A stretch of 63,098 bases of DNA, the filler included, from Asterionella formosa (Eukaryota), in NCBI GenBank assembly GCA_002256025.1. It is 21 parts of 21 records of this genome, joined end to end, with 100 filler letters (N's around TTAATTAATTAA, not from the genome) between each part and the next. Parts side by side here need not be neighbours in the genome. Positions count along the whole stretch, not along the records: positions 6,467 to 7,658 come from NKIB01003769.1; positions 7,759 to 8,950 come from NKIB01003770.1; positions 9,051 to 10,242 come from NKIB01003771.1; positions 10,343 to 11,534 come from NKIB01003772.1; positions 11,635 to 30,866 come from NKIB01003773.1; positions 30,967 to 32,158 come from NKIB01003774.1; positions 32,259 to 33,450 come from NKIB01003775.1; positions 33,551 to 34,742 come from NKIB01003776.1; 13 more parts are not named here. One strand, given 5' to 3'. The position numbers and the translations under genes are program-made. Within the stretch, counting starts at the first letter, position 1; the number at the start of each line of letters is the position of its first letter. Positions 1 to 63,098 of this stretch are shown piece by piece. Below the pieces are notes generated by a model. That model searched no databases. It saw only the letters and a list, made by a program, of their open reading frames with translations, and had not been told where the DNA came from.

Positions 1-515
1 CCTTTCCTTCTATTTCTATATTGTACTTGCTCGACTTATTGCTGTAGACTATTTGTAGCTGCTCCGAAACGGAGAAGGCCATTGCGGCACATCTCAATTT
101 TGACTCACTACGGCGACATGCAAGGTTAAAATATGCAACAGCTGTTTCTGAACGAAATAACGGATTCAATTCCTTATTGTCAGCTACTCAGCATCCTTTC
201 CTTCTTTTTCTATATTGTACTTGCTAGAGTTATCGCTGTAGACTATTTGTAGCTGCTCCGAAACGGAGAAGGCCATTGCGGCACATCTCAATTTTGACTC
301 ACTACGGCGACATCCAAGGTTGAAATATGCAACAGCTGTTTCTTAACGAAATAACGGATTCAATTCCTTATTGTGAGCTACTCAGCATCCTTTCCTTCTT
401 TTTCTATATTGTACTTGCTCGACTTATTGCTGCAGACTATTTGTAGCTGCTCCGAGACGGAGAAGGCCATTGCGGCGCATCTCAATTTTGACTCACTAGC
501 TACGGCGACATGCAA
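1..515 (+). repeat. Tandem repeat family A, 194-bp unit (about 2.6 copies, cut by the contig edge)
   Basis: Anchor CCTTTCCTTC at 1, 195 and 389; each unit has a CTCCG-AAA-CGGAG mini-hairpin; same family at 33551-33690 and, inverted, at 36427-37428. Confidence 0.95.
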
Positions 516-1063
516 TGCTAAACGATGCTCAACGAGGACCAACAGTGCTTTATTTCCAATCTGGCAGGCTATTGTAATCTCTACAATCAACAATGACTTA
601 ATTATGTGTCTACAACATCAACTACTACTACTACGTGTGCTGAATTCTACAGTGTGAATCTTCCTCTTGCATGTGTTATTCTTTGCCAGTTCAGATCAAA
701 GTGATATGTCGGAGCGGAAAAAATAATAAGTGTATCGGAATTGGCGACTCTTTCGTTCATTATATGGTGAAAGCAGCATAATATTGCGGCAGAGCAGCAT
801 AATTTCGCTTTTAAACTGTTGCGATGGCTAGTTGGTCAACATATATTGTCACGAACACACATAATTATTGGTGTGATCACATAATTATTCGATAAGTGAA
901 ATAAATTTTTGTTTAACCCGAATAAATTAGGGAAAAAGCAGCATAATATTTCAAAAAAGTAACATAATATTTTAGAAAAGTAACATAATATTTTAAAAAA
1001 GTAGCATAAATACGTCACTTTACACATAAATTCGAAAAAGTGCCGTAAACGGCGTCTTAGATG
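1..1063. mobile_element. Terminal segment of a repeated non-coding element carrying satellite A; class unresolved (Helitron-like hairpin end or CA..TG TIR end)
   Basis: Nearly identical to 33551-34233 up to ...GCCGTAAACGGCGTCTTAGATG, after which the flanks differ; 21-bp subterminal repeats (AAAAGTAACATAATATTT) at about 932-1010. Confidence 0.75.
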
Positions 1064-1194
1064 TGGTCTGGAGTGAAGATTGTCCCGAGCGACAACGATG
1101 AGAAGCGTGCGAAACGAAATAATACGGTTGCCTATGCAAGTTTGATTATGGCATGTCAGAGTGGACCGTTTGGATATGTAAATGGTGCCAGAAG
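1064..1194 (+). pseudogene. Copia-type gag fragment, interrupted by the upstream element
   Basis: NTVAYASLIMACQSGPFG.VN.AR is nearly identical to the gag at 9636-10242. Confidence 0.8.
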
Positions 1195-1294
1195 NNNNNN
1201 NNNNNNNNNNNNNNNNNNNNNNNNNNNNNNNNNNNNNNTTAATTAATTAANNNNNNNNNNNNNNNNNNNNNNNNNNNNNNNNNNNNNNNNNNNN
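1195..1294. other. Artificial contig linker (N44-TTAATTAATTAA-N44); 20 such linkers in the window
   Basis: The same 100-nt block with a six-frame stop core starts at 1195, 2488, 3781, 5074, 6367, 7659, 8951, 10243, 11535, 30867, 32159, 33451, 34743, 54075, 55366, 56645, 57936, 59227, 60518 and 61809. Confidence 0.99.
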
Positions 1295-2462
1295 AAGCTT
1301 TCTTATTAAGCCCCTGCCTAACATATTTTTGGGCAAGTGTTTCACTAACCATTTCCTCGTTCTCTTCAGCGCTCTGACGTGCCATATTTATTGGGCTATA
1401 GAACTCTGCCTTTGGTCTGGTTATAACAGGATTTTCCCTTAAAAATTTATCTAAAATGGATTCAAGTTCAGGGTCTTTTTTTACTTTTTGGATGTTTTCC
1501 TGACTGTGTTTTTCTGGTTTTATTTCAAAAACTGAAGTGCTTGGTTTAATTTTGGGCTTCTCTACCTCTAAAATTGGTTTTTGTTCCTCAATATCAAGCT
1601 CATGCTTTTCTGTTTTCTCAATTATTGTTGCCTTTAAATCATTATTTGAAGTGATTTCTGGGCTTTTTTCTGATAAAATTTCAATTTCCTCAATTTCTTC
1701 AATTTCCTCTTCTCCTATGAAAATTGGTTCTGGTTCAGGAATAGATAATCTTGATGCTGTTTCTATATCACCTTCGCCAAAAATAAGACTGAATCCTTGT
1801 TGAAATGTTTTATCTGAATAACTGAGTTTTTTGTAAATGGCATCAAGGAATTCATTTACCTCATAATTCCTTAAACTTTCCAGCATTCCGTTCTCGAGTT
1901 TTTTATCTCTAAAAGGGAAAGTGAATACTGGATTTTGAATGAGAGGAGGTTCAATTAATTCAATATTGGGTTTATTATCCTCCAGTACTTCCTCAGAGAA
2001 ATTAAATACTTCTACAATTGATTCTGATGGCGCTTCAACTACTTGGTCTTTTATTTCTGGTTGAATTAACTCTTCAATTACAGTTGTTTCAACAATTTCA
2101 TTCTTAATCGAAATTGGTTCTTTTATACCGTTAATTCCTAATTGTTCGGCATCTGGGAGAATAGCATTTAGTCCTGAAATTTCTTCTGCTTCTAAATTTT
2201 TTGCTGGCTCTTCTATATTTGAATTTTCAATAGGATGAGTTTCCAAAGTTATTACTTCTTCTGAACTGCTATTTCCTAAAGTTTCAACTTCAAGGGCAAT
2301 TGAATTGATTGCTGCAAATTCTTCTGACTTAGTATTGAATTCATTTACAATGCTTTCTTTTAAGTCGGCATTTGCTTTGTTAGAAAATTCCTCGTGAAAA
2401 ATTGCAATTATTGGTGCATCAGAATGTTGATTGGCAAATTTATTTTCTAAAATAGAGTGTGC
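1295..2462 (-). CDS. Partial bacterial (Bacteroidota-type) acidic hypothetical protein with a TPR-like C-terminus
   Basis: Intronless AT-rich E/I/K-rich frame, open upstream of the listed TTG at 2246; C-terminal ILDKFLRENP...MARQSAEENEEMVSETLAQKYVRQG..KA resembles a conserved Bacteroidota hypothetical family. Confidence 0.7.
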
Positions 2463-3880
2463 TCAACATATTTGATGTACAACTATANNNNNNNNNNNNN
2501 NNNNNNNNNNNNNNNNNNNNNNNNNNNNNNNTTAATTAATTAANNNNNNNNNNNNNNNNNNNNNNNNNNNNNNNNNNNNNNNNNNNNGACAAGTTCAACA
2601 GTGAATACAAGAACTCTATACCAATGAAAACAAGAAACAATAGATATAAAAATTTAATATATGTAGTCAAAAGGGTTACTATTTAAATTACAAGGGCATT
2701 TATCAAAATTATTACATGATATAACGAAAAATTATGATCAGATGATCACAATCCTATGATGGATAATGGAAATATGACAGTTTTTATTTGCAGACATACA
2801 TGTTTACTCACAGGCATGAGACCACCAGGGCCTCCAGGAGTACTGCAATGGCCTGCCACACAAACAAAATCAGCAGTATATCACTCCCATACTCCAAATA
2901 CGGAATCTTCATGCCTTCTACACTCAATTAATTTCACACTCCTCAACATTATGTGAAGTCCTTGTCTTGGACTGGTTCATTTAGGTCGCGTCCTCTTTCT
3001 GTTGGTAAAAAGATTCTCTGTTTGTTTTTCAAATCAGGGAAATACAATTCCCTCAGCTCCAAGGGGCTATCTATACCCAACTACAATCAATTTATTTGAT
3101 GCTGCAAGACACCAATCAAGACAAATGAGATGACAAGGATGACAAAGGTGATGATACAGGTGAGGTGTGAAAATATAATATTCATGGCGAACTTGTATTG
3201 TTCACTGTACTAGCTTGACCATGTTATGAGAGGGAGAACAAAGTCTAGGAAGGTTTCTACATAAAACATTTCAGAGATAAATCTCCGAAATTATGAAAGC
3301 ACTGCAATTTGCAATTTTCAATTTTCGACTTCTTTATGAGAATGCTTAAGTCTGAACTCCTGCCAAGATTCACGAAGAGATGAAGAAGTTAAAAATTAAA
3401 ACAACAGATATTGATCCCTCATTTCACATCACTCAATTGTCATCATGAAACAACATTAATTTAACTAAGAAATCATAAAGACTGATTAGGATTCTTTTAC
3501 AATCAAGGTTGCATATGCTATGTTTCTATCTTTTCAGAATCCTGTAGACCAAGGTATTTTTAACTTGGGTTTAGCATCATGATTTCAGTTTACTAAACTT
3601 GATATTGCTATTTCGTAATTTTCCTCTGGAGATCATTAATCTCTTTTTTCATGTAAGTGCGTTTCTAGCACTTTGCTCTCACTTTCAATTTTCAGCTAGG
3701 CTAGCCAATTCATTCTTTGCTGAATAGAGGACTGCAGGTCACCATCTCTACATATCTGCCACATAGATATAGATTCCAATNNNNNNNNNNNNNNNNNNNN
3801 NNNNNNNNNNNNNNNNNNNNNNNNTTAATTAATTAANNNNNNNNNNNNNNNNNNNNNNNNNNNNNNNNNNNNNNNNNNNN

Positions 3881-4454
3881 GAAGCTGTAGGTCTGTGGCA
3901 GCGGACAGAAAGTTTAACTGCACCTGACAAACAGGACACAGTGCAGGTTCAAACAACTGTTGTGTTGGTCCAACTGTGGCTTTCGATTCATGAGATAATA
4001 CCGCTTCTGTTAATGTTTGAAGTTCATCCTGACACTGAGGCTGAAAGTTAGACATAGCACCCATAAACACAGCCATCATCTGCGCCATATCAGATCGTAT
4101 TGCTTTCAACTCTTCCCGCAGCACTGGAATACCCTCCTCCTCCTCCTTCGATGGCGCAACTTTCAATGATCCAGAGTCTGCCTCAGCCGGATCAGGTCGA
4201 AATTTCCTTTTCTCTCCTGGTATTTTTTTTAGCAACTCCGGTGTTTGGACCGGCCCATCACTCCTGAGGGCGCGTTGTATACGCGGCGTTTTAGTTATGA
4301 ATGCACGCTTTTGAGGAATGGGATTGAATCGCCTTGCCGATAAGGCTGTCAAGGTAGTGGCCGCGTCAATGGCTGGTTTGGTAGTCATGTCAATTTGCGG
4401 TTTCTCATAACGATCCTCCTTATCCAGATGCTTACCTTTTGTCTTACGATTCAT
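3881..4454 (-). CDS. Hypothetical protein, 5' part (basic N-terminus, coiled-coil segment, CPVC); possibly transposon-encoded
   Basis: ATG-initiated ORF of about 190 codons, open to the contig edge; no family recognised. Confidence 0.35.
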
Positions 4455-6118
4455 TATGATGGGAGCTCGACAATGGATGTAACAAATTCACTAAAATGCG
4501 TACCACTGTTGGAACTTATTGCACCTGGCTGATGTGACCTTTTGAAAATATTTGGAGGTTGTGTTTGGGTTTATCATAACCAAATTCGAATAGTGTTGCC
4601 ACAGGCAAACGACCATTTCTTGCCCTTAAATAAACAATACAAGAAAGGATAAGGATACCTCCTATGTAAGGGTTTAGTAACAGGACGTAACTACATTACA
4701 ATAGCACGCCATATGAGCAACAGATAACAGTATGATGGGAGAGGAATTGCACATCGAATGTATTGGAGTAATATACATGTACATATAACCGCTTGCCATA
4801 TATACATATCCAAACCAGATATATATAGACTCATAAAAAGCCAACACTTTTCGACTAAAGCAATATACCCACGCTGTAACCGCGAGCCATAAATATATTG
4901 ATACCATTTATAGTTAAAAACACGTTTTCCACTGAACAAATGTGCCCACGCCTTAACCGCGAGCCATGTATATATATCCACACCATTCATATTATAGATT
5001 CAGAAAGAGCAGCAATTTTTTACTGAAACGCACTACCGGTAGTGGCGCTATGGCTCTGTAACCCTAACCCTAANNNNNNNNNNNNNNNNNNNNNNNNNNN
5101 NNNNNNNNNNNNNNNNNTTAATTAATTAANNNNNNNNNNNNNNNNNNNNNNNNNNNNNNNNNNNNNNNNNNNNAACTATAGCTATGTGGACAGTAGTCTG
5201 TTACGCACATTTTCGTATCTCCTTCTATGCTGAATCGAAATAGTAGATGTAGTATCATGTGAGAATTGAAAATTTCAACGAGAACAAGTACCGGTAGAAT
5301 GTGTCTGTTTACGGGTTGATTGGCGAGATTGTCATGCTGAAGTGGACGAAACAGATATACTTTGTGCGCTGTGTGCGGAAACATTACGAGTTCGAATGGT
5401 TTCTTCTCTCCTGTAAACTCTTAATTGAATGATTATGAACGGGTTGCCTACCACTGGCTAGTAGTACATTTACCTAGTACGGGTAATAACCTACATAACA
5501 TGAAAACTGGGAAGAGGGAGCTTTTTTACCGGTAAGTGTGAGTTCTTCATGTGATGTGTACAACCGTAAAACTTTGATCTCAGATGGATGACATTAGACA
5601 CCACAAATATCCTTACTATTTCATTAAGTAAAATGCGTGTTGCGAATGTATTAATTAGCCTCAAGAGCAGGATCTTATTTGAACTTTCAAATGAATTATT
5701 TGAAACATCAACTAATTCAGTCTCGCATTCAAAATTCATTGTGAAAACTTCACATGAAACAGTTAAAACTTCACATGAAACCGTTAAAAGTAACCTTTTT
5801 TACGTGAAGAGACTAACAGGCCAGGATGGTAAAGATATGCATGGTGTGCAGGAGCTTGAATCTATTGTATAGATATTTGGCTGGCAGACAGGCAACTTCT
5901 ACAAGCAGTAAATGCAGCTGGGAATGAAAGAAATTGTAGAGCTCAAATCAGTAGAATTAAAATTTGCATGACATTTTCCTTTGTGTCTGGTGACACACAG
6001 ATTCATCATGATCTGCGAGTTAAATACCAACTTATGTCTCTCCAGAAATTTGGTTCCCACATGACTTTTTAGTCACTGGTCAACCAGTCCATCATGGCTA
6101 ATCCACTATTACTAACTG

Positions 6119-6366
6119 CCTGTCTCTCAACAGTCCTGCCAGGACTGTTGATGCTCTACTATTCCTAATTTCCTGTCTCTCAACAGTCCTGCCAGGACTG
6201 TTCTTGCTCCACTATGAATATTTTCCTGTCCCATAACCAGCCTGTCTATTGTGGTTACACCACTATTAATAATTTACGGTCCCACAACAGTTCTGTCCAT
6301 TGTGGTTACTCCACTATGAATAACTTCCGCCTGTCTCTCCAAATTGACTGCTGTCAACTGGTGACA
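6119..6366. repeat. Degenerate ~53-bp tandem repeat with internal palindrome AACAGTCCTG-C-CAGGACTGTT
   Basis: TGTCTCTCAACAGTCCTGCCAGGACTGTT at 6121 and 6174, followed by decayed copies. Confidence 0.7.
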
Positions 6367-6466
6367 NNNNNNNNNNNNNNNNNNNNNNNNNNNNNNNNNN
6401 NNNNNNNNNNTTAATTAATTAANNNNNNNNNNNNNNNNNNNNNNNNNNNNNNNNNNNNNNNNNNNN

Positions 6467-6532
6467 TGATTAGTCTGACTCAATATTATTTTATTAACCC
6501 TACCTCGAGCTAGGGGTTCAAATGCAGCAACC
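6467..6532. mobile_element. Terminus of a Kolobok-like DNA transposon, followed by TTAA
   Basis: Reverse complement aligns with the end at 40639 (GAGGTAGGGTTAA..ATATTGAGTCAGA); TIR GGGTTCAAATGCAGCAACC|TTAA. Confidence 0.75.
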
Positions 6533-7167
6533 TTAATCAGTTCTACCTGTACCGGACAAAATGCCTGCTACCCTGGTGGTACCAGGTACCAGGTACCAGG
6601 ATTCTGTGTACCAGGTACCGCCACTGGACAATCATCGTCCGGTATTGTTTGAGAAACCACTGGACGCACTGGTATACCGGTACCTGTACTACGATAGGAA
6701 TATAAGCGTGTGGATGCAGGAGTACCAGTACCTGGTACCTCCTGGTAAAGGATTTGCACAGATATTTGTCGTAGTCACATGATCATTTTCATATTCTATC
6801 GCCTACTACTACATCCTGGAGTGTCTATCATGTACATACAATTACTATGATACCGGTATATCATTACCAGTACCATAAATGCCAAATTCCTTGATTTTTC
6901 TTGTGATGCCTTTCCATCTGAGGTGGATGGCATCCCACCTACAACAGTGACAGAAGAAAAGTTCTTTGGCTTTCTATATACTTCATTGTGCTGGACCCCC
7001 CAATGTACACTGCCGTGACTGAATTTGACTGATTATACTTAAGGGGGGTCCAGGACAATGAAGAGATTTTCCTTATACTAGTCCTAAGTTAATTTTATTA
7101 GTTCTACAGGATGGCGCGCATTTTTCTAATATTAATTAATATGATCACTGTTTCCGAAAAGTGAAAA

Positions 7168-7658
7168 ATGAGAAAGTTCTTCACCTTGCAAGAAAAGCGC
7201 GACATCGTGGATGAAGCATGGGAACTCCCCGGCATCATCAAGGCTGTTGCACGTAAGTATGGCATTGGCGCCAGCAATATTCGGCGCTGGAAAGCTAACT
7301 TTCATGATTTCGAAAATCGTTATTCTGATGTAGAAGGTTTATTGTCGGATGAGGGGCGTCTCCTTCTGAAAAAACAAACTTTTCATTTAGGCAAGTCGCG
7401 TAGCAATAGTTTAACTGAATTTGCGGCGATTCGTCTCTTGTATGATCAGCTTCGTGGTGATGATCGTGCTTGTTCGATCATGTTGCTTGCTGCTGAGCTG
7501 AAGCGCTTGTCGGGACATGTTGCTAGCTTGAGCGTTATTCAACAGCGTGTAGCTCGTTGGTGCACATCCCAAAACATTGTGTATCGTCGTATCACCCACA
7601 AGGCACAAAACACGCGCTATGTACTGAGTGTCATGCAGGAGTATCTCCAGTACATAAA
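7168..7658 (+). CDS. pogo/Tigger-like (Tc1-mariner superfamily) transposase, N-terminal DNA-binding part, truncated by the contig edge
   Basis: HTH (EKRDIV...VARKYGIGASNIRRWK) followed by a CENP-B/Tc5-type HTH ending RRITHKAQ; TIR-like sequence after TA at 7036-7063. Confidence 0.8.
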
Positions 7659-7758
7659 NNNNNNNNNNNNNNNNNNNNNNNNNNNNNNNNNNNNNNNNNN
7701 NNTTAATTAATTAANNNNNNNNNNNNNNNNNNNNNNNNNNNNNNNNNNNNNNNNNNNN

Positions 7759-7969
7759 CTAGACGCTTCAAATCCTTGGCGGTGTAGGGCCAGTCTGAGC
7801 CGCTTCCATCAAAATCAGTTTCATCAAATGTACAAATGGAGCGGGCTGGAAGAAATGAAAAAGCAATGTGGCGCTGCTGCTGCTGCTGCTGAGGAACAAC
7901 AAAGGAATCTGTGACAATGATAGCTGTAGTCCACAGAAGGAGTCTGGGTGATATGCGTTTATTTGTCAT
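7759..7969 (-). CDS. 5' part of a plastid-targeted protein, probably a class I SAM-dependent methyltransferase
   Basis: Signal peptide ending TDS-FVVP (ASAFAP-like diatom plastid motif), then a transit-like region and WPYTAKDLKRL, which resembles the start of a plastid/cyanobacterial Methyltransf_11 family. Confidence 0.55.
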
Positions 7970-9212
7970 TTTGCTTTACCGGTAACTACCGGTAATGCGG
8001 TAGCTAATATATGTAATGAATAATAGTGAATGACAATTGGCAACATCAAAAAACAAGGCCATGTTGCAGTATTCGATTGATTATTGACGAGGCCATCATT
8101 ACATCCTGATGCCTAACCACTATCTTATTGTTGACTCTTCTAAAGAATACAACAACTATGATCCATCGTTTACTATCAGTTACTGGTATATACCGGTAGT
8201 TGTTCGTAAATCGTATTTGGTAGACTACGACCCCTGACTATGTAAACCCTTTACAATTGGTGTAAGATAAACACCTTGTCGTACCAGGTACCAGTACTGT
8301 ACCACCTGGTACCTGGTGCCTGTATTCGGTATTTGCTTAAATAAACAATTTAATATAGGATAAAGATAGCTAAACGCTTAGCTCACAATCATCGCAACTT
8401 GTTGCTGAAATGCCTGTCACTCCTACCACATGGTTGTATGTACGCCTGGATGATAAGTATTATAGGTTGTTTTGTCTTGTAGGTACAGGTATGTATGCAT
8501 AGTTGCTTGCTGGCGGCAGATTAGGAAGACGCCTGAAGAAAGATTCTTTATACAGTAGGTATTCCATTAGCCAAAATAAACCATCGCATCTATTCTAGAT
8601 TTATAATATTCGGTTATGAATATATGGGTAGTATTGCTCAAGATTGTTGCGCCCTCTCTCACGTCTCGTCCTTGTATCAATCAGTGTTTGCTTGTTGCAC
8701 TTTGTACTTCTGCCTTTTTGTTTTCCTGTTTCGTCTGTACATAGCTTGGAATTCATGCCGTCACTATAATAATTATAAAAAATACAAAGGGAAGCATTTC
8801 TAACTCTCTGGTATCTCTCCTAATCATCGCCTCAGCGTTACATTAGACAACCATTTTGTTGCAGTCGTTGTAAATTCTCTCGAACTGAGCATCACATATT
8901 ACGGAAATTTTCAAAGTATGAAGTATTCCCATTCTCCATTGCTTGTTTTGNNNNNNNNNNNNNNNNNNNNNNNNNNNNNNNNNNNNNNNNNNNNTTAATT
9001 AATTAANNNNNNNNNNNNNNNNNNNNNNNNNNNNNNNNNNNNNNNNNNNNGGTTTGGGATTTATTGTTTTTGTTCTCGGTACCAGGTACCGGTACCTGGT
9101 ACCAGCCATAGCTTCTTCGAAGCGGGACTCACCCTACATGATCGCTCGTTGGAAATATATTTGAGTAGCCATGACAAACTTTAGTCCAACAGACTATTCT
9201 ACAGTACAGGGG

Positions 9213-9591
9213 TGTCAAGAATATAGCATCAATGGCTATAATGAGTCACAAGGACTGTGGACTCGATTATAGTCCAATGAGTCAAATGGTGCGTTCCCAT
9301 GTCAAGAAGCTTGCTAACGAGATTGATGTCTTAGATCAATCAGAAGAAGGTTTACATCAACGAAAAGGGAACACGAAGAACAGGTTCTCGAAGTGTGATG
9401 AATGGGATTGAAACTTAGTTTTAGTTTAATCTTATAATTAAGAAACAGTGAGAATTGACAGAGTAAGGTCAATAGCGAAAACTAGCACGAAGGCTAGCAG
9501 CAGAAAGAAGATAACAATACTAGTGGTATAGCAGGTAAGTTCTACGTAAGAGGAACCCGTCAGACGGGAAGGAGTACGAGACCTTTCAACA
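9213..9591 (+). mobile_element. 5' LTR of a Ty1/Copia retrotransposon
   Basis: TGTCAAG...TTCAACA termini; both boundaries are shared with homologs at 25533-25859 (minus) and 41378-41783 (plus); gag follows. Confidence 0.85.
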
Positions 9592-9635
9592 TGCTTTAAA
9601 GCGTTCACTTTTAGGCCACAGGCTACTCAGGAACG

Positions 9636-10242
9636 ATGGGAAGTGACGAAGACACGTCAGTGAGGTTGCCGACATTCGATGGGCAAGATGCTAAATGGCA
9701 CATGTGAAAAGCGAAGTTTCTCGCATACGCGTGCTACAAGAACTTTCAAGGAATACTTAACGGTGACGAACTACCAAGAGGAGAGAAAGACCTAAAGGGC
9801 GATACGATCGTGTTGTCGGATGCTGACGAGAGACGCATCCGAAGGAGCAACACAGTTGCTTACGCAAGTCTGATAATGGCATGCCAGAGTGGGCCATTCG
9901 GACACGTAAATAATGCAAGAAGTGCCGAGTTTCCTAACGGCAATGCTAAAGAAGCATGGGACAAGCTCATTTCTACGTATGAGTCAGGCAACATGGCGAA
10001 TGTCATTGCCTTGTCCCACCAATGGACCAAGTGCACTCTAGGGGAAAACGAGAACCCCGACAGCTGGTATGTGGAGTTGGATCGAATCCGGGAACGATTG
10101 GGCAATACGAGCTCCGCCGTTTCGGATGGTGCCTATGTGGCACACATGATCAACAACCTACCTGAAAGCTACAAGAGTTTGGTAGTAGGAAGGTTCGGCC
10201 TGGCGCGCAACACGCTAACGGTCGAAGAGATTAAGACAGACA
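9636..10242 (+). pseudogene. Copia gag (Retrotran_gag_2/UBN2-like) with a premature stop
   Basis: MGSDEDTSVRLPTFDGQDAKWHM*KAKF with TGA at 9705 where Trp is expected; later AKEAWDKL and MINNLPESYKSLV gag motifs. Confidence 0.85.
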
Positions 10243-11967
10243 NNNNNNNNNNNNNNNNNNNNNNNNNNNNNNNNNNNNNNNNNNNNTTAATTAATTAANN
10301 NNNNNNNNNNNNNNNNNNNNNNNNNNNNNNNNNNNNNNNNNNATCGCCAACTGCTGTTTCACATCGGCCGGCCAGTCAAATATTTGCTGGAAACCAAATG
10401 CAACAAGACACTATCATAATTATAACCTGAATAGAATAAATGTCGTTTGGTATACTTTCTACGGTTGTTGCACCTACATGGACCATGCCACCGGATGTTT
10501 AACGGTTACAATCCTCAGAACGAGCATACCGTCGTTTTCTTCCTTCCCATCATCGCCACTTTCGGGGTTGCACATTCCATAATTGAACGGAAGTTGCAGT
10601 TATTCTACTGTCATATCGTACTTTGTACGTATGTTGAGAATAGATGGTTCGAAGAAAAATGGGTCCTCATGCATCTGCATTTTGCTCGAGATAGCTAAAA
10701 GTGAAAATCGAAAAATCCCAAAAACGGTTTTTTCAAATGTAGTTGCCAATTTTAATCTTTTTATATATAATGTATACATGATTCTGTACCTTAGAACAAG
10801 CCGCACAGTAGGGCAATTGAGCCGGAGCAAATCGTAGGAGTCAAAATGGCCCCGGATAAATTTGAATTATCGATGCAAGTGTTACTAGACAGAGGGAGTA
10901 CCAGGTACACCAGGTACGAGGGTAGAGTGTCCCAGATGACATGTGTACAGCCAACTTGGCATCTTGTCCTTTTGCTTGGTGACGCTGTTTCCTGATAATC
11001 GCCCATACAGACATGATACTTACGAAATTCGCAAATAAGTGTATAAACACAGATGCCAACAGGACAAATGATACAGCATATGTAAAATGCAATGAGAAAA
11101 CAACTACCAGAAGAAATGCCGGTCGTCCGGTATTCTCAGACGATCAATCTTCACTCCAAGCAAGTTCAACATCGAAGTTCTAGATATTCCTTGTTATGCC
11201 CCACAGTTGTCAGGATTCAACAAGTAGGTTCTGGGTAATAATGAGCTTAATGATTAGTTTATCTATATTAGCTCCTAGTCCAAGGGGACTCACAAGGGTC
11301 TTGATGAGAAGGGCATGTACTAGGTGTCAAGAGTCATGCTAGGTGTCATGTTTTAGCCTAGCATTGGTACGTCTATTCTAGAGATAAATCTGTACCAATA
11401 GTTATCACGTAACATATAGCTGCGGGTACTTAATGCAATATGTACTACTACGAGCTACATGCTAGTAACCGTGTGTATAGCATCACGTACTAATCATGAT
11501 CACTCTCGTGTACATGTATATGTACTACGTACGTNNNNNNNNNNNNNNNNNNNNNNNNNNNNNNNNNNNNNNNNNNNNTTAATTAATTAANNNNNNNNNN
11601 NNNNNNNNNNNNNNNNNNNNNNNNNNNNNNNNNNGGGGGGAGAAATGTGGCACGAGCGAATCCTAATGAAACCGACAAGGGCGATAAATAGAGATCCAGA
11701 CTGATTTATCAAGAATGTAACGAAAGGAAGAACCAGAAGGACCGTGTACAGCGTGCCAGTAGTTATAGCAACGATGAATCGACCATGTAAATTGCGATTC
11801 TGAGCCAGTCAGATCACTTTCCACGCTCCACTTTCCCAACTCCAGCAACATAATCATGATGGAACGACCGGGATACTGCCTCCTTCTATCATCTCACTTC
11901 TTTCTTACGAAAAAATACAAAGGGAAGACATCGCTACTCATCAACAGAAAAAAATCTCTCGTAAACC

Positions 11968-13232
11968 ATGCCGCGGCCAAATTATCTCCTCCTCTCCACT
12001 CTCGCGTTAGTAGGACTTGTTCAAGCTCACTCGTCGCTACGTGGACCACATAAAAATGCTTCTGTAGCGGACGACGAGTTCTATGCTAACTCGACTTACA
12101 TCCAACACGTCTTTCGCGCGGTCCAAGAAACCGAATCGTCGCAATTCTTTCAAGTCCCGATGTTTCTTGCATTAAAGTACCTGGACGATGAAGCCGCAAG
12201 CGAGTTAGAGACTTTGAATGCGACGAATAATTTTGTTGATTCGTTTTGCAGAATTGTTCGACAGCAGGTGAGATCTCCTTTGCATCGGTGACGATAATTC
12301 GCCTTGATTGTGAATGCACTAACCATGACCTTTCACACAATCCACAGGCTGGGGGAAGTCAGGTGAACAGGGCTGGGAACGAATTAGGAATCACCATCAC
12401 GACGGCCAATGTTACGAACAATTTGATTAAAAGCTGCATTCGTGACACATATCGAGTATATCGTCCAATACCAACAACAGTTGGACCGGGGTACTTTATT
12501 CTCGAACTTTCATTCGTTCAGGTTGTCACTGCTACTACTCTGAACCCATTCAATCCTTTGAATATGACGATCGTTCGAAAATTGGTAGAAATTGGCTTTG
12601 ATCAAAGCTCGGGAGGCCGTGATATGTTCCTTTCTTTGATGCAAGCAAGTAGTCCTAACTACTTGAACATGAAGAATGTCGTTGTCTTGGAAAAATTCTC
12701 GCAAGCATCACCAACGAAATCTCAAAGTCCATCACCTTTTAATTCATTGATGCCTACCATGCTTTTTTCTCAGATGCCCTCGCCCTCAACCCGTCCAACC
12801 AGCAGCCCTTCTTCAACTCCAACAAATCAGAATACCATGGACGATTCTGTTTCCTCAACGGCATCCTTTTCTAATGAACAAAATGACGATGCAACGAATG
12901 AAACTTTTACAGATTATCCTGTCCCTACCCAGATAACCTCCACTCTCGTTCCTTCGCAATTGCCTAGTCCTTCCAGTCTCCCAACAATTACAACTGTAAC
13001 TGTGGCACCATCAGCAAGTCCGACTATGCAGCCGTCTGAACGTCCGTCTATAATGACATCAACAAATCCTGCCATGGTGACTACATTAACATCGCTGGAA
13101 GGAAATCCTTCAACTGCCAATGACACCGTGTCCCCCCAAAAAATTGCCGGCATTGTAATTGGATTCTTCGTTTGTCTGTGCATTTTTCAATTCCTATGCA
13201 GTTGGTCGACAAGTCATTTGTTGTCTCATTAA
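11968..13232 (+). CDS. Type I membrane / cell-surface protein with S/T/P-rich stalk (2 exons)
   Basis: N-terminal signal peptide; phase-0 intron 12268-12347 (GTGAG..CTAAC..CAG) joins two listed ORFs in frame; PSxxPT repeats; C-terminal TM IAGIVIGFFVCLCIFQFL. Confidence 0.85.
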
Positions 13233-14303
13233 ATGCGAAAAGTGAGGAAATACGATTGTTAAGATAACTATCTTTGTGTTGTCAATAAACTGCTTTATTA
13301 GACCAATCGCCTTTTGATTTTGGATTGACTATAGTATTGAATGAAGCGTCATGTAGATTGCGATATCTACGTTTCCTTCGCCAATTGACCAACAAGAACT
13401 GTAAAGTCCGACAGTGATGATGCCCAGGTTTGTGTATATAGTGATATCATCATATAATACAGGTTTCAGATCACCGCTTTCTTTGAGTCCTCTCTTTGGT
13501 ATTTCTGACGCAGTGTCGGTAAATTCGCTGGAATCCTGCCAAGAAGTACTTTGATATGGTTAGATCATGTCGAAGCCACTTCTTTTGTATCATACCCACA
13601 TTTGATATTCATGTGATTCAATGGCTGACACCCCACATTGCTGGCTATCAGATAAACTTGTTACCGAAACTAATCACAAAAATAAATGACGCCATTCTCA
13701 TTCTTGCATATGATACCCGCATATATTAGGCAACGATACATACGAGAGAAGAAGCAAATCAATGAATTTATGATCACGATATGTGTTGACTGACACTGTG
13801 ACAATGATAAGTATGTACTGGCTGTACTGATCGAAGTTCTGACAAGTTGAAGGGAAGTCATGTCAACATGTGAAGGGGATTTAATTCTTAAAACTGCGAA
13901 ATGCGCAAACCAATCAAGTCGCTCATAGGAATTCTCAAACGTCTGGCCTCCCATCAGAGCGCGCCAGAATTCTCAGCAAGGAAAAATCGCTCAGTGGCAA
14001 CCATCAAATAAATTGTTCTTTTGTTCGTACATACACGCGAACCTTGATGATAGTTCTTCCGATATTTGGGAATCTTGGCAATGAGAATATCGATTTGATT
14101 CGACGGCCCAGAGGACAAAGAGCAGCAATATAGGAGAGATCGACCATTTACCAGTCCATGGAATATACGGGAATGAATACCAGTGAGATGTTTCGTAAAT
14201 CGAAGGTAAAAGGTTCAAATGAGCGTTAACTTCGATGCAAAATGTGACACTTAAAATGGTGGTTAACAGCTACTTTTAATAGCGTAGCATTTTAGCAGCT
14301 AAT

Positions 14304-14897
14304 CTATTCAAGGTCCAAGTCGAATATATCATCTGTGCCTTCCTCATAATCATAGTCACCTTCTTCTTCCAACCCGTGAAATGGTTCAACTGTTGAAATG
14401 TCGTCGTATGCGTTCTCATCATGATCGGGAAACAGCACCCTCTTTTCTGCTCTGGACGCCGTGATTCTATTGAACATCCTCCATGTATCTTTATCGTATT
14501 CTCGTTCCATTACACGAAAACTAGAAGCTGTTAAAGGCGACACGCTCAAGTCCGGGAGCGAACTATGCAATGAGGACCTTGGCGATCTGGGGAGTGATTG
14601 ACCAGAATAGCTGTCGCGAAAACTTGGCGAGACTTTGGATGGAGCATTGTCGTTTAGCGGCAGGTTGAATACCGCCCCTATGAGCCCATCTTGTCCAGAT
14701 GTTATCGCAGAAGGAATTTGCTCATTGTGCAGGTCACCAACCTCGTCAAACTCACGGCGACAATGTACAGGTAGAGACACTGGATTCGCTGATGAACTCA
14801 ATACCGCGGCTATCAGCTCCTCCTTTTCGTGTTCAGCCATCCTCACTGAAAGATTGCTAGAGAAGCTTGATCCGAATTGGCTGCTGATAGGGTTCAT
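14304..14897 (-). CDS. Diatom-type hypothetical protein (YDxxTWRMxxRI motif, acidic tail ending IFDLDLE)
   Basis: Complete 197-aa ATG-to-stop ORF; motif pair recalled from uncharacterised diatom proteins. Confidence 0.8.
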   Translation of the reverse strand: MNPISSQFGSSFSSNLSVRMAEHEKEELIAAVLSSSANPVSLPVHCRREFDEVGDLHNEQIPSAITSGQDGLIGAVFNLPLNDNAPSKVSPSFRDSYSGQSLPRSPRSSLHSSLPDLSVSPLTASSFRVMEREYDKDTWRMFNRITASRAEKRVLFPDHDENAYDDISTVEPFHGLEEEGDYDYEEGTDDIFDLDLE

Positions 14898-16285
14898 TTC
14901 TGATAGTAATGTACTTCAATTCGTGGTGGTGTTGATAGAGCCAAAATATAATTTAAGTCGTTAATGTAGCAGAACCTACTAAATTGTGCGAGATTCTTAC
15001 AATCCCATTTAATCCGTGAAGCAATGAAAGGAGTGTTCAATCCAACGAGATTTCAACGGTAGATTCATTACCAAGATTCAGTGGCTGGTAAACTCAGATG
15101 CGCGAGACGTGTACCGGCATTATCGGCATGTGATACGGTACCAGGTACTATGGGAAAATTGTTTGGCTTTCTGTTTTCTTCTGTGCTCAAACTGTACATA
15201 GTCAGCAGTTCTGTGTATTTTAGGTACCTGGTACCAGGTCCTTCTTTCAATAGGACTCTCGCAAGTGCAGAAGAATCACTGGCAACAGCACATAGCAGTA
15301 CACAACGAAACGAAGGGTACCTGGTACCTTTACTATTGAGTACGATTATTGTGAATACGAGAGAGAACTGACTCCTTTTCTTGCTCGCTCTATGTAAATA
15401 TTCCAAATGATGTATCAAGACCATGAAGCGTGTGGTCGAGAATTTACTTCATTTACTTACTACATGGTACCAGTCACAGTGTAAAGTGAAAATTTACTTA
15501 CTACATGGTACCAGTCACAGTGTAAAGTGAAAAGATTCGTTCAATGACGACAAGTACGCATGCAAGCAATATTCAACGTTGTAGTTTCGACGAGTGAAAA
15601 GTTCTAGAAGTGTCACCTAAGTACGCATGCAAGCAATATTCAATAATGAATTCATTACATAGGCAACTAACAATGATAGTGATTATTGTGCACGATTGAT
15701 GACATATATCGTGCACTACTTTCTGATGCCTACTGGACCTTGTACAGTATATCTTCAAGCTGCGGTCATTTTGCTTAAATAAATAATTTTATATGAAAAG
15801 CTAACTATTTAGCTTCAACACAATTACCGTACCGGCGGAACTTGCTGCTACCTGGAGTTGCGATCATTTTGCTGAAATTGATAACGTGACGCAGGACAGG
15901 CGTTTATTTACATAGACACCGACATCAATTCTATCTTTAAAATCTTCTGGTGTATATATGCCTGGTGATCAACACCTAGACCTACTACCGGTAGGTTTTA
16001 TGCTAATGTTATTATTCAGAATAGGGAAACATCAAGAAAACACAACAATGACAAGGGCAATAGAGGTGTGGCCTGAAGGAAAAGTAAGCAAAAGAAAGCA
16101 AATCTCGCTTATGTTGCTTTATTCTCTCCAAACTCAAAATCATTCTCCTTTTCTGGCCGAAGTGATGAAAACAAATCATCTTAATCAATGGTTTTCAGAG
16201 TCATTGGGATTGAAAATTCGTTACTGCCAACATCATCATAGCAACAACCCGATACACAAAGTGGTCTGAATCTTGATGTTAAGTA

Positions 16286-17020
16286 CCATAAAACCTGGTG
16301 TCTCATATCCCCCCAGATACCTGTACCCCCCTTTGTACATCTGGCACAACACTCCCAAAAATTTCATGTCCTCAGAAAAATAACCACATATTCTTTGTTC
16401 TCCAGATATTTGTTATCATATTTGTACTATAATTGTATTCTTCCTGCTCACCATCATGAAACAGAAATCAACAACAGCCAACACGAGTGATGGCGATATC
16501 CTTGGCCTGAGATTTATGTCAACAGTCGAAGCTGTTAGTTGCAAGCTTATTGTGGCGTGATTATCAAGCTGAATGCTACATGCTCAGGCAGTCCTGGCCT
16601 TGATATTGTCGGCTTGCCGGAAGTGTTCAAAAATCATTCATCTGCTGCTTCATGATGCAGAAATATTTCGTGCATGTCATAGTAGTTCTGGCTGGTCCAA
16701 TAATCATATAAGTGATGTGGCTGGTTGGCTTATATTAGCTAATATCCATCACGATCCAACTTGTGGAACCTACACAAATTAATACCGTTTGTAGCATTAG
16801 GGAAAATGTGTACACACTCTAGGAATTGCTATTGATGCCATCACGAAACTCAGGTGTGCTGGTACACCAAAAATAGATTCTTTTGATCATAGAAACCGTT
16901 TGAGCCTACAACAATATATCTTTTAATGTTGCTACAAAGGTCCTATGTCTTGTACTCACCTCTAAGCAAAATCAGTGGTAGCTGTGTACATTGAGGGGTA
17001 CAAGACACCTGGTTTTACGG
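16286..17020. mobile_element. Non-autonomous pogo/Tc2-like MITE, copy 1 (735 bp)
   Basis: TA|CCATAAAACCTGGTGTCTC...AAGACACCTGGTTTTACGG|TA; imperfect TIRs of about 25 bp, TA TSD; full-length inverted homolog at 24645-25443. Confidence 0.92.
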
Positions 17021-17520
17021 TATGTTGTTATCCTTCATCAATGGGACCACTGGAACTTGAGAGGACAGTACATCAACATGATTATTAATTCTAATTGGAC
17101 TCTTTTTGAATTCAAAGTGAATTATCTAACATGAAGTAGTAGTATTTGTTGAATACATGAGCTTCATTGTGAATCCTTTTGTGCAACTCGTTCTCTAAGT
17201 CAACACCAAAGTATACAATAGGTGTTAGTCAAATCACTCATTATTGAGTTCTGATATACCGGTTTATGATATCACATACATCTGTATTGACGCGCGGGAT
17301 CGCTCACCAGGTATGTAGGAGTAGCTGGGAGTACCGGTTACCTGGTACCTTGCTCGACAAACTCGATGCTTTTTCTGTCATGCCACGATAAGTCCACTAT
17401 AATATTTTGATTCTCAGTTGAAGGTATTGAGCCGTGGTTGCATCTTCCAACACAGCTAGACCTACTGCCTCGATCCGAGAAGAGAATAACAAAAGATAAC
17501 CTGTTTCACGAGTATTCAAG

Positions 17521-18342
17521 ATGGACGAACGAGAAACGAAGCGAAGTCGAGAAGAAAGCTGCTGTTTCCTCGACGACATTCTTCCAATCTGTCTCGTTTG
17601 CAGCAACACATTTTCAAGCTCGCCACAAGACGCTCATGCGCCTATTCAGAGCACCAAGTGCGGTCATACCTTTTGCCGTTCCTGCATCTTGTACTGCCAC
17701 GCGATGGAGGTACAGAACCGTGCCAGGGTAAAAACGGTCCCTTGCATGATGTGTCGGGCAAAAGGCGCGTTTGTGGCAGAACAGCTTCACGTCAACCAGT
17801 CGTTGATCGACGCCATTGAACGCTTCAAGGAAGCCAAACAGCGTTTTGACGAAAAAAAAAAGCCACCGACGCGTGACCCAAAATCCAAGGTACTTCATGT
17901 GGAGGAACTTACTCCGATTGGATGGAAAGTAGCTGAAGAATCATGGGGATTCCTGGGTCCATCTCAAGTGAGTCCTCCAAGTGCTGGAGTAGTGTCCAGA
18001 CCCTCCGTTGAAGGACAGCGAGCTATATCGTTCATTTATCAAAAATCACAATCAATGAAAGGTATCCCTCGTTCAACGAACTTGAGTGACGACACAGAAT
18101 TATTCTACCCGACTACTGCCAGTGATTTTCCTCTTTGGTCATCTACCTCCCCTTCCTCGACTGAGCGTGCACAATTACTCACAGATACGGACAGAGACCA
18201 AGAATGGAGTTCTATCCAAGCGGTGCCAACTCAGAGGCTCCATTCCCCACTCCTCCTTCCCCTCTGTTCATATGGCCAGAGCAAGAGTCGTGGTCAACAG
18301 ACACAGACAGTACCCGTCCGCTCCTTTCAGAACGGACACTAG
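17521..18342 (+). CDS. RING-HC (C3HC4) zinc-finger protein; 3' structure uncertain
   Basis: CLVC-x-CGHTFCRSC-x-CMMC; downstream sequence to about 19250 may be further exons or decayed coding DNA. Confidence 0.75.
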   Translation: MDERETKRSREESCCFLDDILPICLVCSNTFSSSPQDAHAPIQSTKCGHTFCRSCILYCHAMEVQNRARVKTVPCMMCRAKGAFVAEQLHVNQSLIDAIERFKEAKQRFDEKKKPPTRDPKSKVLHVEELTPIGWKVAEESWGFLGPSQVSPPSAGVVSRPSVEGQRAISFIYQKSQSMKGIPRSTNLSDDTELFYPTTASDFPLWSSTSPSSTERAQLLTDTDRDQEWSSIQAVPTQRLHSPLLLPLCSYGQSKSRGQQTQTVPVRSFQNGH

Positions 18343-19520
18343 CCACTTAGTGGCAAGACGTTCTCTTGTGACGATTCCTAGCGGCATGTTAGCTGGTTTG
18401 CGACGATCCTCCAAGGGAAGACGAAGAATGCAGCAGGTGGACGCGAATAGTCGAAGCAGATTGCCGGTGCAGCAGGTGGAAGTGGATTCGAATTGGGGGT
18501 CATTCCTACTCGCCGTCGACGGTGAGGCACGCATCAATACGGACGAAGTGAATTGTTTCATCTGAGAAGCTTCTTGGATTCAGAGCAAGCAATAAAACGC
18601 CGGACTTACTTGGTTCCTAAAGCAACAAGCAGCCACGGTCGGAATGAACAAATCTGAACTTATTCCCCATATGTTGCAAGCCATGCCAACGACCTCAAGA
18701 ACACAAGCCGAAATGATTGTGGCTAAAAATGCTGGAATCAGCTAAGTGAGGCAGCGCAATTTTTTTTGTGCCAACTAGGTGTTCATGTGGGATCATACGT
18801 TATCATGCTTCATAAATACGAAGAGTGCAAGTAAATACCTCGACCAGCCTTTGATGCAAATGGTACATGGCGTGGAAAGATTGATAGGCCGAGTCATAGA
18901 ATAACTCATACCATTCTCGGAAGACGACGAAGATATTTCTGGTAAGTTTCCAGCATCATTTCATGGGGAAAACGAGAAAGTCCATGGGTTTCATCAAATC
19001 AAGTTTTGCCATATGGGCTTGAAATCAGATCTGTCCATGGTCATACCAATACTTTTTGAATGCTGTCTGTGTCAAGAAACTATCACACCTCTTGCCATCA
19101 CATGGAAGTTTCTGCCCATTAATAGTAGGAATTGTTCGTTTGGATGTTTGGAATAATGCAACAACGATCTTCACGCCCGAGGATATCGAATTTACAAGGA
19201 TCTAGATCATAGTACCATTGTCCAACATTAGTATTGTAGACATTCTACCTTCAGACTGCATGCCATCACACACAAACAGCCGAATTTCTTTCATATGGAG
19301 AAATCGATTGCAAAACCATTAACTACGACACTGTGACTCAAGCCTGCCAAATACATCATAGCATTCGTGGTCCTTCGATTACGCATGAAAAAGATTTATA
19401 GTAGTGTGCATATTATTATTGTTCAAAAAAGATCCACCCTTTCCTGAGATTTTACCACCATAAATGATGAGCCTATTGGTTGCTCCAATTTGTTCAGTTG
19501 CTCGTAATCAAAAATCAAGT

Positions 19521-20189
19521 TTACATACCATCTCGTGATGTAAGGTTGCTAAGGAATTGTGCTCTCGCTTGGCGCAGAGCCTGTCCAATCGTCATATCTC
19601 CAACACTGACTCCAGCAGGAACTCCTTGCGCCTGTGGCTGACCTGACTTTCCAGCAGCAGCTGCAGCAGCCTTTGCTTCCATGGCTGGATCGTCATCTCT
19701 CAACAACACAGCCGATGCTAATTTGCGTCCATTCGTCTCCAGGATGATTCCCCCATCGCAGTGCTCATCAATCAAAAGAAAAATAAGCTCCAAATTATCC
19801 AAGACCATGACGCGATCCACTTGCGACCCCATAAGTTGAGATAGAGCATCGTACATGCCTTCTACCAGATGCGCCAAGACCAGCTCTGACTCCCCCGGTG
19901 GTCCGACATGAATCACGCGGACAGTGTCTCCAGGATTGGCCGAGGGGGAAGCACCACCACAAAAGACACAAGTTCGTCCCATGACGGTGACAACTTCAGC
20001 AGCGTCGGGTCGAGCGGCAATGCCGGTAATTTTGGCATGGAGTTGACTTTCAAAACCCTTTCGGACTTCGTCCACAGAACTGACTTTGCCGTCATCGGAA
20101 CCTGCCTTTTTGAGGAAGGATCCGTAATACTTGCCAGCTAAGCGGTTGCCTTCGCCATCCAAGACCAGGATAGCGTCTAACTTTAACAT
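19521..20189 (-). CDS. COPZ1: Coatomer subunit zeta (zeta-COP)
   Basis: AILVLDGEGNRLAGKYY, ELVLAHLV and LDNLELIFLLIDEHCDGGIILET are typical zeta-COP longin motifs; a short upstream exon is possible (ACTAAC..CAG acceptor near 20206). Confidence 0.93.
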   Translation of the reverse strand: MLKLDAILVLDGEGNRLAGKYYGSFLKKAGSDDGKVSSVDEVRKGFESQLHAKITGIAARPDAAEVVTVMGRTCVFCGGASPSANPGDTVRVIHVGPPGESELVLAHLVEGMYDALSQLMGSQVDRVMVLDNLELIFLLIDEHCDGGIILETNGRKLASAVLLRDDDPAMEAKAAAAAAGKSGQPQAQGVPAGVSVGDMTIGQALRQARAQFLSNLTSRDGM

Positions 20190-20788
20190 CAACGGAGCAA
20201 TCGCCTGGAGGAGGTTTGGGATGTGGTTAGTCCAAATGTCCGACGCGACAATGGCCAGATTCCATGCTTGCGCGCACGTGGTATCAGTATACTGTAGGGG
20301 ATGGAATTTCGATTCACACGAGACCGTTGTATGCTGCCGATGCTTCATGCTGGTGCAGCTTGAACACGTCGAGCGTCAATCATCTCGTTCATACTTAGTC
20401 TCGCATTCGGTATCTCACGCAGAGAGTTACAAAGTAATTAAACATACCATTTTATAGGATCAATTGGAAGTATCTATTGTTTGTTCAGCCTTCGAGAGGC
20501 ACCGACGAGTGGAAAAAATATTGTGTTGCCGAATGCTGTGTAATGCGATACCAGTATTGTCGTCCCGTAGTAAATAACATGATCCTTTACCAAGTACTGG
20601 TACAGGTACCAGGTACCAGACAGGAGACTATTATCTACCGGTACCGGTAGTTTACATGATTTGATTTTATATGCCGGTATATACACAGTACATACAGGGT
20701 ACCAGGTACCTATCAGCTACTATTTACCACTCTATGATATTATTTTAAAGGCCTCTTTTGACCAAACATACATGCAACAGGATTGAAC

Positions 20789-23089
20789 ATGGAAGAAGGC
20801 GACCCTCCGCCGACTGGCAACGGCCCCAAAATATCCCATCCTCACCCGCACGACGTGCTATGCGGCAGAGGAGGAGGAACGAACAATCATGTGGGGAACA
20901 GTCACTGGAGAATGCTGGTCGCAGCTAACAAGCAGTTGTACGTGACTCTCCCCAAACGGCAGAAAATGCTTCTTTCTCGTTCCATCGTCAACGCTGTCAG
21001 GTCGCAACATCCTCCAGGACGCTTCCTTCAAAAAGACTCCAAGACGGATGAATGGTATGATGTAGGAGACCAGCGAGCGCAGGAGAAAACGAGCCAGGCC
21101 CTGAGAGAAGGGGCTCCTGATATCCGAAGCAAGTTAAATGATGGGCAGCAAGACCATTCTACGGAGGATTCTACGTACGACGATACCAGCAGCATGAACG
21201 ACCTGGCGGATTCAACGGCGGCACCAGGCGGATCTGCTGTAGTTTCTTATCCAGACCCCAAGCAAACGTCGGTACAGGCGAAAAAAACAGGAGATCCTCC
21301 GTATCATATGATGCCTGCTGCGGCGACAGCATATAGCATGACAGTCGCAGATGGATCTCACATGCAAATGCCTCCTCCAGGATCAACCCCAGTTATGGTA
21401 ACTTATCAAACTCCAAATGGAATGCAATCTATCCCCATGTATCCAGCGATGATGATGCAGGATTCCAATGGAATGATGGTGCCTGCCATGCCAATGCACA
21501 TGCATATGATGCAGCAGCACGAACAAGCTTCAACATACACTCCATCAATTCCATCCAAGGAGAAGGGAGACGCATCACGAAGAAATACAAATATCATCGC
21601 TACCAGCATAACGAACATGGCAATACCTCCTCCGACTAATCCAGCAATATCACCGACTCCATCCTCAGTCATTATGCCTCCTCCGTGCCGAGCACCTGAT
21701 TCTGAAAAAGTTTTACAAAGGGAAGGAGCGAATAATTACCATGCAAACAAAAATGAAGTTCCAGCCATGGTGGACGGGGGATTAGAACCAGCTGGTCTCT
21801 CCTTTGGAACGATAGGATCCGTTTCGATGATGTCATTTGGTAATGGAAAACTTGAAGCTGGAGGAACCTCATTTGGGTCTGTTATGAGTTTTTCAGTTGC
21901 ATCAAGAGCACCTGATATGGTTGATGGTGGCTTGGAACCAGTGGGAACTTCGTTTGGATCCCTCAGTTTGAACAGTACTGATGAAAAGTATTTGCAGCAT
22001 GCACTGGGGGCCAATACTGCTTGTCAGGGTGGCCAGTCGTCATTGAACAAGCCAAACAGGACGCTGGCTGCTACCCACCAGAATAACAGTATCACCTATG
22101 CCACACCACCGCTGTTTTCAGAACAACGGTCAACTGGGAATTTGTTGGAATGCTCCGATACAGAGTCTGAAGGTGATGAAGAAGCCCCAGCTGCTTTGCA
22201 AGCGAGCAAAACTGCCGAATGGGAAAAACTCAAAGCGATGCTTGATCATAAAACACAATCCCACTCAAGGAGCCCTCATCGGAATTTTCAAGTACCAACT
22301 GGTTTTCAAATGCCACCAGAAGGCTTGCCAACGACTACTTTTGAACATAACTTTTCAGAACTATCAGCGATGTCGATGGCAGAGGATTTTACTGACTCGC
22401 CAGATATGCAATTGGCACGAAAACATGATGTTCCACAGTACCTCTACAACAACCCTTATGCTCCCCCTCCCGCGTATACCAATATTCTGCCACAAACGAG
22501 CAATCCAGTAAATTATGCTTATCAAGGACCTAATAGATATGATGGGGCTCCATCGCAAAAGAACAACCTTGGATATGATTCATATCAAGGACATGATAGA
22601 TATGATCGGGCAGCATCGCAAAAGGGCAATTCAGGGCATGATTCACATCAAGGACCAAAAAGATATGATCGAACTCCATCACACAGTAGCAATTCAGGAT
22701 ATGATTCAAATCAAGGATCAAATAGATATGATTCAATTCAAGGATCAAGTAGATATGATGGTGCTCCATTATGCAGAAGCAATCCGGGATATGATTTAAA
22801 TCAAGGACCAAATAGATATGGTGCTCTATCACACGAGAGCATTCCAGGATATGATTCGAATCAAGGACCAAATAGATGTGATGGTGCTCCATCGCACAAG
22901 AGCAATCCAGGATATGATTCATACCAAGGACCAACCATGTATAGCAACAGTGATGCCGAACAGGCACCGGAACCGGTTGCCTTGACCAAAGCCAGCAACG
23001 AAGCCGCACAAGAGTTAGAGATCCTGTTTTTGTCACGGGGAGGGAGTTTGGTATTTGATGAATTTGCGGGGCAACACGAGCAGGTATGA
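20789..23089 (+). CDS. DUF6824-domain protein with M/P-rich region and C-terminal 21-aa repeats
   Basis: DVLCGRGGGTNNHVGN...GRFL...W....AQEKTSQALRE is the DUF6824 signature; uninterrupted ORF of about 766 codons. Confidence 0.9.
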   Translation: MEEGDPPPTGNGPKISHPHPHDVLCGRGGGTNNHVGNSHWRMLVAANKQLYVTLPKRQKMLLSRSIVNAVRSQHPPGRFLQKDSKTDEWYDVGDQRAQEKTSQALREGAPDIRSKLNDGQQDHSTEDSTYDDTSSMNDLADSTAAPGGSAVVSYPDPKQTSVQAKKTGDPPYHMMPAAATAYSMTVADGSHMQMPPPGSTPVMVTYQTPNGMQSIPMYPAMMMQDSNGMMVPAMPMHMHMMQQHEQASTYTPSIPSKEKGDASRRNTNIIATSITNMAIPPPTNPAISPTPSSVIMPPPCRAPDSEKVLQREGANNYHANKNEVPAMVDGGLEPAGLSFGTIGSVSMMSFGNGKLEAGGTSFGSVMSFSVASRAPDMVDGGLEPVGTSFGSLSLNSTDEKYLQHALGANTACQGGQSSLNKPNRTLAATHQNNSITYATPPLFSEQRSTGNLLECSDTESEGDEEAPAALQASKTAEWEKLKAMLDHKTQSHSRSPHRNFQVPTGFQMPPEGLPTTTFEHNFSELSAMSMAEDFTDSPDMQLARKHDVPQYLYNNPYAPPPAYTNILPQTSNPVNYAYQGPNRYDGAPSQKNNLGYDSYQGHDRYDRAASQKGNSGHDSHQGPKRYDRTPSHSSNSGYDSNQGSNRYDSIQGSSRYDGAPLCRSNPGYDLNQGPNRYGALSHESIPGYDSNQGPNRCDGAPSHKSNPGYDSYQGPTMYSNSDAEQAPEPVALTKASNEAAQELEILFLSRGGSLVFDEFAGQHEQV
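22515..22935 (+). repeat. Coding minisatellite, 63-bp unit (QGPNRYDGAPSxKSNxGYDSx), about 6.5 copies
   Basis: TCAAGGA anchor at 22522, 22585, 22648, 22711, 22738, 22801 and 22861. Confidence 0.93.
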
Positions 23090-23744
23090 ATGGTAGTGCT
23101 TGCTGATTGAGGTGGAAGCATGATAAAAATGATTGTTTTGTAGCATAGTACAATAGAGCCGACAGTATATCTTTTGGTGAGACTTGATATATTGTTTTGC
23201 TAGTTTATGCTCCTATTGTAGTATTTGGTTTCGGTTTTGAAATTCTAAACGAGTATGTTTCTGCCAAAGGAATATCTTCGAGGCGTCTAAGTATGGGGAC
23301 ATACACACTTTTTATTCTCATTCAGTCTGACTGCAGCTTCATGAAGCTTCGGTGTTACCTGATTTCAACGAAGGTTGCCAGGATTTTTACACACCTGTAC
23401 GTAAACCCCACTAACATATCCATCCTCTATCTTCTCATGTATGCATTGATACCACATATCGATATGCTTTTTAAGTGATCCAGCTTTATGTTTTCTTTCT
23501 TATGAAAATTGCATCACCAGTATTGTCCTCTGTGATTGACTAATAGATCTCATCCAATAAATTTGTCTTAAAGTAAAAGGTTACATGATGAAAAATTATG
23601 AATCAATTTTCTAATATTTTAATTTTAAGGTGTAACCTGAACTTTCGGTAATCAGGATTGTCAACTCAATAAATGTGCTATATTCAATTCGCAGCATCCC
23701 GTGGCCTCCACACAATTTTGGTAGAATGAGTAATTTCTTATTTT

Positions 23745-24368
23745 TCACCAACTTGACCCAGAGTCTGTCATAAGCATCAAAAGCAGAATTATCCAGATGC
23801 CATTCTCTAAAGATAAATATAACTTTACCTCGCTAACTTGGTAAGCCTCACACTTGCTGACCAAGCACAAAAGGCGTGCATGCCGTTGACGACGAAGTCG
23901 GTATTGTTTGGGTGTTGTGACCTTGGGAGTGATTCGTTCCGGTACAAGTGGCGTACGATGATCTACCGCTGGCTTGGACTTAAGAAAAACATTGACACGT
24001 CTAAGAGATTTCTGACGGTCTTCAGCAGAATAGAGCGCGAGGGCTTTAGGTTGATCCGAGACAACAAGAGGGAGCTTGTAGTGAATCGGCCGAGTAGGAC
24101 AACTTTCACGTTCCACGACAATTGGCTGTATTTCTTCTTGAAGACACTTGTAGATCTTTCCAGCAAGCTTGGCGACGACGCCAGTTTTAACAAGTGTTCG
24201 ATGCGAGTATATTTGATCCTCCTCTTTCAGTGTCGCTTGCTTCACCAGGCCTTGACCACCAGTTGGGGTGACACAGTAGGAGGGGGCACGAAATTTGTTC
24301 ATACAAAGGGAACCTGGTGGGACTTTTTTATTTTGAATTTTCAAGTTCTGATTACTTGAGCGCTTCAA
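23745..24368 (-). CDS. Hypothetical basic protein (start and 3' splicing uncertain)
   Basis: 207-codon ORF in a gene-like GC context; possible GTAAAG donor near 23828; no family recognised. Confidence 0.4.
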   Translation of the reverse strand: MKRSSNQNLKIQNKKVPPGSLCMNKFRAPSYCVTPTGGQGLVKQATLKEEDQIYSHRTLVKTGVVAKLAGKIYKCLQEEIQPIVVERESCPTRPIHYKLPLVVSDQPKALALYSAEDRQKSLRRVNVFLKSKPAVDHRTPLVPERITPKVTTPKQYRLRRQRHARLLCLVSKCEAYQVSEVKLYLSLENGIWIILLLMLMTDSGSSW

Positions 24369-24644
24369 CCTCTGCGTTTATCAGTTGTGGTCATGGATTG
24401 TGACATGATCTAATTTGCCGTTATTTGTATCGTTGCTTAAGCCTTCGAATCTCATGATAAAATTGCGTGCCGACCTCCTCAGCGTGATAAGCACGAAGAT
24501 ATATCGCAACGGAAATATGGCTCTTCTATGCCCTCGACCAGCGTCGATCGATGTTGGTGGTCCTGATTTTAATGTGGACCGGAATGTCATCGATTAATTA
24601 GTTTCAAATTCAGCTCCAGGTATCCGATTGCTGCTGCCTATATA

Positions 24645-25443
24645 CCGTAAAACCTGGTGTCTCGTACCCCTCAATGTACACAGCCACGACTGATTTTACT
24701 TAGAGGGGAGTACAAGACATCGGACCTTTTTTGATAATCCAACGCTGCGAGCAAACCAACTTCACCACCGTTTTCTCCGTAGTCTAAAACGTAAATAGCA
24801 ATATTAAAAGATATTTAGTTGTAGGTTCAAACAGTTTCTATGATCAATACAATTCTGTTTTTGGTGCACCGGTGCGCCCGAGTTTTGTGATGGCATCAAT
24901 AGTAATTCCAAGTGTGTGTACCCATTTGTACCTAATCCTACAACGGTATTAACTTGTGTAGACTCTACGACTTGGATCGTGATGGAAATTAATATAAGCC
25001 AACCAATTCACTTATATGATTATTCGACCAGAATCATGACATGCACGAAATATTTCTGCATCATGAGGCAGCAGACGAAATGATTCTGTGAACACTTCCG
25101 GCAAGCCGACAACATCAAGGCCAGAACTGCCTGAGCCTTTAGCATTCAGCTTGATAATCGCTCCACAACAAGCGTGCAAGTTGCAGCTTCGACTTTTGAA
25201 ATAGATCTCAGGACAAGGATATCGCCATCGCAAATGTCATTTGCATCGCTCGTGTTGTTGTTGATTGTTGTTTCATGGTGACCGGTAAGAATACAATTAT
25301 AGTGAATTCATTAATAAATAGCTAGAATACAATAATATGCTGTTATTTTTTCTGTAGACATAAAATATTTGGGGGTGTTGTGCCAGATGTACGAAGGGGG
25401 GGTACAGGTATCTGGGGGGATACGAGAAACCAGGTTTTACGGG
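24645..25443. mobile_element. Non-autonomous pogo/Tc2-like MITE, copy 2 (inverted relative to copy 1)
   Basis: TA|CCGTAAAACCTGGTGTCTCGTA...TACGAGAAACCAGGTTTTACGGG|TA; interior aligns with the reverse complement of 16286-17020. Confidence 0.92.
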
Positions 25444-25532
25444 TATATAAATGTGTCCCGGTAGTATGTTTTAGAGCACCCTGGTACTGGTAGGCAAGTC
25501 TTTCATTCTGCTACCTGGTAGTCTACCAGGGG

Positions 25533-25859
25533 AGCTAAAAGGTACGTGCTCCTTCCCGTCTTCCGGGTATCTCTCACGTAGGTCTTACCTGTTGTTCTAC
25601 TAGGACTGGTATCTTTTTCTGCTAGCCTTCGTGCTAGTTTTCGCTAGTGACCTTAGCCTGTGAATTCTCACTGTTTCTTAATTATATGATTAAACTAAAA
25701 CTAAGTTACAATCCCCTTTCGTCTATGAAAACATATCAATTTTTAGCAAGCTTCTTAATATGGGAACGCACCATTTGACTCATTGGAATGTGGTCGAGTC
25801 CACACTACTAGTAGTAGTGCTTGTGACTTGTTATAGCCATTGATGCTATATTCTTGGCA
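25533..25859 (-). mobile_element. Decayed solo LTR of the Copia family at 9213
   Basis: Reverse complement aligns end to end with 9213-9591, with internal indels; no TSD visible. Confidence 0.85.
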
Positions 25860-27494
25860 GACAAGTCCTGTGCTTCCCTACATAGTTTTGTTAGCGTAGG
25901 TGGGTCCCCAACCACCTTTCGCAAATTGTGGCTGATCTGTTCGTCGTAGCCGCAGTGTTACTAGGGGAAACTCCGACCACCTGGTGGCGGGAAGGTGGCA
26001 CACCAAGCAAGCTGCTTGTAGGGGGGCGACCCACTATTCTTTCTTGCACACCTGGCAAGACCGTGCGGGACAGTAAGGAGTGTGGAAGTTGAACCCAACA
26101 ATTGCTTCTCAAAAATTTGCGGGAATCGAACTCACACACAACCTCAGATCAAAGGCAATGTGCATAACTGCTAAGCCATTCCCTTTGCTGCCTATACATA
26201 AAAAGTGTGGTATACAACTAGTACAGCTGTACAAACCCACATATAGCTACGTAGCTACTTGTAGTTTGTATGCCTAACAAATATAGCAGACCATTTATAG
26301 CAGACTAGTTGCTTTATATATTTGTATATGACCTGGTAGTACTAACAAGCAATAGAGATTTTCCCTTCTAGTATTACTAGTACTAATGGTAGATGGTACT
26401 CAGAGTAACTATTAGGCGATGTATTCAAGTTGTGCAATCCCTGGCTGGTGTCTTTCTGGGTGCTCTTTTGTGTATGATCACCCATCACCTTGTATTTAGA
26501 TTATCTATGCACATAGGATGTGTATGTAATCATTACGTTCAACTAAAGCCACATATCATCCTGTCTTCATAGCCTTCTGTTGCAGGGAACGAATCTTTGT
26601 AATGTCTAGTTCTTCCAGCTCCTCCTCAGATCAAGACTCCTCAGGAGAGGAGGAGTCATCTGACAATGATTCTGTAGAAAACTCCTCTGAAGAAAATGAT
26701 TCCATTTCAGAAAAGGAAGTGGATGAGGACAGAAACATAGAAATCACGACTTTGTTACCTGCAGGCGCAACACCAGCATGACGAGCTGACTTTCCCCCCA
26801 TTCCCATTGGTGACCCTCCATGGAGCTGGGAACGGGAACCACCTTCCAATGCTATACAACCTTGAGAAAAGCCGAAAAGGAGATGCTACATTTCTCACAG
26901 TTACGTTTGATTTCAAGTGCGAGGCAATTAAGCAGGAGGATTGCAGAGGGTTCATTTTTGATTGCCACATCATCATTTGTTGACCTAAACATCATGTCCT
27001 CCGCAATGCAAACAATGCAATATCAGAATGCTGTTGCATTGTCTCAGTACAATCAAGCATCACAGCCCTCACAATCTCGAAAAAGGCTTCATTACTATAT
27101 GGGTATGACGGAATCAATTAGTGCTGCTACTGTCATGCAATTGATAAAGCGAAACAAGATGCATGATGAATACAAGCGCCTTCTCAGGAATCCAGAAAAC
27201 TGTTACCCAATTTTTCGCTTGGCCATTGATTAATCCATCTGACCTATTGCGTAAACGAGTAAGCTGTCGTTTGAGGGACTTCGTCAATGCTTTGGTAACA
27301 GGAACTCCTTTTGCCCTGGCATCAGCAACATAACGGGCAGTTTTCATGTTCAATTTACTGGGCAAAGTAGTAATCAACAGTGACTTGTATTATTTGTTGT
27401 TGCATCGCGAAAGCCCAGCTTTGATATGATTGTGAGTATTATGTTTGAAATTCCCAATTTGAATAATTGTCAAATTGGTTTTTGTATTAGCAAC

Positions 27495-27690
27495 TCCCTC
27501 CTTCAAACCCAGCCAACTTTGAGCAATCGTCCCAAAAATTCCACAAAATCGGCCTTTTCAACGGTCTCCAAAATATCAGAATCAGGATCACTAAGCGCCG
27601 AAACGTCATCATCGGAATAGTCGTCTTGTTCTAAAATATTTAGTAGTAAAATATCCTTTCCAAAAAATCAATTGTAAATGCCCTCTGCAT
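27495..27690 (-). mobile_element. Remnant of the Kolobok-like transposase 3' tail
   Basis: Aligns with 41020-41210 and 31140-31330 (ILETVEKADFVEF motif). Confidence 0.75.
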
Positions 27691-29142
27691 TATTTACATA
27701 CTGATTGGTTCGAGTTTTTTTTTACATACTGATTGGTTAGAGTGAATTAGATAATACCTCTGTCTTGTCTGTGAATAAAAAAGTGTTAGCTATGTAGGCA
27801 GGACTAACACTTTCACACTTTTATCGACTAGCCCAAAATTATCGCAGTATGAAGATTTTTAAATTGATCATACATAGAAAGTTGTTGATGAATAACGTTT
27901 GCTCGTCTGATCATCAACGTATATATAATTGATCACACACATATAACACCCAATATATTTTTATGTTGCACCAGGAAGTGAGCCGCTTTATTATACATTG
28001 ATTATATGTCTGTATTAATTGTTATTATCAATCGAATGAAATGATGATTCTATTATTTTTTCCGTTATGCTTTGACTAGTAATCTGTATTTTATGATTGA
28101 TACGTTTGCGCATGTTCTTTTTTCCTCCGCAGCCTTCAATCCAATGCCTTTGTATTCTTGAATGCTTTTTGATCCTAAGCATTGCAACCAAAATAACCAA
28201 AACAATATCACGTTTTGATTCATGTTTTAGTATACATAACTTTCTATGTTGCTGATTCTGGTAGAAAAGGGAATGATAGAATGTGTTAGCCAAGAACTAG
28301 TAGTTGAATATACATTCAGCATCCCCCCATAATTGTGCATGGCATCTTACATTCTCGAAATCTATGCGTCAGCACCTTTCCTGAAAGAAATATGATTGGC
28401 AAGTAAGTGTCAATGATTTGAACATCACCGACTGCACATCAATATGATCAACATTTTTATTTTGGCTTACCTTGTCCTGAGATTGATTGTTCTTTTTGTT
28501 CTGGTTGTCTGTAGCAAGTGTGATTACATGAAGTCAGAACTTGTACCAGCCATTGATTGTTTCATTCCATTTATTCATGTACATTTATAAAGCAATTCAA
28601 GTACCATCTCACTCACACATGTTTGTGTGAAACAAAAAGTTGGTCATGAATTGTTCAGCATCCACCTTTAACTGAAGCAAGAGTTTTCATCTCAAAGTGT
28701 CAAATATTAATGATCCTGAAAGTGACAAAAATTGATGTGCAAGTAAGTTCAAATGATTCAAACATATATTACTGCACATTGACAGCAACATTCCAATTTT
28801 GACTTACTTCCTCCAGACGTCATCCTCAGGCTGATTATTCTTGTCGTTCTGGTTATCTGTAGCTGACACTGGTAATTGTGCTGAGCAGTGCATCAGAACT
28901 CAATAATACGCATATATAAAGCAGTGCAACAACCATATTACTGTAGTGCCATGGCTTGAAGCTCTTGTCGAGAGGTGCATAAATCATTTCTACTATTAAA
29001 ATGATTTTTGCTGATATACTAATTGCATCAGGTACTTTCTACAATTTACATTGGTACCTAGTCATGATTCATATAATGACAATTATCTATGATATTTCCA
29101 TTCGCTTTCCTAATTCTCTGACTGGACAATGCCGTATCAATT

Positions 29143-30364
29143 TCACTGTTCATAGAAGAAAGACTGGAACTTAAACGACTCATACCCAGACTTGAGAATG
29201 GTGCTGGGAACATGCTTTGCCCGAGCTTCGTGTTGACCATATGTATCAATATAGTTCATGGCTCCCAAGCGTTCTGAACGATCAGAATTCTTGCCCATCC
29301 AAACAAAAATCTCCCATCCCGAATCAAGCAAAAAGGTATCTGCCTCGTCCAATAAGGCTTTGTCAATCTTTGGTGATGCGCTGGTCCAACCAATCTTGAT
29401 GGGCTCGCCTTCAGCGACCACTTCGGGAGCACCTCCTCCAAGGCGGTAAAGTTTTGGCGTAAACTCCGAAACCTCTTCATCGCTTGTATCATCACCTTGG
29501 CAAATGTCAGCGGCGTCACCAGCAAGAATCGCCCAAAACTCCTCAGCGGAATCGTCGTTGGCACCTTGGTCCAAAACCACAGCGGTACATTCCGTCGCCA
29601 TTCCCTCGGCAAGCGTATTGGCGCGCATACGCTCTTCTGGACTTGACTTAAGTGAATTATTATAGTAGAGTGGAAAAGCGTCAGGTAGAATACATAGAGA
29701 AAAAACACAGTATGCATAACTGAGCGAGACTTACATTTTGTCCATTCCAGACGAAGACTTTTTCCTTGTCGCACACGAGGATGAAGCTGTCTCCACTGTT
29801 CAAGGAGGAACACTCGACAGGAAGCTCGGTCAATGACATGGCCTTTTCAGTTCCTTTGACTCTGTAAAGCTGAGGCTCGTCGACAGTTTCCTCGACGTGG
29901 CGGAACCCAGACTCGACGCCGCCAGAAAGGTACAGCAAACGCCCCCCAAAGTACTCCTTAAACATGTCGCTTTCGCACCCTTGAACTTCACGGTGCTGAA
30001 CAGCGATTCCGCCTATTAAGTCATCGCACTCAACCATCTTGTATGCAGCGGTGCCGTATTCGTCTTGACTGGACTTGCTTCCGATCCAAATGTGAAGGTC
30101 GTGGAGAAGTTTGGGATCATCTTCCCCCTCTACGTAGGAGTGCAATACAATGTAGGAGTCGCCTTCGTGGAAACGACCGTACTTGGTATCAGGCCACTCG
30201 GCAACCTTGAACTGCTCAATGCGCCAAACTTTGAGGCATGCCTCCTGTCCGACATCGCCCCATTGCACTTCATTCTCAGCTGCGGCCTCGCGGATCTTCT
30301 TGTCCAAATCAGAGCCAATGCCAGCCAAATTGGATTCTTCCCAAGGAACGCGGTTTTCAGCCAT
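29143..30364 (-). CDS. Gelsolin/severin/fragmin family actin-severing protein (3 domains, 2 exons)
   Basis: VWRIEQFKV, GDSYIVL, IWIGSKSSQDEYGTAAYKMVE, QHREVQGCES, LNSGDSFIL and DTFLLDSGWEIFVWMG; phase-0 intron 29647-29734. Confidence 0.95.
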
Positions 30365-30966
30365 GATGGTTAAGGCGATAGAAGTCAGAAATGGTTTCAA
30401 TGCCGATGACGATTCACTTGTGTGATTGGTGGCTTGCTTCCGTTCTGTTTCTTGTGTCTGTCTATAACCAAAAGAAATCACCTTCCAGCCGCAATCATAC
30501 GACAGTACCTGGTACCAGGTACCTCGTACCCTGGTACCGGTACCGGTTCTGGTACAAGGTACTTACTCCTACATGGATTATACAGACGAAGATATGGCAC
30601 GAACCGGTAGGAATGTCTAAATAATTCTCAGTGCCGTAGTACCATTACTGCCAGGCAACACACGTGGCTGGTACCCTGGTACCTGGTACTGGTACCGTGG
30701 TACCAGGTACAGTAATCTGGATCTTTTCACACCAGAGTCCCGCCGCGTATCTACCGGTACTATAGACTACCGGTACCTGGTATCATACTGTAATTCCCCA
30801 GAACATGCAGATCTGAAATGAATACCGTATTCCTATGTACGATACCTGCTTCCAGGTACCAGGGTANNNNNNNNNNNNNNNNNNNNNNNNNNNNNNNNNN
30901 NNNNNNNNNNTTAATTAATTAANNNNNNNNNNNNNNNNNNNNNNNNNNNNNNNNNNNNNNNNNNNN

Positions 30967-31944
30967 GATCTGGCGAGAAACTGCAGAAAGGAACTTCGGT
31001 TTTTTAACTATGCTGAAAATAGTGGATTTTACCGGGCTAACTCGTTTATTTGGCCTAGTAAAAAAACCGAAGTTCCTTTCTGCAGTTTCTCGCCGAAAGT
31101 TAACTTCTGGGGATATATGAAGATTACCTATGTACTTAACTCTTCTTCAAACCCTGCCAACGTTGAGCTATCGTCGTCCAAAAATTCGACAATATCGGCC
31201 TTTTCAACGGTCACCCAAACGTCGGAATCAGAATCACTAATCGCCGAAACGTCATCATCGGAATGGTAGTCTTGTGCTAAAATTTGTAGTCGTAAAATCT
31301 CGTGTACAAAAAGTTCCAATGTAATTGCCCGCTGTAATAATCATATTCTTATTGGTTATCCTTACATCCGTTCAATTGGCACGGTTTGCGAGGTCGTGCA
31401 ATCCCACGCCGGCCACACTGGATACACATGAAGCATTTTCTTGGGTGTTGGCCGATCCTACCCGTATACCGGTATCCGTACGGAGTGGGAATATCGAGTA
31501 CCGGGTAGGTTTACCCGTATACCGGAATCCGTACGGAGTAGGAATACCGAGTACCGGGTAGACCTACCGGTTCCAGGTAACTGATCATCATTCGTCATAG
31601 TAAATGGTAGTGCACGCTAACCAGTACCTTAGTACCGATAGTTTGCACATTCAAATATATTTTGAATGTGCCGGGTCGTGCATGTGAAACATATTTATGA
31701 TACGAGTAGGTATACTATCGGTAGAGTAGCAATATAAAACATTCATCGATGAAGAATCTATCTTTACATATTTTATGCATTTGAAATGGAATCTATATAC
31801 GTACGCGCAAATTTCCACTCATTTGAATTTTTCACACGTAATCATTGATATTCAAATTAGCACATAAAAGTTCTTAGTTCCAGGGAATTTCGGCAACCCT
31901 AAGCAATATTTTAATTTTTGCCTAGGGGTTCAAATGCAGGAACC
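30967..31944 (-). mobile_element. Short deletion derivative of the Kolobok-like transposon (one end cut by the contig edge)
   Basis: Shares the hairpin, the transposase tail and the terminal 150 bp with 40639-43894; ends GGTTCAAATGCAGGAACC|TTAA. Confidence 0.85.
30972..31094. other. Long hairpin with perfect 34-bp arms (30972-31005 and 31061-31094)
   Basis: GGCGAGAAACTGCAGAAAGGAACTTCGGTTTTTT and its exact reverse complement; homolog at 40850-40970. Confidence 0.95.
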
Positions 31945-32819
31945 TTAAGTGGTCTACACTTAGATTGAAATCTACCGGAGCGATGGTGCAGTCGTTGTAG
32001 TAGAATTGGAGTTTTACAGTCTTGCCGAAACCTTTGTTCCCAAATAAAATGCCTACCTTTTACTCAGCAGTATTTGTATTACTTTTTTCTTTTTGTATAT
32101 GTAGGTACGTAACAGCATTTGGCAACAACCGTAATTCAAAATCAATAGAATGACACTANNNNNNNNNNNNNNNNNNNNNNNNNNNNNNNNNNNNNNNNNN
32201 NNTTAATTAATTAANNNNNNNNNNNNNNNNNNNNNNNNNNNNNNNNNNNNNNNNNNNNACAATGAACGTGATGGCTGGTTGTTGAGGATACCGGTATGTG
32301 ATATGCATCAATCCATATCACAAATCATATTATAGTGATGTACATATCAACGCATCCGTATACTTAGATCCTATCCACTGTATAATACTATCATATTAAC
32401 TGTTGACTTTAACTGTATATATTAAATGACAAACATATATATTAATTAACATACTTTATGATTGCTTGATTTATATTCTGTGATGTATCGATAACACTTG
32501 CGTACATATTTTATCGTATTTTATTGTCATTTTACTATTTTTACATGATCATATTTTGATCAAAATTATATCATATATATTTCATAAAATCATCATAATT
32601 TTAGGATCAATGTATCATAGTTATGTGATGTACTTTATTCAATATTACGTATCATACTTCGGTGATGTATGCATCAATGTAACCTTATCATGATATCACA
32701 GTATCATCTTATCAATCATGATGAGATGATTGGGAAGCAACTGTATTCTGCATCGTGCTACAGGGTATATTATTATATCACGCAATTTAGTAGCGAAGTC
32801 ACTCCGCCTGTAATGTACT

Positions 32820-33290
32820 AAAGTCGACAGTGCACATACCGGTACTCAGACGCTAATCAGGTTTGAGGCAACGGACAGTGGTTCCATCGAGCGAATGATG
32901 ATACCACGGGTACCAATTTTTCCAACGAAAGAACTTGTCTCTCTATTGATGAGGATGACACGGACACGGACACCGACTTTTTCAGGAGCAAACAACAATG
33001 AAGAGACCCACTTGTCGCTCTATTGATCATGTTAACAAAGATGCGGACAAGTTCAACAGTGAATACAAAGAACAACATCCCATTGAAAACAAGTCGACAG
33101 TGTGTGCACGCACACGCCAAGCAAGTTTGAGGCAACAGACAATTCCAACAAGCAAATGACGATACAGATATCAAATTCTTCCGACAAGCAAACAACAATG
33201 AAAAGAGCCACTTGCTTTCGCTCTCTTGCTTGATGGTTTCAAAGATGCGGACAAGTTCAATAGTTAATTCAAGTACAGTATACCAAATGC
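32820..33290. repeat. Degenerate direct duplication (period about 200-270 bp) in a dispersed repeat
   Basis: AAGTCGACAGTG, GTTTGAGGCAAC, GCAAACAACAATGAA and AAAGATGCGGACAAGTTCAA each occur twice; related sequence starts the contig at 2588. Confidence 0.7.
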
Positions 33291-33550
33291 AGAAACGAGC
33301 GAGCGATATGAAAATGAAATGCGTTCTAATCAGAATCATTCTATAACTATAGCTATGTGGACAGTAGTCTGTTACGCACATTTTCGTATCTCCTTCTATG
33401 CTGAATCGAAATAGTAGATGTAGTATCATGTGAGAATTGAAAATTTCAACNNNNNNNNNNNNNNNNNNNNNNNNNNNNNNNNNNNNNNNNNNNNTTAATT
33501 AATTAANNNNNNNNNNNNNNNNNNNNNNNNNNNNNNNNNNNNNNNNNNNN

Positions 33551-34233
33551 TTGTCAGCTACTCATCCTCTGGTTCTTTTTCTATATTGTACTTGCTAGAG
33601 TTATCGCTGTAGACTATTTGTAGCTGCTCCGAGACGGAGAAGGCCATTGTGGCACATCTCAATTTCGATTCACTACGGAGACATGCAATGCTCAACGATG
33701 CTCAACAAGTACCAACGGTGCTTTATTTCCAATCTGGCAGGCTATTGTAATCTCTACAATCAACAATGACTTAATTATGTGTCTACAACATCAACTACTA
33801 CTACGTGTGCTGAATTCTACAGTGTGAATCGTCCTCTTGCATGTGTTATTCTTTGCCAGTTCAGATCAAAGAAATATGTCGGAGCGGAAAAAATAATAAG
33901 TGAATCGGAATTGGCGACTCTTTCGTTCATTATATGGTGAAAGCAGCATAATATTGCGGCAGAGCAGCATAATTTCGCTTTTAAACTGTTGCGATGGCTA
34001 GTTGGTCAACATATATTGTCACGAACACACATAATTATTGGTGTGATCACATAATTATTCGATAAGTGAAATAAATTTTTGTTTAACCCGAATAAATTAG
34101 GGAAAAAGTAGCATAATATTTCAAAAAAGTAACATAATATTTTAGAAAAGTAACATAATATTTTAAAAAAGTAGCATAAATACGTCACTTTACACATAAA
34201 TTCGAAAAAGTGCCGTAAACGGCGTCTTAGATG
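33551..34233. mobile_element. Second copy of the satellite-A-bearing element terminus
   Basis: Near-identical to about 370-1063, with a different flank after CTTAGATG. Confidence 0.8.
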
Positions 34234-36426
34234 CAACTAGGCTTATTTACGTTAAGGTGGTCATTCCATGTAATATATGGCGTATATAGAGATATAGAAT
34301 ACTGGCAGCCTATTTTGAATTGCCCTCCATCATGAAGTCATCTTGCCTATGATACTACTATCATAGTTACAATACCATTGTATCATATAATTAGTTAAAC
34401 ATGGGCCTATTATGTGTATACTTTTGTCATGCATCTATCATAGCATGATCGTAATTCTCATCGATATCACTGTCTAAAATAGGATGAAATGGATCGAAAT
34501 TTAGAACTATATTTAGCTAGCTAAGAATGGTTCTAAGTTTCTATATACTGAGTGGCTACAGAATGTTCTACAATGCTCTCATCGCAATGATTGGTGCCGC
34601 TTTCACTTCCACCTTCCCCCCATCCAATTCTGAATGATGTTGTAGTAGACTAGTACTGGTTGCATTCTTACCTTGTTCCTCTGCTTTCCTTTTACTCCTG
34701 ACGGAACTGAGTTTGCATTCACGCATTTTCCCATTACTATTTNNNNNNNNNNNNNNNNNNNNNNNNNNNNNNNNNNNNNNNNNNNNTTAATTAATTAANN
34801 NNNNNNNNNNNNNNNNNNNNNNNNNNNNNNNNNNNNNNNNNNTGTGTAAGTACTACAATGATTCACAATGCATATGTCTCCATTGGAACTCTTATTTTTT
34901 ATTTCATTTCTAACCCAAAACAATTTTTTCTATTTCTCATTTGATGCTACTTATTACATCGCATTTCATACTTTGGTTGCTCCAAACATCATGTTCAATT
35001 CTCATTGATGTTGCATGTTACAATCATTCTCGTGTGTTTTACGCTTGTTGTACCATCTCTATGCATATTACCGTTATTCTGGTTGTCATGCTAAAATCGG
35101 CAATAATTCCCATATTGCCCTTTAATAAAAATTACTTCAGAAATTACTTAGAGACTGAAAATTACTTAGAAGTACCCGAATGGCAAGACGATAGCTGGAG
35201 CGGGAATTGCCGCCGGACACAGAGAAATACCACAGTTACCACTACCAGTAATGTGTGCCCTGTTGGAAATACATACTGCCGGTAACAGTAGGCAGCCTCC
35301 CATAAATCCATTCACTCAAGTTCGGCCTCATACACACATCCGGTTTTGGCAATACGTGTCTTCACCCATACTAATCTTCCTGTTCACCATTGAATGACGA
35401 TACTGGAGGCATACTCCAATATTCCTCTCTGATCTGATATTCCGGTATGAATACATTTGGATAGAACTCTCCTTGATGGAGAAATCAATGCAATTTGGGT
35501 TTTGATCTAGCAAGAGATCATGGAGATATTGTCATTGCAGTCAAGCACCTTCTGCCAATTTTCTATTTTAGCTATTTTGCAATGAATATCAAAGCTACTT
35601 GAACGTTTCATTCACTACTTGCTAGCGACACATGTATTATTATCTAAGCAACTAATAAAAGTGGGAAGCAGTTTTTATCATGGTCTGTTATAATGGTAAT
35701 GGGAAATTTCTCATGTTCACTTCATGAGATGAGCAATTGTTTAATTATATGCATGTATGTACAGTATATAGAACATCATGCATGTTGTGTACCTGGTACC
35801 ACCTGGTACCAGCCATGCACATTTGATGCATACCTGTATGTACCACAGCAGTTTGCACTTATAAACAAGGAGATTTCTGGAATAAGGAATCTGGACAGCC
35901 ACTCAGAATTGTGATTTAGGGAACACTGCCCCCCCCCCCCATTGCAAAGTTCGGAATTTGGTTTTCTCAAAAAATCAATCTTCAAAATTAGATTTCTATA
36001 AAATTGAAATTAATTGGCCAGTGCAAAACCATTAGAAATTTCTAAACAATGTCTAAGTAATAATACTGGAGGAGTCAAATTTGAGTGCCTGCCGGCACCG
36101 CATTCCAGTTTTATGCAAAATGACCGCAACTTGCTGGTATCTGGTACCGGTAATCCTATATGAAAATCATTGTTATAGTGCGTTCTTACTAGTCTATTTC
36201 TAGGTTTGTCATCGTTGCACTCCATGGCCCATCTAAGGTGGGGCAGTGGAATTTTGAATAGGTAGTCACTTCCTCATGCAGCCAGAAGTAGAGTTAAAAA
36301 GAATTGTGGTAGTGTTTTTCATGGATTAGTTCTCATAGACTGCACTTTTCATGTGAGCCGGAGAATTGATTGTGAGTGGTGATTGGGTAATGGATTTACT
36401 TTCTTTTGTCCCCACTCCTTGGTGCT

Positions 36427-37428
36427 GATGTGCCGCAATGGCCTTCTCCGTTTCGGAGCAGCTACAAATAGTCTACAGGGATAACTTTAGCAAGCCCAAT
36501 ATAGAAAAAGAAGGAAAGGATGAGTGGCTGAGAACAATCTAATTCGTAAATTCGTTAAGAAACAGCTGTTGCATATTTTAACCTTGTTGCATGTCGCCAT
36601 AGTGAGTCAAATTTGAGATGTGCCGCAATGGCCTTCTCCGTTTCGGAGCAGCTACAAATAGTCTACAGCGAAAACTTTAGCAAGTACAATATAGAAAAAG
36701 AAGGAAAGGATGAGTAGCTGACAATAAGGAATTGAATTCGTAAATTCGCTAAAAAACAGCTGTTGCATATTTTAACCTTGCATGGCGCCGTAGTGAGGAG
36801 TCGAAATTGAGATGTGCCGTAATGGCCGTCTCCTTCTCGGAGCGGCTACAAATAGTCTACAGCGATAAATCTAACAAGTATAATATAGAAAAAGAATCAG
36901 AGGAGGAGCAGCTGTCAACGATTGAATTCGTAAAATTGTTTAGAAACAGCTGTTACATATTTTAACATTCAATGCATGTTGCCGTAGTGAGTCGAAATTG
37001 AGATGTGCCATAATGGCCTTCTCCTTTTCGGAGCGGCTACAAAAAGTCTACAGCGATAGCTCTAGCAAGTACAATATAGAAAAAGAAGGAAAGGATGAGC
37101 AGCTGTCATCGATTGAATTCGTTTATTTGTTAATTCGTTTAGGAACAGCTGTTGCATTTTTTTAATATTCAATGCATGTCGCCGTAGTGAGTCGAAATTG
37201 AGATGTGCCGTAATGTCCTTCTCCGGTTTGGAGCAGATAGCAATAGTCTGAAGCGATAACTTTAGCAAGCACAATATAGAAAAGAAGCAAAGGATGAATA
37301 GCTGAAAACAATTTAATTCGTAAATTTGTTAAGAAACAGCTGTTGCATATTTTAACATTCCTTGTCTGTCACCATAGTGAGTCAAAATTGAGATGTGCCG
37401 CAATGACATTCTCCTTTTCCGATCGGCT
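36427..37428 (-). repeat. Tandem repeat family A array (about 5 copies, 190-200 bp)
   Basis: GATGTGCC anchor at 36427, 36617, 36811, 37002, 37202 and 37392; reverse complement of the unit at 1-194. Confidence 0.95.
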
Positions 37429-37783
37429 AGATTACATCTATATTGATAACTGTAGCAATAACAAATTGGTCATAAAGGCAAGGGCCAAGGAGATGAGGAC
37501 TATCAACTTCATTGAATTCAACCACTCCATAGCTAACCTGAATTTTTCGCAATATTTCGCACTTTTTCTGTACACCACCAGTCAATGCACTCCAAAAAAA
37601 TTTGCTTATGTCTGATTTGACCAATAAAACTCTTAGCAGTTTAGTAGATGGATGCAATTTGGTAGAAAATAATAGCTTTGAGTTTTGGTGCACCCAGCTG
37701 ATGTACTAACTATCATCACAGCATACTAGCACATCCTATGGTAGTAAATCAAAAATGAGAAGTGCCACAATCGCCATCTACAA

Positions 37784-39140
37784 ATCCTGATGCCTCCTCT
37801 GATCAATATATGTTCATTATGAGTATATCGACATTCGCCTTGACGGCATTGATATTTTGTACATCGAATACTTTGCTGGATAGAAATCGGCCTTAAATTG
37901 GAATTTTCGTTTCTACAGCATTGATCATATCAGTCCACCATCACCGAAAAATTGCAAAATTTACACATCCTGATACCTCCTTTTATGTTTGTTCTCAGAA
38001 AATCAACATTCGCCATACGGCATTGATCTCGTGTACATCGAATACTATGATTGATTTAAATTGGCCTTGAATTGGTGGAGAAAGATGGTTTGGAATCTTT
38101 GTTGCCACAGCACTGATGATCAGTTTACAAGCATTTGAAAATTTTCACATCCGAATGCCTCCTTTGATCAGTATATGTTCGCTCTCAGAATATCGACATT
38201 GGCCATGACGACATTGATCTTGTGGACATCGAATTCTATGCTGGATAGAAATCAGTCTTTAAATGGTGGAGCAAGATGGTTTGGAATTTTTGTTGGAACA
38301 GCACTGGTCATGCAGCAGTCCACAGCAAGCACCGAAATTCTACACACCATCCTGATGACCAATTTGATCAATATGTGTTCGTTTTGAAAACATCGATATT
38401 CGAAATGACGGCACTGTTCTTGTGTACATCAAATACTATGTTGGATAGAAATCGGCCTTAAAATGGTGGAGAAAGATGGTTTGGAATTTTTGTGGCCACA
38501 GCACTTACAATCAGTCCACAAGCACAGCAAATTTACACATCTTGACGTCTCCTTTGATCAATATATGTCTGTAATGAGAATATTGACATTCATAATGACA
38601 GCATTGATCTTATGTATATCAAATACTATGTTGGATAAAAGTCGACTTTAATTTGGTGGAGAAAGGAGGTATGGAAGTTTTGTTGCCACAGTACTTATGA
38701 TCACCAGTCCACATGCAACGAAAATTTATTTCACATCCTGATGACCAATTTAATCAATATATGTTCGTTCTCAGAATATCGATATTCTCCATGACGGCAT
38801 TGATCTCGTGGACATTGAATACTATGTTGGATAAAAGTCGGCTTTAAATTGGTTGAGAAAGATGGTTTGGAATACAGGTCATGCAGCAGCCCACAAGAAC
38901 TGAAAATTTACACATCCTGATGACCAATTTGATCAATATATGTTTGTTCTGAGACTATCGATATTCGAAATGACGACACTGATCTCTTGTAAATAGAATA
39001 ATCTGCCATGTAAATATCGGCCTTAAATTGGTGGAGAAAGATGGTTTGGAATTTTTGATGCCACAGCTCTGATGATCAGTCCACAAGCATCCGAAAATTT
39101 ACACATCCTCATGCCTCCATTGATCAATATATAGTCGTTT
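37784..39140 (+). repeat. Tandem repeat family B array (about 7 copies, 180-200 bp)
   Basis: Recurrent CATCCTGATG..TTTGATCAATATATGTTC..AATTGGTGGAGAAAGATGGTTTGGAA; same family at 58985-59226. Confidence 0.93.
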
Positions 39141-41006
39141 TGTACCTTCATGTCACTATGTTTCCTGGTATCAGTTTTACTGGAATAGTCCCTAAATATG
39201 CAATCGAAATTTCGCAGGGGACCCGAAATCTAATCCTCGAAGCTACACCAAGTATTGTATCTGGGTTCCATATGATGCTACCTGTAGATGTTTTATTGAT
39301 GCAGTCATCAGCCTTGACAATCTCTTGGGTGTAGAAAATTGAGTTCTTTGTTGTTTCAGGACCAAACTGGCGCCTTGTTCTCTTCTTAACGTCATTCAGC
39401 GCCAATATCTTTTCTTCATCTTCTGAGATATCCTCATCAATCAAGTTAAACACTTCATTGACTATGACAGCATCCTAGAGAGTAGCAAGGATAACCAGTA
39501 GAATATTTCTGGGAGGACGGCAAGCAAGGAGTACCAGGAGACCATCATGGCGGACAAGTGATCGATTGTTGATTGCAATCATTGGGATCATGTGTGAATA
39601 AATATTGACTAGTTGTGACAGGCAGCAGATGCTGGTGTGAACATACATTTTTTGTACTGATTAAAAGGCGATCTTGTGAAATTATGTTATCAATATTATT
39701 CTATCTGACGCTTTGGGTGAGAAATCAATGTTTCTGAACATGATTTATGTTTCTGAAGAAAATCATATGCATCCTAGCTAGTGCCAAACACGGAAATACG
39801 TGCATTGATGCTCGCCAATACCAGAGAAACAGCAAGAAACTATTGTGAAATGAAAGAAAATAAGAAGCAAGTTCAAAGAACAGATCCAGAGTTTGCATTT
39901 GATTCTACAAATCAATCAGACCAACAATCATCAACAGAGCTATGTGATGATACAATGGAAATCTATAAAAACATCAACATTGGCGCCACAGCACAAAAGA
40001 TTACCCAGTCGAACAAAAGGGGAAAACTAAAGGCGGCCATGCAATAGGAAATAGAGTTTGATTCATTCCTGGAAGGAATGAAGCAGGCAAATATGCTGGT
40101 ACTAATCAGCAATGAACTATAATGAAAAGAAAGACAATCAGAAACAAGTTCAATCATCAGATCAAGAGTTCGCATTGATTATAAATCGACTGGGCAAACA
40201 ACAAGAGTCACTATTTATCATCAAAGCAACTACAGGATGATAATGGAAATCTACAAAAACATCGCATTGGCTCAGCAACCACAAGCAACCAGGCCAACGA
40301 AGCGACACCACACAACATGAAATGGAGTTTGATGTGGACCAATCAGCAACAATAAGCACAACCAAAGATATCAAATTTCTTCACTCGTCCCTGAGGAAAT
40401 GAAATAATGAAATCCTGCACACCATTTAGCAACATTTTGATCCCTTCTCTCATCATTGGAGATAGTGTAAAACCACAATTCCCTGCGTGTCAGCTCTGGA
40501 AGTCACCTCGTTTGTTGAGTTGATATCTGTAGTAGGGCGAAGATATTTTGAAGGGCTATACGCGTGCTCCCCTACTAACCTAGAGTACCGGTCGTCTTGT
40601 AAGGCGGTATATATATGTTATGATCACAATAGGATTAAGGCATTTCAACCCTAGTTTAGAGGTAGGGTTAAAAAAATTATATTGAGTCAGAGTACTCAAA
40701 CACACACTTCTTAGCTACGAGTAAAAACATAAATGTATATCGTTTATCGGAGCTTTCACCTATACACACACTTTCCATATGCTTAAATACAGTCATTGCA
40801 AAAAGTAGGGGTATAGGTCAACGCTATATCTCGTCAGGATATAGGATTTGGCGAGAAACTGCAGAAAGGACCTTGGGTTTTTTACTATGCTAAAAAGATT
40901 GGAAATTTCGGGGGAAATCACTTTATTTGGCATAGTAAAAAACCGAAGTTCCTTTCTGCAGTTTCTTGCCGGAAGTTATATACTGATAACTTTTGAACAA
41001 GGTTAC

Positions 41007-42936
41007 CTATGTATCTAAATCGGCTTCAGACCCAGCCAACGTTGAGCTATTGTCGTCCCAAAATTCGACAAAATCGGTCTTTTCTACGGTCTCCAAAATA
41101 TCGGATTCAGAACCAATTAGCGCCGAAATGTCATCATCTGAATCAGAGTCTTGTGATGCAACATTTAGTCGTAAAATTTCCTGTACCAAAAATTCCATTG
41201 TAAGTGCGCGCAGTATTGAAAATCTGATTGTCTATTGCGAATTACTTACCTCCGTTCGATTGGCCCGGTTTGCCAGATCTTGTAAACCCACACTGACCAC
41301 ACTGGATACACATGTAACATTTTTGTGTGTTTTTGCCGGTACTGCTGTATCCGGTAACATCTCCGTACCAGTACTACTGTCAAGATTATTAGCCCGAGTC
41401 ACAAGGATTGTGGACTCGATTGTAATCAAACGAGTCGAATATTGCATTGCCACGTCAATCAGCTGTCTAACGAGATCAAAGATTGAAGATTTCTATGGAA
41501 ATGTTAAGTGGAAACTCGAAGAGAGTCTTAGAATGACTTTGCAGGAAGGAAAGATGCATGGAAAGGAAACATTTAGTTTAGCTTATAATTTAATTTGAGT
41601 TTTAGATTATCAACCGAGGAAACAGTGTGTTAATTGACAGCAAGGTCAATTAGTCTATCTAGCAGGAAGGCTAGAAGCAGAGACAAGAGAGAAAGTAAGT
41701 GGTACCAGGTAGTACTACGATCACGTAAGAGTCTACGTGAAGAGAGACCCAGCCCGCGGGAGGGAGTACGGACCATTTCAACATACTACTACAATGCACT
41801 TTGCCTTCAAAGAAAGCATAGAGTATATTGCTTTCTCGCTGATGATCTTGCGGCCGCAATGCTTGCATTGCGCATTAGACTTTCGGATTGTACCTGTGGC
41901 CTCCGGTTCTTCTGTTAGCGCGACACCAGCTCCGTAAGTCTTACCTGATTTCTTGTCTTGCCTTTCTTGCCGCACAGTTTCAAATCGTGCCGCATGTATT
42001 TTTTCGTTTCGTTTTTCTTCCGTTTGAATTGCGCCTTGTAGACTGCATCGTCATTCCGTCGCTTTTCCTTTTGCTTCCAGAAGGATTCTTGCAGTTGTGA
42101 CATTACCATTCCACATCGTTTGTAGACATCGTTCATGTATTTTGTGAATCCTTGTGTTTGTTGTCCAGCAACCGAAGCCACTCTATATTGTAGGCTACCA
42201 GATCCTGCAAAAACTTTTTTGTTTTTTGGACACACAGTAGTTTTCTTGCGTTGACCAGTACCCAACTGGAATCGGTAAGTTCATTGCAGAACAAATGATG
42301 TCTGCATCGCCAGGTCCCAATCCCGCCTCGTGACAACCCAAAATAAACTGTTGGTTGATTGAAAAGTGTTTTGCTTCAATTTCCTTATTTGTTATCTTAC
42401 CATTGCCTTTGGTGCTATCGCTTCTTGGAGATTCAAGTTTAGCTATCACTTTCTGACATGTCAGCCAGACAGGTGATTTGTATTTCTCTTGCCAACCCCA
42501 AGTTCTCAGAGGACACAACAATCAACGGTTGCAGGATGCATGGGATTTCCGTGGATAGAAACGCTTTTTCCAAAAAGGATTCAGATTTCTGATTTATGCT
42601 AATGTGATAGGCACTATCACTTTGAAGGTAAGTTACAAAGTCTTTTACTGCTTGTTTACGACATTCTTTGACATATGCATTTACACAACTCTTGCAAATC
42701 ACATTGTCATTCAACAATCTGGTGAATGAATTACAGTCGATAAAGTGGTTCCTATTCTGCTGTTCAGATGGTAGTTGTTTCTGTTGTTGTTTAGTCGCTT
42801 TAATTGTGGGGAGAGGGGGCGAGGATGTTGATGACAATGACCACCAATTCTGATTTTCATTGCTGATGACATTTCGACCGCCATGTCCACCAGTTCCAAT
42901 TTCGGAAACAAGATGGCCACCACTAGAGCGTGGCAT
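41007..42936 (-). pseudogene. Fragmented transposase with a Mutator-like (PF20700-type) N-terminal domain; catalytic core missing; split by a solo LTR
   Basis: CKSC...GLAREIQITC...INQQFILGCHEAGLG..DADIICSAMNLP, then a jump to PKNKKVF...YGAG, a CKHCG..H knuckle and an acidic tail; several frameshifts and stops. Confidence 0.75.
41378..41783 (+). mobile_element. Solo Copia-type LTR nested in the transposase gene, flanked by TACTAC direct repeats
   Basis: TGTCAAG...TTCAACA; homologous to 9213-9591; TACTAC at 41372-41377 and 41784-41789. Confidence 0.88.
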
Positions 42937-44115
42937 GTTGATGTTGTTGTCTATATTGTTTGTTGTTACTATTGATGTGTTAAACTATTAAACTATAGAA
43001 CAATGTTAAAAAAAATTATACAGAGACAAAGTCGAAAAATACATGCCACCTCACTTGCTTCTAAAGGATTTTGAACTGACATACGTAGGTGCATTGAAGT
43101 GATAAATATATTGAAATGAATGAAAATAGTTTTAAAAAATCACTTTTAGCTAGATTTAGAGCGTTTAGAAACAGGTTCGAAGCCAGTGTGCTTTCGTTTG
43201 TGTCCTTGTTCTTCAAAAGAGATCAAACCCCCTTCAAACAACAGTCAGGAATTTGCACCCGAACACCTTTTCCCAATGGACCACAGAAAACTCTGATTAA
43301 AAACTTGTATGAAGATTGCGGGCTCTTGATGCCATTATGTCTTGATCCTTCACTCTGCTGAGAATGGATTCACCTTCCAAGAACTTTTCCACCTACTCTT
43401 TGACTTCATCCCATCGGCACTGACATTCAGGGCAACCAAAATTGCAGTATTTGCAGAAGATGCAATCCTCACATCCCTCCACAGCTGACTCTACAGTCAA
43501 CCGGTCTTGACAGGTACTAGGACAACTGTCATGGCTGTATCGTCATTGCCGTTGTCATCGTTGTGATGTGAAATTTCGCTCATGGTGGATTGTTGTACTT
43601 GTTTGTTTCTTACCGGTACTAGTTATCAACAATATTTGCCATGATGCTGCCAGCTTGTCTGCCACATATGTGTTGATCGTATTACCGGTGTAGGTTCTTA
43701 CCACATATACATATAACAATGTAGAATGTTTATATATTTCTTTAGCGAATTCGAAAAGGAATCTATGTACGTATGTGCAAATTTCCACTGATTTGAATAT
43801 TTCAAATAACTCATAAGAATTCTTAGTTCCAGGGAATTTCGGCAACCCTAAGCAATTTTTTTTATTTTTGCCTTAGGGTTGAAATGCAGGAACCTTAAAA
43901 GTACTACGGATAGCCAGGTACCATGGTACCAGATACCAGCATTCAATTTTTCTTCTCCTGGAAGTAATCATCAGTGTATCACGATTTCACATTTTACTTT
44001 TTGTCCATGATGGTTCCGTTTGAAACCAACGCATTTGTTCCTTTATAGCTATCACTGACGATTGAAGATTGTCAAGGATTTGTCCTACTGCTAGCGGTGA
44101 ATTCCTGAATCTGCC

Positions 44116-47088
44116 ATGGTTGCGCATGGAAGGGCATTCTGGTCTTCAGGATCGTTGCAACAAGCGTTCCATTCACTCACGATTCACCGCCAACTGAACG
44201 GAAGCGGAACTGGGAATGATGATAACAACATTTCTGGACATGGCGACTCTGATGTTATCCGGAGCACATTGCGACTGTATGGTTCTGTGTTTTTAGTCGT
44301 TTTCTTAATGTTCTGCTGGCTTCGTCGACGATTTCCTCGACGATTCAATGTGCGGAGCTGGGCCCCTAAAGTAAAGTCGGAACTTGCAAATGACCAACAC
44401 GGCTTCATCAGCTGGATGTGGAAAGTATGGAAAGTCAGTGACGATGAAATCAGAGAAGAGTGTGGACTTGATGCACTCTGCTATCTCAGAGCATTGCAAC
44501 TTGGTTTTCGCCTTTCTTGTGTTGGAATGGTCAACTCTATATGGCTCCTCCCACTTTACAGCACAGCGGAGGAATCTAATAAAGCAAGCCAAATAACGGA
44601 CAAAATTGCCCGTATCACGGTCGGAAATATACCACCTGGATCACCGCGGTTCCTGGGTACCGTGCTAGCGGCTTATATCTTTTTTGGTTTCACCATGCAT
44701 TTCATCCTCATTGAGTTTAGGTGGTTTACAAAACACCGTCATCACTTCCTTTTAAACTTTAACCCAAGAAACTATTCTGTTTATGTGCGTAACATCCCTG
44801 AAGAGTATCGTTCAAGTGGAGAACTGCAGCAGCTTTTTCGTCGGATCTTCTCAACAGAAGCAGGTGAGTTGACAAGATGTGAAAGCTTGCTGCATTTGCT
44901 GTTCATTTTTCTAACTAACTTGCCGCAATCATAAATTTTCTATAGTTTTGCAGGCCCATGTGGCTCTTTTCATTGCAGGCCTAGATAAAAAAGTTGACCA
45001 AAGAAAAGCACTGATTACTAAACTGGAGCACGCCATTGCTCTAAAGAACTTAACGGGGATAAGTCCAACCCATTCGCAACGTTGGCTATCAGGAAGAAGC
45101 GATCGAATTGACTCGATTGAGGCATACACAATTGAGCTAGAGCTACTAAATGCAGACATATCAGATCAAGTGAATACATATGCAAGAGCTCGGCGACCAA
45201 AACTACCTTATTCCCAGACCGCCCTTGCAAGCTCGCGACATCTCTGTCAAAAAGAAGTGGGTAGGGAAAAGCAACGGGTTCCGCTGCTCAATCATCAAAA
45301 TGGAAGCTCTCTGTTGAACCCTGATGAAGTTGAAATTTTGCCGCAGTCTTATACCCGCGAAATGGAGAGTATGGGCACTGAAATCGGGAACGATCCACTT
45401 GCCATACCCGATGAATTACCAACCATTGACACTGTTAATATCGAAACCATGAACCATTCGAAGAGCTATATGGCCGCATTGAAAAAAGTATTTGCTTTTT
45501 TGATATCAGCCGCATCATCGAAAATAAAAGGAGCAGCCCAGTTGTCTTCAGCAGTTGCGACTAATGCTATTCGGTCCACTGAAGGCTTAACTCACTCAGC
45601 AATGAGTATGCTTGGCAAGGACGCGGAGGGTAGAAACCGTGATGCTGGATTTGTTACGTTCACAACACTCAGGAGTACTCACATAGCAATTCAAAATATT
45701 CAACATTCAGAACCTTTTGTATTGGATATCGAGCCAGCCCCGGACCCGTCAGAAATATTCTGGGACAACGTCGGCAGACCTCTCCACCAAGTTCAGGCCG
45801 GAAAGTTGGTCAGCGTCGGAATGACAGTTGGGTTGTGTCTATTCTGGACTATCCCTGGTATGTGTTATTTTGTTTGGTATGTGCTATTTCTCCTTAATTT
45901 ACTCACTCTGTGTCACAGTGTCTCTCATTGTATCCCTCACGCAGGTCGAATCCCTGAAAGATACTATCACTTTCCTATACAAATGGGTGCAGCGTTGGCC
46001 TTGGATCGAAGAACTCTTGGCATTGATCGCCCCTCTAATGCTCTTAATTTTGAACAGTACGATTCTGCCTCTGATTTTAAGAGCGATATGTAAGCTTGAA
46101 TACCCTGTAGCACTGTCGACTTTGGAAGCATCGTCGTTCGTTAAGATGACTTCGTTTGTGGTAAGTTTGAATTGCTCAATATTCGTTCTGCAACCTCCCA
46201 CACACCGAAGCTCACTGAATTTACAACTTGAGATTATTCAAACGTTTTTCGTGTCTGCTATTTCTGGAACGCTCACGGCAGAACTTACAAATATCCTGAA
46301 AGACCCAGAAAGTATTGTGAATTTTCTTGCAATTTCTTTGCCAGGTACGTTTTGTTTTACCCAACAAGTCAATGCGCCTTCAAATTGCTTATACCAACCG
46401 CTTTCTGCACACAGGCAGATCCACGTATTTCTTACAGCTTCTCATAGTCTCAACGTTCGTAGGGTTATCATTAGAGCTCATGCGTGTAGTCCCACTCTTC
46501 CAAGCCGCTATTCGGAGACGCATAGGGTACAACCTGACCGACAAGGAAAGAAACCAAAGCGCATTTGGTATGCGACCGCTTTCTGACCCAGACAAATTTC
46601 AAGTGGCTAGAATTTTTTCAGCAGACATTCTTTACTTCATGGTTTTACTTGTTTACAGTTCACTTTCACCGATTGTGCCTTGGTTCCTTTCATTCTTTCT
46701 CGTATTGATGGGCTCAGGATATCGTCATAGTTTCCTCTATAACTATCCCAAAACACCAGACAGCGGCGGTGAGATCTGGATCAGCTTCATCAAAATCTTC
46801 ATGTCATGTATGCTCATTGCACAAGTTACGATAACTGGTTATTTGGCGCTCAAAAAGTCAGTAGTTGGCGTCCCCCTAATGATTCCGTTGATCGGTATTA
46901 CTGCGCTTTTTAACATTTTTATTCGGCAAAGACATTTCCGGATTAGCGAAAACCTTCCAGCTAGCGATTGCCTGAATAAAGACAGTGAAAATCACGAGAG
47001 GGGTGTGGACTTCAGTGAGTTCAAGGATAAATATCTGCAACCAGCACTGACTGTAACTGTGGTAGAACCAGATTGGGCCCACCGGTAG
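44116..47088 (+). CDS. CSC1/OSCA/TMEM63 (ERD4-like) osmo/mechanosensitive channel (5 exons)
   Basis: CGLDALCYLR, YSVYVRNIP, AGFVTF, PAPDPSEIFWDN and DSGGEIW motifs; frame-consistent introns 44864-44945, 45858-45918, 46161-46232 and 46345-46414. Confidence 0.95.
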
Positions 47089-47288
47089 AGTACGTTTGGC
47101 ATTATAACTTCAAGAACAGTAGTTACAGTCCAACTATGGCCACATACAGTGCTCAATCTACATTGTCAAATCAATAATTTATATTCATGTACCTTTCGGG
47201 AGTGGAAATTGAGCGCTTCTCTTCTTCAGAAACTCATCCGCCAGGAACATTGCAATGATTGTGCCAATCGCAAAACCAACTTATCAAT

Positions 47289-50200
47289 TTAGTGTTGCTG
47301 CATACACTTAGCGATTGCAGCATCTGCGACCTGCCGAAGATTTTCTTTCGGGTACTCTCTTTGTGCCCAGGTAATTGCGCCATTCATGGTATCAATATCA
47401 ATATCCATTCCACAATCTAATAATGCAGTCAAAACAACCTCCATTATTTCTTCCTTATTTAGTCGGACACTGAGTTTCTGCCGGTGAGAATGGTCGTCAT
47501 CATTTCCTGCGGACTCATCCATCGCATGTAGTTTCTGCCCGGAAGCGGTCCGTTCCTTAACATCTCCAAATTGTTCCATGTCAAAAACATTCTCGTTGTA
47601 TTCTCTATTTGTCGATGGTTTCATATTATCAGAACTCATTTCCCCTGCTTGAGAGGGGGTTTTGTAATTGTCGATAGTTCCAAGGTTTGCATTTTCTCTT
47701 TCTTGCATACTCTCACCTTGATTTGCAACCTGAACAATTATAGCGTCATCATCATTTTCACCTTCTTGAATACTCTCATCTTGATTTGCATCCTGAATAA
47801 TCGTAGGGTCATCTGCTTTGTTGTGATTTGTAAGGCCCAATAAAGTCCCTCGAAATCCTCTCTCGGGCTTTCGGACTGATTTGCTCTTACCGTTCAAACT
47901 TACGGAAGCTCCATCAACACAGTCTGAGAAATTTGCGACTTCAAGAAGAGATTCTAAGTGAGCATCATTCAATGCTTGAAGTTTTGACAACGTTATTTTT
48001 AATCGACTTGCTCCATCATGATCTTCTCCAGACGCGCGCATCAAAATGAGCTCTGCCATTGTGGCCATTCGTTCTGGTTCTGAAAGTTTTCGCCCTTCAA
48101 TGGCAATGTTGACCGCTTCCGACAGGGACTTGGCATTCCAGTCGTAAGGGATAACTAAACTGAGTGGTTTCGTCCCTGTTAAAGTATTCTCGAATTGCCC
48201 TTCGCAATGACTCTCATGTAAAGCCTCTTCCAGTATTGCTTCTTTCAGTGTCGGAAGGACAAGGACTAGCTGATGGTCCACTCGAAAGCAGGGAAATTTC
48301 TCGTACATCATCAATCTTAGAGCAGCGAAATTGTGTGTTGGGCGAACTGATATCGCGTCTTCTGTCTCGACCGCTCCTAGCGAATACCTCTGCTTTCTTT
48401 TTCGGCCAGACCTTCGAGGAAAAAAACACAAAGAAGAATCATCATTCTTGCTGCCATTGTTGGGTTCACCGATTGCGGAAATAGCTACATCAAAATCAGT
48501 CGCTGCCTTGACCGTGAACACTCTTAATAAAATCTCGCTGTTTTCGTTCATTTTGGCGGGCAAAACGTCCAAAACCTCGATTTCTTCACGTTCGGAAACG
48601 GACAACCTCGGTTCTATCATCTTGCCATTCGCTTTCGCGGGGTTCTCAACACTCTCACAATTTGCCCCACATTTCGCAGGACACAGTTTCATCGATGAAC
48701 ATTTTCCGCCAGTTCCACACTTAACCAAAACAGCTTCATCGGCTTGGACGCCGCCTGTAAGGGTAAACGAAATACTTGGGTGAAAGCATTCATTCAGGTG
48801 CAGGAACAGTCGCTCTAGACTATCAACGTCTACTTTCGAATTCGTTTGATCAGCATTACAGAATATGGCCGTGTAAATGCTGTAAACGGACTTGACCACC
48901 CCAAAATACTCTTCCTGAGATAATGCTTCAATACGCGAACTGAGCCGATAAACACCGGTCTCTCCTTCACTTGAATTTTCGAACAAGGCATCAAAAAAAC
49001 ATTTCTTGTGTTCCGAACAAATAAGACGAACAGGTTGCCACTGTTGAGGAAAGCATGTTAAAACATCGTTCGGTCCGTCACGCTCATAATCACCAGCCGA
49101 TGGGAAAAGCAGTTTCTGAAGACGGTCCTTCAGCAATTTAACATCTACATTTCCATGAAATGTTGCCAAGGAAAGGGAATCACGCCATCGCTTCATATCA
49201 TCTTTATGCACCAGGATGAAGCCATTTCCAAGGATTTCCCCCTCAGAATTCTTGATGCCGGACAAAAACTCAGCATCATTCCTCTTCCTGCCTTCAAGGA
49301 GAGATTGTGGCAGCCCTGTGGTAAGCTTTGAAGCCCATTCATACAGTTTGTCTTTTTCGAGGCTGGATGTTGAACAGTTTTCGCAAGGTACTATTTCATG
49401 CATTTTCCCCCTGTGTTTTTTCAATTCAAAAGCGTCGGTAAATACCTCCCTGAGTGCACTCCACGTCCTTGCCGATACAAATCTCACCGCACGTTTGTTG
49501 ACGGTATTGCAACATCGGCCATGTTTACCTATTCGAAGAAAAGCACCATTGAGTGACATAAAACAAAAACGGAAGAGACCGGAGGGCAAGTTGAAGGCTT
49601 ACATAATATCGAAGAATTCACCGTGTTATCTATACCCTTATCACCATCGGAATAAGTGCGTTTTGTGCTGACCCTCGCTGGAAGAAAATCTGATAGATTC
49701 AGTGAATCTATACCGCCCAGTTCCGCTCCCGGATACTCGAGTAGGCAAAGAACTTCGTTCACTCGATTCCTGAATCGAGTAATGAACTTTCTTGAAATGG
49801 CGTACACGTACTCATGACCGAAATCGCAATCAACATCGTTTTCCCCTTTTGGTTCGAGTTCATCATTTAATTCCTTGAGTTTTTTCAACAAGTCCAATTT
49901 CTCTTTTAGTTCGGCTTTGTAGATCAAACAACACGTTGTGCAGATCACATCCTCTGCAAATAGGACAGTGTCCTGGCCAATCGAAGGTTCCCTTTTGCCA
50001 TCAGTAAAGCTCCTTGAGTATGCCATTTCTCCCCGCAAAAGTGTAACATACCCATTGAATGTTGCAAGCGGTAGCAACTTCCCTGTACGAGCTAATCGTG
50101 GATGGATCCCTACATTATGTTCGCACATTTGAATTGAGACTTTATTCGAAAGTCCTTCCTCGCCGCATTGCAGACCAAGAAACATGCGAAACGCGTTTCC

Positions 50201-52688
50201 GTCGGTCCATACAACATCGCTGCCTTTCTGACCATTGCCTAATGCAAACGAGATTTCATCAGTGTTACTGGAGGTGAAGCATCCAGACAAAAGAGATCTG
50301 AGGCCTATCTTCCTGCGTCTTAGACGATCTGCAACTCTCTCATCACTTACGCACATACTGTCAACAAAATGGATTAGAAACGCAATTGAATACAAGCTAT
50401 TGTATCTAGATGCATTGGCAATTACTTACTCGCTCAACATGCTGTACAGAATTGACCGCTCCATTGACATCTGGCGCAGCACACTGGTAAACACAGTATC
50501 CTTTCGTCTCCCATCCGATTGTTCACTTTCCAACCCTTCTTCGCTTGCAATACTCGATGCAGCAGACTTGGCAAGAAATGACTCTCGCACATAGTACATG
50601 TTGTAGGCGTCTTGACTCCCTTTTGCAAATCTACCTTTCTTTTTTCCGCCGGCTCCATCGAAAGAAATTACACTGCAATTTGGGCCATCTTCCAAGATTT
50701 TCACAAGTTCGTCATTAAACTCAAACCACTTTCCTGTTTGCCAATCCATGGCTTCAGCGACATAGTGCCCATGATACGCTGAGTTGCCACGATGCTGCAT
50801 GACAGCACACAACACGTACTTGGTTGGGTTCATCTTATCCTTGGAGGGAACCTGCAAAGTTTGACTCAACATGACCCCGTCTGTGAGTTTCTTTTTCACA
50901 AATTTTTCTTTGTCAAAGATGTAGCGGCAAAGCTGAAGGTTCAGCACAGGAGGGAGAGCACAAAACACTACTTGCCGAGTTGCGTTCTGCTTGCTCTTGC
51001 ATTGGTCACAAAAATATTGATTGTCAACCGTGAGATCCTCAGGGTAAAGATACCTATCTAAGCAGTACTGCATGTCAGTGTCTTTCATAGCGTCGAGTGC
51101 CTCTTCAAGCTTCTGCTGTCCAGAATTTGTAGGCATTTCTGCCGCTCGATGAGCGATTGGCAAATTCAGATCCATGAAATCCTCCTTTCGCTGCTTTGAA
51201 TGCCTACATTTCAAACAAATAGTTTTGTAAGCCATGCTGCCCTGGAAGAGACTTGGGAGCAGATTACCTAAAGCTTCTTGGTCTTTGTTACCACTGGCAC
51301 ATTTTTGAAAGGACTCGTGCATTCTTTCAAACAAGAGCCTTGCGAACTCGTTTGGGTCTTGCATTTCGTCATTTTTTAGACCAAGAGCCTCAGAGAGCTC
51401 GTCAGTAGATATGGATCGTTGAGCTCCATGTACCATGCGAGCGAGCAATAGCTGTAACTTTTCGAGAACGTTTTCCATAGGGTTCTTCAGTGACGAATTT
51501 GGTCGCCAAGAGAAAATGCCTTCAAGGAAGATTGTATTTCGTGCTAGGCACTGTAGTTGTGTGTTCAGATAGCACGTTGCTCCGAGGTTTATCATCCCAG
51601 GAGGTATCGCCAAGGCGAGCTTGTCATCGGCATGTAGTTCGATTTGCCTGAGAGGGTTTGAAAACACCATGGTATTGTTCCATCGCCGAACACGATGTAT
51701 GTATTCCGCTGCTGTCATGTCACTCTTACTCTTGATAACCGATTCAAAGTATGATATGATGGGTCCAATGTCAACACTCTCTACCCTCCGCAGATCATTT
51801 AATTGTGCCTGGGTCTCCCTTGAGTAAATCGACAATTCGCTGTCTGGATCCAGCACTTCGTCATCTATCGGAAGTTCCATAGTATACACATTCGATAAAT
51901 TATCGAGGGGCAATGCAACCTCTATCTTTGGTGATGGATTCTTTCCAGTATCTTCGACATCCGCTTGACGTTTGCTTTTTCGTAGTATTTCCGGTCGCTC
52001 ATTGTCGGTGTCTATAACTTCAACGATTTCACAATTTTTGATCCCTTCCTGTTCAGACGGTATCTCGTCATTTGAAAAAAACCCATAATTGTTGCCTTTG
52101 GAATGATTGGAAGGTGTTGACTGTGCAGCACATTTGTTGGTACTGTCCAGCAGGGGGAGCACCCTCTTTGCAGCCTCGCCGAGAAAGTCGTCCATCGCAC
52201 CGCCGATCGATACCAAACAAAACTGAAAACGGCAAGGTAAGATAAGCGGCCAGAACAGTCTGAAAATTGCAACATGCACTCACCGGATTGGAATCACAAT
52301 AGCTGCTGCATCCTTCAGGTCGTCGTCCTAGAGCGTTTCGAATCTGCATCGTTGTCTTTCTGTTCTTTCGTCGTCGCTGTTCCCTTTGCCTAATCGTATC
52401 TACTGTCCATGCTCGTACGGAAGGGCAGCTACTATGACAAACACGAGCAACCACGTCGTCTTCATGTTCGGCTGAAACTTCGCGGCAGATATTCCACGGA
52501 GAATCTCCAGCAGTCGTTGCGTTCTCGATGCCGCGATACGGAAAATTAATTTCATACTTTGCAATCTGAAGGAAGCGATCCCATGAAGCGTTTGATGGCT
52601 GCGCCTTCTTCTTGGTAATAGCTTGTACCATCGGTTGACTGATGGAAGATCCAACAGTGCTTTCTTGGGTCGCTCGTGTCCTTCGCAT
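47289..52688 (-). CDS. Ubiquitin carboxyl-terminal hydrolase (USP/C19), USP48/UBP26-like (4 exons)
   Basis: Cys box GMINLGATCYLN, QDPNEF, His box HRGNSAYHGHY and WFEFND; N-terminal CDSNPFCL; CxH motifs; introns 52223-52283, about 50357-50429 and about 49529-49601. Confidence 0.92.
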
Positions 52689-52949
52689 GCTGATGGTCGA
52701 CAGAAAGTGGGGAGCTGTTTGTTAATGTTCGGCAAACAAGGCGAGGAGTGTGATGGACTACGATCATGATTAATAAATATATTTATATATAGATTTCACT
52801 GGGTGCTAATTGCCAAGAATAGTAGGTACCAGGGTGAACCAGGGTACTTCCGGTACTCTACGAATAAGACAGCTAATATGATGGTCGTCATATACCGGCA
52901 TACAGCACCGTGTATACCGGTATGTACCAGTGAGGGATGATGCTTGCTG

Positions 52950-53290
52950 ACGGAGTACTAGTCGTGTGCTGAAATCTTTAGTCCTAATTCTCCTGTTCAA
53001 CAAATTCGATTGTAAGTGCCCGCTTCCAGGCTTTCAATATGATCGGTCAATGTGAATTTACTAACTCCATTTGATTGGCCTGATCTGCAGGGCATTGCAA
53101 ACCTAGCTAGTACGCTGGCCACACTTGATCACAAGTATCTTTTTTGGGGGTGTTTGCCGGTACTGTATCCACTACCATATGCCTAGTAGTACCAGTGCTG
53201 CGATAATGCACTTTGCCTTGAAAGAATGGACAAAGTGCATTGCTTTTTCGCTGATGATGATTCCGGGTTTGCATTGCGAATTAGCATTCC
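52950..53290 (-). mobile_element. Remnant of the Kolobok-like transposase C-terminal region, without the LTR insertion
   Basis: HHQRKSNALCPFFQGKVH aligns with DHQRESNILYAFFEGKVH at about 41790-41850 and continues across the LTR insertion site. Confidence 0.75.
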
Positions 53291-53336
53291 GGATTCTTGT
53301 ATGAGCAATGGTTGCTTTGATGTGCATGGTACAAAA

Positions 53337-54074
53337 GGGTCGTTCTTATCATTCCGAATTTGCTGTATCATTTCCGGGTTGCGGGCAAAAAGTGACGGTT
53401 GGTATCAAAACACGGTATCAGCAACAGTAACTTGATGGTATCAATTTTGTATCATTGATACAAAATTGATACCTTTTTTTGCCCCCTCCAAAAACGGTAT
53501 CAGTGATACTGACATATTTACGCGGGTATCATTTCCGTTGTCACTAATAAAATAACCGAAAATAAGCCTGCAAGGCAAGGCACCAGTGATAATATTAATG
53601 GCATATACTATTCCTTCAATTTTATGCTGGCTGCGTACATCGTCCAAGCAACACCATTGATACAATTATACAGCACCAGACAGAAAGTTATACTTGGCGA
53701 TCTTATAACTCCCAAGTGTTTTTGTGTATTTGTTACTACAGATCAGTCATTTGAATCTCCCTGAAGATACTACAAGCAAGGCAAATGGAACCGCATAGTA
53801 TGGAACCAGTCACACAAACGCAAACAACAACTGTTGATGTGGAGACCACTGTATATCAAGATTGACCCACCACCTTCAACGATACAATGCAGTCTCTTGC
53901 TACAGATACTGAAGTTGATCGATTTGTTGACTCCCTCATACTTCCTGATGACTTTGTGCTTGATAGTGAAAGGACAAAGGTGATTTTCATCAAAGGTGTT
54001 GCAATGAAGCAGATCTCGGTCAAGGTTCTCCGAAAAATTTGCGTCAGATACAAAGTTTCTGGATACAAAAATGC
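53337..54074 (+). mobile_element. Probable left end of a DNA transposon (GTATCA-box array plus the start of the ORF seen at 59327)
   Basis: About ten GTATCA/TGATAC boxes, a 37-bp palindrome at 53437-53473, and an ORF nearly identical to the start of the 59327 contig. Confidence 0.5.
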
Positions 54075-54439
54075 NNNNNNNNNNNNNNNNNNNNNNNNNN
54101 NNNNNNNNNNNNNNNNNNTTAATTAATTAANNNNNNNNNNNNNNNNNNNNNNNNNNNNNNNNNNNNNNNNNNNNACAACCCGCAATATGCCATAACCATG
54201 TCTATATAGGTAATGGATTCGATTGTTTTGTCTTAGGTGCATGTATACTGGCATTCGGCTACATGTTAGGCACTGATAGATATATCCCTGATGATGAGGC
54301 CGTTACTATCTGTGGATTAGTCATGTATACGTACTTCAGAATGAGCAAACCGTTACAAGTGGTACGCTATGTTTGTGGAGGTTTTAGTTAACAATTCAGT
54401 TAACAATCAAGTCGCCGACGATGACAATCTCGAGCGTTG

Positions 54440-55290
54440 CGAGGCAATCAACTCAACAAAAATGTCGGTTTTTACACATGCTACAAAGGTCGGAAATGCT
54501 TGCTTCGAAACTAATAAATACGTTATTCAAGACAAATAGTGATATGCTTATTCTCATTAAGAAATTGGCAGTGGACATGGGTGAAGCCCCATCACAATAT
54601 ATTTTGCTGGTAAGTAGATTAAACGATAGTTCTAGGGTCGGTAGGAACGGTATTAGGCTCACAATTATTAGGATATTGCCTGTGAACTTGTTATAACTCG
54701 CATCAAATGTCTTCGGTTGAAAGAACTGTTGAGGAATATCCCATCATTGAATCCTGGAATTGTTTCAGAAAGAAGATCATGGGAAATCGATATTTCTTTT
54801 CGTCAGACGAAGTAGTTGGTCTAGGATGCACCCGTTCCATTAAACTACATGTGATCCAAGAAAACGTGATGGAGACTTGGAATGCTATCGAAGACGTTTG
54901 GAACAATACCAGAGAATTTATTGTTTCGAACATTCAGCATTGAAAGAGCATTGAGATTGCAAATCGCAGGAGAAATAGTAACACTGAGCTGATTGATCGA
55001 CACGTCTAGATCTCGTAGATAATTCAGGTAATGAAGTGTATCCGGCAGAGTCCCTGTGAGTTTGTTGTCCGCAAGGTCAAGAACGATTAGATTTGACGCA
55101 CTGCTAATCGACTCTGGGAGGGTGCCGTTTAGAAGATTGGAACATATTTCAAATTTCTTCAGGTATCTTAACGATAACAAACAATATGGAACTTTACCGG
55201 TCAGCTCGTTCCTGGAGAGTACAAGGGTCTTCAGGTGATTGAAAACCCCTCTCTCAATCGGAATCCAAGCCACGTCATATTCATGGAATA
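54440..55290 (-). pseudogene. Leucine-rich-repeat (receptor-like LxLxxNxLxGxLP) gene fragment, decayed
   Basis: About six LRRs in 54845-55273, with further LRR-like text beyond stops and frameshifts (LKTFDASYNKFTG, LELSFNLLT). Confidence 0.75.
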
Positions 55291-55961
55291 AATCAAACGA
55301 TCTAGTGAAGGTTTGAGTTCACAACTAATCCAGTCAATCAACTCACAATGATGAAGATTAGGCTCNNNNNNNNNNNNNNNNNNNNNNNNNNNNNNNNNNN
55401 NNNNNNNNNTTAATTAATTAANNNNNNNNNNNNNNNNNNNNNNNNNNNNNNNNNNNNNNNNNNNNCCTATGGTGTCCCCTCGATTTAGAGATAAGGCAGT
55501 GTCAAACAATACTGGGCCTGTTGAGAAAGTGCTTTCTCTTCTTTCGACACAGTTGCTTCACAAGGCTACTCGAACTGATACTGATAACCTGCAGCAGCAA
55601 CAACTGCAGCAACAGAACATGATGAACATGATGATGATGTCAATCATAGCATCATTGTTGAATACATGGGGTATCTCAAACAACCACCTCCACTGACAGT
55701 GCCAATCCCACTCAGGCAATTATTGCTTCAAACATAATTTCAATGCAGCAAACAATTCAAAGCCAAAATCCAACCTCAACAGCAGGTGCCAAGGCACAAA
55801 AAGCTTTGTCTGCCTCAACTCAATGTCAAACACCAAAAAACAACAGTGGTAGCAGTAGTAGTGATGATGAATAACCTTAAATTAATTCATTCTAATAAAA
55901 TGTGAAAGAAGTGGTGCTAAATAATCATGAAGGAATAATTTCTTTGAATTACATGGCATAT

Positions 55962-56644
55962 CTATTTGCATATAAAAGAATGCAAATAGGGCATATACAC
56001 TGAAGCAATTTGGTTCTGACCAACTTTGCTAGCACGAAAGTAGTAGAGCAATACAATCATTTGGAGAATTAATTTCCTCTCACCTTTTTCTTCATAACGA
56101 AATTTGTCTTTGATTCTCGGAAATGATCCCTGAAGGCATCGCATTCCCCATTCCGACAGCTGTTGGATGGAGGTGGCTTGGCGATTCATACCAAATCTTT
56201 GTCGAGGATTACCATTTGCATCAACATTGTTTTGATGCGATTTCAACATTGCATTTGATTTTTTAGTAATGCAAATGCTGAATCCACAACTACTTTTTTG
56301 CCTGTATCCCTATAAACTTTTTCAATCTGATCATAGATCGATGACCAAATTGCCATGGTGGAGTCATGTAGAACACCAGGTGCATTGAAATATGAGCAGC
56401 GAATTTTTCCATCAGGCGAAAAAAGAAACAAGTTTGTCACATAGTGTTCATGGGTCCATCCATTGTAGAAGTTGTTCTGCTGTGTTTCATTTCCAGCCCA
56501 TTGCAGGGTCAGTTTCAGACCATCTGTTGCTCCCCAAAAATTTGTTATAAGTGGGTATTTCTGATTGATCATGGTTGCAAACAAGGTGGCTTCGTCTGCA
56601 GTAGGCAGTCTCACAACGGCATCTTCATGTGTCAGCAGTACTTT
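55962..56644 (-). pseudogene. PIF/Harbinger (DDE_Tnp_4) transposase C-terminal half with one frameshift
   Basis: WGATDGLK, FYNGW, PGVLHDS, VVVDSAF and QQLSEWGM..LQGSFPRIK; the frame is restored by one extra A in the run near 56260. Confidence 0.88.
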
Positions 56645-56789
56645 NNNNNNNNNNNNNNNNNNNNNNNNNNNNNNNNNNNNNNNNNNNNTTAATTAATTAA
56701 NNNNNNNNNNNNNNNNNNNNNNNNNNNNNNNNNNNNNNNNNNNNGCAGAACCGCATTAAATGACATAGAGCGAAATTCTTTGAAAGTTT

Positions 56790-56900
56790 CTTAATTGAAA
56801 ATCAGAAACATTAGTAAAAATATGGAAAGGAAAATTACGATCAGGATAACTCATGAGTGTATCTGCAACTAACAATGCTTTCATTGATGCACAAGTTTGT
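56790..56900 (-). pseudogene. Ty3/Gypsy RT-RNase H junction remnant
   Basis: MKALLVADTLMSYPDRNFPFHIFTNVSDFQL matches the LxYPDxxxPFxIxTDASDxQLG pattern, with degenerate catalytic positions. Confidence 0.7.
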
Positions 56901-58984
56901 TGATGTATGCATAGGCAACCAAACAAATGGTCTAGTTCCATTTCAATCCTGTTTTAAGATTTGAAGATCAAAATTTGAAGTCGGTTGGAGTTTATCGATA
57001 TCCCAATGAGTCAGTTTCTTTAACAGACCATTTCATATAGAATGGTGCTGGAGGACTTCAGCCATAACAGCATATTTCCGTATCTGTATAGTTAGCTAGG
57101 AGCTTGAATGTTCCATGTGTAAACATAATCCTTGATAGGTGTATCAAAATATAACAAATCATTGTGCAAATGTTCTGTGCATATCATTATAGGAATGCAT
57201 GACATGCAGAAAAACACTGATATATCCACCATACAGACAGGACATGGTATTTGTAAATTATCCGTCATAAAATAATCAGCTGGACAAATGAGCAAACTCG
57301 CAGAAGGTACTACGACCAGGTACTTCTGTTGCAAGATACAAGCTGACGGATTAAATTTTGAGAGCATCATGCTGAGTACTGGCAAGGGAAGAAAAGGTGG
57401 GATCATACCTGCTATGCATGGTATATATTAATTATAAATGTTCGATTTACAACGAAATGTCCTGAAGTGCAATCCATTCATAAGTTAAAGATCAGGACCC
57501 ACCGCGATCAAATAATATTCATCTTTTGTCATGCATATACAACGCAGCCACCAATGCTTGGGTTGCTTATGACATGAGAATGAAATGCAATTAAGCTTAT
57601 GCATTCATAGGCAAAGAAAGAATAAGACCGGAATCAGGTCTTGAGATGTGCATATGGAATGATATATTGAATCTACCTTTGCATTTTAAAATATCCCGTG
57701 TTAAAATAGCGGTGATATCCAACCTGTAATTATCCTGTAAATAACAAAAGTTATTCAGGTAATGATTGACGTAAGACATATTCAATGTGCTGTCGCTCAT
57801 AAATATATATATATATATATATGTATATTATTAAAATCATAGCATTGTTGCTTTTGTCGCACATACTTCTGTTAAGGCGATATGTTCAGCATTCTGCTGG
57901 TTTTTTTATTAGGCACATCGGCCACTAACTGACCANNNNNNNNNNNNNNNNNNNNNNNNNNNNNNNNNNNNNNNNNNNNTTAATTAATTAANNNNNNNNN
58001 NNNNNNNNNNNNNNNNNNNNNNNNNNNNNNNNNNNATATTGGACCGAAATCTTCAGCATCAACATCCATTTCTACTTTCTCAATTGAAGTAGATGATGAA
58101 CCTTTGTTTACCTGTTCCCTCAATCATCCAATTTTGGCAGACAATATTCAATATCCTCTGGAATATTACTCAATACATGATAGACAATTGCTGGATATAC
58201 AATTGATTCTCAATCAAACAACTCATCTCATTCTCAATCAACAAACCAAACACATCTGTTAAATTTTCCCTCTATCAATTTTCATCATATACATTTCATG
58301 TATTTTGTAAAGAATCCAGGAGATACTTGACGTATTGTTATTCCTACATCACTATCGAATCCTATGGTACAGTTACTTTTCAACAAACTATGCATACAAC
58401 GGAACGAATTAATATCCATTACATCAAACCTTTTCAAAGGTAAAAGGTTTTCCCTTGGTGTGGGAGAGTGAGCGATCTTGCGCATCAATACAGATGTATA
58501 TAGGGTTAGTGTTATATCATATATGTATCAGAACTCAATAATGAGAGAACTCGACTAACCCTCATTGTATACTTTGGTGTCGACTTGGAGAACGAGTTAC
58601 ACACAAGGATTAACAAATAAGCTCATATATTCAACAAATACTACTACTTCTAGTTAGATACTTCACCAGGTACCGTACCAGGGTACGTGTATGCGGGAAT
58701 AGACCATTTTATGTATTTAGAGTACCTAGTACTTAATATGGAGTCACCACGAGTACATATACTATAGCACTATATTACAGTAAATAGAGGACCAAGTCTT
58801 TTATTATAGGGGTGTGTGTATATGTCTAATATACATATACCCGAAATGAAGTGAAAACAATCAATATCTAGCTAATGAAAAATAGTGAAAAAATAATGTA
58901 GCTACAGTTGTATGAAATCATGCATCTGTGTAATAATAACCTAAACACATACTAGCTGTGTATGACCACCAGTGTGATGATCAG

Positions 58985-59226
58985 CAGATACATCGAAAAC
59001 TTTGCTTGATAGAAATCGGTCTTAAATTGGTGGAGAAAGATGGTTTGGGATACTGGTCATGCAGCAGTTCACAAGAACCGAAATTTTACACACATCTTGA
59101 TGACCAATTTGATCAATATATGTTCGTTCTGAGAATATCGATATTCGAAATGACGGCACTGATCTCGTGTACATCGAATACTATTCTGGATATAAATCGG
59201 CCTTTTATTGGTGGAGAAAGATGGTT
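58985..59226 (+). repeat. Tandem repeat family B, start of another array
   Basis: Aligns with the units at 38820-39050. Confidence 0.9.
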
Positions 59227-59326
59227 NNNNNNNNNNNNNNNNNNNNNNNNNNNNNNNNNNNNNNNNNNNNTTAATTAATTAANNNNNNNNNNNNNNNNNN
59301 NNNNNNNNNNNNNNNNNNNNNNNNNN

Positions 59327-60517
59327 TTGCTACAGATACTGAAGTCGATCAATTTGTTGACTCCCTCATACTTCCTGATGACTTTGTGCTTGATAGTGAA
59401 AGGACAAAGGTGATTTTCATCAAAGGTGTTGCAATGAAGCAGATCTCGGTCAAGGTTCTCCGAAAAATTTGCGTCAGATACAAAGTTTCTGGATACAAAA
59501 ATGCAAAGAAGGCTTTCACTGTTGCTTTGATTGCTCGACTTTTGAAGAGAGAAAGCTTGTCACAGAGGATATACCCTAGATCTTTCATTGTCAATGAATC
59601 AGACATTGAATTGGATAGTGATAATGATAATCACGAAGATTCATCAATTAATGATGAGGAATTCAAAGTCGATGAAGATTGCGAAGATGATAATGATGAA
59701 AGGAACGAAAAAGTTCAAGAGGCAACAGCAGTGCAGCCACATGAGTCTTTGGTCGATCCTCAGTTTGAACAAGAGGTAGTGAACCCTCCTGTAAAAAAGG
59801 CGAAAAAGAATAAGGCACAGGCAAAGTCAACCCCTCCAGATGCTGTGACCTGCAGCAACACATACTTCCGTGTCATTAATGTTTACATGTGCAACAAGCA
59901 TCGCAGTGATGTTTTGCGTCTAGGTCAGCCACCAACTCTGGCTGAACTTGATGCAAGAAGATTTCGACACAAGTTCATTTTCGATCGACTTGTTGTCACA
60001 TACTATAATGATGATGAGGATGACGACTGCATCATTCTAGCATTTCCCGAAGATGAATACTGGGACCAAGTTGGAATTGATGCTGACTACGCAAAAAAAT
60101 ATGATGTCCTCACTTCCAAAGACTTTTCATTGGTAATGGGATACATTAATCATCATTATCAAGTTGCCTATCGAAAAAACAAACAATCAGGCAATCATGA
60201 TGATTTTGTCAAATTTGTTGGGTCACGTCATTTCCTATATTACTACCATCTTTGGTTGTGTCAAGTTCCACATCTATTGAATTTTGCTGTACCACTGTTA
60301 CCAAAATATGCCTTCCGTGAGAGTATAGACATTGACGATACTGCCACCACATTGTCATCAAAATCAAAATCTTCAAGCAATTTCAGTGTTAGAAAGAAGG
60401 GAAGACATGCAATCTTGACGCAAAAACCTACATCATCTTCTCAAAATCTTGCAATTGCATTGGAATCATTTGAGAAGTCAAATGTTGCAAAACTCAGACT
60501 GCTAGAGTCTACAACTG
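59327..60517 (+). CDS. Partial multicopy hypothetical protein, probably a transposon accessory protein
   Basis: Frame open across the contig; FRVINV...ELD...Y..A....QSGNHDDFVKF..YYYHLW; second copy with 2 SNPs at 53897-54074. Confidence 0.65.
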
Positions 60518-60617
60518 NNNNNNNNNNNNNNNNNNNNNNNNNNNNNNNNNNNNNNNNNNNNTTAATTAATTAANNNNNNNNNNNNNNNNNNNNNNNNNNN
60601 NNNNNNNNNNNNNNNNN

Positions 60618-61683
60618 AAACTTCCCCAGGTAAGCACACCATTGTTTCCAGTTTCATATGCCAAAGTGCCCATCATTGTAAACTGACTATCATAATGCTC
60701 ACTCACACCTTCATTGTTGTCATCTTCTTCCTCCTCGACAATTTTATATGAATTATGAATGAGATTACTGGGAAATAACAAGGCAAAGCTGCCATCAGCA
60801 TTCAAGAGTTGGGGTTTAGTAGGGCCACAATGGTCAGGTGTCAATGTAGACACCATGGTTGCAGTTGATGGCTGAAAGAGGGACGAACCAGAAGTAGTAT
60901 ACATACTAGTAGTACTAGACTTAACGTCTAGTTTAGCACTTTGTTTTAGTTCATTCTTCACTTGGTTAACAGATATCCAAGGGAAAATGCATTGCTTAGC
61001 TGATACTGTCCTAGAAATAGCACCATAAGGCATTTTTCCACCATTCTTAGCCTTCTTAGCTTATAGCTCCCTAATCACATTGTTAAGACAAAACTGAACA
61101 CTGACCAACTCTTCAGGAGACAATTTCTTTCGAGGCAAGGCATTGCCTTGTCGAGGCGCTTTCGAGGTCATGGTGTTGGTGTTGTGATGGGTGATGGGTG
61201 ATTGTTGTATGTTTGCATTTAATTTTTGTACTCATAATTCGGGCGCACCAGGAATTCCTATTTGACGTTTTCCATTAATGAAATTATCTCTTTATTATGG
61301 CGCACGAGCGAAAGCGCAATGCCGTCGTAGTCATATTAAATAAATTTTAGAGGATACTAAATTAGTTTTCTAGAGGAGGAATATTCTCATACCTGCATAC
61401 GTATATAAAAGGTGATGCTTGCTCAATCGAGTAAACGTGAAAATATCCAATTTTCGCAATTTCACGTCGACAGCAACCTTTGGGCGATAATACCTAATTA
61501 ACAATGTACACAATGCAACAATACAAGTACGGAAGTATTTACTCGCTATATAAATCTGAACAACTCGTTCGTGACAATAAATAGCGTATCTTGTAAACTA
61601 AGTTCAAACCGTGCGTTTACTCCGTTTAGCGGTGGCTTACAGTTCAAAAGTCGCCGTAGCGGTGGCTTACAGTTTTTAAGTGG
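60618..61683 (-). mobile_element. 5' end of a TA-targeting DNA transposon (terminus CCACTTAAAAACTG), copy 1
   Basis: Reverse complement of 62033-63098 with a few SNPs; flanks diverge just beyond TA; ORF from 61171 has an in-frame TAA. Confidence 0.8.
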
Positions 61684-62032
61684 TACCTGGTAAAAGAAAA
61701 TGCATACATGGGTCGCATTCATTTAATGTACCTGGTGGTGGTACCGGTACCGGGGCGGAGGATGTGATTGTTTTATTACTGAAAAGTGTATTGGTACATA
61801 GTATTAGTNNNNNNNNNNNNNNNNNNNNNNNNNNNNNNNNNNNNNNNNNNNNTTAATTAATTAANNNNNNNNNNNNNNNNNNNNNNNNNNNNNNNNNNNN
61901 NNNNNNNNTAGAAGGAACCACCAGTACCAGGGTACCGGTACCAGGTACCATGTACATTGGCTATTACATACAAATGTACCAGGTATCGGTACCCTTGTGC
62001 CCGATACAGTACCGGTACCAGGTACCAGGGTA

Positions 62033-63098
62033 CCACTTAAAAACTGTAAGCCACCGCTACGGCGACTTTTGAACTGTAAGCCACCGCTAAACGGAGTAAA
62101 CGCACGGTTTGAACTTAGTTTACAAGATACGCTATTTATTGTCACGAACGAGTTGTTCAGATTTATATAGCGAGTAAATACTTCCGTACTTGTATTGTTG
62201 CATTGTGTACATTGTTAATTAGGTATTATCGCCCAAAGGTTGCTGTCGACGTGAAATTGCGAAAATTGGATATTTTCACGTTTACTCGATTGAGCAAGCA
62301 TCACCTTTTATATACGTATGCAGGTATGAGAATATTCCTCCTCTAGAAAACTAATTTAGTATCCTCTAAAATTTATTTAATATGACTACGACGGCATTGC
62401 GCTTTCGCTCGTGCGCCATAATAAAGAGATAATTTCATTAATGGAAAACGTCAAATAGGAATTCCTGGTGCGCCCGAATTATGAGTACAAAAATTAAATG
62501 CAAACATACAACAATCACCCATCACCCATCACAACACCAACACCATGACCTCGAAAGCGCCTCGACAAGGCAATGCCTTGCCTCGAAAGAAATTGTCTCC
62601 TGAAGAGTTGGTCAGTGTTCAGTTTTGTCTTAACAATGTGATTAGGGAGCTATAAGCTAAGAAGGCTAAGAATGGTGGAAAAATGCCTTATGGTGCTATT
62701 TCTAGGACAGTATCAGCTAAGCAATGCATTTTCCCTTGGATAGCTGTTAACCAAGTGAAGAAGGAACTAAAACAAAGTGCTAAACTAGAAGTTAAGTCTA
62801 GTACTACTAGTATGTATACTACTTCTGGTTCGTCCCTCTTTCAGCCATCAACTGCAACCATGGTGTCTACATTGACACCTGACCATTGTGGCCCTACTAA
62901 ACCCCAACTCTTGAATGCTGATGGCAGCTTTGCCTTGTTATTTCCCAGTAATCTCATTCATAATTCATATAAAATTGTCGAGGAGGAAGAAGATGACAAC
63001 AATGAAGGTGTGAGTGAGCATTATGATAGTCAGTTTACAATGATGGGCACTTTGGCATATGAAACTGGAAACAATGGTGTGCTTACCTGGGGAAGTTT
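62033..63098 (+). mobile_element. 5' end of the same transposon, copy 2; ORF from 62545 with TAA at 62653 (probable pogo-like transposase N-terminus)
   Basis: TA|CCACTTAAAAAC; subterminal direct repeat AACTGTAAGCCACCGCTA twice; NGGKMPYGAISRTV...FPWI motif. Confidence 0.8.

Follow-up and report, generated by a model that had tools for sequence, protein, structure and literature searches.

The Sleeping Beauty scar reads TAC(A/T)GTA. After excision of mariner and Stowaway elements, the target duplication remains together with short pieces of the inverted repeat, according to the available portion of the published account (PMC4561436). Here, we report short TA-bracketed palindromes, i.e., TACCGGTA and TACCWGGTA, in a 63,098-nucleotide stretch of DNA from the freshwater diatom Asterionella formosa (the window), which comprises 21 unplaced contigs joined by the linker N44-TTAATTAATTAA-N44 and is not a single locus; 19 of the contigs are ~1.19 kb long and two are 19,232 bp each (11635-30866 and 34843-54074). 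We tentatively favor, at somewhat less than even confidence, an origin of the TA-CCGG-TA and TA-CC(A/T)GG-TA units as tip relics of excised TA-targeting cut-and-paste elements of the Tc1/mariner/pogo type, mostly MITEs; a promoter signal is nearly as probable.

The dense palindrome clusters on which the preliminary description was built are all present. TACCWGGTA occurs 26 times in the window against a mean of 0.31 in 100 dinucleotide-preserving shuffles (maximum 3, none reaching 26), TACCGGTA 24 times against 0.25 in such shuffles (0 of 100 reaching 24), and GGTACC 56 times against 5.9 under an order-1 model. The centre base of the 9-mer is W in 26 cases and S in two. Perfect units greatly outnumber every single-mismatch variant in a mismatch scan of the window, which we count for excision scars, as we do the number of TA-GC-TA (25 in the window vs 9.6 expected). 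Palindromic 8-mers as a whole class amount to 330 in the window against 254 expected; the palindromes specifically enriched there are TACCGGTA, GGTACC, ACCGGT, and TAGCTA.

Units form chains by overlapping in a common TA, with spacing variants of 8, 9, and 10 bases, and five tracts lie at contig ends (Table 1). Among the 47 chains, 37 are one unit alone, and lone units beyond the clusters listed before are found at 5034, 5289, 5527, 6851, 7977, 7987, 8191, 10899, 15986, 25512, 31467, 32289, 32837, 36145, 41703, 43611, and 58676. That units are TA-anchored, with the single ones in unrelated contexts, is counted for excision scars; no flank consensus was seen around single TACCGGTA sites, and the tract flanks in the window show no homology among one another. 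Neighboring units are unlike in type in 11 of 13 adjacent pairs (random mixing would give ~74%), so most units do not stem from slippage, and the mixed neighbors and the W-biased centre fit independent events. GG stands at the left end of 15 of the 47 chains and CC at the right end of 18, making GGTACC itself a unit; the excision reading then needs an extra assumption of target preference.

Table 1. Tracts, elements, and indels in the window (positions along the whole stretch)
Feature	Position	Strand	Remarks
4-bp insertion TA to TAGCTA	496-499		one of nine satellite units
Tract	6549-6740		3 tandem CCAGG units and more; ~430-620 bp upstream of pogo-like transposase ORF
Pogo-like transposase, N-terminal part	7169-7656	+	CENP-B_N E 1.3e-4, HTH_Tnp_1 E 4.9e-4; cut by contig end
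Tract	8281-8320		contains compound unit TA-CCACCTGG-TA
Tract TA-CCAGG-TA-CCGG-TA-CCTGG-TA	9078-9104		27 bp from contig start; ~600 bp upstream of copia gag ORF (9708-10241)
Tract	15111-15330		3 small groups of units at 15139, 15225, and 15318, 242-421 bp upstream of minus-strand gene ATG (14897); RNA-library contig spans 14285-15313
MITE-740 copy A	16286-17020	+	TA-CCATAAAACCTGGTGTCTC...GAGACACCTGGTTTTACGG-TA
Second, independent TA to TAGCTA insertion	16736-16739		MITE-740 copy A vs copy B
MITE-200 copy 1	17117-17311	+	right tip ...GATCGCTCACCAGG-TA intact, left tip degenerate
Small tract	17331-17350		174 bp upstream of RING-finger gene ATG 17521; ~26 bp from end of MITE-200 copy 1
Tract	20599-20711		between divergent clathrin-adaptor-like (ATG 20348, minus) and DUF6824 (ATG 20789, plus) genes
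MITE-740 copy B	24645-25442	-	TA on both sides
12-bp perfect-palindrome insertion	25805-25816		(ACT)2(AGT)2 in alignment orientation; one of three repeat copies
Largest tract	30505-30866		from 142 bp upstream of gelsolin-repeat gene ATG 30364 into contig end
Tract with TA-CCTGG-TA-CCACCTGG-TA	35789-35812		no gene assigned
Tract GGTACCATGGTACC	43917-43932		189 bp upstream of RSN1/OSCA-type channel gene ATG 44116; follows end of repeat terminating ...AAATGCAGGAACCTTAA
Loose tract	52825-52930		137-240 bp upstream of ubiquitin hydrolase gene ATG 52688
MITE-200 copy 2	58468-58670	-	tip TA-CCTGGTGAAGTATC intact, adjoins tract chain
Chain TA-CCCTGG-TA-CGG-TA (minus-strand reading)	58669-58686		adjoins intact MITE-200 copy 2 tip
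Repeat ending ...CAGTTTTTAAGTGG-TACC	60618-61683	+	2 copies of CTGTAAGCCACCGCTA near end
Tract	61684-61755		beside element end 61683
Tract	61919-62032		beside like element end 62033
Second copy of the 60618-61683 repeat end	62033-63098	-	99.6% over 1,076 bp

Three TA-flanked repeat families with CC tips are found in the same DNA (MITE-740, MITE-200, and the repeat at 60618-61683), and we count them for excision scars, together with the pogo-like transposase fragment at 7169-7656. The TA-CCG element noted at 24645 is real: it belongs to MITE-740, whose tips read TA-CCGTAAAACC...GGTTTTACGG-TA with a flanking TA at each end of both copies, and whose inverted repeat carries ACCWGGT inside (bases 9-15). 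Copy B has a summed depth ~400 times that of single-copy bins in DNA run X1. This most repeated CC-tipped family has a tract at none of its four ends, both copies lying outside tracts, which counts against excision. MITE-200, missed in the preliminary description, has the exact tip CCTGG...CCAGG (TA-CCTGGTGAAG...CTCACCAGG-TA); TA plus its first six bases supplies 8 of the motif's 9 letters, and the tip reads CCTGGTG. The two CCA-ended copies at 61683 and 62033 had been placed in tracts, and their ends do lie beside tracts, but they are a single 1,076-bp sequence in opposite orientations; one kind of end only is visible, and the boundary of the element cannot be fixed because GGTACC is common to both copies. 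Element ends of two families join tract chains at a TA, i.e., MITE-200 copy 2 (58670) and both copies at 61683/62033, and an RNA-library contig which departs from the window at 17313 then reads CCTGGTACTGG, again an element end adjoining a chain at TA. The retained elements at 16286, 17117, and 24645 share 5' intergenic regions with the tracts, which we count for excision scars, and three 3'-3' intergenic regions hold neither elements nor units. The ~6 kb of element-rich DNA contain only two units (15986 and 25512), and this counts against excision.

Elements inserting near gene starts and excising later could produce such units. Insertion at TA would duplicate the TA; after excision both TAs and a few tip bases would remain, and the tip overhangs may anneal, CCG/CGG giving CCGG and CCTGG/CCAGG giving CCWGG with the central mismatch repaired to A or T. 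Each scar would offer two new TAs in an element-end-like context, so that elements homing to tracts could make the chains grow, while slippage and small deletions might alter them by steps of 6-7 bp. Full annealing of CCTGG/CCAGG into CCWGG would need a 5-base stagger, which counts against excision; to our knowledge, Tc1, Mos1, and Sleeping Beauty have staggers of only 2-3 bases, and we know of none as long as CCWGG requires.

The TA to TAGCTA change described in one satellite unit was seen, and with the second case these are two independent events among ~12 distinct 4-bp indels that separate repeat copies, which we count for excision. The 12-bp insert near 25805, proposed as footprint-like, is present in one of three copies; it is not TA-anchored, as the remaining two copies lack a TA there, and this counts against excision. 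Insertions of CCGGTA or CCWGGTA at a TA, the suggested check, were found in none of the repeat copies or alleles compared, nor was any before/after pair of TA and TACCGGTA or TACCWGGTA among the alleles or paralogs compared. The only candidate, 17252-17265 vs MITE-200 copy 2, shows a difference of 4 bp rather than 6 and mismatched flanks. Scars of the one-sided mariner type show no excess in the window (TACCRTA, 12 against 10.6); the predicted fully filled-in product TACCATGGTA occurs once there, at 43919, among eight TACCNNGGTA, and TACCTAGGTA is absent from the window. The proposal of stacked excision footprints is partly supported, by the CC-tipped TA-flanked elements, their ends on chains, the TAGCTA micro-insertions, the W-biased centre, and the mixed units, and not by before/after pairs or one-sided scars.

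Alternatively, a dimeric host factor may bind close to the transcription start at a palindromic cis-regulatory site (ACCGGT, ACCWGGT, or GGTACC) of which the tracts would be homotypic clusters, with TA-targeting elements just landing in this open promoter DNA as well and slippage altering the site number; about one chance in three seems to us a reasonable estimate. On the two long contigs, a unit lies no more than 300 bp upstream of the ATG in seven of nine evidence-supported genes (nearest units at 81-259 bp), i.e., six of eight independent regions as genes G4 and G5 have one tract in common, whereas 10% of all 300-bp intervals and 17% of non-coding ones contain a unit (binomial P 3.9e-6 and 9.2e-5). 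None of 28 units falls in the 16.1 kb coding span, and none lies in the three convergent 3' intergenic regions, so the tracts behave like promoter elements in their distribution, a point that the preliminary description did not consider. The palindrome is sharp, its outer T/A varying more than its inner C/G in the mismatch scan, and RNA-library contigs start at 17384, 20811, and 30432, 34 to ~100 bp downstream of tracts, a weak hint only because contigs cannot show transcript ends. A promoter site leaves unexplained the CC starts of three TA-flanked families, one of them exactly CCWGG, and the in-register joining of element ends to chains at TA; TA-overlapping units are also awkward as independent binding sites, and single units occur in short repeat-like contigs without a recognizable gene. 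Among 38 diatom-like metagenome loci (295 kb), TACCWGGTA is enriched in L022 (16 vs 0.09) and L023 (8 vs 0.05), which overlap at 99.99% identity and represent one organism; in the unrelated locus L022 it lies in intergenic DNA, where the nearest copies precede the starts of four plus-strand ORFs by 227, 541, 245, and 185 bp, in favor of a promoter role. The other 36 loci, ten of them 11.6-21 kb long, show no enrichment (TACCGGTA 3 vs ~1.2 expected, TACCWGGTA one), which speaks against a promoter site, and we count this patchy occurrence for excision scars, along with TA-CCG-TA in L022 (11 vs 1.05). No description of a diatom motif of such kind was found in the literature searched, a further point against a promoter site.

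It is rather unlikely that the units arose without transposons, through error-prone break repair or hairpin-prone slippage in fragile promoter-proximal DNA, TACC(W)GGTA being this lineage's own flavor of a short palindrome that is created and expanded. The 12-base palindrome inserted at a TA-less site agrees with this, as do the palindromes (TAC)n(TAG)n and (TAGC)n that make up the intergenic DNA of L022 (TAGCTA 34 vs 4, TA-C-TA 163 vs 31), the enrichment of CTAGCTAG (10 vs 1.4) and TAGCTAGCTA (9 vs 0.1) in the other 36 loci, and the homogeneous array at 6580-6600. Also in its favor, X3 DNA contigs over the tract-bearing 13558-15450 and 19316-22216 have 7 gap letters each relative to the window, at places that are not listed, vs none in four tract-free X3 pieces and one in a fifth. 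Such dynamics would leave the match to element tips without a reason; identical adjacent pairs are just two of 13, the 37 single-unit chains stand in non-repetitive context where slippage cannot make them, and the palindrome enrichment in the window is word-specific and not general. We consider it quite improbable that the tracts are pseudo-end arrays rather than excision scars, lying subterminally in larger elements or serving as landing pads, and made of inverted-repeat core copies bound by the elements' transposase or by a domesticated pogo/CENP-B-like protein. The ACCWGGT within the MITE-740 inverted repeat and the MITE-200 tip would suit such binding, as would TACCWGGTG (five of seven copies inside tracts) and the tracts upstream of the pogo-like transposase ORF (~430 bp) and the copia gag ORF; against it, boundaries of tract-enclosing elements could not be defined, tracts on the long contigs occupy promoter DNA that is unique and flanked by single-copy genes, and their flanks are not homologous.

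Like Tc1/mariner and Stowaway footprints, the Asterionella units are TA-bracketed, and their inner bases are identical to the tips of the TA-duplicating elements that this DNA also carries; the A/T ambiguity at the centre of TACCWGGTA parallels that of the Sleeping Beauty scar. Unlike those single, scattered scars, the units here are 80-100 fold enriched, TA-chained, and concentrated in the DNA upstream of genes, one-sided scars of the usual kind are unenriched, and the copies compared hold no before/after pair. Protist promoter-site clusters, as far as the oomycete core promoter elements are described in the available part of PMC3599244, share with the Asterionella motif a short and sharp form, a position in the few hundred bases that precede most genes, and absence from coding and 3' regions. 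In contrast to those elements (PMC3599244, same part), the putative site here has TA-overlapping units with 8-, 9-, and 10-base spacing variants, equals transposon tips, and is missing from most diatom-like loci sampled. MITE-associated microsatellites, in the portion of PMC8449440 at hand, resemble the tracts in their short tandem units beside MITE ends and their unit-sized length steps between strains; the Asterionella neighbors differ from these in being mostly unlike in type, with most units single, so that simple slippage does not account for the arrays.

Short palindromes of the form TA-CCGG-TA (TACCGGTA) or TA-CCWGG-TA (TACCWGGTA), here called units, are far more frequent in the window than its composition predicts. 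Dinucleotide-preserving shuffles of the window gave expected counts of 0.25 and ~0.31, respectively, against 24 and 26 observed, and none of 100 shuffles was as high for either. TACCGGTA is the top enriched 8-mer of the window (~78-fold), and GGTACC is found 56 times with 5.9 expected. When all spacers between neighbouring TAs were scanned, CCGG (24 vs 0.25), CCWGG (26 vs ~0.32) and CCAGGG (6 vs 0.02) stood out, with lesser signals for CAGG, CCAG and GC. Please note that all 60 counted units are TA-x-TA by the definition of the search, and a TA on both sides is thus built in. At its centre the 9-mer has A or T in 26 cases and C or G in two; the eight ten-mers of the form TACCNNGGTA include CCAGGG or CCCTGG six times and CCATGG once, and each single-mismatch variant is far rarer than the perfect units. 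Every cluster listed in the preliminary description is present in the window.

The 60 units form 47 chains in which neighbours share a TA: 37 single, seven double and three triple. Among the 13 TA-sharing neighbour pairs, only two combine identical types, near random mixing (26% identical expected), and with so many single-unit chains the head-to-tail identical units of a simple microsatellite are not what is found. GG flanks the chains on the left in 15/47 and CC on the right in 18/47, so the GGTACC hexamer is likewise a real unit. Self-BLAST of the flanks of the tracts, i.e., the unit clusters, gave no shared homology, and the tracts are therefore not copies of one larger repeat. A ~90 bp periodicity of unit groups was dropped, the histogram of distances having no clear peak. 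Such motifs also occur in other repeats: a 41-bp direct duplication at 15452–15530, ATTTACTTACTACATGGTACCAGTCACAGTGTAAAGTGAAA, contains GGTACC in each copy, and the repeat-rich contig at 30967–32158 has tandem pieces (e.g., GAGTACCGGGTAGGTTTACCCGTATACCGGAATCCGTACGGAGTAGGAATACC) with many near-units (TACCGGG, TACCCGTA).

The window is made up of 21 contigs, 19 of ~1.19 kb and two of 19,232 bp (11635–30866 and 34843–54074), separated by linkers in which TTAATTAATTAA has 44 N on either side; adjoining parts are not genomic neighbours. ORFs of the long contigs encode a RING finger, a clathrin-adaptor small chain, DUF6824, gelsolin repeats, an RSN1/OSCA-type channel and a ubiquitin hydrolase. The last has, in a protein search, named relatives in diatoms only (Nitzschia, Attheya and Chaetoceros), the best unnamed match having 59% identity across 99% of the query. 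Pfam on 83 additional open frames returned gelsolin, a Harbinger-type DDE domain, one weak low-complexity match and nothing else. The gelsolin-repeat gene has an 88-bp intron (29647–29734) that is skipped by contigs in two RNA runs, X9 and X10. A satellite of ~194 bp occurs in several arrays (1–528, 33551–34233 and 36427–37464; units 80–95% identical), and a second tandem repeat of ~190 bp lies at 37776–39142 and 58989–59226 (unit identity 72–85%). Public runs containing the stretch are labelled as algae, freshwater or lake metagenomes, and we take the window for a freshwater diatom in fragmentary assembly. All four runs compared here are assembled contigs, in which summed depth is not a copy number and neither transcript starts nor rare alleles are readable.

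The position of the units relative to genes was evaluated with nine genes on the two long contigs that are backed by Pfam or RNA contigs and have a plausible ATG. A unit lies ≤300 bp upstream of the ATG in seven of the nine (nearest at 242, 174, 259, 81, 142, 189 and 227 bp), two of the seven having one tract in common, while a unit is present in only 10% of 300-bp windows overall and in 17% when non-coding windows alone are counted (P 3.9e-6 and 9.2e-5, respectively). The coding span of the two long contigs (16.1 kb) contains none of their 28 units, and none was found in three convergent 3′ intergenic regions (13232–14304, 18342–19521 and 23089–23745). Enrichment upstream of gene starts together with depletion elsewhere is the positional behaviour of a promoter motif. 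Poly-A RNA-library contigs span 14285–15313, two unit groups included, other RNA-library contigs begin at 17384, 20811 and 30432, i.e., 34 to ~100 bp downstream of tracts, and RNA contigs from further loci match tract sequences themselves. Since these contigs are assembled, they show the presence of tract sequence in RNA libraries only and not transcript starts. A minus-strand ORF across tracts at 15068–15424 was rejected as coding (low-complexity translation, no Pfam match) and is treated as untranslated leader.

Repeat families and transposase remnants of the window are collected in the table.

Mobile-element features of the window (a slash marks the element boundary)
Feature	Position	Orientation	Remarks
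MITE-740	16286–17020 and 24645–25442	inverted	TA/CCGTAAAACCTGGTGTCTC...GAGACACCWGGTTTTACGG/TA; TA on both sides of both copies
MITE-200	17117–17311 and 58468–58670	inverted	intact tips TA/CCTGGTGAAGTATC and GATCGCTCACCAGG/TA; missed in the preliminary description
61683/62033-end repeat	60618–61683 and 62033–63098	opposite	same 1,076 bp, 99.6% identity
Fourth repeat	6467–6540, 40640–40698, 43810–43898 and 31840–31948		contains TTAACCCTA...TAGGGTT, ends ...AAATGCAGGAACCTTAA
Pogo-like transposase N-terminus	7169–7656		CENP-B_N, E 1.3e-4
PIF/Harbinger-type transposase fragment	56246–56644	minus	DDE_Tnp_4, E 4.3e-10
Copia gag	9708–10241

The bases between the TAs of the units are those at the tips of TA-flanked families present in the same window: CCG...CGG in MITE-740 and CCTGG...CCAGG in MITE-200, the CCA... 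tip of the 61683/62033-end repeat being less certain. The TA/CCG element previously described at 24645 is one of the two MITE-740 copies, and its TA flanks were recovered in both. In the DNA run X1 the summed depth of this family is ~400x that of single-copy bins, which is not a copy number and suggests a high-copy family; neither of its two copies is located in a tract, and element-free joints in X1 resemble never-occupied sites. The tract core ACCWGGT is also seen within the MITE-740 inverted repeat, fixed 8 bases from the tip (16294–16300, 17007–17013 and 24652–24658).

MITE-200 starts directly with CCTGGTG, and one of its tips abuts the chain TA-CCCTGG-TA-CGG-TA, the other being ~26 bp from the tract at 17331. 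An RNA-library contig that departs from the window at 17313 reads on as CCTGGTACTGG; judged by this continuation, it looks like a third MITE-200 copy ending on a chain. It had been noted that both copies of a CCA-ended element sit in tracts; both copies of the 61683/62033-end repeat do run into tracts, but this is one repeat duplicated, with one kind of end visible, and its boundary (TA/CCAC, GTAC/CAC or GGTACC/AC) is ambiguous because GGTACC is common to both junctions. The fourth repeat has tract motifs 20–60 bp beyond its end in three of four copies, and its TTAACCCTA...TAGGGTT resembles piggyBac ends. The pogo-like transposase is represented by its N-terminal DNA-binding part alone, with no catalytic domain visible in the window; just upstream of this ORF, at 6979–7065, lies a hairpin-like unit of 85 bp whose inverted arms (CTTCATTGTGCTGGACCCCCC and GGGGGGTCCAGGACAATGAAG) are 21 bp long.

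Differences between repeat copies were catalogued for copies ≥75% identical, which gave a very small sample of 121 alignment rows, many repeating one event. The 6- and 7-bp insertions (CCGGTA, CCWGGTA) proposed as the signature of excision did not appear among these rows, and neither did any set of element present, empty TA and scar at one TA. One unclear CCGG case was found at 17259, where MITE-200 copy 1 reads TACCGGTT and copy 2 CATA, a 4-bp difference in a TA-rich stretch. The reported change of TA to TAGCTA was reproduced at 496–499 in one of nine satellite units (unit 478–528), and a second, independent one occurs at 16736 between MITE-740 copies A and B. The 12-bp insert at 25805–25816, taken earlier as footprint-like, is real and present in one of three copies, but it is not TA-anchored, since GACTG or GATTG stands at this site in the other copies; its sequence, (ACT)2(AGT)2, is perfectly palindromic. 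One-sided scars of the form TACCRTA, i.e., TA, three tip bases and TA, are not enriched in the window (12 vs 10.6 expected); in the metagenome locus L022, described below, TA-CCG-TA is.

Between samples, the X3 DNA contigs over the tract-bearing stretches 13558–15450 and 19316–22216 show 7 gap letters and only 4 base changes apiece relative to the window, and of the tract-free X3 pieces four have no gap and a fifth has one. A unit-sized change within the tracts of these two stretches is likely in X3. A 22-letter difference in 17190–19033 lies outside the tract, because an RNA contig starting at 17482 has it in common with the X3 contig. A joint from 30530 to 30665, found in X1 and X3 at about single-copy depth with short sides of 20 letters, skips 134 bp (30531–30664) that separate two portions of the largest tract; it may represent an allele, or else a locus that looks alike.

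Other organisms were compared through 38 metagenome loci (295 kb) retrieved by hydrolase alignment. None of them is a close relative, the hydrolase being only 35–54% identical (closer protein relatives, at 59–69%, are outside the set), and among these loci the motif was absent upstream of the ubiquitin hydrolase gene in all. Enrichment was absent in 36 of the 38 (TACCGGTA 3 vs ~1.2, TACCWGGTA 1). The remaining two, L022 and L023, contain TACCWGGTA 16 times (0.09 expected) and 8 times (0.05 expected), and TACCGGTA is absent from both; they overlap at 99.99% identity with no indels and are thus one organism, with no polymorphism to read. Their units are intergenic, upstream of ORFs on the plus strand, amid long palindromic low complexity of TAC, TAG and TAGC. 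The TA-spacers enriched in L022 are TA-C-TA (163 vs 31), TA-GC-TA (34 vs 4) and TA-CCG-TA (11 vs 1.05), and palindromes of the TAGC type are enriched in the remaining 36 loci too. Hence low complexity of the TA-rich palindromic kind is widespread between the genes of diatom-like sequences and its CC(W)GG flavour is patchy. An inverted-repeat search in L022 returned low-complexity matches alone. As to the make-up of this locus, 4440–5290 and 5470–5680 are almost wholly TAC/TAG/TAGC palindromic low complexity, sequence of the same kind as the palindrome at 25805–25816 of the window, and a 21-bp tandem repeat, GTCTTTTGTGTTCGGCTCCCG, is present in ~4 copies at ~4900–4995.

We tentatively lean toward the units being excision scars of TA-targeting elements, at somewhat less than even probability. 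Such an origin explains the TA anchoring, the agreement with element tips, the in-register contact between element end and chain, the A/T centre, the mixed neighbours and the patchy distribution. It requires, on the other hand, an unusual overhang or offset annealing, and it must assume a strong preference of the elements for promoter edges and GG-TA-CC targets; also against it, no before/after pair was seen among repeat copies and the usual one-sided scars do not show in the window. That the tracts are clusters of candidate cis-regulatory sites is doubtful but a serious contender, and the two readings stay close. Regulatory sites account for the sharp palindrome and for the fact that in two unrelated organisms the units are placed close to gene starts; however, they give no account of the overlapping units or of the match to element tips, a coincidence that is put at a few per cent if the sites are regulatory. 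SBP, RFX, Grainyhead, Myb and Zelda-like factors have similar-looking cores; they are candidates from resemblance, and none is claimed as a binder.

The single units, together with neighbours of mixed type, rule out pure slippage as the main source, and palindrome formation independent of transposons, combined with slippage, seems clearly unlikely. Arrays of pseudo-ends with predicted transposase binding are highly improbable. A mixed history, in which scars were later used as binding sites, is possible. An extension of the excision-scar origin, which we consider rather unlikely, is that in some diatoms TA-targeting miniature elements would home to their own earlier excision scars and build, at the nucleosome-free promoter edge, palindromic tracts that extend themselves and are hypermutable; transposon traffic, not point mutation, would then rewrite much promoter-proximal sequence, possibly tuning strain expression in 6–7 bp steps.

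If the units are scars, the genome naturally records cut-and-paste events in their thousands and would show that promoter sequence and strain variation can have a major, self-reinforcing source in footprints, of which we found no description in the open-access papers searched. If they are clusters of binding sites, the tracts represent a promoter element that is very common in one lineage of freshwater diatoms, useful for annotation and expression tools, and the question arises why mobile-element tips copy the site. Under either reading, it is because of the tracts that the assembly breaks at these places. The open-access papers searched for the motif in diatoms, diatom core promoters and mariner footprints gave no account of such tracts or of the motif, the matches being confined to primers, cloning sites and unrelated work. 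It is established that mariner and Stowaway footprints keep the TA duplication together with short pieces of the inverted repeat (PMC4561436), whereas the tracts of the window are chained, concentrated at promoters and 80–100-fold enriched; footprints of this kind would be a new variant of the known scars.
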